From: a virus
Lineage: Duplodnaviria; Caudoviricetes
Virus record (IMG/VR): IMGVR_UViG_3300029305_000878
Span: 3,469 to 67,468 of that record
Length of the DNA stretch: 64,000 nucleotides
Reading direction: 5' to 3' (one strand)
Positions 1 through 64,000 of this stretch are shown here, in pieces; the stretch's first letter is position 1, and every line of letters begins with the position of its first letter. The notes below the pieces were generated by a model. The model saw only the letters and a program-made list of their open reading frames with translations. It was not told where the DNA came from and did no database searches. The position numbers and the translations under genes were made by a program.

Positions 1-2
1 CC

Positions 3-1211
3 GAAGGTTCGCTGCAGAATACAACCGGCTCGAAAGCTAACCGTGTTAAGTTGGCATCCACCAAGAAAGGTATCGAAAACTTTCTAACAGGTTCGCTTTT
101 ACAGATACGTCCAATGACAATCGATAAGCTTCAGGGCTTGCGAGTCAAAGTCGCTACGATAGACGAATGGCTTTCTGGTGATATCAGAGAGGACGTTATC
201 GGTGCAATTGAACAAGGTGCGGCAAAAGAGCAAGGTTCTGCTGAAAACAATGACTATCTCATCGTAGCGATTAGTTCGGAAGGTACAGTTCGTAACGGAC
301 CTGGCGATACAATCAAAATGGAGTTGTTGGATATACTCAAAGGTGAGTATTTCAATCCGCATGTATCTATTTGGTGGTATAAGCTCGATTCCGTCGATGA
401 AGTTAAGGATCCAGAAATGTGGCCAAAAGCCAACCCTAATCTTGGTAAGACTGTTACCTATGAGACTTATCAGCTGGATGTGGAGAGAATGGAAAAAGCT
501 CCTGCATCTCAAAACGATATTTTAGCTAAACGTTTTGGTATCCCGAGGGAAGGCTATACGTATTACTTTACTTATGAAGAAACCTTAACACATAAGAAGC
601 GAGAGTATTGGGGAATGCCTTGCGCACTGGGAGCCGACCTTTCTCAAGGTGACGACTTCTGTGCATTTACATTTATGTTCCCTCTTAGAGATGGAGCATT
701 CGGCATTAAGACTCGAAATTACATAACGTCCACCACTATGGCTAAATTACCACCGGCTATGAGAACCAAGTATGAGGATTTCTTAGCGGAAGGTAGTTTG
801 ATAGTTCTTGACGGAACAGTTTTGGACATGATGGAAGTTTACGAGGATCTGGACAATCATATAGCGCAATGCGAGTATGATGTGCGATGCTTTGGTTTCG
901 ACCCTTATAATGCTAGAGAGTTCGTTGAAAGATGGGAATCCGAAAACGGTCCATTTGGGATCGAGAAAGTAATACAGGGTGCTAAAACCGAATCCGTTCC
1001 TCTGGGTGAGTTGAAGAAACTCTCAGAAGAGCGGCTTCTTTTATTTGACGAAAAACTTATGACCTTTGCCATGGGTAACTGTATCACGTTAGAAGATACC
1101 AATGGTAATAGGAAATTATGGAAGAAGCGTTATGATCAAAAGATCGACGCTGTGGCGGCAATGATGGACGCTTACGTCGCCTTTAAACTCAATAGAGAAG
1201 CGTTCGAATAA
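3..1211 (+). CDS. terL: Terminase large subunit (5' truncated by window start)
   Basis: Frame open from nt 3; ATPase motif DEWLSG; nuclease motifs LGADLSQGDDF, FGFDPYNA, KIDAVAAMMDA. Confidence 0.93.
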   Translation, partial: EGSLQNTTGSKANRVKLASTKKGIENFLTGSLLQIRPMTIDKLQGLRVKVATIDEWLSGDIREDVIGAIEQGAAKEQGSAENNDYLIVAISSEGTVRNGPGDTIKMELLDILKGEYFNPHVSIWWYKLDSVDEVKDPEMWPKANPNLGKTVTYETYQLDVERMEKAPASQNDILAKRFGIPREGYTYYFTYEETLTHKKREYWGMPCALGADLSQGDDFCAFTFMFPLRDGAFGIKTRNYITSTTMAKLPPAMRTKYEDFLAEGSLIVLDGTVLDMMEVYEDLDNHIAQCEYDVRCFGFDPYNAREFVERWESENGPFGIEKVIQGAKTESVPLGELKKLSEERLLLFDEKLMTFAMGNCITLEDTNGNRKLWKKRYDQKIDAVAAMMDAYVAFKLNREAFE

Positions 1212-1229
1212 GGAGGAACCAATCTTGAA

Positions 1230-3218
1230 ATGAGTGATAAAAATTATTTACAAGATCTATTCATAGACGAGGCCAAGCCTGCGCTGCAACGACACTCAGG
1301 TGGGGGTGGGTCAGTATCGAAAGTAATCAAACCGCTCACAATTGGGCAAAACGGCGTATATGATGCGACTCAGGGAATCAAAGACTTGAGATTCGGAGCT
1401 CTGAACCGCTTAAGAGACAAACTCGATATGAAAGGTATAGAAGCGGCTGCTAACGCGCATGAGGACCTTACATGGGGCGAGGATCTTTATTTCTATTCGT
1501 ATTACGGAGCCGTACCCCACAATACCCAATATCGAGAAGTCGATATATATACTATACGACTTGATAATGGAATTATGACCATTCGCGTTTACGACATGAT
1601 CTCACTTGACACGGAAGAAGTATTCCATGTATATACTTACATTCCTGCAGAAAATATTGAGGCGCTTGACGTTAAAGACGGTGATGGTTGGTATGAAGTC
1701 ATTTATGACGAGGAAGACACGGAAGTAGGATATGCCCGAGTCGACGCGCCACAAGTCATGCTTATTGAGACCCATGACACGGTTAGGTTTAAAGAAATAC
1801 TTGAGAATTTTATTATCGAGGAGCTACTTTCCCCGTGTGACGGCGCAAATCCCATTACCGTTGAAGTACCGGAACGCGAACTGGTGGACGTGCGCATCAC
1901 AATGAACGGTGAATATGACGCCATGTATTTCGGTCACTACGAAGATCGAAGTAACAAGGGTATAGAGTTTACGTTGAAAGAAAAAATCGATATGGATGCT
2001 TTATATCAGTATGCCATCGAAGCAGGCTATGCTAGCCCGGGTTGTATATTGTGTAGCGATGATACTTTGGGGGACAAGATCACTGTAGCCGATGCGGGGC
2101 ATTGGACCATCATTTGTACAAAAAGTCCGGACACTGACGAAGAACGAATATTTACCTACGTGTACGGCGATGAAATGATCGCTTTGACGAATGTGGAGAA
2201 TGGCGAAGGTTGGTATTTGACTCGCGATAATGGAGATGGCACTCGGACATTTATATTCTCCAATCCTCCAAAAATGGAAATAGACTATATAGAAGACGCC
2301 GGGTTCGCAAAATTCGTCGTCGAAGATCTTATCCGCGAGTATGGAATAGGTAAAGTCACGGTCGATGTTCCGAGAGCATATGACATAAAAAGTCTTATAC
2401 AAAGTAGGAAAAGTGATTTAAGTCATCTGTTTTACGGTTTCGGCGGCTACTCTATTCCCGACGAATATATGCAATACGATTGGACTAAAGATGCGTACAC
2501 TATTCGTGGGATGTTTGGGTGTTGTCACAACCTACGTTGGGTACCACTCTTTGACACCAGTAAAGTTACTAATATGGCTGATATGTTCTATATGTGCCAC
2601 AGTTTAACCGAAGTACCACTCTTTGACACGAGTAAAGTTATTAATATGTCTCATATGTTCGACGATTGCCCGGATTTAACCGAAGTACCACTCTTAAACA
2701 CCAGTAAAGTTACTAATATGTCTGCTATGTTCGATCGGTGTAGGTCATTAACCGAAGTACCACTCTTTGACACGAGTAAAGTTACTAATATGATAAGCAT
2801 GCTCTCAAGATGTGAGGCATTAGTTAACGTGCCGAGTTACGACCTGAGAAGTGCGACTACACTATCTGACATGTTCAGGAACTGTGTCGCGTTAACTGAG
2901 TGCCGAATAAAAAATATAGGAGCGAAACTTCAAGTCGGCTCTGGTAGTACCTACGGACATTTATTAACGGTTGAAAGTCTCGTCCATATGATAGGAGAAT
3001 TAAGAACGAAAACAAGCAGCACGACCTTTACAATTGGCACCACCAACCTTGAAAAGTTGGCAAATGTGTATGTCCGTACTATTGAAATTACGGATGAAAT
3101 GAGAGCGGAAGATGATTTGATCGACGAGAAGCTTCCTTTTGAAGTGTGCGAAAGTACTGACGAAGGGGCTACTTTAATTACCGACTACGTCGGATTTAAA
3201 AATTGGGAACTAGCATAA
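1230..3218 (+). CDS. BspA-like/DUF285-type LRR repeat protein with duplicated N-terminal module
   Basis: Repeats VPLFDTSKVTNMxxMFxxCxxLTE; N-terminal half has two related segments (ITxNGxYDA ... GxGWY). Confidence 0.75.
   Translation: MSDKNYLQDLFIDEAKPALQRHSGGGGSVSKVIKPLTIGQNGVYDATQGIKDLRFGALNRLRDKLDMKGIEAAANAHEDLTWGEDLYFYSYYGAVPHNTQYREVDIYTIRLDNGIMTIRVYDMISLDTEEVFHVYTYIPAENIEALDVKDGDGWYEVIYDEEDTEVGYARVDAPQVMLIETHDTVRFKEILENFIIEELLSPCDGANPITVEVPERELVDVRITMNGEYDAMYFGHYEDRSNKGIEFTLKEKIDMDALYQYAIEAGYASPGCILCSDDTLGDKITVADAGHWTIICTKSPDTDEERIFTYVYGDEMIALTNVENGEGWYLTRDNGDGTRTFIFSNPPKMEIDYIEDAGFAKFVVEDLIREYGIGKVTVDVPRAYDIKSLIQSRKSDLSHLFYGFGGYSIPDEYMQYDWTKDAYTIRGMFGCCHNLRWVPLFDTSKVTNMADMFYMCHSLTEVPLFDTSKVINMSHMFDDCPDLTEVPLLNTSKVTNMSAMFDRCRSLTEVPLFDTSKVTNMISMLSRCEALVNVPSYDLRSATTLSDMFRNCVALTECRIKNIGAKLQVGSGSTYGHLLTVESLVHMIGELRTKTSSTTFTIGTTNLEKLANVYVRTIEITDEMRAEDDLIDEKLPFEVCESTDEGATLITDYVGFKNWELA
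2541..2792 (+). repeat. 4 x 72-bp coding tandem repeat
   Basis: GTACCACTCT...AGTAAAGTTA(C/T)TAATATG units start at 2541, 2613, 2685, 2757. Confidence 0.95.
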
Positions 3219-3228
3219 GGAGGATATT

Positions 3229-3543
3229 ATGGCATATAGAGAAATTCCGGAATCTGCAATTGAAGTTCAAACCGGATTGTGGGCTAACTTTAGAACGGTT
3301 TCGCTCGGGAACATGACTATGACTAAGTGTGACTTATATTCATCGGAAGGATATTGTTTCTACATCCCGGACAACAACCTTGATGAAAATGGCAACTTAT
3401 TGCCCGAAAACGAAAGACTGTATTACCAGTACATGTCTTCGCCTTGCAGCACTGTAGAGCAGGTTAACGCGCGTTACGTCTCCGTCCCCGTGCAAGACGG
3501 CTACGAAATCGCAAACACCGGCAACAACCACGAAGTCGCATAA
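3229..3543 (+). CDS. Hypothetical protein (104 aa)
   Basis: AAGGAGG RBS; tightly linked to the BspA-like gene. Confidence 0.8.
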   Translation: MAYREIPESAIEVQTGLWANFRTVSLGNMTMTKCDLYSSEGYCFYIPDNNLDENGNLLPENERLYYQYMSSPCSTVEQVNARYVSVPVQDGYEIANTGNNHEVA

Positions 3544-3557
3544 GAAGGAATACTATT

Positions 3558-3908
3558 ATGGAGAACACCGAATTATACCATCACGGTATTAAAGGTATGC
3601 GCTGGGGCGTTAGACGAACCCGAGCTCAGTTAGCCCGGTTACGAGGCCCTAGTAAGAAAACTGAAAATTCTAAAGATTCCAATAATAAAGATACTAAAGA
3701 AAAGCTTAAACGTACCGCCAAGAAGGGTGCAAAAGCCGCAACCAAAGCGATTGGTAAGATCGGTAAAGTCTATCTTACGGACCAACTCTTCTTCGGTGGT
3801 GCCGGAACCAAAGCTGCAAAAACTACAATTAAATACACCGGCCGTGCTGCTGTGACAGCCTATACAATGGCTAGAGGCGGATACGACATCCGTTGGTATG
3901 ACAACTAA
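3558..3908 (+). CDS. Head-module protein with ELYHHGIKGMRWG N-terminal motif (DUF7211-like, recalled)
   Basis: N-terminal LYHHGIKGMRWGVRR; basic; lies between terL and portal. Confidence 0.7.
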   Translation: MENTELYHHGIKGMRWGVRRTRAQLARLRGPSKKTENSKDSNNKDTKEKLKRTAKKGAKAATKAIGKIGKVYLTDQLFFGGAGTKAAKTTIKYTGRAAVTAYTMARGGYDIRWYDN

Positions 3909-3928
3909 GAAGGAGGCCAAAATTCAAA

Positions 3929-5221
3929 ATGGGTTTACTTAGCAGAATTAAACGTGGCTGGAACGCCTTTCGAAACAATAGAGATCCGACGGCATATGAG
4001 TACCGCGATCTTGGTCAGAGCTATTATCGCCGCCCCGATAGGGTTCGGTTCTCGGGAGGTAACGAGCGTACAATCACGACCTCCATATACAACCGAATCG
4101 CTATGGATGCAGCTGATATAGACATCCGCCACGTTCGATTGGATAAAGAAGACCGCTTTAGTGATTATGTAAAGTCTGGCTTGGACAAATGTTTAACTGT
4201 TGAAGCTAACATCGACCAAACCGGCAGAGCATTTAGACATGATATGGTCGCTTCCATGCTTGATGAGGGCGTTATAGCGATTGTTCCGGTTGATACGGAT
4301 GACGATCCGACAGAGAGCGGTTCTTACACTATTGAAACGATGCGAGTAGGTAAGATAGTAGAGTGGTATCCAGCTCATGTCCGGATTCAATTATACAACG
4401 ACCAGATAGGTAGAAAAGAGTATGTGACTCTTCCTAAAGATTCGGTCGGGATCGTCGAGAATCCGCTGTATGCGGTCATAAACGAGCATAACTCAACAAT
4501 GCAGCGTCTTGTAAGAAAACTGTCTTTGTTGGACGGCATCGATGAAAAGAATTGTTCTGGCAAATTGGATTTGATCATTCAATTACCTTACATAATTAAG
4601 ACCGATGCTAGACGCCAACAGGCCGAAACGAGACTTAACGACATAGAAGACCAGTTAGCGAATTCTCGACATGGTATTGCTTATACGGACGGTACGGAGA
4701 AGATCACTCAGTTGAATCGTCCCGTTGAGAACAATCTACTTAAAGAGATCGAGTACCTCACCAATATGTTGTTCAGTCAACTCGGCTTAAGTCAAAGTAT
4801 CTTGGATGGGACGGCTGACGAAAAGACGATGCTTAACTATCATAACCGAACCATTAAACCAATTGTGTCGGCGATAGTTGATGAGCTTAAGCGTAAATTC
4901 CTTACTAAAACTGCTAGAGCGCAGGGTCAATCGATTATGTTCTTCAGAGATCACTTCGAACTTGCGTCTGTTGATAGTATGGCTGAAAGTGCGGATAAGC
5001 TTACCCGTAATGAAATCTTGTCGAAGAACGAAATCAGACAAGCTATGGGTTACAAGCCGTCTAGCGATCCTAAGGCCGATCAACTTATAAATAGTAATAT
5101 TAGTCATCCAGCGGAAGGTCCTAATAAAGCTGCGGCTAAAGTTCCGATTAAGCAGCCCGATGGATCTGGCGAAGGTGCAAAAGAAAATTTAAAGGAGGAA
5201 GTTCAAAATGGAGAAGTATGA
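3929..5221 (+). CDS. Portal protein
   Basis: 430 aa, position before protease/capsid, HK97-like portal C-terminal pattern (NEIRQAMGYKP). Confidence 0.9.
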   Translation: MGLLSRIKRGWNAFRNNRDPTAYEYRDLGQSYYRRPDRVRFSGGNERTITTSIYNRIAMDAADIDIRHVRLDKEDRFSDYVKSGLDKCLTVEANIDQTGRAFRHDMVASMLDEGVIAIVPVDTDDDPTESGSYTIETMRVGKIVEWYPAHVRIQLYNDQIGRKEYVTLPKDSVGIVENPLYAVINEHNSTMQRLVRKLSLLDGIDEKNCSGKLDLIIQLPYIIKTDARRQQAETRLNDIEDQLANSRHGIAYTDGTEKITQLNRPVENNLLKEIEYLTNMLFSQLGLSQSILDGTADEKTMLNYHNRTIKPIVSAIVDELKRKFLTKTARAQGQSIMFFRDHFELASVDSMAESADKLTRNEILSKNEIRQAMGYKPSSDPKADQLINSNISHPAEGPNKAAAKVPIKQPDGSGEGAKENLKEEVQNGEV

Positions 5222-7100
5222 TTTCTCAGGCTGGGCTACTCGTAACAACTTGAAGTGCTCTGATGGTCGCACCATCATGAAAGATGCGTTCAAGCATTGC
5301 GATGGACAGACAGTGCCCTTGGTCTGGAGTCATCAGCACAACAGACCCGAAGATGTTCTTGGGCACGCTTTGCTGGAAAACCGTGACGATGGCGTATATG
5401 CATATTGCTCGTTTAATGAAACCGAACAAGGTGAGCTTGCGAAGGTATTAGTTAAACATGGTGATATCAGAGCCTTGTCCATTTATGCAAATCAGCTCAA
5501 ACAAGACGCTTCAAAACGCGTAATGCATGGTTGCATTCGTGAGGTAAGTCTCGTTCACGCAGGTGCTAATCCTGGTGCATTCATCGAAAACGTAATGATT
5601 CATAGTGCAGACGGCGAATTTATTCGTGAAGTCGAAGATGAATTTGTTATGTATGCAGGTGAATCCATCGAATTGTATCACGCAGACGAGCAAAAAGAAA
5701 ACGAAAAAGAGGAAGCTAAAATGGCAGAGGAAACCAAAAAGCCCGAAGGTGAGGAAACTAAGAAGCCTGAAGGTGAAGAAACCAAGAAACCTGAAAGCGA
5801 GGAAACGATTGCTGATGTTATCGAAACGATGACTGAAAAGCAAAAAACCGCTATGTATGCCGTTATCGGACAGGCTCTGGAAGACGCGGCTGACGAAAAT
5901 AAAAACGATAATAAAGAATCCGAAGGAGGAAACGAAACCATGAAGCACAATGTATTTGAAAACGACGCGAAGAAAGAAGAGTTCGTACTGTCTCACGCAG
6001 ATAAGTCCGAAATCTTGGCGCTCGCTAAAGAACCCGGCGTAGCAAGTTTGCAATCGGCTATTAAGATGTATGCGGCAAACCACGAAAAGTTGCAGCACGC
6101 TTTCGATCAAACCGACGAAACGACCGCTAACTTGTTGTTCCCCGAACCTAAACTTGTTGACACCGGCGCACCTAAGATCATCAGAGATTACGAAAACAGC
6201 TGGGTTATGAAAGTAATCAACAAGATTACGAAGAGCCCCTTTGCTAAGATTCGTACCCGTAAAGCTGACGCTCGCGCGACCGAACTGAAAGCTAAAGGTT
6301 ACCAAAATAAGGGCGACAAGAAGGAAGTCATGAACAAGATTAAACTCTTGGGCAGAACGACCGATCCTCAGACGATTTACATCAAGTCCGAACTTCACAG
6401 AGATGACATCATCGACATTACGGACTTCGACATCGTCGGTTATCAGTGGAACATCATGAACGATCAGATGTACGAAACGCTCGCTCTTGCGGCACTTGTC
6501 GGCGACGGTCGTGAAGATAGCGATCCCGATAAGATCCACGAAAATCACGTTCGTTCCATCTGGCACGATGAAGAACTTTACACGATGCACGTTGACGTAG
6601 ACATCGACGCTGCTAAGAAGGAACTTCAAGGTACCAACACGTCCGCTAACTTCGGCGAAAACTATATCTACGCTGAAGCTATCATCACGGCAGCTTTGTA
6701 TTCCCGTGAAAAGTTCAAAGGTTCCGGTCAACCCGATCTTTACTGCACGCCTCACCTCGTAAACGTTATGCTTCTCGCTCGTGACTTGAACGGCAGACGC
6801 ATCTACGATTCCAAGGCAGACCTTGCTAAAGCGCTCAACGTAAGAGAAATCGTTGAAATCGAATGCTTGGAAGGTATGACGAGAACGACCGACGACGGCG
6901 ACGTTAAGAAACTTCTCGGTATCTTCGTAAACCTTGCAGACTATCAATTCGGTTCCGTAAAGGGCGGTCAAATCACGAGATTCGACGACTTCGATATCGA
7001 CTTCAACAAATACAAGTATTTGATGGAAACCAGACTTTCCGGTACGTTGACGGAAATCCAATCGGCTATCGCGCTCGAAATGCCTGTAGTTGGTGAATAA
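5208..7100 (+). CDS. Prohead protease - scaffold - major capsid protein fusion
   Basis: N-terminal HK97-type protease (VPLVWSHQH, ALSIYAN, EVSLVHAGANPGA), charged linker, C-terminal capsid domain. Confidence 0.9.
   Translation: MEKYDFSGWATRNNLKCSDGRTIMKDAFKHCDGQTVPLVWSHQHNRPEDVLGHALLENRDDGVYAYCSFNETEQGELAKVLVKHGDIRALSIYANQLKQDASKRVMHGCIREVSLVHAGANPGAFIENVMIHSADGEFIREVEDEFVMYAGESIELYHADEQKENEKEEAKMAEETKKPEGEETKKPEGEETKKPESEETIADVIETMTEKQKTAMYAVIGQALEDAADENKNDNKESEGGNETMKHNVFENDAKKEEFVLSHADKSEILALAKEPGVASLQSAIKMYAANHEKLQHAFDQTDETTANLLFPEPKLVDTGAPKIIRDYENSWVMKVINKITKSPFAKIRTRKADARATELKAKGYQNKGDKKEVMNKIKLLGRTTDPQTIYIKSELHRDDIIDITDFDIVGYQWNIMNDQMYETLALAALVGDGREDSDPDKIHENHVRSIWHDEELYTMHVDVDIDAAKKELQGTNTSANFGENYIYAEAIITAALYSREKFKGSGQPDLYCTPHLVNVMLLARDLNGRRIYDSKADLAKALNVREIVEIECLEGMTRTTDDGDVKKLLGIFVNLADYQFGSVKGGQITRFDDFDIDFNKYKYLMETRLSGTLTEIQSAIALEMPVVGE
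5727..5807 (+). repeat. 3.3 x 24-bp repeat encoding EETKKPEG in the scaffold linker
   Basis: Units start at 5727, 5751, 5775, 5799. Confidence 0.9.
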
Positions 7101-7120
7101 TTCAAAATGGAGTGAATGTT

Positions 7121-7444
7121 ATGGCTAAATTTTACGGGTTGATCGGTTATGCTGAAACGGTTGAAACAAGACCTGGGGTATGGATTGATCGAATTATAGA
7201 ACGAAATTCTTATGGTGACGTCATTCGAGATACGAGTAGATGGTCTACTTCTCCTGACAGCACGAATGATGATTTGACCATCAATAATCAAATAAGCATT
7301 ATAGCCGATCCGTATGCAGTCAATAACTTTCACTCTATGAAGTATGTCGAGTATATGGGCACTAGATGGAAGATTACAAGTGTTGAAGTCAAGCGCCCTA
7401 GACTAATACTGAGTGTAGGAGGGGTTTATACGGATGGGCAGTAG
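7121..7444 (+). CDS. Head closure / head-tail joining protein
   Basis: About 107 aa directly after the capsid gene; ends GTRWKITSVEVKRPRLIL, typical of head-closure proteins. Confidence 0.7.
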   Translation: MAKFYGLIGYAETVETRPGVWIDRIIERNSYGDVIRDTSRWSTSPDSTNDDLTINNQISIIADPYAVNNFHSMKYVEYMGTRWKITSVEVKRPRLILSVGGVYTDGQ

Positions 7445-7742
7445 ACTAGAACTACATGAGGAGCTTTGCGCTATCCTCGGAACGAATAAGGCGTATTTCA
7501 ACCCCCCTGCATCAGTAAAGATGCAATATCCTTGTATTCGATATTCTAAAGGCGGAATCGATCACCGCCGAGCGAATGATGGTATCTATAAGAATACTAA
7601 TCGATATGAGGTAACTGTGATAGATCAAGATCCAGACAGCGATATTCATGAGCGGCTACTGGCTCACTTTCAAATGTGCAGCTTTGACCGCTCATATATT
7701 GCCGATAATCTCTATCACTTCACTCTAACAATCTATTATTAA
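7434..7742 (+). CDS. Tail completion / terminator protein
   Basis: Position before major tail gene; YPCIRY...YEVTVIDQDPDS pattern. Confidence 0.65.
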   Translation: MGSRLELHEELCAILGTNKAYFNPPASVKMQYPCIRYSKGGIDHRRANDGIYKNTNRYEVTVIDQDPDSDIHERLLAHFQMCSFDRSYIADNLYHFTLTIYY

Positions 7743-7762
7743 AATTAAAGGAGATTTAAATT

Positions 7763-8413
7763 ATGGCAGTACTTGAATGGGATAAGACTGGCGAACGTTT
7801 GTATGAAACTGGTGTTAAAAAGTGCGTATTGTACGTCCAGGGCGATAACGGCTACGACAAAGGTGTAGCATGGAATGGTGTTACGGCTATTACGGAAAGT
7901 CCTTCCGGCGCAGAAGCAACCCCTCTCTATGCGGATGATATCAAATATTTGAACTTGATGTCCGCTGAAGAATTCGGCGCATCGATCGAAGCTTACATGT
8001 ACCCCGACGAATTCAAAGCATGTAACGGCGAAGCTGAACTTACCGCTGGTGTGGTAATCGGTCAGCAGTCTCGTAAGACCTTTGGTCTTTGCTACAGAAC
8101 GACCGTGGGTAACGATGTGGAATCCAACGACCATGGCTACAAGCTTCACTTGGTATATGGTTGCTTGGCTGCTCCTTCCGAAAGAGCGTACGCTACGATC
8201 AACGATAGCCCTGAAGCTATTACTTTCTCGTGGGAAGTTACGACCACGCCTGTTAACGTAACCGGCGCTAAACCCACCGCAATCGTAACGATCGATTCGA
8301 CGAAGTGCGATGCGGCAAAACTTGCAGCTCTCGAAGCTATCTTGTACGGCAGCGAAAGCGAAGAAGCTCGTCTTCCTTTGCCTGACGAAATCAAGACTGT
8401 GATGGCAGCGTAA
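7763..8413 (+). CDS. Major tail protein
   Basis: LEWDKTGERLYETGV...LYADDIKY...ITFSWEVTTTP; phi13-like major tail pattern and position. Confidence 0.88.
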   Translation: MAVLEWDKTGERLYETGVKKCVLYVQGDNGYDKGVAWNGVTAITESPSGAEATPLYADDIKYLNLMSAEEFGASIEAYMYPDEFKACNGEAELTAGVVIGQQSRKTFGLCYRTTVGNDVESNDHGYKLHLVYGCLAAPSERAYATINDSPEAITFSWEVTTTPVNVTGAKPTAIVTIDSTKCDAAKLAALEAILYGSESEEARLPLPDEIKTVMAA

Positions 8414-8435
8414 TCTAATTAAATAAACTAAAATC

Positions 8436-8465
8436 GGGGTCGTATTCAGTACGGCTGGCGACCCC
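8436..8465 (+). terminator. Stem-loop after major tail gene
   Basis: GGGGTCG-N16-CGACCCC; long loop and no U-tract immediately after, so it may instead be a stabilising or processing hairpin. Confidence 0.45.
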
Positions 8466-8500
8466 ACAAAAATTTTTTAAAAGTAAAGGAGAAAAAAATT

Positions 8501-8902
8501 ATGTTAAAGAAAACTATTAAATTCACGGACTACAATGGCAACGAAAGAAGCGAAGATTTCTACTTCAACCTCACCAAAGCTGAAGTAATGGAAATGGAAA
8601 TGAGCACGGCTGGCGGTCTCGCTGAAATGATTCAGAAAGTCGTTAACGCTCAGGACACGGTTGCTATTATTAAGATCTTCAAAGATCTCATCCTTAAAGC
8701 GTATGGTGAAAAGAGCGCTGACGGTAAGCGTTTCATTAAGTCGGAAACGTTGTCTACCGAATTCTCTCAAACTGAAGCATATTCCGTTCTGTTCATGGAA
8801 CTTGCTACCGACGCGAAAGCAGCTGCTGCATTCGTAAACGGCATTGTTCCCGCTGATATGAATCCGGCGAACGCTAAGGCAAACCATCCCGCGAACAAAT
8901 AA
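8501..8902 (+). CDS. Tail assembly chaperone
   Basis: MLKKTIKFTDYNG...EDFYFNLTKAE; position after major tail gene. Confidence 0.75.
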   Translation: MLKKTIKFTDYNGNERSEDFYFNLTKAEVMEMEMSTAGGLAEMIQKVVNAQDTVAIIKIFKDLILKAYGEKSADGKRFIKSETLSTEFSQTEAYSVLFMELATDAKAAAAFVNGIVPADMNPANAKANHPANK

Positions 8903-8929
8903 AATCGAAAACAATAGGAGGTGCGAGTG

Positions 8930-9472
8930 ATGCTCCGGATTACAATACCTGCCATAGAATTATTTGACGAGCGAACCAATGAATTCGTTAGTCGAGAGGA
9001 GCAGACGTTGGAACTGGAACATTCACTCGTCTCTCTTTGGGAATGGGAATCAAAATGGCGTAAGGCATTCCTCGGCAAAGCCGAAAAGACTAACGAGGAA
9101 GTTAGAGATTACGTTAGATGTATGACACTTACGCCAAATGTTGACCCGGAGACATACAACTATATTCCAGAATCTATCTGGAAACAGATTGACGACTATA
9201 TTCAACAACCGATGACAGCTACGACTTTTAGTGATGATAAAAACTCTAAAAGGAATAGACAGGTCATCACAGCGGAAGTTATATATTCGTGGATGTTCTC
9301 GTTACAAATACCTATTGAGTGTCAGAATTGGCATTTAAATAGATTGCTTACTCAGATTAGAGCGTGCAGTGTTATGAACCAAACGCCTAAGAAGATGAGT
9401 AAAAGCGATATTACTAAACAGAATGCGGCTTTAAATGCTGCTCGTAGACAAAGACTAAACTCGAAAGGATGA
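8930..9472 (+). CDS. Second tail assembly chaperone-like protein
   Basis: Own AGGAGG RBS; LEHSLVSLWEWESKW...WHLNRLLTQIR. Confidence 0.65.
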   Translation: MLRITIPAIELFDERTNEFVSREEQTLELEHSLVSLWEWESKWRKAFLGKAEKTNEEVRDYVRCMTLTPNVDPETYNYIPESIWKQIDDYIQQPMTATTFSDDKNSKRNRQVITAEVIYSWMFSLQIPIECQNWHLNRLLTQIRACSVMNQTPKKMSKSDITKQNAALNAARRQRLNSKG

Positions 9473-9479
9473 TGGCTTT

Positions 9480-10118
9480 ATGCCAAAAGTATTCTTAAGT
9501 GCTGGACATGGAGGCTCCGATCCAGGAGCTGTAGCTAATGGGTTATATGAAAAAACTATTAACTTAAACACGTTATTAGCATGTAAGGAAGAATTAGAAA
9601 GGCATGGCATAACTGTCGTATGCTCTCGCAAGAAAGATGAAAATGATCCGGTGGTAGAAGAAGCCAAAGAGGCAAATGCCTCCCAAGCGGATATTGCCGT
9701 TTCTTTTCATATTAATGCGGGAGGCGGCGACGGATTCGAAGTTTACTACTACAAATCTAGTAAAATGGGTAAAGTTCTCGCTGGTTTATGCGAAAAACAC
9801 GTAAAAACATTAGGGCAGAATAGCCGAGGTCTTAAGAGTGGGGATCATCTTCACTTTATTAAGAAGACTAAGATGACCTCTGTACTAGTGGAGTCGTTCT
9901 TTATAGATAATAAGAAAGACAAATGTATAGGCGATACTTTGGCGGAGCAGTCCGCACTCGGAGTAGCCTATGCAAAAGCGATTTTAGAGTATTTTGGAAT
10001 CGCTTACAAGCCAACGAAAACATACAAAGTACAAGTCGGTGCTTATAGCAACAAAAAGAGCGCCGAAACAATGAAGAAGAAATTAAAGTCGGCAGGATTC
10101 GACGCGATTATAGTATAA
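9480..10118 (+). CDS. Endolysin: N-acetylmuramoyl-L-alanine amidase (Amidase_3) + SPOR domain
   Basis: AGHGGSDPGA, SFHINAGGG, VLVES zinc motifs; C-terminal YKVQVGAYSNKKSAE SPOR. Confidence 0.92.
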   Translation: MPKVFLSAGHGGSDPGAVANGLYEKTINLNTLLACKEELERHGITVVCSRKKDENDPVVEEAKEANASQADIAVSFHINAGGGDGFEVYYYKSSKMGKVLAGLCEKHVKTLGQNSRGLKSGDHLHFIKKTKMTSVLVESFFIDNKKDKCIGDTLAEQSALGVAYAKAILEYFGIAYKPTKTYKVQVGAYSNKKSAETMKKKLKSAGFDAIIV

Positions 10119-10128
10119 GGTGTAAAAC

Positions 10129-10506
10129 GTGATTAGTTTCAGACATAAGGGTGACTTTTCCAAGCTAGGAAAGTTTCTGACTAATGCCAAGCGAGCTGTT
10201 AGCAATACGGACCTGGACAAGTACGGAAGGGCCGGAGTGGCCGCTCTAGAGTCCGTAACTCCTGTAGACACCGGTTTAACCGCTCGATCTTGGTACTACG
10301 AAATAGAGAATAGAAAAGGTTCAACGACAATTAGATTCTGTAACTCGAATGTTCAAAACGGAGTTCCGATTGCCATCATATTGCAGTATGGTCACGGGAC
10401 TCGAAACGGAGGCTGGGTTCAAGGGAGAGATTACATCAATCCTGCGATCCTGCCTATTTTTGATGAGATATTAAATAAAGCATGGGGGGAGGTGACTAAG
10501 CAGTGA
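10129..10506 (+). CDS. HK97-gp10-like neck/tail component
   Basis: TPVDTGLTARSW and LQYGHGTRNGG motifs. Confidence 0.75.
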   Translation: MISFRHKGDFSKLGKFLTNAKRAVSNTDLDKYGRAGVAALESVTPVDTGLTARSWYYEIENRKGSTTIRFCNSNVQNGVPIAIILQYGHGTRNGGWVQGRDYINPAILPIFDEILNKAWGEVTKQ

Positions 10507-13500
10507 GTACAACGATTGACCAAAGAGTCGTCGAGATGCGGTTTGATAACAAACAGTTCGAGCAAGGCGTTTCGACAACTATGTCTACGTTGGATAAGTT
10601 TAAGGAAAAATTATCCCTCAAAGGTTCGGCTAAAGCGGTTGAGTCGGAGCTTGCCTCCTATAAAGCCGGTGTGTTCTCTTTCAGAGACGCGATCGGTAAA
10701 GCGTGGTCTTCTTTAGAGTACGATGTTGGTATACGGGCAAAGAACATAGCAAAGAACATGGCTAATTCCTTGCTCGGAGTAACCGCTATGAAAACCGGTT
10801 TCCAAGAGTACGAAACTCAAATCAACGCTATACAAACCATCTTGGCAAATACCGAAAGTAAAGGCACCACTCTCGATGACGTAAACAGTGCTTTGGATGA
10901 GTTGAACGCTTATGCGGATAAGACCATCTATAACTTTACGGAAATGACCAAGAACATTGGTACATTCACCGCAGCTGGTACGGACCTGGAAACCTCGGTA
11001 AAAGCTATCCAAGGTATCGCAAACTTAGCAGCGGTATCTGGTTCGACTTCGCAACAAGCTTCTACCGCAATGTATCAACTTTCCCAGGCGATGGCGTCGG
11101 GTACAGTCAAGCTTATGGACTGGAACTCGGTTGTCAATGCTGGTATGGGTGGTCAGGTCTTCCAAGATGCGTTGAAAGAAACCGCAAAAGTTCACGGTGT
11201 CGCAATTGACGATATTATTGCCAAAAACGGTTCATTCAGAGAATCTTTGAGTGAAGGTTGGTTGACGACCGAAATCTTAACCGACACGCTCGAGAAATTC
11301 ACCATGTATGCCGAAGAAGGCAGTAAAGAGTGGGAAGCGTATAAGAAAACCTTAATCGAAAAGGGCTATACCGAAGCTCAAGCTGAGGAAATCCTCAAAA
11401 TGGGTAAGACGGCTACCGAAGCCGCTACTAAGGTTAAGACCTTTTCTCAGTTATTCGACACTTTAAAGGAAGCCGCGCAGTCCGGATGGACTCAAACTTG
11501 GGAGATCCTCGTTGGTGACTTCGAAGAAGCAAAAGAGTTACTAACTAACATTTCTGAAGTAGTTAGTGGTTTCATCAACAAGATGTCGGAGTCTCGTAAC
11601 GAACTTCTCGAAAATTGGAAGGTGATGGGTGGTCGTCAAGACCTCATCGAATCCTTCAGTAATATATTTAAGGCTCTTCTCAGCGTAATCAAACCGATTA
11701 AGGAAGCCTTTACGGAGATATTTCCTCCGGCAACCTCTGAGCAATTATTTGCTATAACGGAGGGTTTAAAGAATTTTACGGCGAAACTCAAACTTAGCGA
11801 AAAAGGATCTGAAAATCTTAAGCGAACGTTTAGTGGGTTATTCGCCGTTCTTAAAGTCGCTATCACGATCATTAAGACTGTATTTAAAGCTATAGGAACC
11901 ATACTTAGCGGATTATCAGGGCTTGGTGGCGGTGTTTTAGGTATAACCGCAGTACTTGGAGACTTCTTATCGATACTCTCCGAGCTGATTTTGTCAGGCG
12001 GTTTGGTCGAAAAGGCATTCCATGGTGTCGCTACGGTTATCAAGTATTTACTTAAGTTCGTAGTAACTTTGGTTAAAGGCGTAGCCTCACTCTTCGAGTT
12101 TATAGGTGCCGACTTAGTATTCCCCGGAATCGTTAGTCTCGTGGATGGCTTAAGATCCGTGTTTGATGGGATGAACGATGCTGGAGACTCTGCAGGCAGC
12201 TTTAAAGAAAAACTGACCAATGCGTTCTCGGCAGTTGGTAAAGCACTGAAGAATAATCCGATATTCAAGTTCTTTACTATATTATGGGATGGTATTAAGA
12301 AAGTCGGATCGGGTATTGCTAAGATCTTTAAGAACGTGTTCGGCGGAATATTCGATGTTCTCGCGAATGGTAGTATCACCGAGATTTTGGACTTCATCAA
12401 TGGTATTATTACCGGCGGTGTTGGTATAGCACTTATCAACTTCCTCAAGAATCTCGGCAGTTCGGTAAGCACTTTCAAAGAACAAGCGTCGGATATAATG
12501 GACGGCGTTAAGGATATTCTTGACTCTGTGACTGGGTCATTTAAGGCTTTCCAAAACTCTCTCAATGCTGAAGCTTTGAAGAAACTCGCCATATCTATAG
12601 CGATTCTAACCGCATCTCTCTTAGTGCTCTCGCTTATCAATAAAGATAAGTTACATGATAGTGTCGCGGCTATAGTTATGCTATTTGCCGGTTTGTTGAC
12701 TGGCATGTCTATTATAGCGAAGAGTGACGGTCAACTCGCTTTACAAGGTGTGGCGACTACATTAGTTTCACTCGGTATCGCGGTTCTTTTACTCGCATCG
12801 GCGTTGAAGAAAATAAGCAGCCTCGAAGTAGAAGAAATGGCGGTAGGCGTTGTCGGCTTGGCTGGCGTCATGGCACTGTTGGTCGGCGCTATGAAGATAC
12901 TTCCCTTAGGTAAGGGTGATAAGATAGCCAAACCATTCCTTAAGTTCTGCGCCCAGATGATCCTTGTAGCTAAAGCTGCGCAAATGATGGCTAAAACACT
13001 TGTTCTTTTGGCTGATCTTAGCTGGAAAGAGCTTGCTCGTGGTTTAGTCGGTTTAACTAGCATTATGGTGCTGTTAGTTGGCGCTATGATGGCTCTCGGT
13101 ACATTGACCGATTGCGCTGAGACTGCGGAGTTCTACTCTAGATCTCAAACCCGCAACTTAGCTGGTATAGCACTAGCCTTGGTCGGATTTGCAGCGGCTG
13201 TTCGCTTATTAATTCCGGCTATCACTGAGCTCGGTAATATGGAATGGGAGAAACTCGGCAAGGCCGGAGTCGCTCTTGCTGGATTGGTAGGTGCTTTCGC
13301 ATTATTAGCCAAAGCCATCCAAATGGTAAAAGCCGACTCAATAATGAAGACTAGCGCAAGCTTACTTATAATTTCGGCATCGATGCTAGTGCTGTCCGGA
13401 GCGATGAAGGTCTTCGCCACTATGAGTTGGGAAGACTTGGCTAAGGGTGCTTCCGCGTTAGCTGGCGTTATAGGAGCTATTACCTTACTAGGGTTGGTAT

Positions 13501-16500
13501 CCAATAAAATTGTAAAGCCTGGCTCGATGAACGTTATGGCTGCAAGTCTCGCGATATTAGCAGCTTCGTTATGGTTGATCATTCCTCCGTTGTTAGCATT
13601 CAGTGCTATGAAGTGGGAGATGCTTGCTAAAGCGGGCGCTGCTCTTGGCGGATTAATTGCCGCTCTCGCTTTACTTGGGGTGGCTGCTCAAATAGCTAGT
13701 CCTTATACAATTGGCGCTATGGCTGCGAGCCTTGCTATGCTTGCCGTATCCTTGCAACTATTGGTGGTTCCGCTCGGTCTTGTTGGATTGATGAAATGGA
13801 GCTCACTAGCTAAAGGTTTGATAGCATTAGCGGGTACGCTTACCATTTTAGCAGTTGCGGCTCACTTCCTTGGGCCTTCGATAATCACTTTGGTCCTGCT
13901 TAGCGGCGCAATATTAGCTATTGGTACTGCTATATTTGCATTTGGCGCTGGTATGGGTATTCTTGCTAGCGGCTTAGCTTCCGCTGCGGTTGCTGTCGGG
14001 TTACTCGGCACTTCAATTGCTGGTGTCGCGGTTTCTTTCGCTGGCGCCCTGACCATTATCGTTGGCGCATTAGCGACGACCATACCCTTATTCGTGGCGA
14101 AGTTCGCCGAAGGTATCGGTCTGGCTATAGTTGCGCTTTGTAAAGTAATTATAGATGGCGCACCTGCGCTTGGCGAGGCTGTGATCGCTCTCGTATTAAC
14201 TCTTTGCCGAGTAATAGACGAGTGTGCGATGCCGTTGATAACCACGGTGCTCAACTTAGTTTACGAATTATTACAGGCGCTTATCGACTTTGCACCGGCC
14301 ATTGCCGATTCGTTATTAGAGTTGTTAGTGGTCGTCTTCGATAGCCTTGTTAAATTTATTCCCGCGCTGGTCGACATACTTGTTGATATTTTCGTATCAA
14401 TCGTCGACGGTGTTGCTGATAGAAGCCAGGATATAATCATATCGCTTATTAACCTTTTCAGTAAAATCTTCGGGGCGCTCGGCAAGGCTCTTTTCGGTCT
14501 CGATGCGTCTTCGTTATTTAAAGGTGTGTTGGCATTCTCGATCCTTGCTCTAATGGTGAAAACATTCGCATCGATACCGATGTCGCTTATACCGAAAGCC
14601 ATGAAGGGATTGGCTGGTGTCAGTCTTCTTGTGGCTGAGTTAGGCGTGATATTAGGGCTTATAGGTCTCATAGCTAACAGTACAAATGCTGTCTGGTTGA
14701 TCAACAAAGGTGGCGATGTTCTCGGAGCTATCGGTAGCGCTATCGGTAAATTAATAGGTGGTTTGGTCGGTGGTATTGCCGCAGGATTTACGGCAAACTT
14801 CCCCGATATTACCGCTTCTGTCGGACAGGCAATTAAAGTCTTCTCCGATAAAGTGAAGGGCGTAGACCCCGCCGCAATCACAGCAGCTGCTAAGGCAGCG
14901 GGACATCTGACAGTGGCTGTTCTGTCCATGACAGGTGCATCCCTTGTGCTGTCTGTTGCTCGTTTGTTGGGTGGTGGCATATCGCTTGGAACTTACTTAT
15001 TAGGGGTATCGACTGTAGGCCAGGCTATTAAATCTTTCTCTAAGAAAGTGAAAGGTGTGAATCCTGCAGCTGTAGTCGCAGCATCCAAAGCAGCCGGACA
15101 TTTGAATAAAGCTGTAGTGTCCATGACAGGCGCCGGTTTATTATCCGGTCTTAGTACTTTGCTTACTGGTGGATTGTCGTTTGGTGCGTATGCATCATCG
15201 GTCGCTATCATAGGTCTAGCGATGGCGACCTTCTCAAAGCAAGTAGAAGACATTGATATAGCGGCTGTACTTGCCGCATCGAGCGCGGCTGGACCTCTAA
15301 ATAAAGCCGTAGTAGCGATGACTGGTACCGGAGTCTTGGCGGGGATATCGGCGATACTAACTCTTGGGGCATCGCTCATCGCCTATATGGACTCGGTAAA
15401 TATTATCGGCAAGGCGATAGCTGGCTTCTCTAAAGAAGTTGAAGATGTCGATCCCGCATCCGTAGTCGCAGCCGCAAAAGCAGCTGGACCTTTGAATGTT
15501 GCGGTAGTAGGCATGACTGGTGCCGGATTCTTATCCGGACTTAGCGCCTTACTTACGGGTGGGTTATCGTTAGTCACCTATGGTGCTTCGGTTGAAGTTA
15601 TCGGTAAATCTATAGCCGGATTCTCCAAGCAAGTAGAAGACGTCGATCCATCCACTGTAGTTGCAGCAGCTAAAGCAGCCGGACCTTTGAATAAAGCCGT
15701 GTTAGCAATGACTGGCACAAGCTTCTTAGCTGGTCTTGGCGCTTTACTCACTGGTGGATTATCGTTCGTTACCTACGGTGCTTCTGTCGAAGTCATAGGT
15801 AAAGCTATGGCTGGCTTTTCCAAACAAGTAGAAGATATAGACACTTCGTCTGTAACGACCGCTGCGAAAGCTGCCGAACCTTTAAATAAGGCTGTATTAG
15901 CGATGACTGGTTCTTCGTTCGTATCAGCTTTGAGTACTTTATTAACCGGCGGATTATCGCTAGTCACTTATGTCACTTCGATAGGGGTTATCGGTAAAGC
16001 CATGGCGGCCTTTTCTAAGGCTATAAATAAGGGCGATATCGATCCCGCTGCTATGAAAACGGCAGCTAAGTCGGCTGGATATTTGAATAAAGCTGTTCTG
16101 GCGATGTCTGGAACTGGGTTTGTGGCTACATTAGCTACGATACTCAGTCTCGGCACTGGAACTATGATGTATGAAGAATCGGTTAAGGTAATCGGTAAAG
16201 CTATAGCTGGCTTCTCCAAAGAAGTGAAAGATATAGACACCGCAGCCGTAACCTCAGCATCCCAGGCAGCTGGACCCTTGAATAAAGCAGTAGTGGCTAT
16301 GACAGGTGCTGGGTTCTTAGCTGGTCTTAGCGCTCTATTGACTGGCGGGTTGTCAATCGCCACTTATGTGGCATCAGTCGAAGCCATAGGCTTGGCAATG
16401 GCTGTCTTCTCTAAACAAGTAGAGAATATAGATACCGCTAGTGTAACCACTGCAGCTAATGCCGCTGGTCCTTTGAATGACGCTGTATTAGCAATGACTG

Positions 16501-18926
16501 GAGCTAGCTTCTTAGCTGGTCTTAGTGCTTTACTCACTGGCGGATTATCGATTGTTACTTATGTGGCATCGGTTGAAGTCATAGGTAAAGCTATGGCTGG
16601 CTTCTCGAAGCAAGTAAAAGACATAGATACTGCAGCAGTAACCACCGCAGCTAATGCCGCTAGTCCTTTGAATAAAGCTGTTCTGGCGATGACCGGTACT
16701 AGCTTCTTAGCTGGTCTTAGCGCTCTATTGACCGGTGGTTTATCTATTGCTACTTACGTGTTATCAATCGAAACTATTGGTAAAGCGATGGGTTCGTTCG
16801 CTAAGCAGGTAAAAGGAATTGATCCTGCTACTATGAAAGTGGCTGCCGATGCAGCTAGGCCGTTGAATAAGACCGTACTGGAGATGACTGGTACTTCGTT
16901 CTTGTCGGGCTTAGTTGCATTACTTACTGGCGGTTTATCTATTGCTACTTACGTGTTATCAATCGAAACTATTGGTAAAGCGATGGGTTCGTTCGCTAAG
17001 CAGGTAAAAGGCATTGATACCGCAGCTGTCAGCACGGCGGCTAACGCGGCTGGTCCTTTGAATAAGGCTGTGATAGCCATGAGCGGCAATTCGATTGCGA
17101 CTACCATAGGATGGCTGTTGGGCTTAGGGTTCGAACCTTACAAATACGCAATAAAAATCATCGGTCAGTCGATAGCGGGATTCTCTAAAGAAGTAAAAGG
17201 CATCGATACTGGAGCTGTTACGGCAGCTGCTAACGCGGCTGGTCCTTTGAACAAGGCAGTTCTGGCTATGACCGGGAATAGTGTGTTGACTGGTTTGACT
17301 GCTATTCTCACTGGTGGATTGTCGCTAGTCACCTATGGTGCTTCGGTTGAAGTCATAGGCAAAGCTATGGCTGGCTTCTCCAAGCAAGTAGCCGGTATTG
17401 ATACAGCGGCTGTTACGGCGGCAGCTAATGCGTCTGGACCTTTAAGTAAAGCTGTAAACAGCATGACTGGATCTAGCTTCTTATCCGGCTTGGTCGCATT
17501 ACTTACAGGTGGTTTATCGTTAATCACCTATGGCGCTTCGGTTAAAGTTATAGGTGCTGCAATAGCCGGTTTCTCTAAAGAAGTAACAGGTATTGATACC
17601 GCAGCTGTAACTGCAGCCGCAAACGCAGCTGGTCCTTTGAATAAAGCCGTAAGATCCATGACCGGAAGCGGGATCATCTCGTGTTTGGGACAAATCTTCG
17701 ACGCAAGGGATCAGTACAAGAAGGGTGTAAAAGCTGTCGGCGAAGCTATGGCCGCTTTCGCTGAAAAAGTGGCTGGTATAAATCCTACAGCCGTGTCCGC
17801 AGCAGCTGACGCAGCTACGAAGATTACTTCGGTGGTGAAAAATATGCCGAAGAAGACCGACCACTTGGCGAGTGTCGGAAAGAACATAGTTAAATTCGCT
17901 GACAAGTTGAAAGAGTACTATGATACGGCTGGCGGTATTACGTCCGAATCCATTAGTTCGGCAAAGAACGCAGTCGATTCGATCAAGGCACTTTCTACGA
18001 CCAATGTTAGCGGACTGAAATCCATTTCGGATGGCATTAATAAAGTTGTAAAATCGATTAAAGAGCTTAAAAAAGTGCCTAACAATATAGTGGACTCTTT
18101 TACTAACGCTCTTGAAAAATTAGGCAAAACTAGTGTTGACTCTTTTGTTGACGAATTCGACGATCTGGAAACCGACTTGAAAAAGAAGGCTAAGAAGGGC
18201 ATCGACGGGTTTATAAGCGGAGTCGGCGATAAAAAGTCTTCCGCTAAGAAAACGTGCACCGATATGGTTAAAGCTTGCGCGGATGCGATTAGCTCTAAAG
18301 GTTTCAAAACCGCGGGTAAAGATTGCGCCCAAGGCTTTGCTGATGGTATTTCGGCTAACACGTTTAAAGCTAAAGCTCAAGCAAAAGCAATGGCCGAAGC
18401 AGCACTTGAGTCGGCAAGACAAGCACTTAAAATCAACTCGCCTTCGAAAGTATTTAGAGACCTCGGTTACTCAGTTCCCGAGGGCTTTGCTATGGGTATC
18501 GATAAGCTCAGCGGGGTCGTAAGAACTTCTGCCGAGTCTATGACTGATAGCTCTATCGAGGGCGTAAAGCGAGGTATTTCTCGCATTGCGGATGTTGTCA
18601 ATAGCGATATGGACACTCAACCTACGATTCGCCCGGTCCTTGACTTGAGCGATGTTGAGAAAAGCGCTAGCTCCATTGGCGGTATGTTCGATACGGATGC
18701 TAATATCGGCGTTCGTACTAACATCGGAGCGATCAATTCCCTGATGGCTCAGCGCAATCAAAATGGAGCAAATGACGATGTCGTCTCTGCTATTGAAAAG
18801 CTCGGCAAGGGCATTAAGAGTGGAGATACGTATAACTTAGGCAACATTTCGTATAACGATGATAGCAGCATTGCGAATGCTGTAAGAGAACTGGTAAGAG
18901 CAGCTAGAATTGAAAGGAGGGTGTAA
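10503..18926 (+). CDS. Tape measure protein (2807 aa)
   Basis: N-terminal tape-measure domain (LNAYADKTIYNFTEMT...KLMDWNS), long Ala/Gly/Leu helical body, C-terminal INSPSKVFRDLG. Confidence 0.95.
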   Translation: MSTTIDQRVVEMRFDNKQFEQGVSTTMSTLDKFKEKLSLKGSAKAVESELASYKAGVFSFRDAIGKAWSSLEYDVGIRAKNIAKNMANSLLGVTAMKTGFQEYETQINAIQTILANTESKGTTLDDVNSALDELNAYADKTIYNFTEMTKNIGTFTAAGTDLETSVKAIQGIANLAAVSGSTSQQASTAMYQLSQAMASGTVKLMDWNSVVNAGMGGQVFQDALKETAKVHGVAIDDIIAKNGSFRESLSEGWLTTEILTDTLEKFTMYAEEGSKEWEAYKKTLIEKGYTEAQAEEILKMGKTATEAATKVKTFSQLFDTLKEAAQSGWTQTWEILVGDFEEAKELLTNISEVVSGFINKMSESRNELLENWKVMGGRQDLIESFSNIFKALLSVIKPIKEAFTEIFPPATSEQLFAITEGLKNFTAKLKLSEKGSENLKRTFSGLFAVLKVAITIIKTVFKAIGTILSGLSGLGGGVLGITAVLGDFLSILSELILSGGLVEKAFHGVATVIKYLLKFVVTLVKGVASLFEFIGADLVFPGIVSLVDGLRSVFDGMNDAGDSAGSFKEKLTNAFSAVGKALKNNPIFKFFTILWDGIKKVGSGIAKIFKNVFGGIFDVLANGSITEILDFINGIITGGVGIALINFLKNLGSSVSTFKEQASDIMDGVKDILDSVTGSFKAFQNSLNAEALKKLAISIAILTASLLVLSLINKDKLHDSVAAIVMLFAGLLTGMSIIAKSDGQLALQGVATTLVSLGIAVLLLASALKKISSLEVEEMAVGVVGLAGVMALLVGAMKILPLGKGDKIAKPFLKFCAQMILVAKAAQMMAKTLVLLADLSWKELARGLVGLTSIMVLLVGAMMALGTLTDCAETAEFYSRSQTRNLAGIALALVGFAAAVRLLIPAITELGNMEWEKLGKAGVALAGLVGAFALLAKAIQMVKADSIMKTSASLLIISASMLVLSGAMKVFATMSWEDLAKGASALAGVIGAITLLGLVSNKIVKPGSMNVMAASLAILAASLWLIIPPLLAFSAMKWEMLAKAGAALGGLIAALALLGVAAQIASPYTIGAMAASLAMLAVSLQLLVVPLGLVGLMKWSSLAKGLIALAGTLTILAVAAHFLGPSIITLVLLSGAILAIGTAIFAFGAGMGILASGLASAAVAVGLLGTSIAGVAVSFAGALTIIVGALATTIPLFVAKFAEGIGLAIVALCKVIIDGAPALGEAVIALVLTLCRVIDECAMPLITTVLNLVYELLQALIDFAPAIADSLLELLVVVFDSLVKFIPALVDILVDIFVSIVDGVADRSQDIIISLINLFSKIFGALGKALFGLDASSLFKGVLAFSILALMVKTFASIPMSLIPKAMKGLAGVSLLVAELGVILGLIGLIANSTNAVWLINKGGDVLGAIGSAIGKLIGGLVGGIAAGFTANFPDITASVGQAIKVFSDKVKGVDPAAITAAAKAAGHLTVAVLSMTGASLVLSVARLLGGGISLGTYLLGVSTVGQAIKSFSKKVKGVNPAAVVAASKAAGHLNKAVVSMTGAGLLSGLSTLLTGGLSFGAYASSVAIIGLAMATFSKQVEDIDIAAVLAASSAAGPLNKAVVAMTGTGVLAGISAILTLGASLIAYMDSVNIIGKAIAGFSKEVEDVDPASVVAAAKAAGPLNVAVVGMTGAGFLSGLSALLTGGLSLVTYGASVEVIGKSIAGFSKQVEDVDPSTVVAAAKAAGPLNKAVLAMTGTSFLAGLGALLTGGLSFVTYGASVEVIGKAMAGFSKQVEDIDTSSVTTAAKAAEPLNKAVLAMTGSSFVSALSTLLTGGLSLVTYVTSIGVIGKAMAAFSKAINKGDIDPAAMKTAAKSAGYLNKAVLAMSGTGFVATLATILSLGTGTMMYEESVKVIGKAIAGFSKEVKDIDTAAVTSASQAAGPLNKAVVAMTGAGFLAGLSALLTGGLSIATYVASVEAIGLAMAVFSKQVENIDTASVTTAANAAGPLNDAVLAMTGASFLAGLSALLTGGLSIVTYVASVEVIGKAMAGFSKQVKDIDTAAVTTAANAASPLNKAVLAMTGTSFLAGLSALLTGGLSIATYVLSIETIGKAMGSFAKQVKGIDPATMKVAADAARPLNKTVLEMTGTSFLSGLVALLTGGLSIATYVLSIETIGKAMGSFAKQVKGIDTAAVSTAANAAGPLNKAVIAMSGNSIATTIGWLLGLGFEPYKYAIKIIGQSIAGFSKEVKGIDTGAVTAAANAAGPLNKAVLAMTGNSVLTGLTAILTGGLSLVTYGASVEVIGKAMAGFSKQVAGIDTAAVTAAANASGPLSKAVNSMTGSSFLSGLVALLTGGLSLITYGASVKVIGAAIAGFSKEVTGIDTAAVTAAANAAGPLNKAVRSMTGSGIISCLGQIFDARDQYKKGVKAVGEAMAAFAEKVAGINPTAVSAAADAATKITSVVKNMPKKTDHLASVGKNIVKFADKLKEYYDTAGGITSESISSAKNAVDSIKALSTTNVSGLKSISDGINKVVKSIKELKKVPNNIVDSFTNALEKLGKTSVDSFVDEFDDLETDLKKKAKKGIDGFISGVGDKKSSAKKTCTDMVKACADAISSKGFKTAGKDCAQGFADGISANTFKAKAQAKAMAEAALESARQALKINSPSKVFRDLGYSVPEGFAMGIDKLSGVVRTSAESMTDSSIEGVKRGISRIADVVNSDMDTQPTIRPVLDLSDVEKSASSIGGMFDTDANIGVRTNIGAINSLMAQRNQNGANDDVVSAIEKLGKGIKSGDTYNLGNISYNDDSSIANAVRELVRAARIERRV
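14823..17850 (+). repeat. About 15.5 x 195-bp (65-aa) tandem repeat inside the tape measure gene
   Basis: Unit GKAMAGFSKQVxxIDTAAVTxAANAAGPLNKAVLAMTG...; 16737-16816 and 16932-17011 are identical over 80 bp. Confidence 0.95.
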
Positions 18927-18929
18927 AGT

Positions 18930-21668
18930 ATGGCGATTAAAAAAACCGATTCCAATGGTCGAGAGTACGTTATCGTCGAAAGAAACGATACTCTTTGGGA
19001 TATCGCGGATACGTATCTTGGCGCTGGAAATAGATATACCCAGCTGGCAGCGATTAATAAGATGAACAATCCGAATCTTATACATCCCGGCCAAACAATA
19101 TACCTTGAAAAGACTAGCAGCTCTTCCGGGAGCTCGTCTAAGTCATCGAGCGCTAAGACCGTAACAATAACCACTCTCGAATTACAAGCCGATGTCGAGG
19201 ATACGCTGTACGTAATGTGGACCTGGGATAAGCATGGCAATACCGAAGAATATGAGGTTAAGTGGGAATATTATACCAAAAATCTGAAATGGTTCGGCGG
19301 GGTTAGTACCACAACAACCACTAAGGATCTATTCGCAACGTATAGTATACCATCGAATGCTACTTTGGTAAGAGTCTCGATTAAACCGGTATCTAAGACG
19401 TATAAAAGCGGTGACAAAGATGTTGCATACTTCACCGCTAATTTCTGCAAAGCGAAAGAGTATCAGGTTATCGACAAACCCGCTACTCCATCGTCTCTCA
19501 GTGTCGAACTTAACGGTTTGGAATTGAAGGCTGAGGTCTCCAATCTTAAAGACGAACCGCAGCTCGTTCAATTCGAGGTGGTTAAGGATAACACTACGAC
19601 CGTTAAGAAAGAAAAAGTAAAAGTCGAAACCGGCAATGCGTCGTATTCTTGTACCGTCGCTGCTGGTAGCTTTTACAAAGTTCGCTGCCGGGCGATTAAG
19701 AACGATATATACAGCGAATGGACTGACTATTCGAACAACTTCGAGAGCTCTCCGGCGGTTCCTGCTGGGTTCACGAAATGTGAGCCTGGCGAGCCGTCCG
19801 TAGACGGTCCTACGATTGCTCTAGAATGGGCCAGTATCACCACAGCTGTTAGTTACGATATTCAGTATACAAATGTAAAGTCCTATTTCGATACCACGGA
19901 CAAACCTACCACTAAAACTGGAATTACTACGACATCTTATCTATTAGTTGACGGGCTTGAAAACGGAAAAGAATATTTCTTTAGAATCCGGTCGGTTAAT
20001 AGTAAAGGTGCTCAGTCCGAATGGTCTGAAATAAGTAATGTAGTTCTTGGTAAAGAGCCCGCTCCACCCACCACTTGGTCTTCGACAACGACAGTTATCG
20101 TCGGTGAGCCATTATATTTCTATTGGACTCACAACTCTGAGGACGGTTCGTCACTGACGTATTCACATATTAGAGTTCTTGCCGATGGGGTTGAAGTTTT
20201 AGCTTGGGACATTGATCATACACAAGATGATGAGGAAACTAGTACTGGTTCGTATACGTTCGATACATCGGCGTATGCGGAAGGAACAAGACTTCAATGG
20301 GCCGTTAGGACTGCTGGTATTAGTAAAACATACAGCGATTACTCGGTTGAAAGAATAGTCGATATTTATAAGCAACCGACATTACGGTTAACACTCACCG
20401 ATGTTGATGGAAATGTATTCGATGAACTTTCATCGTTTCCTATTAATGTTTCCGCGATACCCGAACCCGCGACTCAAAGTCCGATCTGGTATCATCTGGA
20501 GATAACGTCCAATGAGATTTACGAAACTATTGACAATGTCGGCAACGTCAAAATGGTTAGTGCTGGAGAACAATTATACTCCGAACATTTCGATATTTCG
20601 ACTGCGCTTGAAACAGTTATCTCGGCGGGTGATGTTAATCTTGAGAACAATAAGTCATACACGATCACTTGTACGGTAACTATGGACTCGGGTTTGACCG
20701 CTGTCGCGTCGTCCGAATTCACTGTTTCGTGGGTCGATACTGTATACACGCCAAATATGCAAATAGCTATCGACCAAGATAAGTTATCGGCTATGATAAG
20801 CCCTTATTGCGAAAGCACTTCACTTACGTATTGTAAGGTCAATCTGGTCAACGGCGAGTATCAGGTGGATAGCGAAACCACGTACGATTTCGTATGCAGA
20901 GCGTACACCAGAGATGACGATGATACCATTGCGGTTATAGTTCCACCTGTCGGTACACTTAGTACTGGCGAGAAAGTTTACCAGGGCGTTACGGCCGATG
21001 GTGACGAGATTTTATATTCCGAAATAATCACGACTACTCCTGTAGAAGATGTAATTTTATCAGTATACAGGAGAGAGTTCGATGGCGGTTTCACGTTATT
21101 GCCTAGCGCCGAGTTAACGGGTGACAAGAACACTTACATAGTGGATCCCCATCCGGCTTTGGATTACGCTCGCTATAGAATTGTAGCCAAATCCACGAAA
21201 ACCGGTGCTGTGAGCTATTACGACCCGCCCGGTCAACCTGTCGGGTGCAAGTCCGTAGTTATTCAATGGGATGAAGCATGGTCGCAGTTCGATACTTTTG
21301 GGGTTGAGGATCCATTGGCTGAACCGCCTTGGTCTGGCTCAATGTTGAAACTTCCGTACAATATCGACGTATCGAATAAGAATGCGCCAGACACTTCATT
21401 AGTGGAATATGCTGGTCGGAAACATCCGGTTAGCTATTATGGAACTCAACTCGGCGAAACCGCTACATGGAATGTGGTTATTGAGAAGAGTGATATCGAG
21501 ACGCTGTACGCTTTGCGCCGGTTATCGATTTGGATGGGAGACGTGTATGTACGCGAACCTTCCGGGTCGGGATACTGGGCGAATATTAAAGTAACATTTA
21601 GTCAGAAGCATCGTGAGCTGACTATACCCGTAACAATTGATGTAACAAGAGTCGAAGGAGGTGCATGA
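18930..21668 (+). CDS. LysM + fibronectin type III tail (distal tail/baseplate) protein
   Basis: LysM (DTLWDIADTYLG...NPNLIHPGQTIYL); FN3-like (YFFRIRSVNSKGAQSEWS); Dit-like C-terminus. Confidence 0.8.
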   Translation: MAIKKTDSNGREYVIVERNDTLWDIADTYLGAGNRYTQLAAINKMNNPNLIHPGQTIYLEKTSSSSGSSSKSSSAKTVTITTLELQADVEDTLYVMWTWDKHGNTEEYEVKWEYYTKNLKWFGGVSTTTTTKDLFATYSIPSNATLVRVSIKPVSKTYKSGDKDVAYFTANFCKAKEYQVIDKPATPSSLSVELNGLELKAEVSNLKDEPQLVQFEVVKDNTTTVKKEKVKVETGNASYSCTVAAGSFYKVRCRAIKNDIYSEWTDYSNNFESSPAVPAGFTKCEPGEPSVDGPTIALEWASITTAVSYDIQYTNVKSYFDTTDKPTTKTGITTTSYLLVDGLENGKEYFFRIRSVNSKGAQSEWSEISNVVLGKEPAPPTTWSSTTTVIVGEPLYFYWTHNSEDGSSLTYSHIRVLADGVEVLAWDIDHTQDDEETSTGSYTFDTSAYAEGTRLQWAVRTAGISKTYSDYSVERIVDIYKQPTLRLTLTDVDGNVFDELSSFPINVSAIPEPATQSPIWYHLEITSNEIYETIDNVGNVKMVSAGEQLYSEHFDISTALETVISAGDVNLENNKSYTITCTVTMDSGLTAVASSEFTVSWVDTVYTPNMQIAIDQDKLSAMISPYCESTSLTYCKVNLVNGEYQVDSETTYDFVCRAYTRDDDDTIAVIVPPVGTLSTGEKVYQGVTADGDEILYSEIITTTPVEDVILSVYRREFDGGFTLLPSAELTGDKNTYIVDPHPALDYARYRIVAKSTKTGAVSYYDPPGQPVGCKSVVIQWDEAWSQFDTFGVEDPLAEPPWSGSMLKLPYNIDVSNKNAPDTSLVEYAGRKHPVSYYGTQLGETATWNVVIEKSDIETLYALRRLSIWMGDVYVREPSGSGYWANIKVTFSQKHRELTIPVTIDVTRVEGGA

Positions 21669-21669
21669 T

Positions 21670-23130
21670 ATGGCTGATTGGAAGTCATCGATGCAGCAAA
21701 CATTTGAATACTATATCGTTGATCCGAATACGTGGAAGGATATTAGGCTGATCGATACTGTAAAATCATGCACTATAAGCCGAGATGCGGAAACAGACAC
21801 TCTCGGCTCCGCCTCCCTAGATGTCGTCGACTCGCTCGGCGAATGTTATGTAAGGGTCTACCTTGTAACAATTCAAAATGGAATTAGAGAAAGGCATCCG
21901 CTTGGTACTTTCTTAGTACAAACACCATCGTCGCAGTATGATGGAAAAATGCGAACTGCCACCATGGATGCCTACACTCCATTATTGGAGCTTAAAGAAA
22001 AACAACCACCGCTTGGATATTACGTGCCAAAGACTGTGTATCTCAAAGTCGAAAAGATGGACGATACGTATACGAAAACCGAAGAGGTGGTCAAACCAGT
22101 ATTTGGGACCAAGATGGATTCGGTAACGACCACTACCGGTGAGCAGGTGTTTAGTTGGGTTTCTGATAAAGGGGAAACATTATATTACTGTTTGAAAGAG
22201 ACAGTGACGGATCTCGCTTATCGTTTGGTAAGAGAAAACGCAAGAGCTCCCGTGGCAAAGATTACAAACCTTACTCCGCTGCAATACGATTTCGTATCGA
22301 ACACTGAAGATACTTGGTTCACGTTTGTAAAAGACCTGATATCGAGTGCCGATCACGAGTTAGCTTTGGACGAAATGGGGCGTATTCTTTTCTCGCCCAA
22401 GCAGGATATCGGATCGTTAAGCCCCGTGTGGACCTATAGCGACGATGACAGCTCGATCTTGTATACTGACATAACTACCAATCATGATCTGTACGGGATA
22501 CCGAATGTTATCGAGGTCGTATATTCGACGGCTGATAACTTGATGTATTCACGCGCGGTGAATGACGATCCGAATAGTCCGACGTCTACGGTATCTCGAG
22601 GTCGAGAGATCGTGCGTCGCATAACCGATCCCGAGTTGTCTGGCGCGCTTACTCAAGCGCAAGTTGATGACTACACCGATAGGCTTTTGCGTAGCGTATC
22701 CTCGGTCGAATACCGAATAACTTACTCGCACGGATATTGCCCCGTTCGCGTTGGCGATTGTGTACGTATCAATTACGCTAAGGCCGGCATAAAGAACGTA
22801 AAAGCTAAAGTTATTAGTCAATCGATAAAGTGTGAAGCTGGGTGTAAAGTCTCCGAGACGGCTGTTTGGTCAGTTAGCTTATGGCGAGGTACATCGCATA
22901 CTATTTCGTACAATGCAAATGGCGGTGATGGAGCTCCCGAAAGTCAGACTAAAGGCTGGAGAGCTGTTATACGGATTTCCGATACGATCCCCACGCGCGA
23001 AGGATACGAATTCGTTGGATGGGGCTTGACTGAGCATTCGACAGAAGTCGCATATGCGCCTGGTGATAATTACACTGAAGATGTTGATATTCAACTTTAT
23101 GCTATTTGGAACGGAGGTGATTCGCAATGA
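21670..23130 (+). CDS. Baseplate hub / tail-associated protein with C-terminal InlB B-repeat
   Basis: Position; ISYNANGGDGAP...PTREGYEFVGW...LYAIW repeat. Confidence 0.7.
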   Translation: MADWKSSMQQTFEYYIVDPNTWKDIRLIDTVKSCTISRDAETDTLGSASLDVVDSLGECYVRVYLVTIQNGIRERHPLGTFLVQTPSSQYDGKMRTATMDAYTPLLELKEKQPPLGYYVPKTVYLKVEKMDDTYTKTEEVVKPVFGTKMDSVTTTTGEQVFSWVSDKGETLYYCLKETVTDLAYRLVRENARAPVAKITNLTPLQYDFVSNTEDTWFTFVKDLISSADHELALDEMGRILFSPKQDIGSLSPVWTYSDDDSSILYTDITTNHDLYGIPNVIEVVYSTADNLMYSRAVNDDPNSPTSTVSRGREIVRRITDPELSGALTQAQVDDYTDRLLRSVSSVEYRITYSHGYCPVRVGDCVRINYAKAGIKNVKAKVISQSIKCEAGCKVSETAVWSVSLWRGTSHTISYNANGGDGAPESQTKGWRAVIRISDTIPTREGYEFVGWGLTEHSTEVAYAPGDNYTEDVDIQLYAIWNGGDSQ

Positions 23131-26100
23131 GTTTGTCTAGCGACTTAGTATCTCAGTTTGTCAAAGCCACTAATGATAACACTAAAGCTAAAAAAGAGGC
23201 GAGCGTTGTCTACGGTACCGTTACGCAAGCTGGAGATCAGACGTACGTAAAGCTCGATGGATCTGATATTTCAACTCCCGTGACGACAGCTGCTACGGTT
23301 AAAACTGGAGATCGAGTAATTGTATCCATTAAAAACCATAGCGCTGTAATCACCGGGAACGTGAAAGACCCCTCGGCAAGCAATAGCGAAGTTGAAAACA
23401 ATAAAGCCGAAGCCGATTCCAAAATAACTGAGTTGGGCGTAGCTGTGGCAGATCGGATTACCGTTGAACAGCTGAACGCTAATAACGCCGTAATTAAGGA
23501 AGAGTTGTTGGCTAACGACGTAAAGGTTCAAAATACCCTGACTGCGAGTATCGTCGAAGTTGAACGTAAATTGACTGCGAAGGATGTCGAGATAACTGGT
23601 AAGCTCGATGCTAACGAAGCATCTATTAGAGAACTTTATGCTAATAGTTTAACTGTTGAAAGTGCGCAGGCGACTTATGCTACTATCAAGAATCTCGAGG
23701 CTACAAATGCCGAGGTTAATAGTCTAAAAGCTACGCATGCGGAGTTTAAGCAAGCGACGATCGACGACCTGAAAGCTAAGCAAGCGTCGATTGACAAACT
23801 CAACACCGATAAGCTCAATGCTTCCGAAGCCGCAATTAAGTACGCTCTGATCAGCGAATTGAATGCTGAAACTGCGCGTATCAATAATCTTAACGCTGAG
23901 GTTGGTGATATTAACACGTTAATGTTCGGGTCGGCTACAGGCGATGTTATACAAACGTCGTTTGCGAACGCTGTAGTTGCCCAATTAGGGGCGGCTCAGA
24001 TTAAGTCGGCGATGATTGAAAGTATCTCTGCGGATAAAATTTCGGCAGGAGATATTAGCACGAACAACGTTAGAGTAGTATCCGAGGATGGTCGATTGAT
24101 TATATCGGATGAGACTATTCAAATCAGTGATAGCAAAAGAGTTAGAGTGCAAATCGGTAAAGATTCGTCCGGAGACTATTCCATTAATGTATGGGATGCT
24201 GACGGAAAATTAATGTTTAGCGAAGGCGGCATTACAGATAACGCCATCAAAGATGCGATCATTCGTAATGACATGGTTAGTGAAGGTGCTAACATATCCG
24301 CTAGTAAGCTCAACATCGATAGCTTGTTTAAGGTCATTAACGAAGATGGTTCCAACACCTTAAAGTCGTCCAAGATCTTACTGGACAAAGAAGGTCAAAC
24401 ATTAGACGTCGCTTTCGAGGAAATGACCACTGGCGTGGAAGATCTCGAAAAAACCGTGAGTTCGCAAGGTACGAGCATATCAGCAATCCAGGGTAAAATC
24501 TCGAGTAAAGTTTGGCAACAAGATATTACGACTGCCGTGGATAATATCAAAATGGGTGGTCGAAATTACTTCATCAGAAAAAACATCAACAACTTAGCTT
24601 GGGGTAGTGGTAGTACGTTACTGGAAAATGTGGCGTATCGAGGTTACTCGTTCCCCGTTGAGGCAGGCGAACAATGGATCCTTTATAGAACCGATGCGAC
24701 TAATAATCGTTGGGGTTTATATTGGCTTACCGAGGAACCGGTCGCCGGCTCTACGGACATGATTATTGCGATGAGAGCTGACGAGCAAGCAGCGAATCAG
24801 GTTAATCGCTTCACGGTGCCAGAAGGTAGAACGTGGGGTTTCATATATTTGTCGAATCAAGGTGACGAAATACCTAATATCATGCTCGAAAAAGGTAATA
24901 AAGCATCTGATTGGACTCCTGCCCCAGAAGATGTCGAAGGGGATATTGCGTCACTGTCGGCTCAATATAGTTCTCTTGAGCAAACCGTAAATGGTATTTC
25001 GACAACCGTTGCGTCTCATACTAGTGAGATTGCTAAAAAAGCGGACGGTAGTACTGTTACTGCGGTGTCTAATAAAGTATCCGAGTTAGAGCAAGATCTC
25101 GACGGATTTAAGACCACAGTTAGTAATACGTTTAATGATTATTCCACGACCGAGCAGGTTCAAAGTGCCATTGATCAAAAAGCAGACAGTATAACTTCGA
25201 CCGTTAGTTCTAAATATGCAACTAAAGAGTCCGTTGAAGATGTTGAGGCGATGGTGGAATCGTTAGGCACGCGGGTTACCACTGCTGAGACGAGCATAAC
25301 TCAAAATACGGAGCAGATCGCGCTTCGAGCGACAAAAACTGAGGTATCGACTGCTAAGTCCGAAGCCATCTCGGCAGCCAGCTCAGATGCTACGACAAAG
25401 GCTAATAACGCGTTATCTAGCGCTAATGCGAATACTACCGAAGCACTAAAGAATTATAGCACGACATCGGAAATGAACGCCGCTATAGATTTGAAAGCGG
25501 ATGGAATAGTATCCACCGTAAGTAAGACTTACGCAACGAAATCCGCATTAGAGACCACTAACTCCAACGTTGCGACTGCGCAAAATACCGCAAATTCAGC
25601 AAAAGATAGTATAGACACTCTCGAAATTGGTGGGAGAAATTATTTCAGACCATCTCAAGTTGTCGACTTAGGCTGTACCGGTTTGGCTTCTGGTGAACAA
25701 GGTCTGATAAGTACGGGTAATTGTGTTGGCTTTTCAGTCGCTGTAGAAGAAGGCGAGACTTGGTCATTAAGTAGAAGTTCGTTATCCAATAATCGATTCG
25801 ACTACTGCTTCACCATCGACGAACCAAGCAATGGAACGTTGATTTATGAGTGGAACTCCGGAGGCAGATCGCTTCTGAAAATAGAGGGGATTACCGTTCC
25901 GGCCGGAAAGGGTTATAAGTTCCTCGTTTTATATTTATCAAATCAAAGTGATATAGACGTATTACCTAATATTAAGTTGGAGCGAGGCAGTAGAGCCACC
26001 GACTGGACTCCGGCACCTGAAGATATGGCTACCGCTGAAGAAGTTGACCAAGCTGACGAAAAAGCGTCTAATGCTCAAACCTTAATCGCTCAGTTATCCG

Positions 26101-26561
26101 ATAGCATATCGATGCTAGTTACTGATGGTAACGGCACGTCACTTATGACTCAAACCGAGACTGGATGGACGTTTAGCACTTCCAAGATTCAGGAATCGGT
26201 TAACGCCGTATCTGATAACTTAAATTCCCTGACGGAAGAAGTTGGGGATGCGAGTAATGCTATAGATATTCTACAACGAGCTGTGGATGATCTTGGCGAA
26301 ATTGCGGAATACGTCAGTATAACAACCTACGAAGACGAACCTTGCATAGAGCTGGGCGAGGGTGATAGCGATTTCAAGTTACGCATCACTAATACTCGTA
26401 TGATGTTTACGGAAGGTTCTGTGGTATTGGCATATTTTAACAATCAATCGTTCTGCTCTAAAAAAGTAACGATTGAAGAGGAGCTTCAACAGGGCGGTTT
26501 TGTCTGGAAGGCTAGAAGCAACGGTAATTTGGGACTTGTATGGAAAGGAGGTAATGGCTGA
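23127..26561 (+). CDS. Tail fibre / antireceptor-like protein (coiled coils + two GRNY...DWTPAPED modules)
   Basis: Long heptad-like regions; duplicated module MGGRNYF...EKGNKASDWTPAPED and IGGRNYF...ERGSRATDWTPAPED. Confidence 0.75.
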   Translation: MSLSSDLVSQFVKATNDNTKAKKEASVVYGTVTQAGDQTYVKLDGSDISTPVTTAATVKTGDRVIVSIKNHSAVITGNVKDPSASNSEVENNKAEADSKITELGVAVADRITVEQLNANNAVIKEELLANDVKVQNTLTASIVEVERKLTAKDVEITGKLDANEASIRELYANSLTVESAQATYATIKNLEATNAEVNSLKATHAEFKQATIDDLKAKQASIDKLNTDKLNASEAAIKYALISELNAETARINNLNAEVGDINTLMFGSATGDVIQTSFANAVVAQLGAAQIKSAMIESISADKISAGDISTNNVRVVSEDGRLIISDETIQISDSKRVRVQIGKDSSGDYSINVWDADGKLMFSEGGITDNAIKDAIIRNDMVSEGANISASKLNIDSLFKVINEDGSNTLKSSKILLDKEGQTLDVAFEEMTTGVEDLEKTVSSQGTSISAIQGKISSKVWQQDITTAVDNIKMGGRNYFIRKNINNLAWGSGSTLLENVAYRGYSFPVEAGEQWILYRTDATNNRWGLYWLTEEPVAGSTDMIIAMRADEQAANQVNRFTVPEGRTWGFIYLSNQGDEIPNIMLEKGNKASDWTPAPEDVEGDIASLSAQYSSLEQTVNGISTTVASHTSEIAKKADGSTVTAVSNKVSELEQDLDGFKTTVSNTFNDYSTTEQVQSAIDQKADSITSTVSSKYATKESVEDVEAMVESLGTRVTTAETSITQNTEQIALRATKTEVSTAKSEAISAASSDATTKANNALSSANANTTEALKNYSTTSEMNAAIDLKADGIVSTVSKTYATKSALETTNSNVATAQNTANSAKDSIDTLEIGGRNYFRPSQVVDLGCTGLASGEQGLISTGNCVGFSVAVEEGETWSLSRSSLSNNRFDYCFTIDEPSNGTLIYEWNSGGRSLLKIEGITVPAGKGYKFLVLYLSNQSDIDVLPNIKLERGSRATDWTPAPEDMATAEEVDQADEKASNAQTLIAQLSDSISMLVTDGNGTSLMTQTETGWTFSTSKIQESVNAVSDNLNSLTEEVGDASNAIDILQRAVDDLGEIAEYVSITTYEDEPCIELGEGDSDFKLRITNTRMMFTEGSVVLAYFNNQSFCSKKVTIEEELQQGGFVWKARSNGNLGLVWKGGNG

Positions 26562-28426
26562 TGGCTGCAACATCATATTCGGGTTCAGTTTCAAAATGGA
26601 CTCCATTTGGGGTAGCGTTAGATCTTAAGGTTTCTATTACTAGCGTCACCCGAACTTCCGCGACCGAGTTTACTGTGAGAATCACTGCTTCCTGGGAGAC
26701 GTATTATTCCGGAGCTGCGACTAAATACGGTATGCGCGCTCGATCTAGTAATTCCAGCGTTACGATAAGCAATTTCGATGGAACATCCCGTAGCTCTGGA
26801 AGTGCATCATTTACAGCCAAGTTTTCCATAAGTGGTAACGGTGCATCCACGAAGACTATCGGGGTAGTATTCGAAAACTACAATACTGACAACGCCGATT
26901 CCAAGACGACGACTGTGTCCGTCAGTGGCGTGTCCGTTCCTGCTTGGACTTCCTATACTATCACGTATAACGCTAATGGCGGCTCTGGTGCTCCCGGAAA
27001 TCAAACGAAATGGAAAGATCAAACCCTTACCCTTTCAAGCACCAAGCCCACTAGAACTGGATATTCATTCTTGGGATGGTCTACATCTTCAACGGCGACT
27101 ACCGCTACATATTCTGCTGGTGGAAGCTATACCGCTAACTCCGCAGCGACACTTTATGCGGTGTGGAAGGCTAATACTTACACTGTCAAGTACGATGCTA
27201 ATGGCGGTAGCGGAGCGCCTGGAAATCAAACAAAGACATACGGAGTCACGCTTAAGCTTTCCAGTACGATACCGACCAGGACTAATTACAACTTCAAAGG
27301 TTGGGGTACGTCCGCATCGGCAACTACAGTATCGTATGCTGCTGGCGGCAACTACACGGCAAACGCTGCTGTTACTCTATACGCTATTTGGGAGCTAGCC
27401 TATGTTAAGCCGCGTATTACTAATCTATCGGTAGTTCGTGGCAGTTGGGACGGAGATGAAATCGAGGACGGTACGTACGCTCTTGTCGATTTCGATTTCG
27501 AGTGCGATCTAAACTGGACTAGTATCGTGATAGAGTGGGAGAGTGAAACCACCGACCCCGCATCAATGACTTGGACAGGTTCCCCGAACACTAGCGGTCA
27601 TATATGCGCCATTGTTGGCGACGGCGCTCTTAATACAGAGACAACCTATACGATTAGGGTAATCGTCACGGATGCGAATGGATATTCATACGCGTTTGGT
27701 ACTTTGAGCAGTACCAAATTCGTTATAGACTTTATGACCGGAGGGAAAGGCGCTGCTTTCAATAAGTCAGCCGAGTTAGAAGGCGTTCTTGATATCGGAT
27801 TCAAGACTCGCTTTTTCGGAGGAATATTATATCCGGTCCTAGATCCTGAAACGGACTTGAATGACATTAAAACGCCGAATACGTATATCGGAGCAAATGT
27901 AGCGGATTACGCATATGTTAATTGTCCGGTGTCGAGCGGTACGTTCACTCTAATCGTGGAAAGCGGTGGCGCGGAAGGTCAGGTAAGACAAACTTATATA
28001 AGCTGTAGTAAGTACAAGCCCGAAAGATATGTTCGTTTTTATTACCAGGAAGCATGGGGCGAATGGTTTTGGGCTGGAACCGAGGAATACGTATTATACG
28101 AGAATAGTAACGGTTCGGCCGACACGATAACTCTCAATGCATCTGTAGCTAATTATCGGTATATAGAAATATATTATACAGATAACAATAATAAAGGTCA
28201 GGGTTATACTAAGATATGGAACGCGAACAATAAAGTCGCGCATTTGCAGCTCCAAGAAGCTGGTAGTAATCCATATTTCCGACAAACCGCTTACTCTATA
28301 GTAGGTACTAGTATTACTCCCGAGGTGGCCACCGCCAGTTATGTTAGAGTTAGTACTGCTGGTGCGGTAACAACATCGATCGGAACAAATTATATAAAAA
28401 TAGTTCGCGTTATAGGACGAGCTTAA
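26561..28426 (+). CDS. Minor tail / receptor-binding protein with two InlB B-repeats
   Basis: Two YxAN GGSGAP...PTRTxYxFxGW...LYAxW repeats; Ser/Thr-rich. Confidence 0.7.
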   Translation: MAATSYSGSVSKWTPFGVALDLKVSITSVTRTSATEFTVRITASWETYYSGAATKYGMRARSSNSSVTISNFDGTSRSSGSASFTAKFSISGNGASTKTIGVVFENYNTDNADSKTTTVSVSGVSVPAWTSYTITYNANGGSGAPGNQTKWKDQTLTLSSTKPTRTGYSFLGWSTSSTATTATYSAGGSYTANSAATLYAVWKANTYTVKYDANGGSGAPGNQTKTYGVTLKLSSTIPTRTNYNFKGWGTSASATTVSYAAGGNYTANAAVTLYAIWELAYVKPRITNLSVVRGSWDGDEIEDGTYALVDFDFECDLNWTSIVIEWESETTDPASMTWTGSPNTSGHICAIVGDGALNTETTYTIRVIVTDANGYSYAFGTLSSTKFVIDFMTGGKGAAFNKSAELEGVLDIGFKTRFFGGILYPVLDPETDLNDIKTPNTYIGANVADYAYVNCPVSSGTFTLIVESGGAEGQVRQTYISCSKYKPERYVRFYYQEAWGEWFWAGTEEYVLYENSNGSADTITLNASVANYRYIEIYYTDNNNKGQGYTKIWNANNKVAHLQLQEAGSNPYFRQTAYSIVGTSITPEVATASYVRVSTAGAVTTSIGTNYIKIVRVIGRA

Positions 28427-28444
28427 AATAAAGGAGAGATTAAA

Positions 28445-28750
28445 ATGATTAAAAATTTTAAAACATGGTTTCCTAAAGCACTTATTCGTGCGGTCAAAAC
28501 TTTTGCGCAAACGTTCTTAGCCACTATTGGCACTGGCGCGGTTGTACTGGGCGATGTTAATTGGGCGATGGTGTTGTCTTCTGCAACTCTCGCTGCGGTA
28601 TTATCTATCGTTACTTCTTTAGCTGGTATTCCCGAAGCTAAGGAGACTGAAGTTCAGAAAGAAGAGAAAGCCGAAGAAGCGACACCGGGAGCAACTAAAC
28701 CGGAATCAGTTAATCCGGGCGAAAAGGATATCTCTCAGAGAGAGGTGTAA
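28445..28750 (+). CDS. Holin (r1t-like)
   Basis: KALIRAVKTFAQT...VNWAMVLSSATLAAVLSIVTSLAGIPE with two TM segments. Confidence 0.85.
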   Translation: MIKNFKTWFPKALIRAVKTFAQTFLATIGTGAVVLGDVNWAMVLSSATLAAVLSIVTSLAGIPEAKETEVQKEEKAEEATPGATKPESVNPGEKDISQREV

Positions 28751-28753
28751 TCA

Positions 28754-29089
28754 ATGAACGTCTGGGCTATTGTAATCGATTCGGTATTAGCCATCATAAT
28801 CGGAATGCTGTTATTTCTGTGGCAAAGAAGTATCAAAGAGAATGATAGACTGAGAAGACAGCAGGAAGAAGAGAAGGCTAAGCATGATAAAGCACTCGCA
28901 GAAGGTATGGTATGCGTATTGCGTAAACATCTTATGGACGAGCATGAGAAGTGGATGGACAAACAGTACATTACATCCACAGCTCTTGAGAACGGTCTGG
29001 CGATGTATCATGCATATAAGGGTCTCGGCGGCAATGGTATGATCGATCATATGAATGATGATATTTCCGAACTGCCAGTAAGAGACTAA
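28754..29089 (+). CDS. Membrane-anchored lysis-associated protein (holin/antiholin-like)
   Basis: N-terminal TM, coiled coil, YHAYKGLGGNG motif; next to holin. Confidence 0.6.
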   Translation: MNVWAIVIDSVLAIIIGMLLFLWQRSIKENDRLRRQQEEEKAKHDKALAEGMVCVLRKHLMDEHEKWMDKQYITSTALENGLAMYHAYKGLGGNGMIDHMNDDISELPVRD

Positions 29090-29100
29090 AATAGGGTGTA

Positions 29101-29127
29101 TTCGCGACAAAAACATGCCCTATTATG
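29101..29127 (+). promoter_or_regulatory. Class-E motif copy 1
   Basis: TTCGCG acaaaaaCAtgccc TATTATG. Confidence 0.75.
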
Positions 29128-29160
29128 GAAGGAAATACACTTACGAAAGGATGTATTATC

Positions 29161-29295
29161 ATGAACAAATTTTTCGTAGCAGTTGGACAAATCGTGGTCG
29201 GAGTAGCCATTGGTAATGTAGCAAGTGATGCGTTTAATAAGTTAGTGGTAAAACCTATCGAAAAAGTTATTGAAGCCAAAAAGGGAGGGGCCTAA
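29161..29295 (+). CDS. Small membrane peptide (44 aa; not in ORF track)
   Basis: GAAAGG RBS; MNKFFVAVGQIVVGVAIGNVASDAFNKLVVKPIEKVIEAKKGGA. Confidence 0.7.
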   Translation: MNKFFVAVGQIVVGVAIGNVASDAFNKLVVKPIEKVIEAKKGGA

Positions 29296-29316
29296 CACGC
29301 CCTTTTCTTTTTATTT
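29283..29316 (+). terminator. Cassette terminator overlapping stop codon
   Basis: GGGAGGGGC ctaacac GCCCTTTTC followed by T-run. Confidence 0.75.
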
Positions 29317-29343
29317 TTCGCGAAATTTGCACCTTATCTTATG
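29317..29343 (+). promoter_or_regulatory. Class-E motif copy 2
   Basis: TTCGCG aaatttgCAcctta TCTTATG. Confidence 0.7.
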
Positions 29344-29382
29344 CGGAATACGCAGCTAAAAATTTTTAAAAGGAGAACAATT

Positions 29383-29673
29383 ATGGAAAGAAAGCAATTT
29401 GTGACTGTTTTAAAAGGAGACCACAAGTTAAATAAGGAGTATGTTAGAGGTAGAATTTCAGGTATAGCGTATATTATATGTAAACCCAAACATCCGGGTA
29501 TGAAGGTTAACGGATTATGGGTGTACAATAAGTACGGATTCTGGACGTTCATACACGAATTTACTCCTAAGCAATATGCGGAATTCATTAAGACTATCGA
29601 AGAACTTTATCCGGGATTGTGTATCGCTGATGAAAGTATACAAGCGTGCAAATCTACAAAAAGAGGGGCTTAA
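29383..29673 (+). CDS. Hypothetical protein, YPGLC family (paralog of 35593-35865)
   Basis: AAGGAG RBS before ATG 29383; C-terminal TIEELYPGLC. Confidence 0.8.
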   Translation: MERKQFVTVLKGDHKLNKEYVRGRISGIAYIICKPKHPGMKVNGLWVYNKYGFWTFIHEFTPKQYAEFIKTIEELYPGLCIADESIQACKSTKRGA

Positions 29674-29690
29674 CACAGCCTCTTCTTTTT
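29661..29690 (+). terminator. Cassette terminator
   Basis: AAGAGGGGCT taacac AGCCTCTT followed by T-run. Confidence 0.75.
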
Positions 29691-29694
29691 ATAT

Positions 29695-29721
29695 TTCGCG
29701 ATTGAAACAAACCCTATTATG
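29695..29721 (+). promoter_or_regulatory. Class-E motif copy 3
   Basis: TTCGCG attgaaaCAaaccc TATTATG. Confidence 0.8.
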
Positions 29722-29751
29722 GAAGGATAGCATTCAGAAAGGGTGAGAAAA

Positions 29752-29976
29752 ATGGATGAAATGAAACTAAAATTGTCTACAAGATTTATGAGAGGCGTAT
29801 TGGCTAAACTCGTATCTAGAAAGATCAAGAAGCAATATGGATACAAAATCGATATTTACTTCAGCGAGATTGACTTAGATATGCAGGATGGACAAACACA
29901 CCTACATCTAAACGTAGACCTAGATCTTAGTAGCGATGAGTTCAAGAAACTGATGAAAGCTATTGACGAAGATTGA
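29752..29976 (+). CDS. Hypothetical protein (74 aa)
   Basis: GAAAGGGTG RBS; own promoter and terminator. Confidence 0.8.
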   Translation: MDEMKLKLSTRFMRGVLAKLVSRKIKKQYGYKIDIYFSEIDLDMQDGQTHLHLNVDLDLSSDEFKKLMKAIDED

Positions 29977-29998
29977 GCCTACAAAGGCTCTTTCTTTT
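29975..29998 (+). terminator. Cassette terminator
   Basis: GAGCCT acaa AGGCTC followed by T-run. Confidence 0.75.
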
Positions 29999-30002
29999 AT
30001 AT

Positions 30003-30029
30003 TTCGCGATTGAAACAAACCCTATTATG
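30003..30029 (+). promoter_or_regulatory. Class-E motif copy 4
   Basis: Identical to copy 3 over 35 bp (29687-29721 = 29995-30029). Confidence 0.8.
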
Positions 30030-30053
30030 AGAGAATACAAGGAGGGATTTAGA

Positions 30054-30206
30054 ATGAGAGCTTTGGACATTGTAAAACCAGTTTGTACAGGATTTGTATG
30101 TGGGGCAGTGTTAGCCGTACTATCAAAACCATTCAAACTACATGTACAAGTCGGAAAGAGAGATATTCGAGTCTCATCCGAAGAACGATCAAAAAGAGAG
30201 GCTTAG
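30054..30206 (+). CDS. Small membrane peptide (50 aa)
   Basis: AAGGAGG RBS; VCTGFVCGAVLAVL hydrophobic segment. Confidence 0.7.
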   Translation: MRALDIVKPVCTGFVCGAVLAVLSKPFKLHVQVGKRDIRVSSEERSKREA

Positions 30207-30223
30207 CACGGCCTCTTCTTTTT
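30194..30223 (+). terminator. Cassette terminator overlapping stop codon
   Basis: AGAGAGGC ttagcacg GCCTCTTC followed by T-run. Confidence 0.75.
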
Positions 30224-30227
30224 ATAT

Positions 30228-30254
30228 TTCGCGACAAAAACAAGTCCTTTTATG
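30228..30254 (+). promoter_or_regulatory. Class-E motif copy 5
   Basis: TTCGCG acaaaaaCAagtcc TTTTATG. Confidence 0.75.
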
Positions 30255-30291
30255 GAAGGAAGATCAGCACATATTAAAGGAGGAGTTTAAA

Positions 30292-30462
30292 ATGTTATTC
30301 GAGAAAAAATTCCAAGTCGTTGAAATCCGTGAAAGCGGTGCAGTGATTACGCACTACTTGAAGGGACGTAAACATGACGTGAAGAAAGATGTCGAAACAT
30401 TTAAACAGAAAGCTAAACATTATGAGATGATCGGAAAAACAGGAATGGTTGTGTGGGCGTAA
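30292..30462 (+). CDS. Small basic hypothetical protein (56 aa)
   Basis: AAAGGAGG RBS before ATG 30292. Confidence 0.75.
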   Translation: MLFEKKFQVVEIRESGAVITHYLKGRKHDVKKDVETFKQKAKHYEMIGKTGMVVWA

Positions 30463-30488
30463 TGCTTACACTCCCTTTTTCTTTTACC

Positions 30489-30536
30489 TTAGGTATCATG
30501 TACACCCCCATGAATGAGGTCTTATATGATACCAAA
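30489..30536. other. Candidate attP for the serine integrase
   Basis: Inverted repeat GGTATCATGTA (30492-30502) / TATATGATACC (30523-30533), non-coding, immediately 3' of int. Confidence 0.6.
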
Positions 30537-30540
30537 AATA

Positions 30541-30566
30541 GAAAAAGCCCCATTTCTAGGGCTTTC
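30541..30566 (-). terminator. Integrase terminator
   Basis: AAAGCCC-N8-GGGCTTT with an A-run on the + strand (U-run on the - strand). Confidence 0.75.
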
Positions 30567-30574
30567 TGAGACTT

Positions 30575-32215
30575 TCAATATTTCAACTTTATCGATATTT
30601 TGTACGGCGGAGTGTAAAATACGTCTTTTCTTCCGAGTTTTTCGTAACCGTATTCGTGCTTATTTTCATTTGTAATCTTTATATTCGGAGGTCTATCAAA
30701 CTCGATTCTATCGATTATATCTTTCAAATATTGGTTCTTAGTTTTAGCATCGAGCTTAGGGTTGTTCAGAATTTTCAACGCGTCCGTAAACTTCAGTATC
30801 CTATCCTTATAGTCTATCTGTCTAGGCATAGAGTCTTCGGCTTTTTCCAATGCTTTCTTTATTTCTTTCTTATCTTTTAATAGCTTTTCATTCAATCTCT
30901 TAAAGACATGTTCCGGCATTCGCTTTTCGGGATCGGGGTCGTGTAGTGCTTCCCACTGAGCAGCTTCCTTATCGTCAAGCGCTTCGAGTTTTTCTTTTAA
31001 TCCTGCTACCAAATCTTTATGGAGTTTTATAGAATCGTCCTGGTCATTTTTAACCATCATCTTAAAATCGGATATGCAATCTTTTATAGCGCTCTTTATA
31101 TATTCCATAGCCTCGTCAAATGGGACAGATCCACTTTTACAATGTACCTGGTTATTACATCTTAATTTTGGTTTAGCGAATTCAACGCCTCTCCGTACGT
31201 AAGTATTATAACCTATCTTAGAACCGCAAGCTTTACAAAACATTATTCCACTTAGCGGGTTCTTAAGTGTCAAGTCCATCTTCGCTCTGTGTCTATTACC
31301 TTTTATTTCTCTCGCTCTATAAAAGAGTTCCTCCGAAACTATCCCGTCGTGCTTGCCGTCAAATATTAGATATTCGTCAACTTTCGCTTTCGGTCTCAGT
31401 TTCTTTATTTCTTGGTCTTCAATTATAGTAATCGTCTTTCTCCAGTTCCAACGTACACACCCTATATAATGGACATTCTCGAGTATGCTAAATACGATAG
31501 GAGTTCGCCAAATAGAACCGCCAGTTTTAGTCTTCGCACCTAGTGCTTCAAGTCGTCTACATATCGCAGTTACTCCTATATCTTCATTACAATACCATTG
31601 AAATATTAATCGTACTATATCTGCCTGGTCTTTTCTCTCTTTCAACGTATGGTGTACCTTTTTACCGTCCTCGATCGTGGTTCTATCGAAGCCGTACGGA
31701 GCAACGGAACCTATGTAGTTCCCTTGTCTAACGCTATCCAATTTACCCCTTAATGATATTTTCTTGAAGTAATTTAGGTATTCGTTACCACGTTTTAGTT
31801 CTCTTTCAAAAGCATCTCTATCGTACTCATCTCGTAAGTCGTATATTTTGCCTGGAGTGATTACGTACGTATTCGTATATCGAAGTAACTTAATAAGTCT
31901 TCCGGCATCTTCGAGATCGCCACGACTTAACCTTTGGACGTCTATAACGAGTATTGCTTTTATATCCGGGTTCTCAATCGCTTTTAGTAACCGGGTCATT
32001 TCCGGACGATCTTTTATCGACTCTCCGGAGCCGACTTCTTGAAAGTTATGCTCATCAGGTATAGCGCCGCCGAGATAGCGTTCGGCATATTCATTAAGCA
32101 TCCTATCATGTTTCTCGAGAACTTCTTCGACTGATAAGTACGGATCATCGAATCTCGATTTCCTACCATATTTGTAAACTTCGTACCAATAAAATGTTGG
32201 ATATTCTTTATACAT
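30575..32215 (-). CDS. int: Large serine recombinase (integrase)
   Basis: Catalytic YGRKS, DVQRLSRG, recombinase domain, zinc ribbon CKACG...C...C, coiled coil; 546 aa. Confidence 0.95.
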   Translation of the reverse strand: MYKEYPTFYWYEVYKYGRKSRFDDPYLSVEEVLEKHDRMLNEYAERYLGGAIPDEHNFQEVGSGESIKDRPEMTRLLKAIENPDIKAILVIDVQRLSRGDLEDAGRLIKLLRYTNTYVITPGKIYDLRDEYDRDAFERELKRGNEYLNYFKKISLRGKLDSVRQGNYIGSVAPYGFDRTTIEDGKKVHHTLKERKDQADIVRLIFQWYCNEDIGVTAICRRLEALGAKTKTGGSIWRTPIVFSILENVHYIGCVRWNWRKTITIIEDQEIKKLRPKAKVDEYLIFDGKHDGIVSEELFYRAREIKGNRHRAKMDLTLKNPLSGIMFCKACGSKIGYNTYVRRGVEFAKPKLRCNNQVHCKSGSVPFDEAMEYIKSAIKDCISDFKMMVKNDQDDSIKLHKDLVAGLKEKLEALDDKEAAQWEALHDPDPEKRMPEHVFKRLNEKLLKDKKEIKKALEKAEDSMPRQIDYKDRILKFTDALKILNNPKLDAKTKNQYLKDIIDRIEFDRPPNIKITNENKHEYGYEKLGRKDVFYTPPYKISIKLKY

Positions 32216-32244
32216 ATTTATCCCCTCTTGCTAGTATTTTCATG

Positions 32245-32292
32245 TTGTGTCAGACAATTTCTTCTTTTATAATTACTTCGAACATTCGTTCC
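32245..32292 (+). promoter_or_regulatory. SigmaA-type promoter with Gram-positive LexA (DinR/Cheo) box
   Basis: TTGTGT-17-TATAAT (32245-32273); CGAAC-ATTC-GTTCC at 32279-32292. Confidence 0.65.
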
Positions 32293-32330
32293 TGCCAAAC
32301 CAAGATTACAGAAAGGCTGTGGAATACCGC

Positions 32331-32435
32331 ATGAAAGAAGATTATATTTTACAAATAGCAGAACGCTTAGAAGCGTGTACCGACTTAGGTTTACTGGATT
32401 TGATACTTCAATTACTAGACAAAAGTATCCAGTAA
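32331..32435 (+). CDS. 34-aa candidate SOS-induced antirepressor
   Basis: GAAAGG RBS; MKEDYILQIAERLEACTDLGLLDLILQLLDKSIQ; downstream of the LexA box and convergent with the repressor. Confidence 0.5.
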   Translation: MKEDYILQIAERLEACTDLGLLDLILQLLDKSIQ

Positions 32436-32777
32436 CTTACTCAGACTCTCTATTTTATTTTTATCTAGATACATTAACTTCTCTACGACTTCTAGCAGTT
32501 CCTTATTCATACGTAGTTTGACAATGATTGTAGCTAGAGCATCGTTGTCCTTTTTCTTTTCCTCAAAATCCTCTATTAAATCAGACTTCGAAACACCGAA
32601 GTATACTGCCAATTTCTCTATATTATTAATTCTCGGATATTTCTTACCATTGATCCAATCGGTTAACGTGGAGTACGCTAATCCTAAATCGTCAGCAACC
32701 TCCTTTCTATCTTTACCACGCTTAGCGATATACATTTTTAAATTTCTTGCTAATACATCTTTGTTTTCCGGGGCCAT
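32415..32777 (-). CDS. XRE-family HTH immunity repressor without S24 peptidase domain
   Basis: RKEVADDLGLAYSTLTDWINGKKYPRINNIEKLAVYFGV; GAAAGGAG RBS; 120 aa; upstream of int. Confidence 0.88.
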   Translation of the reverse strand: MAPENKDVLARNLKMYIAKRGKDRKEVADDLGLAYSTLTDWINGKKYPRINNIEKLAVYFGVSKSDLIEDFEEKKKDNDALATIIVKLRMNKELLEVVEKLMYLDKNKIESLSKLLDTFV

Positions 32778-32799
32778 ATTCAATCTCCTTTCATATATT

Positions 32800-32903
32800 A
32801 AGGTACATTAAAAACGCTAAGAATGCAAAATTTTAACCTTCAAAGCGTTGACAAAGTTATTCTAGAATAGTAATATTTAATCTAGATTAACGCTTTAAGC
32901 GTT
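32800..32903. promoter_or_regulatory. Divergent immunity promoters and operators
   Basis: Rightward TTGACA(32848)-17-TAATAT; leftward TTGCAT-17-TACCTT (32828 to 32800); AACGCT/AGCGTT half-sites at 32813, 32844, 32889, 32898; TCTAGA palindromes. Confidence 0.75.
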
Positions 32904-32939
32904 TTAAATACTGCTTTATGCAATAAAAAGGGGCCGAGC

Positions 32940-33155
32940 ATGAAGAAATACGAGTATGAGAACGCTACGGTATACATAACAATACCGACTGAAAAACACT
33001 TGGAGAACATTAAGAAGGCGACCGAGGTGTTTTTGAAAAAAGCCATGAAAGAGGGTGTGTTTGATAATGACCGGAAGAGACGAAGTAATCGAAGAATTAG
33101 TAAGCCTGATTCTAATGCAAGACGAAGAGATAAAAAAGCTAAAAAAGAGAATTAA
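32940..33155 (+). CDS. First early-right gene, hypothetical (Cro position)
   Basis: First ORF after the rightward promoter; AAAAGGGG RBS. Confidence 0.65.
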   Translation: MKKYEYENATVYITIPTEKHLENIKKATEVFLKKAMKEGVFDNDRKRRSNRRISKPDSNARRRDKKAKKEN

Positions 33156-33207
33156 TCAAATTAAGCAATACATAGAAGTTTACGAAGAATACATACGAGG
33201 TGAATAA
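33067..33207 (+). CDS. Small coiled-coil protein (46 aa; not in ORF track)
   Basis: AAGAGGGTG RBS; MTGRDEVIEELVSLILMQDEEIKKLKKRINQIKQYIEVYEEYIRGE. Confidence 0.55.
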   Translation: MTGRDEVIEELVSLILMQDEEIKKLKKRINQIKQYIEVYEEYIRGE

Positions 33208-33210
33208 TAC

Positions 33211-33630
33211 GTGGCTACAAAAGTACGACCTATGATATCTGAGAAAAGTAAGTATTATATTGATAAGCATCGTCATTACGAGCTAAAGCATTTCTGTTTA
33301 CAATACCCGACTTGGAAGAAAGCATATGCCGAGTTCAATGACCCGAGTATACCCTTATCCATGATCGACAAAATGCCGACTAGCAACATTCCAGGCGATC
33401 CAACAGCAAAGCGAGCTATGATGAGAGCCCATTATTCTGAGAAGATAGAGTTAATCGAAAAAGCAGCCAAGGAAGCCGATAGGTATTTATACGATTATAT
33501 TCTGCGCGGAGTCACGGAGCAGCTATCTTATACATATTTGAAATCTAAGTTAGATATACCTTGCAGCAAAGACATGTATTATGACAGATACAGACGCTTT
33601 TTCTGGATATTAAGTGAGGCGCGCAATTAA
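33211..33630 (+). CDS. Putative RinA/ArpU-like transcriptional regulator
   Basis: 139 aa helical protein; C-terminal LSYTYLKSKLDIPCSKDMYYDRYRRFFWIL resembles the sigma-4-like tail of RinA/ArpU. Confidence 0.45.
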   Translation: MATKVRPMISEKSKYYIDKHRHYELKHFCLQYPTWKKAYAEFNDPSIPLSMIDKMPTSNIPGDPTAKRAMMRAHYSEKIELIEKAAKEADRYLYDYILRGVTEQLSYTYLKSKLDIPCSKDMYYDRYRRFFWILSEARN

Positions 33631-33644
33631 CACGCTATGTTATG
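33618..33644 (+). promoter_or_regulatory. Class-E motif copy 6
   Basis: GGCGCG caattaaCAcgcta TGTTATG. Confidence 0.65.
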
Positions 33645-33671
33645 GATAAATTTAATGAGGAGGTACTCGAA

Positions 33672-33800
33672 ATGAGTAAAGGAAGTTTTGGCGCAGGCTT
33701 TATAGGATTTATATTAGGCTTGTTGACATGCGGATTGTATACGTTATTCAAACGTAATAAATCTGAAAAACAGCTTACTATATTTCATCATGATGACTAG
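33672..33800 (+). CDS. Small membrane peptide (42 aa; not in ORF track)
   Basis: GAGGAGG RBS; MSKGSFGAGFIGFILGLLTCGLYTLFKRNKSEKQLTIFHHDD. Confidence 0.7.
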   Translation: MSKGSFGAGFIGFILGLLTCGLYTLFKRNKSEKQLTIFHHDD

Positions 33801-33850
33801 CGCAAGCTAAAAATTAAATAGAGTGCACATTTGAGTTGTATTCAAAAGAC

Positions 33851-33877
33851 GGGGTCCAAGTGCGGACTCTTTCTTTT
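33851..33877 (+). terminator. Cassette terminator
   Basis: GGGGTCC aagtgc GGACTCT followed by T-run. Confidence 0.65.
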
Positions 33878-33902
33878 CGCCAAAATAACATCTTCTATAA
33901 TG
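33876..33902 (+). promoter_or_regulatory. Class-E motif copy 7
   Basis: TTCGCC aaaataaCAtcttc TATAATG. Confidence 0.7.
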
Positions 33903-33956
33903 GAGGGATTCGTATACCTTCAGAAGCAAAAATACATATTTAAAGGAGGATTTATT

Positions 33957-34229
33957 ATGGCAAAGAAAGAGCTTAGTAGCGACGCCGTTCTCAAGGAAAC
34001 GCGGTTCGTTAGTGATGTGCCGAGTATACTATACGTTGGAGGTATAGTCGTACTTGGTTGGATCATTTATCGATCCGGGTATAGTTCGGGAATTGACGTT
34101 TCACGCAGAGTTTTACGAAGACATGATAAAGACGAACGTAAAATGAGGAAAGAAGCAGCGAAGCGAGAGAAGGAACTCCGAAAGGAACTGGCTCCGGAAA
34201 AGGAGAAAAAAGGGTGGTGGCCCTGGTGA
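33957..34229 (+). CDS. Single-pass membrane protein with basic tail (90 aa)
   Basis: AAAGGAGG RBS; ILYVGGIVVLGWIIY. Confidence 0.75.
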   Translation: MAKKELSSDAVLKETRFVSDVPSILYVGGIVVLGWIIYRSGYSSGIDVSRRVLRRHDKDERKMRKEAAKREKELRKELAPEKEKKGWWPW

Positions 34230-34242
34230 GTCACCAAAGGCG

Positions 34243-34271
34243 AGAGGCTCAGTACAGGGTCTCTTACTTTT
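34243..34271 (+). terminator. Cassette terminator
   Basis: AGAGGCTC agtaca GGGTCTCT followed by T-rich run. Confidence 0.7.
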
Positions 34272-34275
34272 ATAC

Positions 34276-34302
34276 TTCGCGGAAAATTCATCTTCTATTA
34301 TG
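34276..34302 (+). promoter_or_regulatory. Class-E motif copy 8
   Basis: TTCGCG gaaaattCAtcttc TATTATG. Confidence 0.75.
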
Positions 34303-34333
34303 AGTAATAAATAAAACAAGGAGGAAAAGTATT

Positions 34334-34537
34334 ATGTCAGTACCTACTACCTTATGTTTAGTCGGTTTTGGTACAACAGCTATCGCGATTGGAGGAGCAT
34401 ACGTATACAAGAAGTATAGGGATATCAAGCTCGAATTGCAGGTAGCGAATACCAAAAACGAGTTAAACGACAGGATTATTTCGGCACAGCAGAAATTACT
34501 TGACGAATTGGAGACAAAGCTCAAAAGGAAGGGATAA
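34334..34537 (+). CDS. N-anchored membrane coiled-coil protein (67 aa)
   Basis: AAGGAGG RBS; LCLVGFGTTAIAIGGAYVYKKY. Confidence 0.75.
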   Translation: MSVPTTLCLVGFGTTAIAIGGAYVYKKYRDIKLELQVANTKNELNDRIISAQQKLLDELETKLKRKG

Positions 34538-34550
34538 GTGTAAAAAGATT

Positions 34551-34576
34551 GAGACTTACACGAGTCTCTTTCTTTT
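34551..34576 (+). terminator. Cassette terminator
   Basis: GAGACTT acac GAGTCTC followed by T-run. Confidence 0.75.
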
Positions 34577-34580
34577 GGTT

Positions 34581-34612
34581 TTATTCTAGCTTAGAAGTTT
34601 TTAATCTAGATT
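34581..34612. promoter_or_regulatory. Distal copy of an immunity-region operator-like element
   Basis: TTATTCTAG-N10-TTTAATCTAGATT, same spacing as 32857-32888. Confidence 0.55.
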
Positions 34613-34702
34613 GATATTTTCCGGACGCAGGTGACGAGAAATGATGTTAAATTTGTAAAGTGAAAATTTCCCGGGGTGGAGTTTTCGAAAAACATTTCGC
34701 CC

Positions 34703-34729
34703 TGCGCGATTTAAACAGACCCTATTATG
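34703..34729 (+). promoter_or_regulatory. Class-E motif copy 9
   Basis: TGCGCG atttaaaCAgaccc TATTATG; one mismatch to copy 15, 24.6 kb away. Confidence 0.75.
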
Positions 34730-34762
34730 AAAAGTATTAAAATAGTAAAGGAGGAAACTAAA

Positions 34763-35116
34763 ATGGAATTGAAGGACTTATTGCGCGAAGATATTGAACG
34801 TGAACATCAGTATTTGAGTGAACAAAAAGTCGGGAGCGACGAGTATAATGACTCGCTTAAGAGATTGACTACTCTTGAGGAAAAGTTGTTTGATCTGGAG
34901 AAATTCGAGTCCGAGTCTGCACAAAATGACATGCGGATGAAAGATGAGAAAAAAGACAGATTGATCAAGAATGTCTTAGAGAGTATTAAGATCGGTAGCG
35001 GCATTGTAGTACCGTTGATCGGACTTGTTTGGATCACGGCAACAGAGAAAGAAGTTACGTTCTGTGGCGCGCTTAAGGAATACACAAGACTGTTTATCCC
35101 TAAGAAGACTGTTTAA
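34763..35116 (+). CDS. Coiled-coil protein with C-terminal TM segment (117 aa)
   Basis: AAAGGAGG RBS before ATG 34763; IGSGIVVPLIGLVWI. Confidence 0.75.
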   Translation: MELKDLLREDIEREHQYLSEQKVGSDEYNDSLKRLTTLEEKLFDLEKFESESAQNDMRMKDEKKDRLIKNVLESIKIGSGIVVPLIGLVWITATEKEVTFCGALKEYTRLFIPKKTV

Positions 35117-35131
35117 CACTATTCGAGGACG

Positions 35132-35160
35132 GAGTCTATGGAGACATAGGCTCTTACCTT
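35132..35160 (+). terminator. Cassette-type hairpin
   Basis: GAGTCTATG gaga CATAGGCTC tt. Confidence 0.6.
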
Positions 35161-35176
35161 TCGCACGGAGGTGTTT

Positions 35177-35536
35177 ATGCGATATCACTACGAAAAGCCA
35201 GCCATATATTCGTCTATGTATGGAAGTGTATATACCTGCAACCATCCGGTATACGATCGCTGTACGTTATTTCAGATAGGTAAAAAGGGACTAGCCGTCA
35301 TACAGCAGCGATTCGACGAAGATAGCAAGAGTACTTGGTGGGGCGAGATAGATCCATGGTTAACCGACGCTCTATATTTACACCCGAATTTTAAAAAGTT
35401 CTTCGACGAGCGTGCTGGAGAGCGTACGGACGATTTATATCCTACTATAACCATCCGACAAATGATGTGGGCGTTAAAAATTAAGCCTATAGCTAAAGAG
35501 CGCTGGGAAACATGCTTCGATAGACGCTCTATTTGA
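35177..35536 (+). CDS. Hypothetical protein (119 aa)
   Basis: GGAGGT RBS; aromatic-rich ORF filling the gap. Confidence 0.75.
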   Translation: MRYHYEKPAIYSSMYGSVYTCNHPVYDRCTLFQIGKKGLAVIQQRFDEDSKSTWWGEIDPWLTDALYLHPNFKKFFDERAGERTDDLYPTITIRQMMWALKIKPIAKERWETCFDRRSI

Positions 35537-35537
35537 A

Positions 35538-35564
35538 TGCGCGAAGTTTGCAACTCCTATAATG
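35538..35564 (+). promoter_or_regulatory. Class-E motif copy 10
   Basis: TGCGCG aagtttgCAactcc TATAATG. Confidence 0.7.
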
Positions 35565-35592
35565 AAAGTAAAATCTATAGGAGGAGAAAGCA

Positions 35593-35865
35593 ATGAAAGG
35601 AAATATTGTAAGAAGGTTTACTACTGTGATTATGGACGCTACTGACGAGTTAGCGAACAACATTATATGCAGCACGTTTCAGATGATGACGAGGAGACCG
35701 AAGTGTATAGAGAGAGGATCTCTTATATTCGATAACGAGGAACATCCGACGAGAGTAGCATTCGATGTTGTGACAGATGAGGATACGTACGACCGTATAC
35801 AGAGAACTATTGAAATGTATTATCCGGGATTATGTGTATTTAATCTACCGATGCGCTTTCAATAA
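35593..35865 (+). CDS. Hypothetical protein, YPGLC family (paralog of 29383-29673)
   Basis: AGGAGGAG RBS; TIEMYYPGLC. Confidence 0.8.
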   Translation: MKGNIVRRFTTVIMDATDELANNIICSTFQMMTRRPKCIERGSLIFDNEEHPTRVAFDVVTDEDTYDRIQRTIEMYYPGLCVFNLPMRFQ

Positions 35866-35871
35866 GGAATC

Positions 35872-35897
35872 AGAGCCGATCAAAGGCTCTTACCTTT
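35872..35897 (+). terminator. Cassette terminator
   Basis: AGAGCC gatcaaa GGCTCT tacc ttt. Confidence 0.6.
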
Positions 35898-35902
35898 GGT
35901 GA

Positions 35903-35929
35903 TCCGCGAAAATAACAAGGTGTATTATG
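35903..35929 (+). promoter_or_regulatory. Class-E motif copy 11
   Basis: TCCGCG aaaataaCAaggtg TATTATG. Confidence 0.7.
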
Positions 35930-36006
35930 AGAGGACGTATTATGCGGAATTCGAGAAATCGAATCGGTGGAGTTCGGCACCGCTGGGCCGCCACCTACGT
36001 TCTCTC
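35929..36006 (+). ncRNA. Candidate structured leader / small RNA
   Basis: 11-bp outer stem GAGAGGACGTA/TACGTTCTCTC enclosing ATTCGA-GAAA-TCGAAT and CGGTG/CACCG hairpins. Confidence 0.4.
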
Positions 36007-36043
36007 TTAGCTTTCGCAAAACTAACGAAAGGTGTGGAGGAAA

Positions 36044-36799
36044 ATGAACAACTTGTTACGCCAGTCTCACTTATTTTTAAAGAGGAACGCATCAACCATT
36101 CTGACATGTGCAGGAGGCGCGGGTGTAATCGCGACGTCAGTCATGGCAGTAAAAGCTACACCAAAAGCTTTACGTAGCATCGACGAAGCCAAGAAAGAAA
36201 AAGGTGAAGAATTAACTAAAATGGAGATCGTTAAGGTAGCTGGACCGGCTTATATTCCAGCTGCTGTAGTAGGACTATCCACAATAGCTTGCGTGTTCGG
36301 TGCAAATGTATTGAATAAACGCAGTCAAGCATCTCTAGCGAGTGCTTACGCTTTACTAGACTCTTCTTACAAAGAGTATCGAGCGAAGGTTAAGGATCTG
36401 TACGGCGAAGAAGTAGATACACATATCAAGAAAGAGATTGCGAAGGATAAGTATGCCGAGAATGATATTTCAGTAGAAGATGGTAAAGAACTATTCTACG
36501 ACGACTTCTCTGGACGATACTTTGAATCAACATTAGCCGATGTTAAGGGTGCCGAGTACGACATCAATAAAATCATTGCTGAGAGCGGAAGCGCATTCGT
36601 TAACGAGTTCTACGACCTATTGAAAATCCCGACCATCGAGGGCGGCGACGAATTAGGATGGGCTATAGGCGGTTTAGAGTATGCGACTTGGAGCCCTTGG
36701 CTCGACTTTACTCACGAGAAAGTAGTAATGGATGATGGTCTAGAATGTCAGATCATTCGAATGTCCTATGAACCAATGATCGATTACGAATTCTATTGA
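36044..36799 (+). CDS. DUF6353-like protein, paralog 1
   Basis: N-terminal TILTCAGGAGVIATSVMAVKATPKA; C-terminal FYDDFSGRYF...NEFYDLL...GW. Confidence 0.75.
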   Translation: MNNLLRQSHLFLKRNASTILTCAGGAGVIATSVMAVKATPKALRSIDEAKKEKGEELTKMEIVKVAGPAYIPAAVVGLSTIACVFGANVLNKRSQASLASAYALLDSSYKEYRAKVKDLYGEEVDTHIKKEIAKDKYAENDISVEDGKELFYDDFSGRYFESTLADVKGAEYDINKIIAESGSAFVNEFYDLLKIPTIEGGDELGWAIGGLEYATWSPWLDFTHEKVVMDDGLECQIIRMSYEPMIDYEFY

Positions 36800-36826
36800 A
36801 CCGCGATTTTTACAGACACTGTTATG
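36800..36826 (+). promoter_or_regulatory. Class-E motif copy 12
   Basis: ACCGCG atttttaCAgacac TGTTATG. Confidence 0.65.
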
Positions 36827-36853
36827 GAATAAAATTAAAAGGAGGAAACTAAA

Positions 36854-37036
36854 ATGAAAATTTCTAAAGAAGCAGTAGGCGCTGTTGCTAAGAAAGTGAA
36901 CTGGGCAAAAGTTGCTAAGTGGGGTGGATTAGGTCTGTCTCTCGGTGCAACTATGTTGAGCGGTTTCGCTGAGAAAAAGCAGAACGAAGCCTACCTCGAT
37001 AAGTTATTTAACGAGAAGTTTGCCAACAAAAATTGA
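36854..37036 (+). CDS. Small membrane peptide (60 aa)
   Basis: AAAGGAGG RBS; WGGLGLSLGATMLSGFA. Confidence 0.75.
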   Translation: MKISKEAVGAVAKKVNWAKVAKWGGLGLSLGATMLSGFAEKKQNEAYLDKLFNEKFANKN

Positions 37037-37045
37037 TTCCGAATG

Positions 37046-37080
37046 GAAGAGTCTAAGAAAACTTGGGCTCTTCTGTTTTT
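37046..37080 (+). terminator. Cassette terminator
   Basis: GAAGAGTCTAAG aaaa CTTGGGCTCTTC followed by T-run. Confidence 0.75.
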
Positions 37081-37109
37081 AATAATCTATTGAAAGGAGA
37101 AATGTAACT

Positions 37110-37883
37110 ATGAACAAACCTAACTTTTCGAACATTGTTCGCTCCGTACGGACATCTGTTTCGAAACACAGTCCAGAGATTCTTACTGGTATCGGGATCT
37201 CAGGCATGATCGCAGCCGGTGTATTGGCCGTCAGAGGTACGCCAAAAGCTTTGCGGCTTATCGAAGAAAAGAAAAAAGAAAAGAACGTCGATAAGTTGAC
37301 TGTTGGCGAAACTGTTAAGACTGCCTGGAAGTGCTATGTGCCTGCGGTTGCTACGGCTGGCGCATCTGCGGCATGCATAATCGGTGCTAGCAGAGTCAAC
37401 TTGAAACGTAACGCTGCATTAGCTGCGGCTTATAAGATCTCTGAAACAGCACTTACGGAATACCGAGCGAAAGTAATCGAAACTATCGGTGAGAAAAAGG
37501 AACAATCCGTACGCGAAGCCATTGCGAAAGATAAAATCGATAAAAGTCCCGTCGAAAACAAAACGATTATCGTCACCGATAAAGGTAACACCTTGTGCTA
37601 CGACATCTGGTCCGACAGATATTTCAGATCTGACATCGAGAGTATCAAGCGTATCGTGAATGATCTCAATCGTAGAATGCGGTCCGAGAATTATATTTCG
37701 CTCAATGAGTTCTATTCGGAAATAGGTCTTAATTCGACTGATCCGGGTGATCATATTGGCTGGAATATTGACCGTGGATATATTGACATTCATTTTACGT
37801 CACACTTAACCGGCGCAGGCGAACCTTGTCTCGCTATCGAGTTTTACACAGCGCCTCAGTACGACTTTGATAAGCTGTATTGA
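37110..37883 (+). CDS. DUF6353-like protein, paralog 2
   Basis: KHSPEILTGIGISG...TPKA; YDIWSDRYF...SLNEFYSEIGL...IGW. Confidence 0.8.
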   Translation: MNKPNFSNIVRSVRTSVSKHSPEILTGIGISGMIAAGVLAVRGTPKALRLIEEKKKEKNVDKLTVGETVKTAWKCYVPAVATAGASAACIIGASRVNLKRNAALAAAYKISETALTEYRAKVIETIGEKKEQSVREAIAKDKIDKSPVENKTIIVTDKGNTLCYDIWSDRYFRSDIESIKRIVNDLNRRMRSENYISLNEFYSEIGLNSTDPGDHIGWNIDRGYIDIHFTSHLTGAGEPCLAIEFYTAPQYDFDKLY

Positions 37884-37885
37884 GA

Positions 37886-37912
37886 TTCGCGAAATTTACA
37901 CCGTATTTAATG
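37886..37912 (+). promoter_or_regulatory. Class-E motif copy 13
   Basis: TTCGCG aaatttaCAccgta TTTAATG. Confidence 0.7.
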
Positions 37913-37954
37913 GACGAAAGTCTAGAATAAAATTTATATTAAGGAGAAGTAACT

Positions 37955-38245
37955 ATGGAACAAAATGCAATCGTAACTGAAGAAGTGATGGACAACATGG
38001 CAGAAGGCGTAACGGAGGAAATCGTTCAACCGAAATCCAAGGTTAGCTTTGGTAAAGTAGCGGTCAAGGTTGGCTTGGCAGCCCTTGCAGGATTTGGTAT
38101 CTACAAGGGGGTTAAGTGCCTTGTAGCTAAAGTCAAAGCTAAGAAAGCGAAGAAGGAAGAAGAGGTAAAACCCGAAGTCGTTGAAGAACCGGAAGAAGAA
38201 GTCAAACTCATCTACGACGATAACGGTAATCCCATTGAAGATTGA
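37955..38245 (+). CDS. Single-pass membrane protein (96 aa)
   Basis: AAGGAG RBS; VAVKVGLAALAGFGIYKGVK. Confidence 0.75.
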   Translation: MEQNAIVTEEVMDNMAEGVTEEIVQPKSKVSFGKVAVKVGLAALAGFGIYKGVKCLVAKVKAKKAKKEEEVKPEVVEEPEEEVKLIYDDNGNPIED

Positions 38246-38285
38246 TTCTTTATATAAGGGAAGAAGACTGAGTTTAAAAACAGAA

Positions 38286-38322
38286 GGAAGGTGTCTATAT
38301 TAGGCACTTTCCTTTTCGTTTT
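38286..38322 (+). terminator. Intrinsic terminator
   Basis: GGAAGGTGTCTA tat TAGGCACTTTCC followed by T-run. Confidence 0.7.
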
Positions 38323-38349
38323 AATACACGATTGAAAGGAGAAATAATC

Positions 38350-38964
38350 ATGGAAACTTTCGATTATAAACCAAATTCGAATCGTTCTAAGGAGAATGAG
38401 AAAGCATCTAAGGAACGTCCGAAGTTGGAGAAAGTTGTTAAAGGTAACATTAAAACTAAGAAAAAAAGCGGGGCGTCAAAATTCGTCGAGACGTTTATAT
38501 CCGAGGACGTTAAGAACGTTAAGTCATATCTCGTTAAGGATGTCCTGATTCCGTCGGCGAAAAAGCTTGTAGTGGATTTTATTAAAGACGGCATAGAAAT
38601 GCTGGTCTACGGATCTACCAGACGAGGTGACAGACGCGCAACTGTGGATAAGGTCTCATATAGACAATATTTCGATAGAGACAGCCGTCCAATAGAAGAA
38701 TCCAGATCAAGAGTTCACTTCGACTATGACGAAATCGAATTCGATAGTAAGGGTGATGCAGAATTAGTACTCACTCGATTGGATGAAGTGATTGAGACAT
38801 ATGGGCATGCCCGCGTTAGTGATCTGTACGATTTGGTAGGTAAATCTTGCGATTATACCTGCAACGATTACGGATGGTCCAACTTGAGTACCGCAAGAGC
38901 TGTACGAATGAGAGGTGGCGGGTATTGTCTCGACATGCCTCCCGCTAAGCCGATTCGTCGATAA
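38350..38964 (+). CDS. Hypothetical protein (204 aa)
   Basis: GAAAGGAG RBS; C-terminal ARVSDLYDLVG...YGW echoes the DUF6353 C-terminus. Confidence 0.75.
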   Translation: METFDYKPNSNRSKENEKASKERPKLEKVVKGNIKTKKKSGASKFVETFISEDVKNVKSYLVKDVLIPSAKKLVVDFIKDGIEMLVYGSTRRGDRRATVDKVSYRQYFDRDSRPIEESRSRVHFDYDEIEFDSKGDAELVLTRLDEVIETYGHARVSDLYDLVGKSCDYTCNDYGWSNLSTARAVRMRGGGYCLDMPPAKPIRR

Positions 38965-38990
38965 GTTTTATATTTGACAGGAGAAAGGAA

Positions 38991-39242
38991 ATGGAAAAGA
39001 ACGCACCAAATATGGTGGTACACCCGGCTCATTATCAGTCAGAAACGGGCTTGGAGGCTCTCGATGTAATTGAGGCTTTCACGTTCGATCTTAAAGGTGT
39101 TGAAGCATTTGACACGGGTAACATCATCAAGTATATATGCCGTTGGAAAAAGAAAGACGGCCTCCGAGATCTCAAAAAAGCCAAATGGTATTTGGAGCAT
39201 CTCATTAATCATGTAGAAAAATTAGAAGAGGAGAATGATTAA
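38991..39242 (+). CDS. DUF3310-type protein
   Basis: VVHPAHY...GNIIKYICRWKKKDGLRDLKKAKWYL. Confidence 0.8.
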   Translation: MEKNAPNMVVHPAHYQSETGLEALDVIEAFTFDLKGVEAFDTGNIIKYICRWKKKDGLRDLKKAKWYLEHLINHVEKLEEEND

Positions 39243-39244
39243 TC

Positions 39245-40183
39245 ATGACTAAAGTGGAACTTCTTAACAAAGCGACCAGAACATTTCATAAAGTCGGCTT
39301 TCAACTTAAAAAGCACAGTCCGGAAATCTTAGTCGCGGCTGGTGCTATCGGTGTAGTGGCAAGCGCTGTGATGGCTTGTAGAGCGACTTTGAAAGTGCAT
39401 GATATTACCGATAAAGCCAAGACCAATATCGATGAAATTCATGAAGCTACCGAAAAGGGTGTAACCAAGGCCGGTGAGACGTATACGCACGAAGATAGCA
39501 AGAAGGATTTGGCTATCGTGTATGCTCATACCGGTTTAGACTTTGCCAAACTGTATGCTCCGGCGGTATTGCTTGGCGCAGCTTCCCTCGGCTGTATTCT
39601 TAAATCTCATAACATCATTAGCAAGCGTAATGCGGCTTTGGCGGCTGCTTATACAGCTGTTGATAAAGGCTTTAAGGAATACAGAGGTCGAGTGATCGAA
39701 CGCTTCGGCGAAGATCTCGATAGAGAGTTGAAGTTTAACATCAAAAAGCAGGAAGTCGAAGAGACCGTTGTGGATGAAAACGGCAAGGAAACGAAAGTTA
39801 AAAAGACCGTTGAAGTAATCGATCCGAACAACTTCAGCCCTTATGCTAAATGCTACGATTGCGGGTGCGCTGGTTGGCAAAAAGATGCAGAACATAATCT
39901 TTGGTTCCTTCGTCAGCAACAAAACTGGGCTAACGATTTATTGAAGGCTCAGGGGTATTTGTTCCTGAATGACGTATACGAAATGCTTGGTATTCCGAAG
40001 ACTAAGGCCGGACAAGTTGTAGGTTGGATTTACGACCTTGAGCATCCGAACGGCGACAATTACGTAGACTTTGGCATCTATGATATTCATAAACCGGGCA
40101 GTGTTGATTTCGTAAATGGTTACGAAAGATCTATTTGGTTGGACTTCAATGTCGACGGAAACATTTGGCAATTGATGTCTTGA
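39245..40183 (+). CDS. DUF6353-like protein, paralog 3
   Basis: KKHSPEILVAAGAIG...; LFLNDVYEMLG...VVGW...DFNVDG. Confidence 0.8.
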   Translation: MTKVELLNKATRTFHKVGFQLKKHSPEILVAAGAIGVVASAVMACRATLKVHDITDKAKTNIDEIHEATEKGVTKAGETYTHEDSKKDLAIVYAHTGLDFAKLYAPAVLLGAASLGCILKSHNIISKRNAALAAAYTAVDKGFKEYRGRVIERFGEDLDRELKFNIKKQEVEETVVDENGKETKVKKTVEVIDPNNFSPYAKCYDCGCAGWQKDAEHNLWFLRQQQNWANDLLKAQGYLFLNDVYEMLGIPKTKAGQVVGWIYDLEHPNGDNYVDFGIYDIHKPGSVDFVNGYERSIWLDFNVDGNIWQLMS

Positions 40184-40293
40184 AGGGATGGATGGAACGC
40201 CGTAGGAACTGGTGATTGGAGAAGAGATATATACGATTACCCCTGGCTTTTCGGAATCGGAGAGTAGGGGTGTCTATGAAAGGGGGTTTCCTA

Positions 40294-40530
40294 ATGACTG
40301 GAAGAGACTTGATCATTTATATTTTAAGAAATAATCTCGAAGATGAGTTTGTTTTTAAGGATGGGAAGTTTATCGGTTTCATAACTGTTGGCGAAGCTGC
40401 TGCTAAAATGAGCGTTGGCGACGCCACAATTTATGCCTGGATAACTCAGGGGTTATTAAACTGTGTAGTGATTGGAGGTACGATTTATATTCCAGCCGAC
40501 TTCACAATACCAAAAGTATCTAATGATTGA
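40294..40530 (+). CDS. HTH DNA-binding protein (excisionase/MerR-like)
   Basis: ITVGEAAAKMSVGDATIYAWITQGLL. Confidence 0.7.
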   Translation: MTGRDLIIYILRNNLEDEFVFKDGKFIGFITVGEAAAKMSVGDATIYAWITQGLLNCVVIGGTIYIPADFTIPKVSND

Positions 40531-40546
40531 AGGGAGCAACACAATA

Positions 40547-40684
40547 ATGGATGACAAATTACCTATTATCTCTTATACCTTAGCAGCAATGTCGGGTATC
40601 TGTTTTATAGGCGGTCTTGTTATATTGTCCAGCGAAAGGAGACAACCCGTATGGATCGACTTGAGGAGATCTTATCATCGCTAG
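40547..40684 (+). CDS. Small membrane peptide (45 aa)
   Basis: AGGGAG RBS; YTLAAMSGICFIGGLVIL. Confidence 0.55.
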   Translation: MDDKLPIISYTLAAMSGICFIGGLVILSSERRQPVWIDLRRSYHR

Positions 40685-40815
40685 AATACTCGCTAAACAC
40701 GAGGAAAAAGCGACATATTGCCGGAGGGATTCTGTTAAGTGTATCGTTGCTTTTCGGAGGCTTGGCGGTCACCATCATAACAATAAAAACGGAGGACGAA
40801 GAAATTGAACAATAA
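40651..40815 (+). CDS. Small membrane peptide (54 aa; not in ORF track)
   Basis: AAAGGAG RBS; MDRLEEILSS...KRHIAGGILLSVSLLFGGLAVTIITIK. Confidence 0.6.
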   Translation: MDRLEEILSSLEYSLNTRKKRHIAGGILLSVSLLFGGLAVTIITIKTEDEEIEQ

Positions 40816-41341
40816 GGTCAAATATATTTTGGCATTCTCTGCGGGCGTGGCTACTGGCGTAGCTATCTCGTGGAGATTTCTTAAGAAAAAATACGAACTA
40901 ATTGCTCAAGAAGAGATTGATTCTGTTAAAGAAGCTTTCGGCGTATCTCGTGAAGAACGAATCGACGAAGAGCCCAAACAGAAAACCGAAAAAGAGCAAT
41001 ACGAGCAAATAGCTCAAGAATATGCGGGCGAAAAAAACGGCGAAGAAAGCTTCACCAAACCATATGTAATCTCACCCGAAGAAGCCGGGAGCATCGATGA
41101 TTACGATACCACAACTTTCTACTATTACGCAGATGGTGTACTTACCACTCTTGACGACACGATTGTAGAAGACGTGGACAATATCGTCGGTTCCGACTTC
41201 ATGAATCACTTTGGTGAGTATGAAGACGATTCCGTATGGATCAGAAACGATAATTACTTACGTGATTACGAGATTCTGAGAGATTCTAGAAATTATGCCG
41301 ATATTAAGAAACCCGTTCGTGATCGTGAAACGGAGGAATAA
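40805..41341 (+). CDS. N-anchored membrane protein, acidic (178 aa)
   Basis: ILAFSAGVATGVAISW N-terminus. Confidence 0.75.
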   Translation: MNNKVKYILAFSAGVATGVAISWRFLKKKYELIAQEEIDSVKEAFGVSREERIDEEPKQKTEKEQYEQIAQEYAGEKNGEESFTKPYVISPEEAGSIDDYDTTTFYYYADGVLTTLDDTIVEDVDNIVGSDFMNHFGEYEDDSVWIRNDNYLRDYEILRDSRNYADIKKPVRDRETEE

Positions 41342-41343
41342 TT

Positions 41344-41892
41344 TTGCGTGGGCATATCAGGGACGAGTATTTAGAATGGTTAATGAATTTAGTTTGCGGA
41401 AGACGATTCGGTAAGGGGATTTCCTACAGGGAACTCCTTACCCGTCTTTATAACACTAAGTTCGTATATTTGATACCGAGGGATTGCAATCGAGCCGAAG
41501 ACGGTGAGGAATTAAGACGTCGTTATATTTTGGTGCAAGGATTCGAAGACTACTATGACGATGTTATGGACGCTCTGGACGGACCATGCAGTGTTCTTGA
41601 AATGATGGCAGCATTAGCTATTCGCTGTGAGGAAACCATCATGGATGACCCGAGCATTGGTGATAGAACAACTCAATGGTTTTGGGGAATGATCAATAAC
41701 ATGGGTCTTGGCGGAATGTCCGATAATCGATTCGACGAAAGAATTGTTGATGAGATTGTTAAAAGATTCTTATATCGAGAGTACGAGCCAAACGGTCGCG
41801 GCGGATTATTCACGATTAAACGTTGCGATACCGATTTGCGGACCGTAGAGATCTGGTATCAAATGTGTTGGTATTTGGATTCTATCACATGA
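41344..41892 (+). CDS. Hypothetical protein (182 aa)
   Basis: Continuous operon; NRAEDGEELR, CSVLEMMAALA, GRGGLF. Confidence 0.75.
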   Translation: MRGHIRDEYLEWLMNLVCGRRFGKGISYRELLTRLYNTKFVYLIPRDCNRAEDGEELRRRYILVQGFEDYYDDVMDALDGPCSVLEMMAALAIRCEETIMDDPSIGDRTTQWFWGMINNMGLGGMSDNRFDERIVDEIVKRFLYREYEPNGRGGLFTIKRCDTDLRTVEIWYQMCWYLDSIT

Positions 41893-41911
41893 TATTTAAA
41901 GGAGTGAAAAA

Positions 41912-42154
41912 ATGGACGAAAAAATTGTAGATTTTATGCTTAAAAGCTCTAGAGCAACCGATGCATGTTTAACGGGCGTTGAGACCGCATTGGACGCGCT
42001 TATTAAACAGGGCAAAATGAACAGAAGACAACGCATTTTGAATGTCGCATTCGTGATATTTGCTTGGGCGACGATTAAGCATATCACTAATCAGAACGAG
42101 CAAATCAAGAAGCTCACCGGGCTTGTTAAGCAGACTAACGAGAAAGGAGAATAA
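41912..42154 (+). CDS. Hypothetical membrane protein (80 aa)
   Basis: AAGGAG RBS; one TM segment. Confidence 0.65.
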   Translation: MDEKIVDFMLKSSRATDACLTGVETALDALIKQGKMNRRQRILNVAFVIFAWATIKHITNQNEQIKKLTGLVKQTNEKGE

Positions 42155-42163
42155 CGGCTTGTA

Positions 42164-45100
42164 ATGATCGACTTTTTAAAAATTTCGACACGTAATCCGA
42201 AGAAGGATGTCGTAGAGATTTACCCAAAGTTTATAGTGGGAAAAAGTGCAGATCTGATGATTCGAGGTGGCGACTTCTATGCCATTTGGATTGAGGAACT
42301 CGGCTTATGGTCGACTGACGAAGAAGATGCTATACGGTTGATCGACGGAGAACTGAAGAAGTATTCGGACGATTACAAGAAAACCCATGATTGCATAGTT
42401 AAAACTTTATATTTATGGGACTCGGATAGCGGGATGATCGACAAATGGCACAGATATTGTCAAAAGCAACAACGAGACTCGTTCCATATGTTAGATGAGA
42501 ATCTTATATTCTCCAACTCTGAGACGAATAAGAAGGATTACGCTAGTAAAAGGCTGAACTACCCTTTGGAGCCTGGCGATATATCTGCTTATGAGAAGCT
42601 CATATCCACATTATATTCCGAAGAGGAACGGCAGAAGATCGAGTGGGCCATCGGATCAATCATATCTGGCGACTCGAAACATATTCAGAAATTCATGGTT
42701 CTGTACGGTGCTGCAGGTACGGGTAAGTCAACCATTCTGAATATTATACAGCAGTTATTCGAGGGATATTACTCGGTATTCGATGCGAAAGCGCTCGGTT
42801 CGAGTAGTAACTCATTCGCACTGGAGGCGTTCAAAACAAACCCTCTGGTCGCGATTCAGCACGACGGCGACTTGTCTAAAATCGAGGACAATACTAGGTT
42901 AAACAGCCTTGTGTCTCACGAACTTATGACAGTCAACGAAAAATTCAAATCAACATATTCTAGCAGATTCAAGTGTTTCCTGTTCATGGGTACGAACAAG
43001 CCGGTTAAGATAACAGATGCTAAATCAGGTCTTATTCGAAGATTGATAGATGTATCACCATCCGGAAACAAACTGAGTCCAAAAGAGTATAAGCAAATCA
43101 TGAAGCAAGTAACGTTTGAGTTAGGGCATATCGCATACCATTGCCAGGAAGTATATTTGAGTGACCCTGGCCTGTATGACGATTATATTCCCATATCGAT
43201 GTTAGGCGCTTCTAACGATTTCTACAACTTCATCATTGATTCGTACCATATATTCTTGAAAGATGACGGTACGACATTGAAAGCTGCTTGGGAAATGTAT
43301 AAGACTTATTGCGATGAAGCTAAAGTACCTTATCCATTCTCTCAAAGAAACTTCAAAGAAGAGTTGAAAAACTACTTCTGGGAGTATAACGACAGATTCA
43401 ACCTAGAGGATGGATCCAGAGTTCGTAGTTATTATAGCGGATTCAGAACCGATAAATTTGACAATCAGTCTAACAAGAAAAAGAAGGAACCTAAACCGAA
43501 GATCCTTAGCTTTGACTGTACGGAATCTATATTTGATACCGAGTGTGCTGATTGCCCGGCTCAATACGCTACATCTAAGGAGACACCATCTAAGAAATGG
43601 GATGAGGTCTCATCTAAATTATCGAAGCTTGACACTTCTCGACTTCATTATGTCAAGGTTCCAGAGAATCATATAGTAATAGACTTTGATATTCCGGATA
43701 AGGACGGCAACAAATGCTTTGAACTAAATCTGGAAGAGGCTTGTAAGTTCCCGCCGACGTATGCGGAACTGAGTAAAAGCGGACAAGGTATACATCTTCA
43801 TTATATTTACAATGGGGATGTATCGAAACTTAGCCGCGTTTATGACGACCATATCGAAGTTAAAGTGTTTACCGGTGGAAGTTCATTACGGCGAAAGCTG
43901 ACCAAATGTAACGATTTACCGATAGCGACTATTAGTTCTGGATTACCATTGAAAGGAGAAAGCAAAATGATGAATTTTGAAGGAGTGAAAAACGAAAAAG
44001 CACTACGAACATTAATTAAACGCAACCTTAATAAAGAGTATCACGGAGCGACCAAACCAAGTGTCGACTTTATATTTAGCTCTCTCGAGGATGCTTACAA
44101 CAGTGGCATGAAGTATGACGTATCTGACATGTATAATGCAGTGTTAGCATTCGCAGCTAGTAGCACGAATCAAGCTGATGCTTGTCTGAAACTTGTTAGA
44201 AAGATGCACTTTAAGTCAGACGAACCATCCGATAACTTGGAAGTAGGGAATGATATTCCAATCGTGTTTTATGACGTGGAAGTATTCCCTAACCTATTCT
44301 TAGTCAACTGGAAGTACCAAGGAAAAGACAACCCGGTTGTAAGAATGATTAACCCTAAGTCTACTGATATTGAGGAATTGTTGAAATTTAGATTAGTAGG
44401 CTTTAACTGTAGGCGATACGACAATCATATGCTGTATGCACGTCTTATGGGATACGATAATCAAGCAATGTATAATCTGTCTCAAAAGATTGTTAACGGC
44501 AATGGCGGCATGTTCGGCGAAGCGTATAACATATCGTATACGGACGTTTATGACTTTGCGGCGACTAAACAATCTCTTAAGAAATGGGAGATTGAACTTG
44601 GAATCCATCACCAGGAACTCGGTTTACCTTGGGATCAACCAGTACCCGAAGAAATGTGGACTAAGGTTGCAGAGTATTGCGATAACGACGTAATTGCGAC
44701 GGAAGCCGTATTCGATCACTTGGATGCCGATTTCACAGCTAGAAAGATTCTGGCGGATGTCGCTGGGATGACCGTTAACGATACCACTAACTCGCTAACC
44801 ACGAGAATTATATTTGGTAGTAATCGCAAGCCGCAAGACCAATTCAACTATCGAGACATGGGTGACGAAACTCAGTGCGCAGCCAAAGGCTCGAAGATTG
44901 GCGGGGTGATTTACGATAATTACGGCGATAAGTTTACGGTCTTCACCAAAGACGGGAAGCCTGTATTCCCTGGCTACAAATTCGAAGCTGGTAAGTCTAC
45001 GTATCGCGGAGAAGAAGTTGGCGAGGGTGGCTACGTATATTCCGAGCCTGGTATGTACGGTAATGTCGCCTTGCTTGACATTGCTTCCATGCATCCGAGC

Positions 45101-46231
45101 AGTATCGTAGCCGAAGAACTTTTCGGTAAAGAGTACACTGCTAGATTTAAAGAAATTATGGATGCCCGTTTGGCAGTCAAGCATAAAGACTTCGAAAAGG
45201 CAAGGACTATGCTGAACGGCGCTCTTGCTAAGTACTTAACGGATGAAGCGAGTGCGAAGGCATTGGCCGGGGCTTTGAAGATAGCGATCAACTCGGTTTA
45301 TGGGTTGACTTCGGCTAAATTCGATAATCCGTTCAACGATCCTCGTAACAAGGATAATATCGTGGCTAAGCGTGGCGCGTTATTCATGATCAACTTAAAG
45401 CACATGGTTCAGAAGATGGGCTATACCGTAGCTCACATCAAGACGGACTCAATCAAGATCCCGAACGCTACTCCGGATATTATCAAGTTCGTTATGGATT
45501 ACGGCAAACAGTACGGATACACCTTTGAACATGAGGCTACGTACGACAAGATGTGTCTGGTAAATGACGCGGTTTATATTGCTAAGTATAACGATGGTCC
45601 ACACGAATTTAAATTACCGACGGGCGAGAAAGTCATGACTGAATGGACGGCTACCGGTACTCAATTCCAAGTTCCATACGTATTCAAGAACTTATTTAGC
45701 AAGACACCAGTAGTATTCCCAGACGTATGCGAGACTAAGTCGGTAACCACATCTTTATATTTGGACATGAACGAAAGCTTGCCTGAGGATGAGCATAATT
45801 ACGTGTTCGTTGGTAGGGTTGGTCAGTTCTGTCCTATCAAGCCAGGGCATGGCGGTGGCATCTTATGCCGCGAAGGCAAAGACAAAGAAGGAAACGTCAA
45901 GTACAGCTCTGCTACAGGAGCGAAAGGTTACAGATGGCTTGAGTCCGAGCTTGTCAAAGAACTCGATAAGAGCGATTCGATCGATCGTTCTTACTACAAC
46001 AAAATGGTAGATGACGCGGTCGATTCCATCTCGCAATACGGCAACTTCGAATGGTTTGTTTCGGAGGATCCGTACGTTATGGGAAAGACTGAAACCTTAC
46101 CTTGGCAGCTGCCTTGTGGTGATGAGACTTACAGCTCATGCAAGGAATGTCCAAACTTTACCGACGATGAATACCATTGCGATTGCCGATTAGGCTTTGA
46201 TATTTCGAATGTTATTCATAGAAAAAATTAA
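42164..46231 (+). CDS. Fused SF3 helicase - primase (AEP/NrS-1-like) - 3'-5' exonuclease - family B DNA polymerase
   Basis: Walker A GAAGTGKST; primase ELSKSGQGIHLHY and DFD; ExoI FYDVEVF, ExoII GFNCRRYD, ExoIII YCDNDV; PolB DIASMHPS, KIAINSVYG, HIKTDS. Confidence 0.88.
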   Translation: MIDFLKISTRNPKKDVVEIYPKFIVGKSADLMIRGGDFYAIWIEELGLWSTDEEDAIRLIDGELKKYSDDYKKTHDCIVKTLYLWDSDSGMIDKWHRYCQKQQRDSFHMLDENLIFSNSETNKKDYASKRLNYPLEPGDISAYEKLISTLYSEEERQKIEWAIGSIISGDSKHIQKFMVLYGAAGTGKSTILNIIQQLFEGYYSVFDAKALGSSSNSFALEAFKTNPLVAIQHDGDLSKIEDNTRLNSLVSHELMTVNEKFKSTYSSRFKCFLFMGTNKPVKITDAKSGLIRRLIDVSPSGNKLSPKEYKQIMKQVTFELGHIAYHCQEVYLSDPGLYDDYIPISMLGASNDFYNFIIDSYHIFLKDDGTTLKAAWEMYKTYCDEAKVPYPFSQRNFKEELKNYFWEYNDRFNLEDGSRVRSYYSGFRTDKFDNQSNKKKKEPKPKILSFDCTESIFDTECADCPAQYATSKETPSKKWDEVSSKLSKLDTSRLHYVKVPENHIVIDFDIPDKDGNKCFELNLEEACKFPPTYAELSKSGQGIHLHYIYNGDVSKLSRVYDDHIEVKVFTGGSSLRRKLTKCNDLPIATISSGLPLKGESKMMNFEGVKNEKALRTLIKRNLNKEYHGATKPSVDFIFSSLEDAYNSGMKYDVSDMYNAVLAFAASSTNQADACLKLVRKMHFKSDEPSDNLEVGNDIPIVFYDVEVFPNLFLVNWKYQGKDNPVVRMINPKSTDIEELLKFRLVGFNCRRYDNHMLYARLMGYDNQAMYNLSQKIVNGNGGMFGEAYNISYTDVYDFAATKQSLKKWEIELGIHHQELGLPWDQPVPEEMWTKVAEYCDNDVIATEAVFDHLDADFTARKILADVAGMTVNDTTNSLTTRIIFGSNRKPQDQFNYRDMGDETQCAAKGSKIGGVIYDNYGDKFTVFTKDGKPVFPGYKFEAGKSTYRGEEVGEGGYVYSEPGMYGNVALLDIASMHPSSIVAEELFGKEYTARFKEIMDARLAVKHKDFEKARTMLNGALAKYLTDEASAKALAGALKIAINSVYGLTSAKFDNPFNDPRNKDNIVAKRGALFMINLKHMVQKMGYTVAHIKTDSIKIPNATPDIIKFVMDYGKQYGYTFEHEATYDKMCLVNDAVYIAKYNDGPHEFKLPTGEKVMTEWTATGTQFQVPYVFKNLFSKTPVVFPDVCETKSVTTSLYLDMNESLPEDEHNYVFVGRVGQFCPIKPGHGGGILCREGKDKEGNVKYSSATGAKGYRWLESELVKELDKSDSIDRSYYNKMVDDAVDSISQYGNFEWFVSEDPYVMGKTETLPWQLPCGDETYSSCKECPNFTDDEYHCDCRLGFDISNVIHRKN

Positions 46232-46252
46232 AATAAAAAGGAGAAATCTATA

Positions 46253-46714
46253 ATGAAAGTAACTTATGCACCAAGAGGAATTCTTCAAATCGATGACGCA
46301 AAAATTATATTTCGCAACTTTGCGGGGGCTCAAAGCAAATACAACCGTGAAGGCGATCGTAACTTTGCATGGGTGATCGAAGACGAAGAAACTGCAAAAA
46401 TCCTTGACGAAGAAGGCTGGAACATTAAAGTTAAGCCGCCTCGTGATGAGGATGATACTCCGCTTATGTTCTTACCGGTTAAGATTAAATTCAATGAGCG
46501 CGGACCGGCTGTTTACCTCAAGACCGGCGGAAATATGGTAAAACTCGATGAAGACGACATCGGTCTTATCGATAACGTTGATATTCTCTCCGTAAGCATG
46601 GATATTCGCCCGTTCGATTGGGAAGTTAACGGTAAGACCGGCAGAAGCGCGTACCTGCAATCCATTTGTGTAACACAGGACGTCGACAGATTCGCAGTAG
46701 ATTACAAAGGTTAA
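46253..46714 (+). CDS. Single-stranded DNA-binding protein
   Basis: Follows the polymerase; IIFRNFAG...GDRNF, beta-rich, acidic-aromatic end. Confidence 0.65.
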   Translation: MKVTYAPRGILQIDDAKIIFRNFAGAQSKYNREGDRNFAWVIEDEETAKILDEEGWNIKVKPPRDEDDTPLMFLPVKIKFNERGPAVYLKTGGNMVKLDEDDIGLIDNVDILSVSMDIRPFDWEVNGKTGRSAYLQSICVTQDVDRFAVDYKG

Positions 46715-46724
46715 CGATACATAA

Positions 46725-46765
46725 GGCTGGCGCTGAGTAACATCGGTGCTGGCCTTAATTTATAT
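46725..46765 (+). terminator. Stem-loop after SSB
   Basis: AAGGCTGGCGCTGA gtaaaca TCGGTGCTGGCCTT followed by an AT-rich run. Confidence 0.6.
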
Positions 46766-46782
46766 TTAGGAGGCGGTTCCTC

Positions 46783-47163
46783 ATGAACCACGAAACAGAA
46801 AAGCAAATTAAAACGTACGACAACAAAGTATTCGGGTTTAAGGTTTCTGATTATGGTTTGGAGAATGGATATTTAGATTACTACACGCTTTCTAAAATGG
46901 TAGGCGATTCCGTTTTAAACAACGCCATCGTGCCGTATATCGGTCATTACGAATGGGAACTTGTTAACGGATGCGAAGAAGACGAGGACGGATGGTATGA
47001 AGTTTACCAGTATTATATTATCACTGATTCTGGTGCAGAACTTCTACAGGAGTATACGGACGAAATCGTATATTACCATCACGACCTCGACATGTATGTG
47101 TGGGGCATCACACACTTTGGTACTAGCTGGGATCATGTGTTAACGGATATTAAACTTGTATAA
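46783..47163 (+). CDS. Hypothetical acidic protein (126 aa)
   Basis: AGGAGG RBS. Confidence 0.75.
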   Translation: MNHETEKQIKTYDNKVFGFKVSDYGLENGYLDYYTLSKMVGDSVLNNAIVPYIGHYEWELVNGCEEDEDGWYEVYQYYIITDSGAELLQEYTDEIVYYHHDLDMYVWGITHFGTSWDHVLTDIKLV

Positions 47164-47178
47164 AGGAGCTGACCAGAA

Positions 47179-47388
47179 ATGGGAAGACGAATAATAGTTA
47201 ATAACAAATGCCCACTATGTGGCGGAGTGGTTGAGCAGGTGCCCGACAACATACTGAAGCAAAATCCGCACCACAATAACGCGGAGCTTGTCGTAACTAG
47301 AAGAGGGCTAAAACAATATATTCATAGCTCTTGTTGGTACGACATGATTAAAAACAAGCAGCCTTACAATGGGCGGATGTATGTGTAA
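47179..47388 (+). CDS. Small zinc-binding protein
   Basis: CPLCG ... HSSC. Confidence 0.65.
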   Translation: MGRRIIVNNKCPLCGGVVEQVPDNILKQNPHHNNAELVVTRRGLKQYIHSSCWYDMIKNKQPYNGRMYV

Positions 47389-47398
47389 AGGAGAAACA

Positions 47399-47566
47399 AT
47401 GAACGAAGACGGTTACAAAGAAGTATATTTCGATCAATATTGCAAGTCTTGTAAGCATCATGAAAAAAAGGATACGGACGAGCCTTGCAACGAATGCTTA
47501 GAGAACCCGATAAACCAGTTTTCCCACAAGCCAGTTAAGTGGGAGGCTGGTAAAACAACTAAATGA
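47399..47566 (+). CDS. Small Cys-rich protein (55 aa)
   Basis: AAAGGAG RBS; CKSCKH...CNEC. Confidence 0.7.
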   Translation: MNEDGYKEVYFDQYCKSCKHHEKKDTDEPCNECLENPINQFSHKPVKWEAGKTTK

Positions 47567-47629
47567 TAACTGAAAAAGGGCGGCGGGCAGTTTGCGTCCC
47601 CTTTTCCGTTTGTCTAAAGGAGATATGAC

Positions 47630-48835
47630 TTGTTGGTAATAGAGTTATACGACCATCAAAAGGCAGCCATAAAAAAGATGAAGGATGGGTGCATACTTAA
47701 TGGCGGGGTTGGCTCGGGCAAGTCTCGAACCGGTCTCGCTTATTATTTTATACAAAATGGTGGCAGTCTGGATCCTTACAAGCCCATGAAGAAACCGAAA
47801 GATCTTTATATTATCACGACGGCTCTGAAGAGAGATACTCTTGAGTGGGAAGATGAACTATGTACATATGTTATGTCGACCGATCCAAGGCTGAATCCGT
47901 ACGGTAATAAGATAGTGGTAGATTCGTGGAATAACATAAAGAAGTACGTTGACGTAAAGGACGCTTTCTTTATATTTGACGAGGATCGAGTTACAGGTAG
48001 CGGTGTATGGGTTAAATCATTCCTAAAGATCGTAAAGAGTAATCGGTGGATTATATTATCTGCAACGGCTGGGGATACGTGGATGGAATACGTTCCGGTG
48101 TTCATAGCGAATGGATTCTACAAAAACAAGACTCAATTCTGCAGAGAACACGTTATATATTCTCGATTCACGAAGTATCCGAAAGTTGATAGATATATAG
48201 GTACCGGAAAATTGCTGAAACTACGAGAATCAATACTTGTCGATATGGACTTCGAACGACCTACTACAGCTCATAACGAAGATATTTACACTCGGTATAA
48301 TGTATCGTTGTATAAAGATACGATGAAGAATCGTTGGGACCCGTTTAAGAACGAACCGGTCATTAATGCCAGCGGCCTTTGTTATATTCTGAGAAAGATA
48401 GTCAACTCGGATGAGTCCAGGCAAGTGAAGTTACTGGAGATATTGGAAGATCACCCTCGAGCCATTATATTCTACAATTTTGACTACGAGCTGGAGATAC
48501 TGCGGAATCTCGCTTATAGAGACGGAACGAAAATTGCAGAGTGGAATGGTCATAATCACGAGCCGATACCAGAAGGAGACAAGTGGGTCTACCTGGTTCA
48601 ATATGCTGCTTGTGAGGGCTGGAATTGCATCAAAACCGACACGATTATATTCTATTCACAAAATTACTCGTATAAGGTTATGGTGCAAGCATCGGGGAGA
48701 ATAGACCGCCTAAACACGCCATACAAGGATTTATATTACTACCATCTAAAAAGCCGATCAGGCATCGACCTGGCAATTAGTAAAGCTTTGGCTGCTAAGA
48801 AACAGTTCAATGCCACTCGCTGGTTGAAGTGGTAG
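47630..48835 (+). CDS. SF2 (SNF2/DEAD-like) helicase
   Basis: LYDHQ, GGVGSGKS, FIFDE, ILSAT, EGWNC, QASGRIDR. Confidence 0.88.
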   Translation: MLVIELYDHQKAAIKKMKDGCILNGGVGSGKSRTGLAYYFIQNGGSLDPYKPMKKPKDLYIITTALKRDTLEWEDELCTYVMSTDPRLNPYGNKIVVDSWNNIKKYVDVKDAFFIFDEDRVTGSGVWVKSFLKIVKSNRWIILSATAGDTWMEYVPVFIANGFYKNKTQFCREHVIYSRFTKYPKVDRYIGTGKLLKLRESILVDMDFERPTTAHNEDIYTRYNVSLYKDTMKNRWDPFKNEPVINASGLCYILRKIVNSDESRQVKLLEILEDHPRAIIFYNFDYELEILRNLAYRDGTKIAEWNGHNHEPIPEGDKWVYLVQYAACEGWNCIKTDTIIFYSQNYSYKVMVQASGRIDRLNTPYKDLYYYHLKSRSGIDLAISKALAAKKQFNATRWLKW

Positions 48836-48876
48836 GCAGAATTAAAACTTAATAATTTAAAAGGAAGGAAACTAAG

Positions 48877-49242
48877 ATGGATGATATTTGGTGGTTCGAG
48901 CCGAAACGATGCGCGAAATGCGGAAAAGAAATATTCATCTATGATAAAGACTGGGCTTATAAAGACCACCGTGGATATTATTGTTCTTGGTCTTGTCTTA
49001 GGTCTATGGAAAAACAAGAGAAAAAACAAGACCCTAATCGTAAGAAAGTAGAGCAGCTCAATTTAAGCGGCGAGATAGTGGCTACTTACGATAACTATGA
49101 TGATGCTGCTTTTGCGGTTTCCGGATGCACGAACTGCGTCGTATTAGCATGCAAAGGTAAGTATAGAGGTGATGACGGCCACAGGTACAAGGGATATTTA
49201 TGGAGGTATAAAGAAAATGATGTGTCAAAAGTGCAAGAGTGA
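48877..49242 (+). CDS. Zinc-finger + NUMOD1-like HTH protein
   Basis: CAKCGK...YCSWSC; VEQLNLSGEIVATY...YKGYLWRY. Confidence 0.6.
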   Translation: MDDIWWFEPKRCAKCGKEIFIYDKDWAYKDHRGYYCSWSCLRSMEKQEKKQDPNRKKVEQLNLSGEIVATYDNYDDAAFAVSGCTNCVVLACKGKYRGDDGHRYKGYLWRYKENDVSKVQE

Positions 49243-49408
49243 AAAAATAAAAACTCTTGCTGAGGTAGATGTTACCTGGAACGAGATTTATAGAAAGAAG
49301 AAATGTCTTGGATGCGGACGGATATTCTACACATCCGAATTCGAGGTGGAGCCGAACGAACGCTTTATGAAAGAATGGGCTCTGTACGGCTTCAAAGCAA
49401 AGAAATGA
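49217..49408 (+). CDS. NrdR-N-terminus-like zinc ribbon protein
   Basis: CQKC...YRKKKCLGCGRIFYTSE. Confidence 0.6.
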   Translation: MMCQKCKSEKIKTLAEVDVTWNEIYRKKKCLGCGRIFYTSEFEVEPNERFMKEWALYGFKAKK

Positions 49409-49464
49409 GAAATCTAAAAAAAAGAAGGAGAGGATCATATTCAAATAATGGAGGAAAATTATTA

Positions 49465-50454
49465 ATGGTTACTTGGCAACGAAAAGCTTTGGAGATGAGC
49501 GCATTCGGCATGAGGGCCTGCGAGATTCATAGCGCACTTAACGAATATGGATATTCTTGTACGTATGACGCTGTGCAAGGGTATCTTTATAGGCTTAAGA
49601 AAAAGAACAGCGATCTGTCACCATTTAGCATACCATCACAATCTGCAGCAGAAAAAAGAGTTGCGGTTCAAAACCAGGAACCGAACATCGTAAGCTCTAA
49701 GTGGGATGGCACTAAAACTATTAAGTTCGCCATCATGGGCGACACTCAACTCGGCAGTAAGTACGCTCAAATTACATATTTGCATGAATTCTATGACCTT
49801 TGCGCGAAGGAAGGTATCACCGATGTTTATCATACTGGCGATATGGTGGACGGTCTCAAGATGCGTGTCGGTCATGAGTACGAACTTTACGTATCTTCTG
49901 CGGACGACATGCGCGATGACGTGGTTAAGAACTATCCTTGTAAACCCGGCATTACTACGTATTTCATCAGTGGTAACCACGATGCAAGTATTTACAAGCA
50001 AGTCGGCTATGATATTTGCCAGGCGATTGCGAATGCTAGGCCCGATATGAAGTATCTCGGTAGAGACTGCGCGGTGATCAACCTTACTCCGAAATGCACG
50101 CTGGAACTCAGACATCCTTGGGACGGAACCGCATATGCGTTGAGCTATAAAGTTCAGAAGATGGTTGAAGCAATGGAGAGCGATTCGAAACCTAATATTC
50201 TTGCGGTTGGTCACTATCATAAAGCGGAATATTTATTCTATCGCAACGTGCATGTCTTACAAACCGGCTGCTTCCAAGGACAAACGCCTTTCACGAGAGG
50301 TAAGGGCATTTCCGTACATCTTGGCGGATGGATTGTTGAGGTTAGAGTAGATAGCGAAGGCACTATTCAGAGCTTTAAACAGGAGTTTGTTCCGTTCTAC
50401 AAGTCGATTAAGGACGACTACAAGAAATGGAAAACTGTACAAACGAAAGGATGA
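49465..50454 (+). CDS. Calcineurin-like metallophosphoesterase with N-terminal HTH-like segment
   Basis: GDTQLGS, HTGDMVDG, SGNHD, LRHP, GHYH. Confidence 0.88.
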   Translation: MVTWQRKALEMSAFGMRACEIHSALNEYGYSCTYDAVQGYLYRLKKKNSDLSPFSIPSQSAAEKRVAVQNQEPNIVSSKWDGTKTIKFAIMGDTQLGSKYAQITYLHEFYDLCAKEGITDVYHTGDMVDGLKMRVGHEYELYVSSADDMRDDVVKNYPCKPGITTYFISGNHDASIYKQVGYDICQAIANARPDMKYLGRDCAVINLTPKCTLELRHPWDGTAYALSYKVQKMVEAMESDSKPNILAVGHYHKAEYLFYRNVHVLQTGCFQGQTPFTRGKGISVHLGGWIVEVRVDSEGTIQSFKQEFVPFYKSIKDDYKKWKTVQTKG

Positions 50455-50639
50455 CACCTGAAGAATTTAAGAAAGAGATGGAAGACGCTAGTAAAGCTAG
50501 ATACATAGATAGCGGTCGTCCTAATGTCAAAGAAATAGAAAGGCGTATGATCCGTACAATGTGTGATCTTTTAAGAGATCTTGGTTACGGAGAAGGTATT
50601 GATATTTTCGAGAACCCGTTAAAGTGGTTCACAAAATAA
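50451..50639 (+). CDS. Hypothetical protein
   Basis: GAAAGG RBS; overlaps upstream stop. Confidence 0.65.
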   Translation: MTPEEFKKEMEDASKARYIDSGRPNVKEIERRMIRTMCDLLRDLGYGEGIDIFENPLKWFTK

Positions 50640-50661
50640 AAAAAAATAGGAGAAAGGAAAG

Positions 50662-50952
50662 ATGAAAAAAAGAAGCAGAACTTTATTGAAAATAATCGCA
50701 ATGGCAGGCATGTTTGCAGCATTTACGTTTCCCGGATGCGCAAGCTGCGAAAGAGTATTTAAGTCTTGTCAATCTGACGTAAGCGGCGGGCTGCACAGAA
50801 TCGTCAACGTGTATACGCACGACGGTCAACTGTTGGCTACGTATGAGGGCAAGATTGATATCGACAATAACGAAAACGGCTCTATCATGTTCGATATGGA
50901 CGGTAAGCGTTACGTATATTACAACGCTATTATCGAGGTAATTGAGAAATGA
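50662..50952 (+). CDS. Putative lipoprotein / secreted protein
   Basis: Basic N-terminus, hydrophobic core, FPGC lipobox-like. Confidence 0.6.
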   Translation: MKKRSRTLLKIIAMAGMFAAFTFPGCASCERVFKSCQSDVSGGLHRIVNVYTHDGQLLATYEGKIDIDNNENGSIMFDMDGKRYVYYNAIIEVIEK

Positions 50953-51269
50953 AAATTGATACGAAGATAAAAGCCGACCTTAATTCTACCGAAATAATGA
51001 AACTGGTCAACCAGACTATCGATGAAGCCATGACTAAGAAAAACAGGAGTGTCAGTATGTTCATTTGCAATGGACATGTAAAAATGGATATATATCCCTA
51101 CACCGAAACTACTCCGCACTGGATTGAGAAAAAAGGAGATAAGTATATTAGCGATCGCTATATCTGTTCGGAATGCGGGTTTGCATGGGATCACATATCA
51201 CCCCACTGCCCTATGTGCGGCGAACAGCTGAACATGAATACGGAGGTACCTGGTGAACCGAAAGTTTAA
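50949..51269 (+). CDS. Zinc-ribbon protein
   Basis: YICSECG...HCPMCGE. Confidence 0.7.
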   Translation: MKIDTKIKADLNSTEIMKLVNQTIDEAMTKKNRSVSMFICNGHVKMDIYPYTETTPHWIEKKGDKYISDRYICSECGFAWDHISPHCPMCGEQLNMNTEVPGEPKV

Positions 51270-51474
51270 AGTGACCTACCAGGATAAAGCCTTGAATAAG
51301 ATTGTCACTTTTATACGAACCAGTACTTGGTCACATGCGATCATCGAAGCTTTAAGTGTTAAGAAAGCAGATCATAAGCTTTTAACGATCGAATGGAGTG
51401 TTGGTAAAACTCGCGCTAAGTACGATGCAACTACTGGGGTAACCAGCGTCGACGTGGAAACGTTGATGGATTGA
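51253..51474 (+). CDS. Hypothetical protein
   Basis: GGAGGT RBS; operon context. Confidence 0.65.
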   Translation: MNRKFKVTYQDKALNKIVTFIRTSTWSHAIIEALSVKKADHKLLTIEWSVGKTRAKYDATTGVTSVDVETLMD

Positions 51475-51495
51475 TATTTAATAGGAGAAAAAAGA

Positions 51496-51918
51496 ATGGT
51501 AAAAGAGATTGTAAAGGATGAAGCTGTATTACGCAAGGCGAGTGAAAAGTTTATATTCGGTGATGATGATCATATTATCCAAGATTTGATCGACACCGCT
51601 AATGCGCACGCTCAAGAATGTGCAGGTCTTGCAGCTGTACAAATTGGCTACCATAAGAATGCTTTCGTGGTTTGGAATAAAGATAAAAAACGCTATGTTC
51701 CTTTCATAAACCCCAGGATAATTCTGCGTGGTGGCGGTACATATAAGACTTATGAACGTTGTCTCAGTGTTGATGGTGAACATGAAGTAATGCGCCATAA
51801 CAACGTTTCACTCATATACTACAGCACTAAAGGCGAACGTAAGAGTGTCGGCGCTACGGGTTATTACGCCCAGGTTATTCAGCATGAGTACGATCATCTG
51901 AATGGCGGATTATTATAA
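51496..51918 (+). CDS. def: Peptide deformylase
   Basis: GLAAVQIG, ERCLS, QHEYDHLNG motifs. Confidence 0.92.
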   Translation: MVKEIVKDEAVLRKASEKFIFGDDDHIIQDLIDTANAHAQECAGLAAVQIGYHKNAFVVWNKDKKRYVPFINPRIILRGGGTYKTYERCLSVDGEHEVMRHNNVSLIYYSTKGERKSVGATGYYAQVIQHEYDHLNGGLL

Positions 51919-51930
51919 GGAGAAAAAAGA

Positions 51931-52272
51931 ATGATAGAAAAAAAGAGTTATAAGTTCATTGCGGAAATAGACGGCGGTAATCTTAAGTTTTGGGCTGATA
52001 ACCAAGGGTTCAGCGCTTTAGAGATTGTCACACTTCATGAAATGAAGAAGCAGGATATTCTCAAGCAACTTATGGAGCCTGCATCGTTTGTTCGTAAAGC
52101 TACGGAAGAGAACGGTAAGAAAGTCACGGAGATTGTCGATAATCCCGTCCACGAAGCATACTCACTTCTGGAAAAAATCACGAATAAAAGCGAAACGGAA
52201 ATCGATGTAGCAGAGGTTATGAGCGCTATTGAAGATGCGGTTGGATATCTCGGGGAGGCTTTGGATAAGTGA
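51931..52272 (+). CDS. Hypothetical protein
   Basis: AAGGAG RBS. Confidence 0.7.
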   Translation: MIEKKSYKFIAEIDGGNLKFWADNQGFSALEIVTLHEMKKQDILKQLMEPASFVRKATEENGKKVTEIVDNPVHEAYSLLEKITNKSETEIDVAEVMSAIEDAVGYLGEALDK

Positions 52273-52484
52273 GTAAGTTAGTTTATACCCATTGTAGTGA
52301 AGAACTCAACGAAAAAGTAGCTGAGCTAATGGAAGATTATAAAAAGCTTGTGAAAAAAGCGAAGAACTTCGGCTTGGATATTCGTCTTTACCCTGAGAGC
52401 GATACACTCGTGTTATATTTCAACGACGATTATCCGGATACGTTACTGGTGGATAAAGCGTTGTCTGCTATGAGGAGGATCTAA
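52269..52484 (+). CDS. Hypothetical protein
   Basis: GGAGG RBS; GTGA overlap. Confidence 0.65.
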   Translation: MSKLVYTHCSEELNEKVAELMEDYKKLVKKAKNFGLDIRLYPESDTLVLYFNDDYPDTLLVDKALSAMRRI

Positions 52485-52792
52485 TGAGCGATAAAGTTTA
52501 TATTAATGACTTTTGCGAGGATCTGAATTATACAGGCGTTATTCTGTATATCGGTAATGTAGACACCGCTAAGTTGCGTAAGGTTTTAGAAAAAACTTAC
52601 CTTAATAAACTGTATCGCTTTGACTGGGCATGTGAATTTGAGAATCCAGCTATGAAGAATTTCATTTACGTAGAAAACTGCGATCTTCAAGAGTTATGTC
52701 GCCCAGTGTGCAGTTATATTGAGGACGGATACGATGTCTACGTGTTATACGAAGAGAATGACGGTAGATATTACATCAAGCGCAAATTATAA
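52484..52792 (+). CDS. Hypothetical protein
   Basis: GAGGAGG RBS; TAATG overlap. Confidence 0.7.
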   Translation: MSDKVYINDFCEDLNYTGVILYIGNVDTAKLRKVLEKTYLNKLYRFDWACEFENPAMKNFIYVENCDLQELCRPVCSYIEDGYDVYVLYEENDGRYYIKRKL

Positions 52793-52801
52793 GGAGAAAA
52801 A

Positions 52802-53020
52802 ATGGCTATAACATTGGACGTCAACGACTATTGTCAAAACTGTCGTCACTTCGAACCGGACGTTGAGAAGAACGGCGATGAAATTACATATTTTGATCAC
52901 GACATAAATGAGTTCAAATCTCTCACCAGCTTCGACACTGTTATTCGTTGTAAGGGTCGAGCAAAGTGTAAAGAGATTATGAGATTCTTAAAAGCTAATA
53001 AGGAGAAAAAAGAAAAATGA
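52802..53020 (+). CDS. Small Cys-containing hypothetical protein
   Basis: YCQNCRHF...CKGRAKC. Confidence 0.7.
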   Translation: MAITLDVNDYCQNCRHFEPDVEKNGDEITYFDHDINEFKSLTSFDTVIRCKGRAKCKEIMRFLKANKEKKEK

Positions 53021-53307
53021 CGAATAAAGAATTGTTGCTGTTGCTCGAAAAAGCTTTGTTAAAGAAGGTAAGTATGGAGGGCGTGATTGACCCAAGAGAT
53101 GTCGAAGGTGTTATCGCTCACTATATGTACGAGATTGATAACGAACCTAAGCCTGTTGAGAAGTTTATATTTGTTGAGGACGGCTCGGTGGACGTGGATG
53201 AACTGATTGAGTCTTTGAATATGACCAACCCGGAAATCAAGGTGGTCGTATATCGTCAAGGCGCTAGATCGCCTGAATTGGTTGAGGTCAAGGAGGGCAC
53301 GAAATGA
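53017..53307 (+). CDS. Hypothetical protein
   Basis: AAGGAG RBS; ATGA overlap. Confidence 0.7.
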   Translation: MTNKELLLLLEKALLKKVSMEGVIDPRDVEGVIAHYMYEIDNEPKPVEKFIFVEDGSVDVDELIESLNMTNPEIKVVVYRQGARSPELVEVKEGTK

Positions 53308-53636
53308 CATTATTCCAAAAAGATATGCTGGATAAGTACGGGATCGAGATCAGTATAAGTACGGATGAGAATCCTTGCATACATATCAAAGATTCATATA
53401 AGGTTACGAAAAAGGACGACATGATCGAAATCATGGGTTTGATTTGGTTTTACCATTTTAACGAGTTATATGGGGCCGGCTTTGATAGAACGTGGAGAAG
53501 CTGCCTCAGAGAATGGAAGGCTCATAACTTCCTGTATAAGATCGGGTACAGACGTGAGCGGACTGGCTCGGTTGATATCGATCAGAAAGAGCCGATGTGG
53601 CGTAGATTCATTTATGCTATTTTGAGCATATTTTAA
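53304..53636 (+). CDS. Hypothetical protein
   Basis: AAGGAGG RBS; ATGA overlap. Confidence 0.7.
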   Translation: MTLFQKDMLDKYGIEISISTDENPCIHIKDSYKVTKKDDMIEIMGLIWFYHFNELYGAGFDRTWRSCLREWKAHNFLYKIGYRRERTGSVDIDQKEPMWRRFIYAILSIF

Positions 53637-53662
53637 TAAAAAATAATAGGAGAAAAAGAAAG

Positions 53663-54904
53663 ATGACAAAACAAGAATTTAAAAGTTTGAAAGTAGGTGA
53701 CAAGGTTAAGATTATTGCAGAGAGTCCTAAACCCTGGGTTTGTAATCAATGGAATGAATGCATGGAAGAGTATGTTGGTAAAACGGTAACCGTGGAGAGA
53801 GGTCCGCTATCAGATAGCAGCGTAGGTATTTATGTCAGAATCAAAGAAGACGGCTGCGCATGGCACTGGTACCCTCATCATATCGAAAAGAAGATCGTTA
53901 CGTATAAGGATAAGTTGAAGGAAGAGCATCCTGATAGAATCAACCCCCTCAGTTGGGGTGGATGCGAGGCTTGCCCTGGGACCTATTACGATGGGGCTCC
54001 TAGATCGGTGGATTGCCCCCACGCAAATCGCGCGGATTGTGAAAAATGCTGGAACAGCGAGTTTAAGGACTTTACATGCACCGAGAAAGCACCCGAAGTA
54101 AAAGAAGTTAAGCGTCCTGCTAAAGTCGGCGAATGGATTAAGATTATTGATGCAAAAGAAACACATGGCACTTACGAAGACGGTGATATTCTGAAAGTAT
54201 ACAAGCTCACTGTTCTGGGCGTTTATTGCGAGATGAAGAGAAAAACTTTCTGGGGCAATAACGACAACGGCAATCTCTATATTGGCGAAAGCGAATACGT
54301 AGTCCTTGAAAACTATAAACCTATGGCGGAAGACGATGCGGCGCAGAGACGTATCGCTGAGTTGGAAGAGATGGTAAAGGACCTTCGTGAGCAATACGCT
54401 AAATCCCGTGAAGAGTGTGATATGCTGCATGAGGAGAACAAAAATCTCACGGAGGAAAACGAAGAGCTTGAGAAAGAGAATGACTGTCTCGTTAAGTGCT
54501 GCCAGGACTGTGGTGAACAGTACGACGAACTTAAAGGAGAAAACGAAGAGCTTGAGAAAGAAAACAAGAGACTCAAAGATGAAGCCGGTACGTTTGTAGT
54601 AGAACTTGATCTTATTAAGAGCCAACTTAAGGCAGCCGGTATTCCTCTTAACGCTGTACTCAACGGTAAAGCTGAAAGAGTCATGAACTATGCATGTTAC
54701 TATTGTGCTTCGAACCGCGAAGATCTGAAGAAAGATATTATCGAGAAGGCTAAGAAGATTCTTAATAATACACAGTTTATCGTTAAGTTTGATAATTTCA
54801 GAAGAAAGACGGGGCTTAATCGCGTTAACGAATCCGTGCATGACGCATATACCAATTATAGAGACCGTTGCATTGCGAGACTCGACAAACTTTTGGAGGA
54901 TTAA
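53663..54904 (+). CDS. Mosaic protein: SH3-like/KOW-like segments, Cys cluster, coiled coil (413 aa)
   Basis: LKVGDKVKII and AKVGEWIKII modules; ENEELEKEN repeated (23-bp duplicate at 54455 and 54539). Confidence 0.7.
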   Translation: MTKQEFKSLKVGDKVKIIAESPKPWVCNQWNECMEEYVGKTVTVERGPLSDSSVGIYVRIKEDGCAWHWYPHHIEKKIVTYKDKLKEEHPDRINPLSWGGCEACPGTYYDGAPRSVDCPHANRADCEKCWNSEFKDFTCTEKAPEVKEVKRPAKVGEWIKIIDAKETHGTYEDGDILKVYKLTVLGVYCEMKRKTFWGNNDNGNLYIGESEYVVLENYKPMAEDDAAQRRIAELEEMVKDLREQYAKSREECDMLHEENKNLTEENEELEKENDCLVKCCQDCGEQYDELKGENEELEKENKRLKDEAGTFVVELDLIKSQLKAAGIPLNAVLNGKAERVMNYACYYCASNREDLKKDIIEKAKKILNNTQFIVKFDNFRRKTGLNRVNESVHDAYTNYRDRCIARLDKLLED

Positions 54905-54907
54905 GAT

Positions 54908-55480
54908 ATGAAGAAGATTCCTACTTTATTTGTAAGAGATTTCGAGGGTCATAGAGTCATACGCATTCTCGGTAAGATTACCCCTGGATGCGAAGAGGCG
55001 TTTAAGAATGGTCTTGCTACAATTAAGTTTGACGGTGTATGCTGCGCTATCATCAACGGAGTATTCTATAAGCGCTACGATGCTAAGAAAGGAAAGAAGC
55101 CACCTGAAGGCGCTATTCCTTGCTGTGATCCCGATCCCGTTACAGGTCATTGGCCTCATTGGGTGAAGGTCGGTGATGGCCCGGAAGATAAGTGGTTTAA
55201 AAAAGCTTACCACAATTCGCCCGAGCATTGGTCTAACGATGGTACGTACGAAGCAGTCGGTCCTCACTTCCAGGGGAATCCGTATAATTTATTCAATGAC
55301 TTTCTTGTACAACATGGCGATGTGGTTATCGAGGTTGAAAGAACCTTCGAAGGCGTTGAAAAATGGCTTAAAGCGAATAATGAAGAAGGCATTGTCTTCT
55401 GGTTAAATGGTGAGCCGGTTTGTAAAATTAAGCGAACCGACTTTGGACTTCCGTGGAACGGAAAAGGAGAAAGGAAGTGA
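54908..55480 (+). CDS. RNA-ligase-like nucleotidyltransferase (DUF5565-like, recalled)
   Basis: Motif I TIKFDG, YEAVG, EEGIVF, CKIKR. Confidence 0.65.
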   Translation: MKKIPTLFVRDFEGHRVIRILGKITPGCEEAFKNGLATIKFDGVCCAIINGVFYKRYDAKKGKKPPEGAIPCCDPDPVTGHWPHWVKVGDGPEDKWFKKAYHNSPEHWSNDGTYEAVGPHFQGNPYNLFNDFLVQHGDVVIEVERTFEGVEKWLKANNEEGIVFWLNGEPVCKIKRTDFGLPWNGKGERK

Positions 55481-55602
55481 AAGTCTTATTTATATTCCTG
55501 TTATGGACGTGGGGAATTACTCCTACGTGGGTAAACATTTTGGGGACCTGCCTGTTAGGGTTAGGTATCCTTTGTGATTTGGCAGAGATCTATAAAAAAT
55601 GA
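55477..55602 (+). CDS. Small hydrophobic peptide (41 aa; not in ORF track)
   Basis: AAAGGA RBS; GTG start overlaps upstream stop. Confidence 0.45.
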   Translation: MKVLFIFLLWTWGITPTWVNILGTCLLGLGILCDLAEIYKK

Positions 55603-55610
55603 GGTGAGAA

Positions 55611-55859
55611 ATGTCAGTCGAACAAATGAGAGACGCTATTGCCGACGTGTATACGGGTTATGCGTGGAAGAGTAAAGTTGCCAGGATGCCCGATGATCAG
55701 GTAATGGCTATATATTTCAAATTTCAAAGTAGCGGAATACTCGATGGTTCGAAGGTGTTGAAACCTAATGGCGAAGAGAAAAAAGAGGCTAAGTGTGTTA
55801 ATCCCTTCTTTCAAAAGCAGGCGGGGGAACAGCTTAGTCTCTTTGACTATCTGAAATAA
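55611..55859 (+). CDS. Hypothetical protein
   Basis: GAGGTG RBS. Confidence 0.7.
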   Translation: MSVEQMRDAIADVYTGYAWKSKVARMPDDQVMAIYFKFQSSGILDGSKVLKPNGEEKKEAKCVNPFFQKQAGEQLSLFDYLK

Positions 55860-55881
55860 AATTTAATAGGAGAAAAAGAAA

Positions 55882-56514
55882 ATGGAAAAGAAGAAAATTA
55901 CAAGAAGGGAGCTCGATACTTTTTTAAGAAAACATAAATTGTGGTTGGTCGATGATCCAAAAGGCGAACGAGCGGATCTCAGTGGAGCGAATCTCAGTAG
56001 AGCGGATCTCCGTGGAGCGAATCTCCGTGGAGCGGATCTCAGTGGAGCGGATCTCAGTAGAGCGGATCTCCGTGGAGCGAATCTCCGTGGAGCGGATCTC
56101 AGTGGAGCGGATCTCAGTAGAGCGGATCTCAGTAGAGCGAATCTCTATAGAGCGAATCTCAGTAGAGCGAAAAATGTGAGTTGTCCGTTGGCTTGCCCAG
56201 AGAAAGGTTCTTTTACGGCGTTTAAGAAAGCTGGATATTACATCGTCGAATTATATATCCCCGCTAGCGCAAAACGCAGCTCGGCAACAAGTCGTAAGTG
56301 CCGATGCGATAAAGCTAAAGTTGTATCAATCACTAATACGGACGGCACTCCTACTAATATTACGCAAGTAAATAGCGGCTACGATAAGGATTTTATATAT
56401 ACCGTCGGCGAATACGTGAGCGTGGATAATTTTGAGGAGGATCGCTGGAAAGAATGCGCGCCTGGGATTCACTTCTTTATCACTCGTCAAGAGGCGGTTG
56501 AGTATTTAGGTTAA
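55882..56514 (+). CDS. Pentapeptide repeat protein with C-terminal DUF5758-like domain
   Basis: 13 x A(D/N)L(S/R/Y)(G/R); C-terminal KCRCDKAKV...CAPGIHFF. Confidence 0.9.
55972..56166 (+). repeat. 13 x 15-bp coding tandem repeat
   Basis: GCG(G/A)ATCTC-NNT(G/A)GA units, including a 60-bp higher-order duplication. Confidence 0.95.
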
Positions 56515-56526
56515 GAAGGAGAAGAA

Positions 56527-56757
56527 ATGACAAAGAAAGAATGGAGCATTAAGTTCGCTAAACGTATAGAATATTTTCTTGATAGACTTGATATGTATCA
56601 GATAGATCTTGCTGTTGCGGCTGGTATCACGCCCGTACGACTTAGCAGATACTTGAATGGTCATCACATACCTTCCGCTACTGTTATAGTAAATATCGCA
56701 AAAGCTTTGCATGTATCTAGCAGCGATCTGATTGATTTTGGGGAGTGGGTGGACTGA
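56527..56757 (+). CDS. XRE-family HTH regulator
   Basis: QIDLAVAAGITPVRLSRYLNGHHIPS...IAKALHVS. Confidence 0.85.
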   Translation: MTKKEWSIKFAKRIEYFLDRLDMYQIDLAVAAGITPVRLSRYLNGHHIPSATVIVNIAKALHVSSSDLIDFGEWVD

Positions 56758-56972
56758 TGATGCATATTGATATTTTGAAAAGGTTCGAAGAGGTCTGTTG
56801 TGTTAAGCATGCAGACATCCTCTGTTGGTTCCCCAATGGCAAAAACTCTATAAGAGTGCGTATGTATGCTCACCCGGACTTGATATTTACTTATAAGTCC
56901 AAGAAAAAGTGGAGTGTACAGACGGTTGATAGCTGGCTGGATAGTCAGAAGCAGGAGGTGAAAGATGGCTAG
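56757..56972 (+). CDS. Hypothetical protein (W-x-P-x-G-x2-SI family; paralog of 59098-59274)
   Basis: CWFPNGKNSIRV. Confidence 0.65.
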   Translation: MMHIDILKRFEEVCCVKHADILCWFPNGKNSIRVRMYAHPDLIFTYKSKKKWSVQTVDSWLDSQKQEVKDG

Positions 56973-57291
56973 TGAGACAAGCTTACGTCCGTGTAAGGCC
57001 GATGGCGTGACTGCTATATTCCATCGATGGGTGGATAAGGATGATATTTACATAAAGATGAATAACGTTGTGTATCGTCAAAAAGATGTAGCGGAAAGAA
57101 TCCGTACAGCAGTCCAGGAATCTCACGTACTGACGGGCGATCAAGATATTGTCATAGTGCGTGCTACGGCTGCTTTAGTAGAGTATCCGAACGGTGAGAT
57201 GCATACGGTGGATGCTGAGAAGATTACTTTCTTGGATACCGAAACATTGATGAGTGATGTGTTTTACGAGGTGAAAGATGGAATACAATAA
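56965..57291 (+). CDS. Hypothetical protein
   Basis: AGGAGGTG RBS; AIFHRW...ALVEYPNG. Confidence 0.7.
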   Translation: MASETSLRPCKADGVTAIFHRWVDKDDIYIKMNNVVYRQKDVAERIRTAVQESHVLTGDQDIVIVRATAALVEYPNGEMHTVDAEKITFLDTETLMSDVFYEVKDGIQ

Positions 57292-57616
57292 ACTCGTACG
57301 GGATAAGATTCCTGAAATTTTAGCCGACAAAGGTATGAAAGTCGTTTTTAGAAGCTTATCCGATGAAGAAATGAAAACTGCGCTGGCTCATAAGTTGCTG
57401 GAAGAAGTGGAAGAGCTTTTGATGTCCGATACAATAGATGAGGCCGTCGAGGAGTTGGCCGACGTGTATGAAGTTTTAGATGCTATTAAGTTGTCGATGC
57501 CATTTATTGGTCTAGGTGATCGTGTGTCTATGATGCTTAAGAAAAAGCGTGAAGAGAAAGGTGCTTTCTATAAACACTACTTCTTAATAAGTGCTGAGGA
57601 GGCTGAGAATGGTTAA
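57278..57616 (+). CDS. MazG-like / phosphoribosyl-ATP pyrophosphohydrolase-like protein
   Basis: YNKLVRDKIPEI...KLLEEVEE...EELADVYEV...KREEKGAF. Confidence 0.85.
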   Translation: MEYNKLVRDKIPEILADKGMKVVFRSLSDEEMKTALAHKLLEEVEELLMSDTIDEAVEELADVYEVLDAIKLSMPFIGLGDRVSMMLKKKREEKGAFYKHYFLISAEEAENG

Positions 57617-57809
57617 GTATTTCTGCGATGTATGTGGGAAGGAAGTAAACAGGGTCCATTCCGTTCCTATTGGACTTAAGCTGTTTGACATGTGTCCTAT
57701 ATGCTATACGAGACTGAACAAGCAACGCGAGCAAGCACAGAAGAACGTTGAAATAAAATTCATAAAAAGCAAGGGCGAGTACTGCGAAGAGGTGTACGAT
57801 GAAAACTGA
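57609..57809 (+). CDS. Small zinc-finger protein
   Basis: YFCDVCGKE...DMCPIC. Confidence 0.7.
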   Translation: MVKYFCDVCGKEVNRVHSVPIGLKLFDMCPICYTRLNKQREQAQKNVEIKFIKSKGEYCEEVYDEN

Positions 57810-58125
57810 TGAAATGGGATATATAACTGACATCGCGGTCCACGAAGCTATCTGTTTATTAAATCCTTTGATATATGGTACTGAAATAGCTAGAGGTAAC
57901 GGTAAAAGTGTACTGACTACTAATCGTGCAACCGCATGGTGCAGAATCATAGAAGAGCTGAGCAATCTTAAAAACACCATAAAAGCAAACGAAGAAGCTT
58001 GGGCTATCAAGGAAGATAGTTACAAAAAGCAGATCAAAGACCTGAAAAACGAAAACAGTATGCTAAAAGTACATATCGAGGGTTATAAGCAAGGTTATGA
58101 GCTGCGTAGACCGGAAGATCTTTGA
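57799..58125 (+). CDS. Coiled-coil hypothetical protein
   Basis: GAGGTG RBS. Confidence 0.65.
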   Translation: MKTDEMGYITDIAVHEAICLLNPLIYGTEIARGNGKSVLTTNRATAWCRIIEELSNLKNTIKANEEAWAIKEDSYKKQIKDLKNENSMLKVHIEGYKQGYELRRPEDL

Positions 58126-58132
58126 TATTCAT

Positions 58133-58159
58133 AACGCAGAAAAAACATCTTCTGTTATG
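58133..58159 (+). promoter_or_regulatory. Class-E motif copy 14
   Basis: AACGCA gaaaaaaCAtcttc TGTTATG. Confidence 0.65.
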
Positions 58160-58195
58160 GACCGAAAGGTTACTAAATTTTAATGGAGAAGTGTT

Positions 58196-58600
58196 ATGAA
58201 AGACAAATTGAAGGAACTGAAGGCATTTGTGAAGAAGCACGAGAAAGTAATCATCGTCGCAACTACAGCGATTGGTGGTGTGATCGTTTATGCGATTACG
58301 AAGAAGAGTATTGCGAATCGTAAAGCGAAACTTATAGCGGAAGAGGCGGTGAAGGCACAACTCGATTACGAAGCCGATAGAGTGAAGAGAATCGCTGAGT
58401 TGGCTCCTAATTGGAGTACGGGGACTTTGACCGAGATAGCTAAAGATTTCGTTTATGATCCTACTCAATATGAATTAATCGTAAATGATATCACGCCTGC
58501 TGATCTTGGTAAGGTTGGTGAAGATATTTTGAAGCTTGAAGGCGTCACTGATGAAACCACAGTGAGTATGTTAGCGTACACTATCGCTAAGAAAGATTGA
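58196..58600 (+). CDS. N-anchored membrane protein (134 aa)
   Basis: KHEKVIIVATTAIGGVIVYAITKK. Confidence 0.75.
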   Translation: MKDKLKELKAFVKKHEKVIIVATTAIGGVIVYAITKKSIANRKAKLIAEEAVKAQLDYEADRVKRIAELAPNWSTGTLTEIAKDFVYDPTQYELIVNDITPADLGKVGEDILKLEGVTDETTVSMLAYTIAKKD

Positions 58601-58617
58601 AGGAACTAAGGTAAAAT

Positions 58618-58649
58618 GAGGGATCGTGGAAACACGGTCTCTTGTTTTT
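58618..58649 (+). terminator. Cassette terminator
   Basis: GAGGGATCGTG gaaa CACGGTCTCTT followed by T-run. Confidence 0.75.
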
Positions 58650-58694
58650 CGTGAAAAATCGTACGTAGCCCGCTTGAAAACTCATGGAAAGTTC

Positions 58695-59050
58695 TGGCCA
58701 AGTTTGTTTTTAAAAGTGGGCAGAAAGTGGGCTTTGGTCAAGTTTGCCCGGATTTTTTAAGGTAGTGTACGGACGAAAATTGTGAAAAAATTGATTTTTG
58801 GTCAAAAAAAGTGGGCTTTTGGTCACTTTCAAAACCCAAAAGTGGGCAGAAAGATAGTTGCAGGTAAGTCGAAAAAATGGCTAAAAAGGGCCAAAAACGG
58901 CCTAAAAGTTATCAAAAACGATAATTTTATGGGTGTTTTTAAGACTCGAAAAATTTTCTGGTCAAATGCCCACTTATTTTTATAACTATTATGATAAAAA
59001 AATTTTAATATATATAATAATAGAGCGAAAAAAGTGGGCAAAGTGGGCAG
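58695..59050. repeat. Iteron-like AAAGTGGGC repeats with AT-rich core (candidate origin)
   Basis: AAAGTGGGC at 58713, 58724, 58808, 58839, 59031, 59040; inverted GCCCACTT at 58968; TGGTCA boxes; AT-rich 58976-59022. Confidence 0.7.
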
Positions 59051-59097
59051 AAGGCATTTTGAGGTGAATTTTATACAAGTATTATGAAGGAGTAGTC

Positions 59098-59274
59098 ATG
59101 AGTAAGAAAGTTACCTGGCATGATATTTATAGCGAGTTTAGAGCTAGTCATCCTAAGTTGCGCAACGAGATTACTGGGTGGCAGCCCCAAGGATATTTGA
59201 GTATCGTACTGACATGTAAGGATGGAAGGAAGATGACTTACGACTATTTAACTAAGAGATGTTATTTCATATAG
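59098..59274 (+). CDS. Hypothetical protein (58 aa; not in ORF track)
   Basis: AAGGAG RBS; MSKKVTWHDIY...GWQPQGYLSIVL. Confidence 0.7.
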   Translation: MSKKVTWHDIYSEFRASHPKLRNEITGWQPQGYLSIVLTCKDGRKMTYDYLTKRCYFI

Positions 59275-59282
59275 ATATTGGT

Positions 59283-59309
59283 TGCGCGATTTAAACAAAC
59301 CCTATTATG
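59283..59309 (+). promoter_or_regulatory. Class-E motif copy 15
   Basis: TGCGCG atttaaaCAaaccc TATTATG. Confidence 0.75.
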
Positions 59310-59336
59310 AAATAAAATTTAAAGGAGGAATCGGTC

Positions 59337-59666
59337 ATGAAAAAAATTGATTGGAAATCTGTTGGAAAGTTTGCTAAAGATGCTTGCCAAGTAGCGGTGG
59401 GCGGTATCGCAGTATGTTTACCATTCATACTTAATGCGTACAGAGCAACTACAACTAGACGTTATGAAGTGCCGAATTACTGGGTTACGTACAGTGATGC
59501 GGTGAGAGCAATAATGGATAGTGATATGTTCTCAAGCCAAAAGATCGAAGCGGTAGAACTACTCAAGCGAGACAGCACTAGCGATTACTATAAGGCGGTA
59601 ATCTGTGTAGTAAACAGTGACATGTTCACTAGTCAAAAAATAGAGACGATTGAAAAATTAAGCTAA
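59337..59666 (+). CDS. N-anchored membrane protein with internal repeat
   Basis: VAVGGIAVCLPFIL; YxxAVxxxxxSDMFxSQKIE twice. Confidence 0.75.
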   Translation: MKKIDWKSVGKFAKDACQVAVGGIAVCLPFILNAYRATTTRRYEVPNYWVTYSDAVRAIMDSDMFSSQKIEAVELLKRDSTSDYYKAVICVVNSDMFTSQKIETIEKLS

Positions 59667-59678
59667 TTTCAAAAAGAC

Positions 59679-59709
59679 GGGGATTGTGGCGACACAGTCT
59701 CTTTCTTTT
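59679..59709 (+). terminator. Cassette terminator
   Basis: GGGGATTGTG gcga CACAGTCTCT followed by T-run. Confidence 0.75.
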
Positions 59710-59740
59710 GGTTTTGCAAGTAATTTAACTATTCAAAAGA

Positions 59741-59767
59741 TTCGCGAAAAAAACACGCCCTTTTATG
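59741..59767 (+). promoter_or_regulatory. Class-E motif copy 16 (heads the nuclease-RNAP operon)
   Basis: TTCGCG aaaaaaaCAcgccc TTTTATG. Confidence 0.75.
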
Positions 59768-59841
59768 AGAGGAAGGCTTAAAAATTATTTTTAACACTTT
59801 CTTTCTCTTTTATATTCATTAGAAAAGACGGAGGGGTCAAT

Positions 59842-60132
59842 ATGCTTGAAAACAGATTCAAAACTAAGCTTATCAAAGAGCTTAGAGAGATGTTTCCAAA
59901 CTGTATTATTTTGCATATGGATCCTAATGAAATACAAGGGATTCCAGACCTATTGATATTGTATAAGAATCGTTGGGCAGCACTTGAAGGTAAAAAAAGC
60001 GTTACCGCATCGGTTCGCCCCAATCAAGAGTATTATGTCGATTTAATGGATAGCATGTCTTTCGCGTCTTTTATATCCCCGGAAACTAAAGATGAAGTAC
60101 TCGATGCACTTTATCTTCATTTCATAAATTAA
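59842..60132 (+). CDS. VRR-NUC nuclease (Holliday junction resolvase-like)
   Basis: LENRF...GIPDLL...ALEGKK...RPNQEYY. Confidence 0.85.
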   Translation: MLENRFKTKLIKELREMFPNCIILHMDPNEIQGIPDLLILYKNRWAALEGKKSVTASVRPNQEYYVDLMDSMSFASFISPETKDEVLDALYLHFIN

Positions 60133-60147
60133 AAGGAGAAAAGAAGC

Positions 60148-60705
60148 ATGCAATTTAACAACCACAGAAATTTAGAGGGGCTACATGCTCCTTTTAGCGC
60201 AAGTCAGTCTCATTGGCTTAGGTATGATGACGAAAAAGCAATAGAAAGATATCGTACCAAAAAAGCTGCAGAAAGGGGGACTAGACTTCACGCATGGGCT
60301 AAAGAGGCCATCGACTTAGGAATAAAAATGCCTCGATCTAACCAAACCATTTACGCATATATTAACGATGCTATTGGTTTTAAAATGAATACCGAAGTAG
60401 TTTTATATTATTCCGATAGATTCTTTGGCACAGCCGATGCTATATGTTTCAGAAAAAACAAACTTAGAATTCACGACTTGAAAACCGGAAAAGAACCGGC
60501 ACACATTGAGCAGTTGTATGTATACGCTGCTTATTTCTGTTTGGAGTACAAAATCAAACCTAGCGACATCGAGATTGAATTACGTATCTATCAAAATGAT
60601 GAGGTTTTGTATGATAATCCTACTGCCGAAGATATTGTTCCGGTTATGGATAAAATCATTCATTTTGACAAGTTATTAGCAAAAGCAGAATACGAGGAGG
60701 TATAA
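60148..60705 (+). CDS. PD-(D/E)XK exonuclease (Cas4-like/DUF2800-like)
   Basis: FSASQSHW, AERGTRLH, GTADAI, IHDLKTG, QLYVYA. Confidence 0.8.
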   Translation: MQFNNHRNLEGLHAPFSASQSHWLRYDDEKAIERYRTKKAAERGTRLHAWAKEAIDLGIKMPRSNQTIYAYINDAIGFKMNTEVVLYYSDRFFGTADAICFRKNKLRIHDLKTGKEPAHIEQLYVYAAYFCLEYKIKPSDIEIELRIYQNDEVLYDNPTAEDIVPVMDKIIHFDKLLAKAEYEEV

Positions 60706-60707
60706 CT

Positions 60708-63650
60708 ATGAATTTAGTAGCGGAAGATATTTTGATGCATTATGGTATGCCTCGTCGTTCCGGCCGCTATCCTTGGGGTTCTGGTGAAGATCCTTATCAG
60801 CGTAATCGAGACTTTCTTAGTAGAGTTGAGGAGCTTAAGAAAAGCGGTTGGACTGAAACTGCTGAAAATATTAAAAACACTTTCGGTCTCACTACTAAAG
60901 AATACAGAAACGAAAAGACTATAGCTAAAGATCAACGAAGAATGCTGGATGTGACAAGAGCCAAGTCTTTGACTGCTGATGGTCTTGGTCCTACTGAAAT
61001 TGGTAGAATCATGGGTATGCCTGAATCCACTGTTCGTTCTTTACTTAACCCTAAGTCTGAAGAAAGAATGATGCTTACTCGGAATACCGCGGACTTCATC
61101 AAAGCTCAAGTTGACAAAAACAAAATGGTTGATGTCGGTGTCGGTGTTGAAAGAGAGTTAAACATTTCGAAAGAAAGACTTGATTTGGCTCTTCATTATC
61201 TCGAAACCAAAGAAGGATATCCTATCTATAACAACCGTTTTCAACAGGTAAACAACCCTGGTCAATGGACTACTCAAAGAGTCATTTGTGCTCCTGGCAC
61301 TCAGTATAAAGATACTTATAATTTGAGTGAAGTACATTCTTTAAATGAGGATGGTTATGTTTCTCGTGATGGTGGCGACACTTTCTCGAAATTTGTCTAT
61401 CCGAAGAGCATGGACTCCAAGCGATTAATGATTCGCTATAAGGATGATGTTGGTCCTGATGGCGCTACCGGCGATGATAAAGATGGTATTGTAGAGCTTA
61501 GAAGAGGCGTTGCCGATCTATCTTTGGGTAAAGACCACTATTCGCAAGTTCGTATATTGGTTGATGATAAGAAGTACATAAAAGGGATGGCTGTATATTC
61601 CGATGATATGCCGGATGGCGTAGACGTCGTGTTTAACACTAATAAGTCTCGAGATAAATCGAAGCTCGAAGTGTTGAAAGATATTACTAAAGATCCCGAT
61701 AACCCCTTTGGTTCATTGATCAAAGCGGGCGGTCAAAGTACATACATAGATAAAAATGGAAAAGAGCAACTCTCTTTGATTAACAAAAGAGCGAGTGAAG
61801 GTGACTGGACCGATTGGCAAGATGCGCTTCCTTCTCAATTTTTAGGTAAGCAGAGTAAAGCTATGGCTCAAAAACAATTGAACCTGGCTAAAGCAGATAA
61901 GCTTGCCGAATTTGATGAATATTGTACTCTTACCAACCCGACCATTAAGAAACATTTGCTTCAAAAGTTCTCGGATGAGTGTGATTCTGCAGCTGTACAC
62001 TTGAAGGCAGCAGCCTTACCTGGTCAAAAGTATCACGTTATTATTCCCGTTAACACTTTGAAAGATAATGAAGTGTACGCTCCGCAATACGAATCCGGCA
62101 CCAAGCTGGCGCTTATAAGATATCCTCATGCTGGTACGTTTGAAATTCCTATTTTGACGGTCAATAACAAACATGCTCCAGCTAAGAAGATAATCGGCGA
62201 TCAATCCATCGACGCAGTCGGCATCAATAAGCGAATAGCGGACAGATTGTCGGGTGCAGACTTCGACGGCGATACTGTTATGTGTATTCCTACACATGAT
62301 AAAGCTGGTAGAGTAAAGATCACTTCTACTGATCCACTCAAAGATCTTGAAGGATTCGATCCTAAATTAGCATATCCTGAGCGTAAGGGTATGAAGTATA
62401 TGAAGGATCCGGTAACTGGTAAGGACAATACTCAGGCTGAAATGGGTAAGATCTCGAACCTTATTACCGATATGACTTTGGCCGGTGCTTCCACGAGTGA
62501 TTTAGCAAAAGCAGTTAGGCATAGTATGGTGGTTATTGACGCTGCTAAACATAAGCTTGACTATAAGCAAAGTGAAATCGATCATAACATAACCGCTCTT
62601 AAAAAGAAGTACCGTCCTATCTATGATGAGAATGGTAACCAAGTGGGCTATAGAGAAGGCGCAGATACCCTGTTATCTAGCGCAAAGGGGCAACAGTCCG
62701 TAATTAAAAGACAAGGTACCCCCAAGATTAATGTTGAGGGATCTCCCGATTACGATCCTACCAGACCCGAAGGTGCCCTCCTCTATAAAACAGCGGATGA
62801 CGCCTACTATCCGGATCGTAAGTTCAACAAAGAAAACAAGACCTACACTATCCGTACCGTAGATGGTAAGAAGATCACCTACAATGCTAATGATCCCAAG
62901 GACCGTGACGAGTACGAACCCGTTAAAAAAGTAGATCCTAGAACGGGAGAGGTTTCGTTTACAAATAAATCCGGCACCATTGCGTATAATACTATACCCC
63001 GTACTCAAAAAAGTACAAAGATGGCCGAAACAGACGATGCTTACACCCTGGTATCAGACGCCAAACACCCCATGGAACTCATCTATGCCGAGTATGCTAA
63101 TAGTATGAAAGCCCTGGCCAATCAAGCTCGTTTGGAACTGGCCCGTACTGGAAAAATAGCGTACTCCGAATCGGCAAAAGTCGTATACCAAAAAGAAGTT
63201 GATTCACTTAATGAAAAGCTTAATGAAGCACTTCTCAATAGTCCTAGAGAAAGAGCCGCTCAACGTTTAGCTAATGCCGAGGTAAAAGCCAAAGGCGAAC
63301 TCGATCCCTCGCTTAAAAAGAGTGATTTGAGAAAGATAGGCGCCCAGGCACTGACTAAGTACCGTAGCGAAATAGGCTCCGCCACTAGAAAAGAACGTAA
63401 TATAGAAATCACGGATAGAGAATGGGAAGCTATACAAGCTGGCGCTATTAGTGAAACACTACTTAAGAAAATACTTAACAATACTGATATAGATAAGCTT
63501 AGAGCTAGAGCTACTCCTAGAACTACTACTACATTAAGTACTGCTAAGATTAACAAGATTAAGTCTATGCGAAACTCCAATTACACTATTGGGCAAATAG
63601 CAAAGGCACTGGGCGTATCTGCTTCGACAGTATCCAGTTATTTAAAATAA
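60708..63650 (+). CDS. Single-chain double-psi-barrel RNA polymerase (YonO/RdRP-like) with N- and C-terminal HTH
   Basis: Catalytic LSGADFDGD; LIRYPH; YIKGMA; VVIDAAKH; HTHs GLGPTEIGRIMGMPESTVRSLL and YTIGQIAKALGVSASTVSSYL. Confidence 0.85.
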   Translation: MNLVAEDILMHYGMPRRSGRYPWGSGEDPYQRNRDFLSRVEELKKSGWTETAENIKNTFGLTTKEYRNEKTIAKDQRRMLDVTRAKSLTADGLGPTEIGRIMGMPESTVRSLLNPKSEERMMLTRNTADFIKAQVDKNKMVDVGVGVERELNISKERLDLALHYLETKEGYPIYNNRFQQVNNPGQWTTQRVICAPGTQYKDTYNLSEVHSLNEDGYVSRDGGDTFSKFVYPKSMDSKRLMIRYKDDVGPDGATGDDKDGIVELRRGVADLSLGKDHYSQVRILVDDKKYIKGMAVYSDDMPDGVDVVFNTNKSRDKSKLEVLKDITKDPDNPFGSLIKAGGQSTYIDKNGKEQLSLINKRASEGDWTDWQDALPSQFLGKQSKAMAQKQLNLAKADKLAEFDEYCTLTNPTIKKHLLQKFSDECDSAAVHLKAAALPGQKYHVIIPVNTLKDNEVYAPQYESGTKLALIRYPHAGTFEIPILTVNNKHAPAKKIIGDQSIDAVGINKRIADRLSGADFDGDTVMCIPTHDKAGRVKITSTDPLKDLEGFDPKLAYPERKGMKYMKDPVTGKDNTQAEMGKISNLITDMTLAGASTSDLAKAVRHSMVVIDAAKHKLDYKQSEIDHNITALKKKYRPIYDENGNQVGYREGADTLLSSAKGQQSVIKRQGTPKINVEGSPDYDPTRPEGALLYKTADDAYYPDRKFNKENKTYTIRTVDGKKITYNANDPKDRDEYEPVKKVDPRTGEVSFTNKSGTIAYNTIPRTQKSTKMAETDDAYTLVSDAKHPMELIYAEYANSMKALANQARLELARTGKIAYSESAKVVYQKEVDSLNEKLNEALLNSPRERAAQRLANAEVKAKGELDPSLKKSDLRKIGAQALTKYRSEIGSATRKERNIEITDREWEAIQAGAISETLLKKILNNTDIDKLRARATPRTTTTLSTAKINKIKSMRNSNYTIGQIAKALGVSASTVSSYLK

Positions 63651-63666
63651 TAAAAGGAGTGAATTA

Positions 63667-63951
63667 ATGATGAGTTATCAATGTATGTTGACAACGTTCG
63701 ACAATCCTTTTGATCCATTTGAACAATTTACTTCTTGGTTACTGTTCGATAAAGAAAAAGGTTACAATTGTTGTGAACGTTTAGATCGAATTGCTAAAAT
63801 CACAGATGAAATGACTCAAAAAGAAATTAATGAGGAAACTGAAAGAGCAATTGATGAAATAATTAAATATGATTTCTTAAATGTTTATAAAAAAGTAACA
63901 AAAGAACTTAAAGAAGTAGTGGATGATAACACTACAGAGACTGACGAATGA
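63667..63951 (+). CDS. Hypothetical protein (94 aa)
   Basis: AAAGGAG RBS; MLTTFDNPFDPFEQF...W...GY. Confidence 0.8.
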   Translation: MMSYQCMLTTFDNPFDPFEQFTSWLLFDKEKGYNCCERLDRIAKITDEMTQKEINEETERAIDEIIKYDFLNVYKKVTKELKEVVDDNTTETDE

Positions 63952-64000
63952 CATAAAGGCATAGGGGGGGGGTCGCAAAAACTACACCCCCTCCTGTCAT

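Follow-up and report, generated by a model that had tools for sequence, protein, structure and literature searches.

Late genes carry co-oriented copies of a 9-mer

The window analyzed here is a 64-kb stretch (bases 3469-67468) of a 67,468-bp IMG/VR record that carries a 101-bp terminal repeat. The 9-mer TCAAAATGG is present in 11 copies in the window and 12 across the 67.5-kb genome, all on the + strand. They are spread over ~29 kb that begins with the gene for a 478-aa DUF7211 protein, shortly before the large terminase gene, and reaches the tail-fibre genes. The main features are as follows (window coordinates, except for the first).

Genome position 1457, upstream of the window, + strand: copy 12 of TCAAAATGG, supplying the ATG of the 478-aa DUF7211 protein
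313..321, + strand: copy within the large terminase gene, amino acid context DT-IKME
3924..3932, + strand: copy giving the portal start codon, within the Shine-Dalgarno-to-ATG spacer
5203..5211, + strand: copy giving the start codon of the capsid-protease fusion gene
7102..7110, + strand: copy beginning 2 nt past the capsid stop codon
9050..9058, + strand: copy within the phrog_4338 gene, TCA AAA TGG read as S-K-W
10353..10361, + strand: one-mismatch copy, TCAAAACGG
11395..11403, + strand: copy within the tape-measure gene
18758..18766, + strand: copy near the 3′ end of the tape-measure gene, with the next gene 172 nt on
20548..20556, + strand: copy within a LysM/fn3 tail gene
21873..21881, + strand: copy within the gene for a 489-aa tail protein
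24547..24555, + strand: copy within the gene for an 1144-aa tail protein
26591..26599, + strand: final copy, 30 nt into the gene for a 621-aa protein with Listeria-Bacteroides repeats
29278..30471, + strand: strong intrinsic terminator cluster that closes the late unit
59285..59311, + strand: copy of a second motif, class E (CGCGA..AAACA..CCCTATTATGA), heading the polymerase-encoding operon
60708..63650, + strand: gene for a single-chain two-barrel RNA polymerase (980 aa; phrog_4291 match), the candidate reader of the motif

An initial annotation of this DNA had listed 11 exact + strand copies between 313 and 26599, and every one was found where it had been placed. The contexts it gave were also correct: copies supply the portal and capsid ATGs, one follows the capsid stop, and eight are intragenic. 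These eight occupy all three reading frames. The near copy reported at 10353 is real as well, but the TCAAAACGG variant was not enriched among relatives (2 forward and 3 reverse occurrences in 1.25 Mb), and the 10353 site is probably not functional.

The word was also said to be absent from the − strand and from the early region, and equal numbers there had been named as evidence against it. An exact count over the whole window gave 0 copies on the − strand and 0 beyond 26.6 kb; the 38.9-kb early segment likewise held none, against 0.56 expected from synonymous-codon shuffles. Dinucleotide shuffles of the window averaged 0.71 copies and never exceeded 3, compared with the 11 observed. Synonymous-codon shuffling of each late gene, the null proposed in the initial annotation, did not reproduce the count either (mean, 1.97; maximum, 7 in 1,000 shuffles; 10 observed inside open reading frames). 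No published description of the 9-mer was found in the literature. In window positions 1-20000, neither terminator-like sequences (17, versus 17.5 in shuffles) nor sigma-70-like sequences (32, versus 30.8) were present above chance.

The word is invariant among phages of two host phyla

Most of the first 80 related loci had TCAAAATGG as their most frequent 9-mer. Across 155 related metagenomic loci (2.31 Mb) it occurred 824 times in the forward orientation and never in reverse, and it was forward-only in 30/30 whole metagenomic records and in 10/10 cultured phages. The cultured-phage set covered Arthrobacter, Gordonia, Streptomyces, Microbacterium, Curtobacterium, Rhodococcus, Bifidobacterium, and Lactococcus phages plus a human-gut record, and all 10 cultured-collection records were picked through their polymerase homologue. 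The word is identical in phages of Actinomycetota and Bacillota, which infect hosts as different as soil actinobacteria and gut clostridia. With hosts in two phyla, the motif must have a phage-encoded reader. All nine positions are needed, since every one-mismatch variant occurred at most 34 times, compared with 486 exact copies. The antisense strand held 0 copies where ~9 were expected, as would be the case for a site able by itself to start transcription.

Approximately 29% of the copies supply a start codon and ~4% a ribosome-binding site, while 67% lie within coding sequence; 430 of 641 unique copies were intragenic, evenly distributed over the three reading frames. Spacing was more even than chance, with a median gap of 1.74 kb and only 6% of gaps under 500 nt (21.5% expected). 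The motif was enriched at capsid, portal, and post-capsid gene starts. No copy stood directly in front of the major tail gene in any of 60 relatives, and the TerS, HNH, and connector genes lie upstream of the first copy. Start-codon copies retain a normal ribosome-binding site upstream, which argues that the genes concerned are also translated from longer transcripts. No upstream element was found to accompany the 9-mer.

Many individual sites are conserved in position. The copy in the terminase gene, at 313, was exact at the orthologous position in 43/59 relatives, including Lactococcus phage P092 and actinophages. Its ATC AAA codons are kept where flanking synonymous positions are free to vary. 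The initial annotation had proposed checking relatives for conservation at synonymous positions, and the word is under selection at such sites. By these alignments, the 313 copy is an ancient, positionally conserved site. The copy at 9050 was exact at its position or no more than 40 nt off in 55/59 relatives, with identical TCA AAA codons even in actinophages with 52 to 61% GC; on this comparison, it too is ancient. At gene starts, the best-conserved site was that at 7102 (45/59 relatives), whose GGAG is the ribosome-binding site of the phrog_4270 gene (ATG at 7121), the head of the connector and tail-tube genes. The motif was at or adjoining the capsid start in 38/60 relatives, including Arthrobacter, Gordonia, Streptomyces, Microbacterium, and Curtobacterium phages, and no more than 60 nt from the portal start in 25/59. 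Within the tape-measure gene, the copy at 18758 was kept in 16/16 alignable relatives. That at 11395 is lineage specific, being present at the same position in 1/27 alignable relatives, which indicates turnover of sites.

A phage RNA polymerase accompanies the word

The product of 60708-63650 has a DFDGD loop and N- and C-terminal helix-turn-helix (HTH) domains, with HTH and sigma-70 region 4 hits. The best fold matches of its structure model were QDE-1, RDR2, and the Thermus-phage gp64/gp62 polymerases (PDB 8f72 and 8f5m), and it is predicted to be a YonO/QDE-1-type DNA-dependent RNA polymerase. YonO itself was too distant to be reached by tblastn with this protein. The DFDGD sequence was present in 11/11 relatives' homologues, and enzymes as far apart as those of Lactococcus phage 1706 and the actinophages share the catalytic loop and the two HTH recognition helices. 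A homologue was encoded in 24/24 near-complete metagenomic records, always on the strand of the motif; in 11 genomes read through, the polymerase gene ended 1.7 to 7.9 kb upstream of the first motif copy. The motif was forward-only in all 40 records, and the polymerase was found in the 24 near-complete metagenomic records and in all 10 cultured-collection records. Motif and polymerase co-occurred in every genome tested and across both host phyla, although the word never varies and all relatives have the polymerase, so that the co-occurrence offers no covariation contrast.

The virion may contain the polymerase. Rhodococcus phage homologues are labeled "structural protein" (ReqiPoco6) or similar to 1706 gp75, a structural protein (ReqiPepy6), and the N-terminal sequence LxHYG..SGRYPWGSG is invariant. 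A virion-packaged polymerase would point to an early role.

Class E is a second conserved motif, CGCGA-N-ACA-N-CCTATWATGR, and a rival candidate for the promoter of the phage polymerase. It corresponds to the 50-bp intergenic motif of Gordonia phage Vardy (PMC9671010), occurs in the same genomes as the 9-mer, and is equally strand specific. Its core ends in WATG-purine, as does the 9-mer (CCTATWATGR versus TCAAAATGGR). Unlike the 9-mer, class E is ~27 to 50 bp long, intergenic, and early only; it is followed by leaders and terminators, and its upstream part is variable. Strict copies lay in early segments in 25 of 27 cases. The two motifs occupy complementary genome halves, as early and late promoter classes do, and no genome segment in this phage holds both.

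TCAAAATGG as a candidate late promoter

Of the functions offered in the initial annotation, a late promoter for the phage RNA polymerase is the best supported, by the co-occurrence, by the position of the motif downstream of the polymerase gene on the same strand, and by the lack of copies on the antisense strand and in the early region. We infer that the phage polymerase is the reader and that transcription initiation is the event at the site. The chances are about even that TCAAAATGG is a cis-acting late-transcription signal, most probably an initiator-type late promoter read by this enzyme.

If so, the polymerase gene, in the last operon before the genome end, would be expressed from an early-class promoter, and its product would initiate at 12 sites across a terminator-free late unit of ~31 kb. 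The resulting transcripts would be nested, all ending at the terminator cluster at 29.3 to 30.5 kb. The short promoter would overlap the initiation site and be read on the non-template strand by a polymerase of the YonO/QDE-1 type. Where the ATG of the motif is used as a start codon, or its GG(G)AG as a ribosome-binding site, no coding freedom would be lost, and such copies may give leaderless or short-leader mRNAs. The 67% of copies that are intragenic, and the lack of an upstream element, count against a promoter; a 9-mer alone would be of unusually low information for a phage-polymerase promoter.

T7 promoters span 23 bp and lie mostly between genes, and T4 late promoters (TATAAATA) depend on host core polymerase equipped with gp55, gp33, and the sliding clamp. 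Like the 9-mer, T7-group class II/III and T4 late promoters are co-oriented copies of one word through late genes, some of them within the coding sequence of an upstream gene, and in both groups the word is conserved across hosts because its reader is phage encoded, to which we liken the situation here. The phiKZ non-virion polymerase uses a late promoter, (-3)TATG(+1), that overlaps the start site (PMC7618050). The phiKZ promoters resemble the 9-mer in being very short, ending in ATG, and occurring in many copies co-oriented with late genes; overlap with the start site is shared only if the 9-mer is a promoter. In phiKZ, a phage two-barrel polymerase reads its promoter without a host sigma factor, as we propose here, but the phiKZ enzyme is multisubunit and its consensus is 4 to 5 bp, whereas the present word has 9 invariant bp and is two-thirds intragenic. 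YonO transcribes the late genes of Bacillus prophage SPbeta, and its promoter sequence is undefined (PMC5467207). As in this phage, it is a single-chain two-barrel polymerase encoded just upstream of late genes; SPbeta differs in having one mapped start site, P_YonO, and one long operon. TCAAAATGG does not occur in the SPbeta yonN-yonK spacer.

A stronger proposal is that these 9 invariant bp, as an initiator, make up the entire late promoter of a YonO-type single-chain RNA polymerase, unchanged since before the split between Actinomycetota and Bacillota phages. We regard this as tentative, with a probability somewhat below one-half. It would be the first promoter defined for this polymerase lineage and, with class E, would give a two-class, host-independent transcription program whose temporal switch could depend on the amount of polymerase or on its two HTH domains.

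Alternative functions of the word

The word might instead act in RNA. The late region would be copied into one long RNA reading through from the polymerase operon, and UCAAAAUGG would be targeted by a phage RNA-binding protein or endoribonuclease that cuts or stabilizes near translation starts. Restriction to the sense strand, the ~33% of copies that overlap a start codon or ribosome-binding site, and the copies flanking the capsid gene at both ends are consistent with this, as are the RNA around the motif, which is less structured than at control positions, and the chance-level terminator-like sites in window positions 1-20000. The SPbeta late genes also form a single YonO-made operon (PMC5467207). 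However, cutting at the two-thirds of copies that are intragenic would destroy the message, cutting at start-codon copies would part the ribosome-binding site from the AUG, and an RNA signal predicts no counterselection of the antisense copies, of which there are 0 rather than ~9. No nuclease candidate was found, and we consider an RNA-level signal unlikely. The translational operator suggested in the initial annotation meets the same division: it fits the 29% of copies at start codons and not the 67% that are intragenic and even over three frames.

To about the same small degree, we credit a signal in elongation, a kind of function that the initial annotation had offered as an antitermination or reloading site: a non-template element causing pausing, antitermination, or factor reloading (compare ops and sigma-dependent pauses) and so sustaining processivity over 25 to 55 kb. 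The regular spacing of ~1 copy per 1.7 kb with few short gaps, the frame independence of intragenic copies, the strictly one-way orientation, and the polymerase's own HTH domains all suit such a role. It sits poorly with the intrinsic processivity of YonO, which is very high with little pausing (PMC5467207), and the signals known to act in this way are found once per operon leader. A sequence that is inert unless transcribed through would not be expected to be missing from the antisense strand and early region, and exact conservation at certain gene starts would be left unexplained.

Less likely still is a late promoter for host core polymerase with a putative phage gp55-like factor, in which T-CAAAAT-GG would combine a -10-like element with a G-rich discriminator and a virion-delivered phage polymerase would use class E early. 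CAAAAT retains the A and T flipped out by primary sigma factors and is followed by GG, a layout shared by the class-E core CCTATWATGR; T4 late promoters provide a precedent, and, as noted above, the polymerase shows hints of being a virion protein. On the other hand, no Sigma70_r2-like protein was found among 20 early open reading frames, a search that leaves small frames and very divergent factors outside its reach, and the polymerase is the sole conserved transcription protein reported for the phage supergroup (bioRxiv 10.1101/842583). Pfam DUF7211 also gave no score on the polymerase N-terminus. This phage encodes a serine recombinase (integrase), and two of the relatives have a provirus classification; should phages of this kind be inducible prophages, the first expression of their early genes has to take place with no injected enzyme.

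We give very little weight to a polar site acting in DNA, such as a T5-like strand-specific nick, a packaging-motor guide, a primase start, or a Chi-like recombination signal. The word is recognized strictly, at all nine bases and on a single strand, as nicking sites are, and the group has a conserved HNH endonuclease and a conserved primase-polymerase. Yet the boundary of the word tracks the late gene cluster in genomes of 54 to 92 kb rather than replication or packaging geometry, and the association with start codons and ribosome-binding sites is unexplained by a DNA-only function. Chi-type sites are host specific, and a host polar motif of the Chi or KOPS type was rejected because the word is identical across Actinomycetota and Bacillota phages and confined to late genes.

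Stoperators of cluster A mycobacteriophages (L5) are genome wide, the early lytic promoter included, and occur only in temperate phages with a cognate repressor, and the start-associated sequences (SAS) of cluster K overlap the ribosome-binding site and stand only in front of start codons. Both resemble the 9-mer as short asymmetric words in many copies oriented with transcription, and both differ from it in that neither is conserved across phyla. Identity with the cluster K sequence was rejected, as that sequence always stands a few bases ahead of a start codon and 430 of the 641 unique copies here are intragenic. Stoperator-like sites, through which an immunity repressor would block late transcription in lysogens, had been put forward in the initial annotation and are the most improbable explanation of all: the asymmetric multicopy sites along the direction of transcription, some intragenic, and the integrase and Cro/CI-type repressor of this phage would fit, but neither the early region nor any early promoter has a copy, the word is invariant whereas immunity repressors diverge fast, and lytic relatives that lack an integrase carry it just as densely (PMC9671010). 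The relatives concerned are Gordonia phage Vardy, described as lytic (PMC9671010); Arthrobacter phage Tribby, whose record has no integrase or repressor annotated in its first 50 kb; and Lactococcus phage P092.

A strand-specific 9-mer in the late genes

The initial annotation described TCAAAATGG as a 9-mer with 11 exact copies in the window, all on the + strand and all among the late (virion) genes. Our recount agreed in number and strand, and the near copy placed at 10353 was also confirmed. The dinucleotide-shuffle mean for the window was 0.71 copies. The window corresponds to bases 3469-67468 of its source record, which carries a 101-bp terminal repeat, totals 67,468 bp, and has a 12th copy.

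Copies of the 9-mer and the late unit (window coordinates unless stated)
313, 3924, 5203, 7102, 9050, 11395, 18758, 20548, 21873, 24547, and a last copy ending at 26599; + strand; exact TCAAAATGG
Genome 1457; 12th copy of TCAAAATGG, whose ATG starts a 478-aa DUF7211 protein
Late unit in gene order; TerS, HNH, connector protein, DUF7211 protein, TerL, LRR protein, portal, capsid-protease fusion, phrog_4270, tail terminator, major tail protein, tape measure, tail genes, holin

A codon-preserving shuffle had been named as the test that could refute a late-restricted signal. When each gene was shuffled with its protein and codon usage preserved, 1.97 copies were obtained within late ORFs (maximum, 7 in 1000) versus 10 observed, while the early half gave 0.56 expected and 0 observed. 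Since the shuffle did not reproduce the count and the early half was empty, the signal is not refuted by this test.

Three copies (genome 1457 and window 3924 and 5203) share a layout in which a ribosome-binding site is followed by an ATG supplied by the copy itself. The copy at 7102 begins 2 nt past the capsid stop, and its GGAG serves the following gene as ribosome-binding site. The eight copies within coding sequence represent all three frames. Sigma-70-like promoters and intrinsic terminators were no commoner than chance in window 1-20000; a strong terminator cluster at 29278-30471 ends the late unit.

Conservation among relatives

A first set of 80 IMG/VR loci (1.25 Mb) was fetched via the capsid protein, at 41-62% amino acid identity. 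TCAAAATGG ranked as the commonest 9-mer in most of these loci, with 486 forward and 0 reverse occurrences, versus at most 34 for each one-mismatch variant. With a second set of 75 loci included, 824 forward and 0 reverse copies were counted, and 153 of the 155 loci had one or more. Antisense copies were absent where about 9 were expected. In 30 whole records the copies were confined to a single strand, and they formed a single contiguous segment of 18 to 55 kb in each of 11 genomes that were read through and in further records whose positions were examined.

Ten records of a cultured-phage collection, picked via full-length polymerase homologues, comprised phages of Gordonia, Microbacterium, Streptomyces, Curtobacterium, Arthrobacter (two), Rhodococcus, Bifidobacterium, and Lactococcus and a human-gut record. 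They carried 3 to 11 copies apiece at 33 to 61% GC. All were forward, and almost all lay in the structural region; a ReqiPepy6 copy at 45.5 kb may be outside it. The word occurs in readily cultured SEA-PHAGES phages (Arthrobacter, Gordonia, Streptomyces, and Microbacterium hosts) as well as dairy Lactococcus phages. It is identical across phages of two bacterial phyla, which excludes a Chi-like host signal. A search of genome contigs returned two matches; one was a Clostridia contig that carries the 9-mer twice, downstream of the polymerase gene, in the same layout.

A low-GC lineage lacking the motif was considered and rejected. The record of loci L045 and L047 is a fragment of 27 kb that carries 2 copies and gave no polymerase match, and near-complete records of the low-GC relative set found with the L047 capsid have 7 to 8 copies plus the polymerase. 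No polymerase-free relative that could have served as a natural control was found. The sequence ATCAAATGG, present in 7 copies in the related locus L084, was rejected as a motif variant; it is part of a 15-bp coding tandem repeat (AATCAAATGGATCCC, L084 3-100) that resembles a shortened motif and is a pitfall in k-mer counting.

A candidate reader of the 9-mer

60708-63650; + strand; 980-aa polymerase with a DFDGD loop and helix-turn-helix (HTH) domains at the N and C termini

A profile search of this protein against PDB sequences gave weak HTH matches only, so the enzyme was identified through a fold search. The AlphaFold model (mean pLDDT, 73.8) best matched QDE-1, RDR2, and the Thermus phage gp64/gp62 polymerases (PDB 8f72, 8f5m), and on these fold matches the protein is predicted to be a YonO/QDE-1-type two-barrel RNA polymerase. 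Such an enzyme was previously suggested in this phage supergroup (bioRxiv 10.1101/842583). YonO, the only studied relative, transcribes the late genes of SPbeta; its promoter was left undefined and is given as undetermined (PMC5467207), and how YonO-type enzymes find their targets has been open since 2017. The SPbeta yonN-yonK spacer contains no copy of the 9-mer.

A polymerase homologue was found on the motif's strand in every one of the 24 near-complete metagenomic records, and in the genomes that were read through (11) the gene ended 1.7 to 7.9 kb upstream of the first copy. In cultured phages the gene maps close to an end of the record, usually the right one. Conservation across phyla includes the catalytic loop and both HTH recognition helices, and the family is very large (at least 8000 homologues among the matches listed).

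Rhodococcus phage records label the homologue "structural protein." At its N terminus (window 60708-60800), the segment L-x-H-YG..(R/H)SGRYPWGSG is near-invariant from the enzyme of Lactococcus phage 1706 to that of Streptomyces phage Soshi. It resembles the DUF7211 tag of the 478-aa and 116-aa head-region proteins; the Pfam DUF7211 model gave no score on it. The segment is a possible capsid-targeting or processing signal and, together with the labels, a hint of polymerase packaging in the virion. In a 29% GC relative (IMGVR_UViG_3300028591_000235, 33242-36213), both polymerase halves contain in-frame TGA codons, which could reflect TGA recoding or a broken gene.

Site properties and possible functions

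Among 641 unique copies, 188 coincide with an ORF start codon, 23 form a ribosome-binding site, and 430 fall within genes, evenly divided among the three frames (133, 152, and 145). In actinophages the usual form is TCAAAATGGGAG followed by the start codon; Tribby has TCAAAATAGGAG. The flanks are weakly biased (A-rich from -4 to -1, no C at -1, A at both first positions 3′ of the motif), and 394 unique instances showed no distal box up- or downstream.

Individual sites were also followed through relatives. The S-K-W site is kept in 55 of 59, the post-capsid gene-start site in 45 of 59, the TerL site in 43 of 59, the capsid-start site in 38 of 60, and the site at the end of the tape-measure gene in 16 of 16; by this sequence comparison all five are ancient, and other sites are lineage specific. 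At the TerL site, ATC AAA is retained in 28 of 37 distinct sequences, while synonymous positions around it vary freely. A copy directly in front of the major tail gene was never seen among relatives.

We regard the 9-mer as most likely a short initiator-type promoter at which the phage polymerase would start late transcription, with about even confidence. The nearest precedent, (-3)TATG(+1), is used by the phiKZ non-virion polymerase as its late promoter (PMC7618050). An RNA-level processing or binding site is unlikely; copies do coincide with start codons and ribosome-binding sites, and the sites lie in weakly structured sequence, with no hairpin enrichment up- or downstream and no associated RNA structure. 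An elongation signal is equally doubtful. Copies are spaced more evenly than expected by chance, at a median distance of 1.74 kb. Less probable still is a late promoter read by the host core polymerase with a putative phage factor; a Pfam search of 20 early ORFs gave no sigma region 2. A nick or motor site acting at the DNA level is improbable, and the stoperator of the initial annotation is the least credible reading, since lytic phages of the group also carry the motif.

No published description of the 9-mer was found; full-text matches were primers and unrelated items. It offers a concrete candidate answer to how YonO-type polymerases locate genes, and exact conservation of nine letters across phages of two phyla is unusual for a cis-element. 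A promoter would make this a compact, possibly host-independent transcription module; otherwise, a major phage lineage has a strictly polar, late-region-wide signal of some other kind.

The class-E motif of the early region

A second motif, class E (CGCGA-N-ACA-N-CCTATWATGR), was confirmed as strand specific and located in early-region intergenic spacers (window 29101-59767).

29118, 29712, 30020, 34720; confirmed class-E copies
59300; confirmed class-E copy, heading the polymerase operon

Of 27 strict class-E copies in 11 genomes, 25 lay in early segments; thus, class E and the 9-mer are found in complementary genome halves. The class-E core resembles the 9-mer (YYAWAATGR; 6 of 10 positions identical), a likeness that on its own falls short of statistical significance. 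Class E is known from Gordonia DJ phages as a 50-bp motif, and the Vardy genome paper interpreted it as a sigma-70-type -10 promoter (PMC9671010).

Two schemes are compatible with the data. The host polymerase may use class E, after which the phage polymerase is made and uses the 9-mer; or the phage polymerase may act on class E, the 9-mer being a second promoter class or another type of signal. This phage encodes a serine recombinase (integrase), and two of the relatives have been classified as proviruses. Should members of this sort be inducible prophages, induction must start without injected enzyme, which favors the first scheme.

The terminator cluster at 29278-30471 comprises four or five strong hairpins between the lysis genes and the integrase; three lie inside a ~60-nt repeat, each followed by a class-E copy, forming a cassette array. 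The early-region word TTATATT was rejected as a signal, its frequency being mostly a codon effect.

Other features of the genome

36032-40183; three DUF6353 paralogues
46253-46714; phage single-stranded DNA-binding protein
51496-51918; peptide deformylase gene
55970-56150; 13 tandem 15-bp units (GAGCGRATCTC...), the pentapeptide-repeat part of a DUF5758 protein

Directly upstream of the window, a 290-nt noncoding stretch (genome 53-345) between the polymerase operon and TerS contains runs of G9 and C5 as well as a weak hairpin with a T-run. Its position matches the physical genome ends of cultured relatives, and it is probably the cos/end region.

Follow-up and report, generated by a model that had tools for sequence, protein, structure and literature searches.

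The 27-bp motif that recurs 16 times in the window, i.e. in the whole 64,000-nt stretch of phage DNA analysed here, is on balance probably a compact promoter (class E) read by the phage RNA polymerase (RNAP) itself, possibly a virion-borne enzyme. Sequence and setting mark the 16 repeats as genuinely promoter-like, and the occurrence of the same sites in relatives with the same single-protein RNAP suggests that they are probably the promoters of this shared enzyme, in phages of both soil and gut bacteria.

Sixteen copies of class E and their surroundings

The presence of the 16 repeats was confirmed: all of the + strand starts listed in an earlier, sequence-only reading were reproduced by both regex and matrix scan (Table 1). 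The skeleton CGC-N8-CA-N5-TNTWATG matches 16 times on the + strand of the window and 0 times on the - strand; 100 dinucleotide-preserving shuffles of the window gave 0.06 matches on average and never more than 1. With a 33-nt weight matrix the 16 sites reach 27-44 bits (16-41 upon leave-one-out), while all other positions on both strands of the 67,468-bp circular genome stay at or below 8 bits. While CGC, CA and T-N-T-W-ATG are invariant as claimed, the skeleton recovering 16/16 copies, the details of the original consensus needed correction: G stands at position 6 in 14/16 copies and A at position 13 in 13/16, and the stretch 7-12, given as W6, is A/T-rich but not strictly W at every base. 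The conserved boxes, CGC (positions 3-5), ACA (13-15) and T.T..T (21-26), follow one another at ~10 bp, roughly one turn of the helix. No base differs between copies 3 and 4 over the 27 bp.

An RBS and an ORF follow each of the 16 copies, as had been stated; the distance from the invariant G to the start codon is 25-115 nt (median ~33 nt), with the Shine-Dalgarno sequence in between, and terminator-like hairpins with T-runs lie directly 5' of 7/16 copies. The description of all copies as intergenic applies to those located between ORFs, while copy 6 overlaps the last codons of an ORF, a placement that is kept in FP_oengus (motif at 2284, end of gp03). The leader after copy 11 has a folding dG of -42.8 and matched no Rfam family.

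In contrast to class E, the separate promoter at 32848, noted previously, is a canonical sigmaA-like one by its sequence; cro is located behind it, and the operator-like repeats of the repressor that overlap it (AATCTAGATT) differ in sequence from class E. All 16 copies being on the + strand, the integrase and repressor genes on the - strand are without one, and the whole-genome matrix scan found none in front of the late genes. The placement of lytic-cycle cassettes under class E fits the expectation if class E requires a lytic-cycle factor.

Table 1. Class E copies and associated features (scores from the 33-nt matrix).
Feature	Position	Strand	Bits	Context
Copy 1	29101..29127	+	43.7	regex match; before 44-aa ORF at 29161; UTR 34 nt
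Copy 2	29317..29343	+	28.0	before 96-aa ORF at 29383; after terminator-like hairpin 29278-29312
Copy 3	29695..29721	+	42.4	before 74-aa ORF at 29752; after hairpin 29663-29684
Copy 4	30003..30029	+	40.6	before 50-aa ORF at 30054; after hairpin 29975-29990
Copy 5	30228..30254	+	41.9	before 56-aa ORF at 30292; after hairpin 30196-30217
Canonical sigmaA-type promoter	32848..32876	+		TTGACA-17-TAATAT
139-aa protein	33211..33630	+		phrog_11237; homologues found only in human-faecal phage scaffolds and FP_oengus
Copy 6	33618..33644	+	30.3	overlaps 139-aa gene stop; before ORF at 33672
Copy 7	33876..33902	+	36.8	before 90-aa ORF at 33957; after hairpin 33851-33870
Copy 8	34276..34302	+	30.9	before 67-aa ORF at 34334; after hairpin 34242-34265
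Copy 9	34703..34729	+	38.1	before 117-aa ORF at 34763; UTR 34 nt
Copy 10	35538..35564	+	32.9	before 90-aa ORF at 35593
Copy 11	35903..35929	+	35.9	before 115-nt structured leader and 251-aa ORF at 36044
Copy 12	36800..36826	+	30.3	before 60-aa ORF at 36854
Copy 13	37886..37912	+	34.4	before 96-aa ORF at 37955
Copy 14	58133..58159	+	27.1	weakest (CGCA); before 134-aa ORF at 58196
Copy 15	59283..59309	+	39.7	before 109-aa ORF at 59337
Copy 16	59741..59767	+	43.0	near-consensus; heads endonuclease-exonuclease-RNAP operon
Endonuclease	59842-60132	+		first gene of RNAP operon; nuclease pair matches phrog_93 / phrog_3953
PD-(D/E)XK exonuclease	60148-60705	+		second gene of RNAP operon; nuclease pair matches phrog_93 / phrog_3953
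980-aa YonO/RdRP-like two-barrel RNAP	60708..63650	+		phrog_4291 (E=0); candidate reader of motif
94-aa conserved ORF	63667..63951	+		phrog_4303; after RNAP gene; possible cofactor

The phage RNAP and the motif in related phages

The 980-aa RNAP carries the catalytic motif DFDGD at residues 518-522 and, according to Pfam HTH matches, an N-terminal HTH (~91-114) and a C-terminal sigma-70-region-4-like HTH (~943-980); its match to Pfam RdRP is below threshold. The recognition helices of the two HTHs, ES[ST]xR and SxST, are kept across nine homologues of 34-61% identity. Synteny of the nuclease genes and the RNAP is conserved across all relatives compared, and the 94-aa ORF follows the RNAP gene in the eight annotated relatives (1706, ReqiPoco6, ReqiPepy6, Secretariat, Dynamite, Rima, FP_oengus and BitterVaud1). 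SPbeta was not retrieved with this RNAP by tblastn.

The architecture CGC(G/A)-N6-ACA-N5-T.T..T-(G/A) is found again, strand-specifically, in phages of Faecalibacterium, Lactococcus, Gordonia, Arthrobacter, Streptomyces, Rhodococcus and Bifidobacterium. Copies are confined to the gene strand in FP_oengus (14), Secretariat (9-10), Dynamite (9), Rima (12), ReqiPepy6 (15), BitterVaud1 (4), 1706 (~12) and MT835485 (23). When 91 sites are pooled, C14 and T26 never vary, and C3, G4, C5, A15 and T23 hardly do. The motif-bearing phages span two bacterial phyla, and each carries a YonO-like two-barrel RNAP whose two ends both bear an HTH. This sharing, present in every RNAP-carrying phage examined, supports the proposal, made from the original sequence, of a phage-specific rather than sigmaA promoter. 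Among the phages examined, no clean case of the motif without the RNAP, or of the RNAP without the motif, was found; since the motif-bearing phages share ancestry, this co-occurrence is confounded with all their other shared traits.

In 22 IMG/VR metagenomic loci, each with an RNAP relative of 50-66% identity, the motif matches 60 times on the + strand and 0 times on the -, with no match downstream. A near-consensus copy lies 905-1261 nt upstream of the RNAP start in 21/22 of these loci, the lone exception having only 895 nt of upstream sequence, and an equivalent copy precedes the RNAP operon in FP_oengus, MT835495, Rima and ReqiPepy6. Class E would be a 27-bp strand-specific promoter inherited across a whole Actinobacteria/Firmicutes phage 'supercluster'. 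Members of this grouping are Lactococcus 1706-like phages, FP_oengus-like gut phages, Gordonia DJ, Arthrobacter, Streptomyces BI and Rhodococcus ReqiPepy6-like phages.

Candidate readers of class E

The direct reader would most likely be the signature single-polypeptide YonO-like two-barrel RNAP, which carries its own HTHs. We infer that the N- and C-terminal HTHs bind the two upstream boxes (CGC and ACA), that the A/T box is melted and that RNA starts at or beside the invariant G27, by analogy with T7-type promoters. Each copy would drive one short terminator-bounded cassette of the early/replication region, and the best copy would drive the RNAP operon itself, creating positive feedback; the late genes would be reached by read-through over the joined cos site or from a separate late promoter. 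As the RNAP operon lies behind its own promoter class, either virion delivery or host leak-through is needed. The first RNAP molecules may enter with the virion: the 1706 homologue, orf75, was annotated by its depositors as a 'structural protein', a label repeated in Rhodococcus phage records, and this label, if right, would solve the start-up problem of lytic members. A virion-borne RNAP firing replication genes is an awkward fit for a temperate phage; in temperate members, this phage among them, the first RNAP after induction may instead stem from host transcription at the sigmaA promoter (cro, 139-aa protein), with the 139-aa protein possibly acting as a start-up regulator.

Alternatively, bacterial core RNAP could be redirected to class E by a phage-encoded specificity factor, with the phage RNAP serving late genes only. 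The candidates would be the 94-aa ORF or, in temperate gut members, the 139-aa protein, with a factor analogous to it elsewhere. This scheme, which we consider doubtful, avoids the requirement of RNAP for its own synthesis and agrees with the late-gene role of YonO in SPbeta (PMC5467207). The 139-aa gene directly follows cro under a host-type promoter both in this phage and in FP_oengus, with the first class E copy overlapping its stop codon. Those language-model neighbours of the protein that have a Pfam family (antiterminator Q, DUF722 and DUF1492; scores of 0.91-0.92, to be taken as leads only) belong to the small transcription regulators of phages. However, the protein has no Pfam, NCBIfam or fold match and no HMM or fold likeness to sigma factors or regulators. 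The search for its homologues retrieved FP_oengus and two scaffolds of human-faecal phages only, and none of the motif-bearing actinophage or Lactococcus phage records. A phage with a distant homologue, MT835477, has neither motif nor RNAP. Because of this distribution the 139-aa protein was ruled out as a general recognition factor, and of the two machines suggested by the sequence-only reading, host RNAP with an activator such as this protein and the 980-aa RNAP, the latter is favoured. Moreover, the 94-aa ORF is itself behind a class E promoter, and a late-only RNAP would be left without a recognised promoter, there being no class E copy before the late genes.

That class E copies are plain host sigmaA promoters, the A/T box serving as a -10 without a -35 and the CGC and ACA boxes as a phage regulator site or UP-like element, is in our view unlikely. 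Promoters with a -10 and no -35 are common in Actinobacteria. The A/T box of the actinophages and of 1706 matches a sigmaA -10 perfectly or nearly so (TATAAT or TATAGT, perfectly conserved in the Gordonia, Rhodococcus, Arthrobacter, Streptomyces and Lactococcus members), so that host RNAP could use these copies; lytic members, moreover, require a host-recognised promoter unless RNAP is injected, and a sigma-70 -10 is the reading given in the announcements of the Gordonia phages Vardy and Conley (PMC9671010, PMC10868162). Yet in this phage A occupies the second hexamer position in just 9/16 copies, in the 14 FP_oengus copies (consensus CTTTATG) it is never the majority base in any register, no register conserves both A-2 and T-6, and in the Firmicutes members none yields a sigma-70-type -10. 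The -35 is missing, the upstream box being 14 bp from the A/T box and not TTGACA, and nothing in sigmaA promoters corresponds to the invariant C14 and A15, 5 bp 5' of the A/T box. At the site evidently intended for host RNAP, this phage has a textbook TTGACA-17-TAATAT, and constitutive activity of sixteen promoters for replication and RNAP genes would be incompatible with lysogeny. A ReqiPepy6 tRNA begins 8 nt past G27, which fits sigma-70 geometry. A full-length tRNA match in FP_oengus (47.9 bits), which speaks for a start at or near G27, starts 2 nt after G27 of one copy, so that a start 6-8 nt beyond the A/T box would lie within it; the anticodon loop of this tRNA is abnormal, and it could also be transcribed from the upstream promoter. 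A non-promoter role, as a repressor 'stoperator'-type site, a cassette-shuffling recombination hotspot or an RNA processing signal, is very improbable. Like the stoperators of cluster A mycobacteriophages, class E is asymmetric, in a single orientation, multi-copy and at cassette boundaries, and the identity of copies 3 and 4 would suit such a role; against it, the motif also occurs in lytic relatives without annotated integrase or repressor, is invariably preceded by terminators and followed at UTR distance by an RBS or tRNA, contains an A/T-rich melting box and differs from the operator-like repeats of the repressor.

Comparison with known promoters

T7 and SP6 promoters are contiguous blocks of ~23-27 bp: the upstream part confers specificity, an A/T box runs right up to the purine at which RNA starts, and the first transcribed bases are mostly purines. 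Class E is likewise one block with putative parts of these kinds in the same order, its predicted transcript also being rich in purines at the start, and the 1706 and Rima versions (…ACACTATAGTAGAAAG and …CCCTATAGTGAGACCC) resemble the SP6 and T7 promoters. T7 RNAP is unrelated to the two-barrel polymerase of this phage; the likeness lies in architecture and is probably convergent.

With sigma-70/sigmaA promoters class E shares a position upstream of genes and an A/T-rich hexamer resembling TATAAT; it differs in its 14-bp spacing without a -35, in the extra invariant CGC and ACA boxes and in a hexamer conservation pattern that is wrong in Firmicutes members. A 43-50-bp intergenic motif with TATAAT was reported in 5 copies, within single genomes only, for the Gordonia cluster DJ phages Vardy and Conley (PMC9671010, PMC10868162). 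Judging from the DJ member Secretariat, whose sites (TTCGCA-N6-ACA-N5-CTATAATGAGACCC) lie in gaps between small central genes near predicted terminators, this is probably the same element. The earlier view that class E is not a described promoter therefore holds only in part; the DJ reports linked the motif neither to the RNAP nor to the upstream boxes, nor to its conservation across phyla as found here.

Among two-barrel enzymes, the P23-45 RNAPs gp96 and gp64 each have their own promoter motif, at pre-early and early genes; one of the two is virion-borne, and the motif occurs only in relatives with the enzyme (PMC10770324). The proposed pairing of a phage two-barrel RNAP with a private conserved motif would be the same here. 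SPbeta YonO, which transcribes late genes from P_yonO, a promoter whose sequence is not yet defined (PMC5467207), likewise belongs to a temperate Firmicutes phage and is a two-barrel RNAP made of one polypeptide, with DxDGD in its catalytic loop. The region upstream of yonK (yonN-yonK), the one mapped YonO-dependent promoter region, has no class-E-like site; one promoter serves one late operon in SPbeta, as opposed to 16 putative promoters of early or middle cassettes in the phage studied here.

Class-E copies in this phage

All sixteen plus-strand copies of class E, a 27-bp motif with the skeleton CGC-N8-CA-N5-T-N-T-W-A-T-G (29101-59767), that the sequence-only reading had picked out are present in the source, a single circularly assembled phage contig of 67,468 bases with overlapping ends, of which the window covers 64,000. 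The skeleton matches sixteen times on the plus strand and never on the minus strand, compared with a mean of 0.06 matches in 100 dinucleotide-preserving shuffles. Scored with a 33-nt weight matrix, the sites reach 27-44 bits (16-41 bits when each is left out in turn), and no further site above 8 bits was found on either strand of the entire genome; the family is therefore sharply bounded and no copy had been overlooked. The copies are intergenic, as had been claimed, with copy 6 (33618) running into the final codons of the gene for a 139-aa protein (33211-33630). Downstream of each come a Shine-Dalgarno sequence and, 25-115 nt past G27, the invariant last G of the motif, a start codon. Terminator-like hairpins with T-runs lie directly 5' of seven of the sixteen, and the class-E region holds three times as many such hairpins as shuffled sequence. 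The structural and lysis genes, 32 kb in all, contain no copy, and none lies at the minus-strand integrase and repressor genes. Class E is thus a long, phage-confined motif placed in one orientation 5' of transcription units, as is expected of promoters for phage RNA polymerases, and we regard its being a promoter as highly probable.

Several other elements were observed in the same region. The 115-nt leader after copy 11 (35929-36043; copy at 35903) is strongly structured (MFE -42.8 kcal/mol) and belongs to no Rfam family, while the remaining fifteen leaders are short and mostly without structure; no Rfam family was found in 28000-64000. Seven AGTGGGC repeats, six on the plus strand and one on the minus strand, occupy 58715-59048 in a 337-bp A/T-rich non-coding stretch 5' of the RNAP-proximal cassettes; in appearance the repeats are iteron-like, and they may mark a replication origin. 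In Lactococcus phage 1706 a comparable 448-bp region with CTTCGGGA repeats lies immediately 5' of the RNA polymerase gene.

Conservation of the motif and the RNA polymerase gene

Copy 16 (59741) heads an operon encoding an endonuclease, an exonuclease and a 980-aa RNA polymerase (RNAP; 60708-63650). The latter matches phrog_4291 ('RNA-dependent RNA polymerase') over residues 4-718 with E=0 and carries the catalytic loop DFDGD (DxDGD) at 518-522, both loop and profile being those of YonO-like enzymes; its Pfam RdRP match (13.2 bits) is below threshold, and no sequence relatives were found in the PDB. The 1706 homologue was put among the YonO-like two-barrel polymerases in 2010 (PMC2919709), and an HHpred value of 95.7% to RdRP has been reported (10.1101/842583). 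Pfam helix-turn-helix (HTH) matches lie at residues 91-114 and 943-980, the second of them sigma-70-region-4-like, and their recognition helices are conserved in nine homologues of 34-61% identity (N-terminal ES[ST]xR, C-terminal SxST). A tblastn search returned 250 homologues in phage records, from phages of Arthrobacter, Gordonia, Streptomyces, Lactococcus, Curtobacterium, Microbacterium, Rhodococcus, Bifidobacterium and Faecalibacterium as well as human gut and oral viromes. This group corresponds to an Actinobacteria/Firmicutes phage 'supercluster' whose signature gene is an HTH-bearing putative RNAP (10.1101/842583). Synteny is kept throughout: endonuclease, exonuclease, RNAP and a small ORF lie at the extreme right genome end, adjoining cos.

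The ends of this operon have conserved features of their own. RNAP residues 1-40 (60708-60830), N-terminal to the first HTH, contain HYG..R.SGRYPWGSG, a motif nearly unchanged among nine homologues from two phyla that could be a packaging or processing signal. A 94-aa ORF (63667-63951; phrog_4303) lies directly 3' of the RNAP gene in eight of eight annotated relatives (1706 gp76, ReqiPoco6 and ReqiPepy6 gp107, Secretariat gp84, Dynamite gp99, Rima gp87, FP_oengus gp56 and BitterVaud1), and its product is a candidate RNAP cofactor. After the operon comes a cos-like element, GGGGGGGGGTCGCAAAAA..CACCCCC..CATCGCGCCGGTC (63952-64000, on to genome 102-140), alignable with the 1706 right end and five IMG/VR relatives; conserved blocks TTCTCCGGGGG and TCTCCTTTC follow it, before the first late gene.

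Megablast of the motif region against phage records returned no near relative. Scanning relatives with a weight matrix or a loose core pattern recovered the class-E architecture on the gene strand (see table).

Class-E-like motifs in related phages
Phage	Copies	Strand	Form
FP_oengus	14	gene strand	GACGCGAAAAA..CA-N5-CTTTATGGA
Gordonia phage Secretariat (cluster DJ)	9-10	gene strand	TTCGCA-N6-ACA-N5-CTATAATGAGACCC
Arthrobacter phage Dynamite	9	gene strand	
Streptomyces phage Rima	12	gene strand	
Rhodococcus phage ReqiPepy6	15	gene strand	
Bifidobacterium phage BitterVaud1	4	gene strand	
Lactococcus phage 1706	about 12	gene strand	(CGCA/CACA)-N6-ACA-N5-CTATAGTAGAAAG, T-run adjoining each
Gut scaffold MT835485	23	gene strand	

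With the loose core pattern, matches on the gene versus the opposite strand number 12 versus 0 in Rima and 16 versus 0 in ReqiPepy6. Pooling 91 sites from eight phages shows no variation at C14 and T26 and almost none at C3, G4, C5, A15 and T23. The conserved boxes, namely CGC (positions 3-5), ACA (13-15) and the A/T box T.T..T (21-26), are centred at positions 4, 14 and about 24, with one helical turn between them, and the two HTHs with conserved helices in the RNAP match the two conserved upstream boxes in number. In the actinophages Secretariat, Rima and ReqiPepy6 the leader past the motif, GAGACCCCTA(C/T)GAAAGGA, is conserved across genera. The actinophage copy 5' of the RNAP operon starts differently (TAATAGAAGGG), so there are perhaps two promoter subclasses.

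The association with the RNAP gene extends to 22 IMG/VR loci chosen for encoding an RNAP 50-66% identical to the 980-aa enzyme. A near-consensus copy (typically TTCGCGAAAAAAACATGCCCTTTTATGAAG) lies 905-1261 nt before the RNAP start in 21 of the 22, in each case 5' of the endonuclease-exonuclease-RNAP operon, and the single exception has just 895 nt of upstream sequence. The weight matrix gives 60 matches on the plus strand of these loci and none on the minus strand, with none downstream of the RNAP gene. Motif and RNAP gene likewise occur together in all eight RNAP-bearing phage records examined, a co-occurrence that is confounded by the common descent of these phages. No natural genome that dissociates the two was found, the candidate scaffolds MT835485 and MT835495 being incomplete. 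MT835485, an unverified scaffold, has the DNA polymerase and 139-aa genes beside its 23 copies and lacks the RNAP gene; since it ends 2.4 kb past a strong copy, the RNAP may simply have been cut off. MT835495 carries the RNAP operon with two motif copies, its upstream early region missing. These two human-faecal scaffolds, both unverified, carry complementary halves of such a phage, the early region with DNA polymerase in MT835485 and the RNAP operon with late genes in MT835495, and their similar identity to this phage (58-61%) suggests that they are perhaps pieces of one genome.

The statement that class E is not a described promoter stands only in part: the motif has been glimpsed as a 'sigma-70-like' repeat in DJ phages, while its link to the RNAP and its conservation across the group are new. 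In the literature searched the element is mentioned solely in two DJ genome announcements, those of Vardy, described as lytic, and Conley (PMC9671010, PMC10868162). As judged from the DJ member Secretariat, the 43-50-bp motif of those announcements probably has the matching architecture in DJ and related genomes. The word 'promoter' is absent from the supercluster preprint (10.1101/842583), and the 1706-like genome announcement has no word on structure or promoters. Transcriptomics of Rhodococcus phage WC1 is unrelated, as it concerns cluster CA.

Candidate readers of class E

Class E does not look like a sigmaA-type promoter in this phage, in agreement with the sequence-only reading: its upstream hexamer, TTCGCG, lies 14 bp from the A/T box, and there is no -35 TTGACA at 16-18 bp. 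Just two sigma-70 consensus-like matches start within a copy (35547 and 59290); in both, motif bases are combined with a hexamer further downstream and not with the motif's own A/T box, and total matches in the scan are not above those in shuffles. Recognition of the -10 element by sigma-70-family factors depends on A-2 and T-6. Position 22, the second hexamer base, is A in nine copies, G in three, T in three and C in one, whereas hexamer positions 1, 3, 5 and 6 are invariant; the FP_oengus A/T box has the consensus CTTTATG, and in neither phage does any register keep both A-2 and T-6. The absent -35 and the wrong hexamer pattern thus argue, at least in Firmicutes members, against reading by host sigmaA alone. 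So does the textbook sigmaA promoter that this phage has where host RNAP is evidently intended to work, and so does lysogeny: if host RNAP could read them, all sixteen promoters, which serve replication genes and the RNAP operon, would be active in the lysogen. In the actinophages and 1706, on the other hand, the A/T box is a good sigmaA -10 (TATAAT, TATAGT), so that host RNAP could use those copies. Given a promoter, we consider sigmaA acting alone to be quite improbable as its reader. None of the host sigmaH, E, F, G, K, D, B, ECF or sigma-54 sites fits class E when consensus sequences are compared, and actinobacterial hosts are not known to have sporulation sigmas. A role as a repressor site of the stoperator type, which calls for a cognate repressor and is known from temperate phages, is likewise very unlikely, since the motif occurs in lytic relatives without annotated integrase or repressor and the operator-like repeats of this phage differ from it in sequence.

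The position of one tRNA-like and one tRNA gene bears on where transcription would start. In FP_oengus (NC_047916.1, 2936-3005) a tRNA-like gene missing from the record's annotation (full-length match to Rfam tRNA, 47.9 bits; ARAGORN gives an abnormal anticodon loop) has its first base 2 nt past G27 of a copy. Initiation 6-8 nt beyond the A/T box would cut off the 5' end of this tRNA, whereas a start at the G leaves a short leader, which argues against sigmaA geometry; an annotated ReqiPepy6 tRNA, starting 8 nt past the G27 of a copy, is compatible with either. With initiation at the G, the A/T box would span roughly -6 to -1, the position that it has in T7-type promoters. That host RNAP reads class E with the help of a phage factor, given a promoter, seems to us rather unlikely. 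The 139-aa protein, which had been proposed as such an activator, is not a general recognition factor: its homologues were found only in FP_oengus and two human-faecal phage scaffolds, many phages have the motif without it, and a distant homologue occurs in MT835477, which has neither motif nor RNAP. Given a promoter, we lean on balance towards direct reading by the phage's own HTH-bearing two-barrel RNAP. In its full form, which we put forward tentatively, the 980-aa enzyme would be a self-sufficient, sigma-free, single-polypeptide, virion-delivered two-barrel polymerase. It would find duplex promoters through its fused HTHs, one to each upstream box along a single face of the DNA, and would start at the G abutting the short A/T box.

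Start-up, significance and known systems

With the best class-E copy at the head of the RNAP operon itself, the first RNAP molecules need another source. In 1706 the RNAP homologue (orf75) was labelled 'structural protein' by its depositors, a label repeated in Rhodococcus phage records; if it rests on virion proteomics, the RNAP would be injected and class E would be an early class. The copies of lytic relatives, which lie directly after the tail and lysis genes and before small-gene arrays, fit an early class. No copy was found in the late region; a conserved non-coding block lies after cos. Prophage induction in temperate members needs a different start-up route. The separate sigmaA promoter noted at 32848 is indeed there, a textbook TTGACA-17-TAATAT before cro overlapped by operator-like repeats, and the 139-aa gene follows directly after cro under this host-type promoter, making its product the obvious candidate for a start-up regulator after induction. 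Searches of this protein against Pfam, NCBIfam and, with Foldseek, the PDB gave nothing usable, nor did its AlphaFold2 model (pLDDT 66); its language-model neighbours in a protein atlas are small phage transcription regulators, a match at the level of a lead. The operator-like pair, TTATTCTAG..TAG and TTTAATCTAGATT (32857-32888), recurs at 34581-34612, about 90 nt 5' of class-E copy 9 (34703), which points to a further site under repressor control within the early region. The 139-aa family numbers 4,601 metagenome proteins at E<=1e-3, many of them 75-84% identical on 57-70-kb contigs, and the phage group therefore appears common in metagenomes.

How YonO-like minimal two-barrel RNAPs find promoters has been an open question since 2017, and class E makes it directly testable. 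The motif, 27 bp with three phased boxes kept across two phyla, is a candidate promoter for the largest known branch of the YonO-like family, which comprises at least 250 sequenced phages and thousands of gut metagenome contigs; cultivable FP_oengus (Faecalibacterium), 1706 (Lactococcus) and hundreds of SEA-PHAGES actinophages put direct testing within reach. If confirmed, this would show for the first time how a single-chain relative of cellular RNAPs recognises promoters, with built-in DNA-binding domains replacing sigma, and would supply an orthogonal promoter-polymerase pair of compact size for use in Gram-positive hosts. It would also offer an explanation, at the level of transcription, of how this phage lineage spread between phyla. 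In the full form of the reading, the phages would be independent of the host in transcription, which would help explain their presence in both Actinobacteria and Firmicutes although their G+C content differs widely from that of their hosts.

Among known systems, the 2017 work that identified SPbeta YonO as an RNAP left its promoter undefined (PMC5467207). The SPbeta yonN-yonK interval, which holds the mapped YonO start, contains no class-E-like site; YonO thus does not have its promoter in common with class E, and there is no tie to the only mapped YonO-dependent start. In layout, the A/T box abutting the presumed start G resembles that of T7-type promoters such as those of T7 and SP6, and the 1706 and Rima versions of the motif resemble SP6 and T7 promoters, a likeness that we presume to be convergent. 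The analogy with phage P23-45 fails for the tape measure protein, since no RNAP domain was detected in the 2807-aa protein of this phage. As a precedent, P23-45 has two-barrel RNAPs, one of them virion-borne, with private motifs for pre-early and early genes (PMC10770324). Class E probably belongs with the private promoters of phage-encoded RNAPs.
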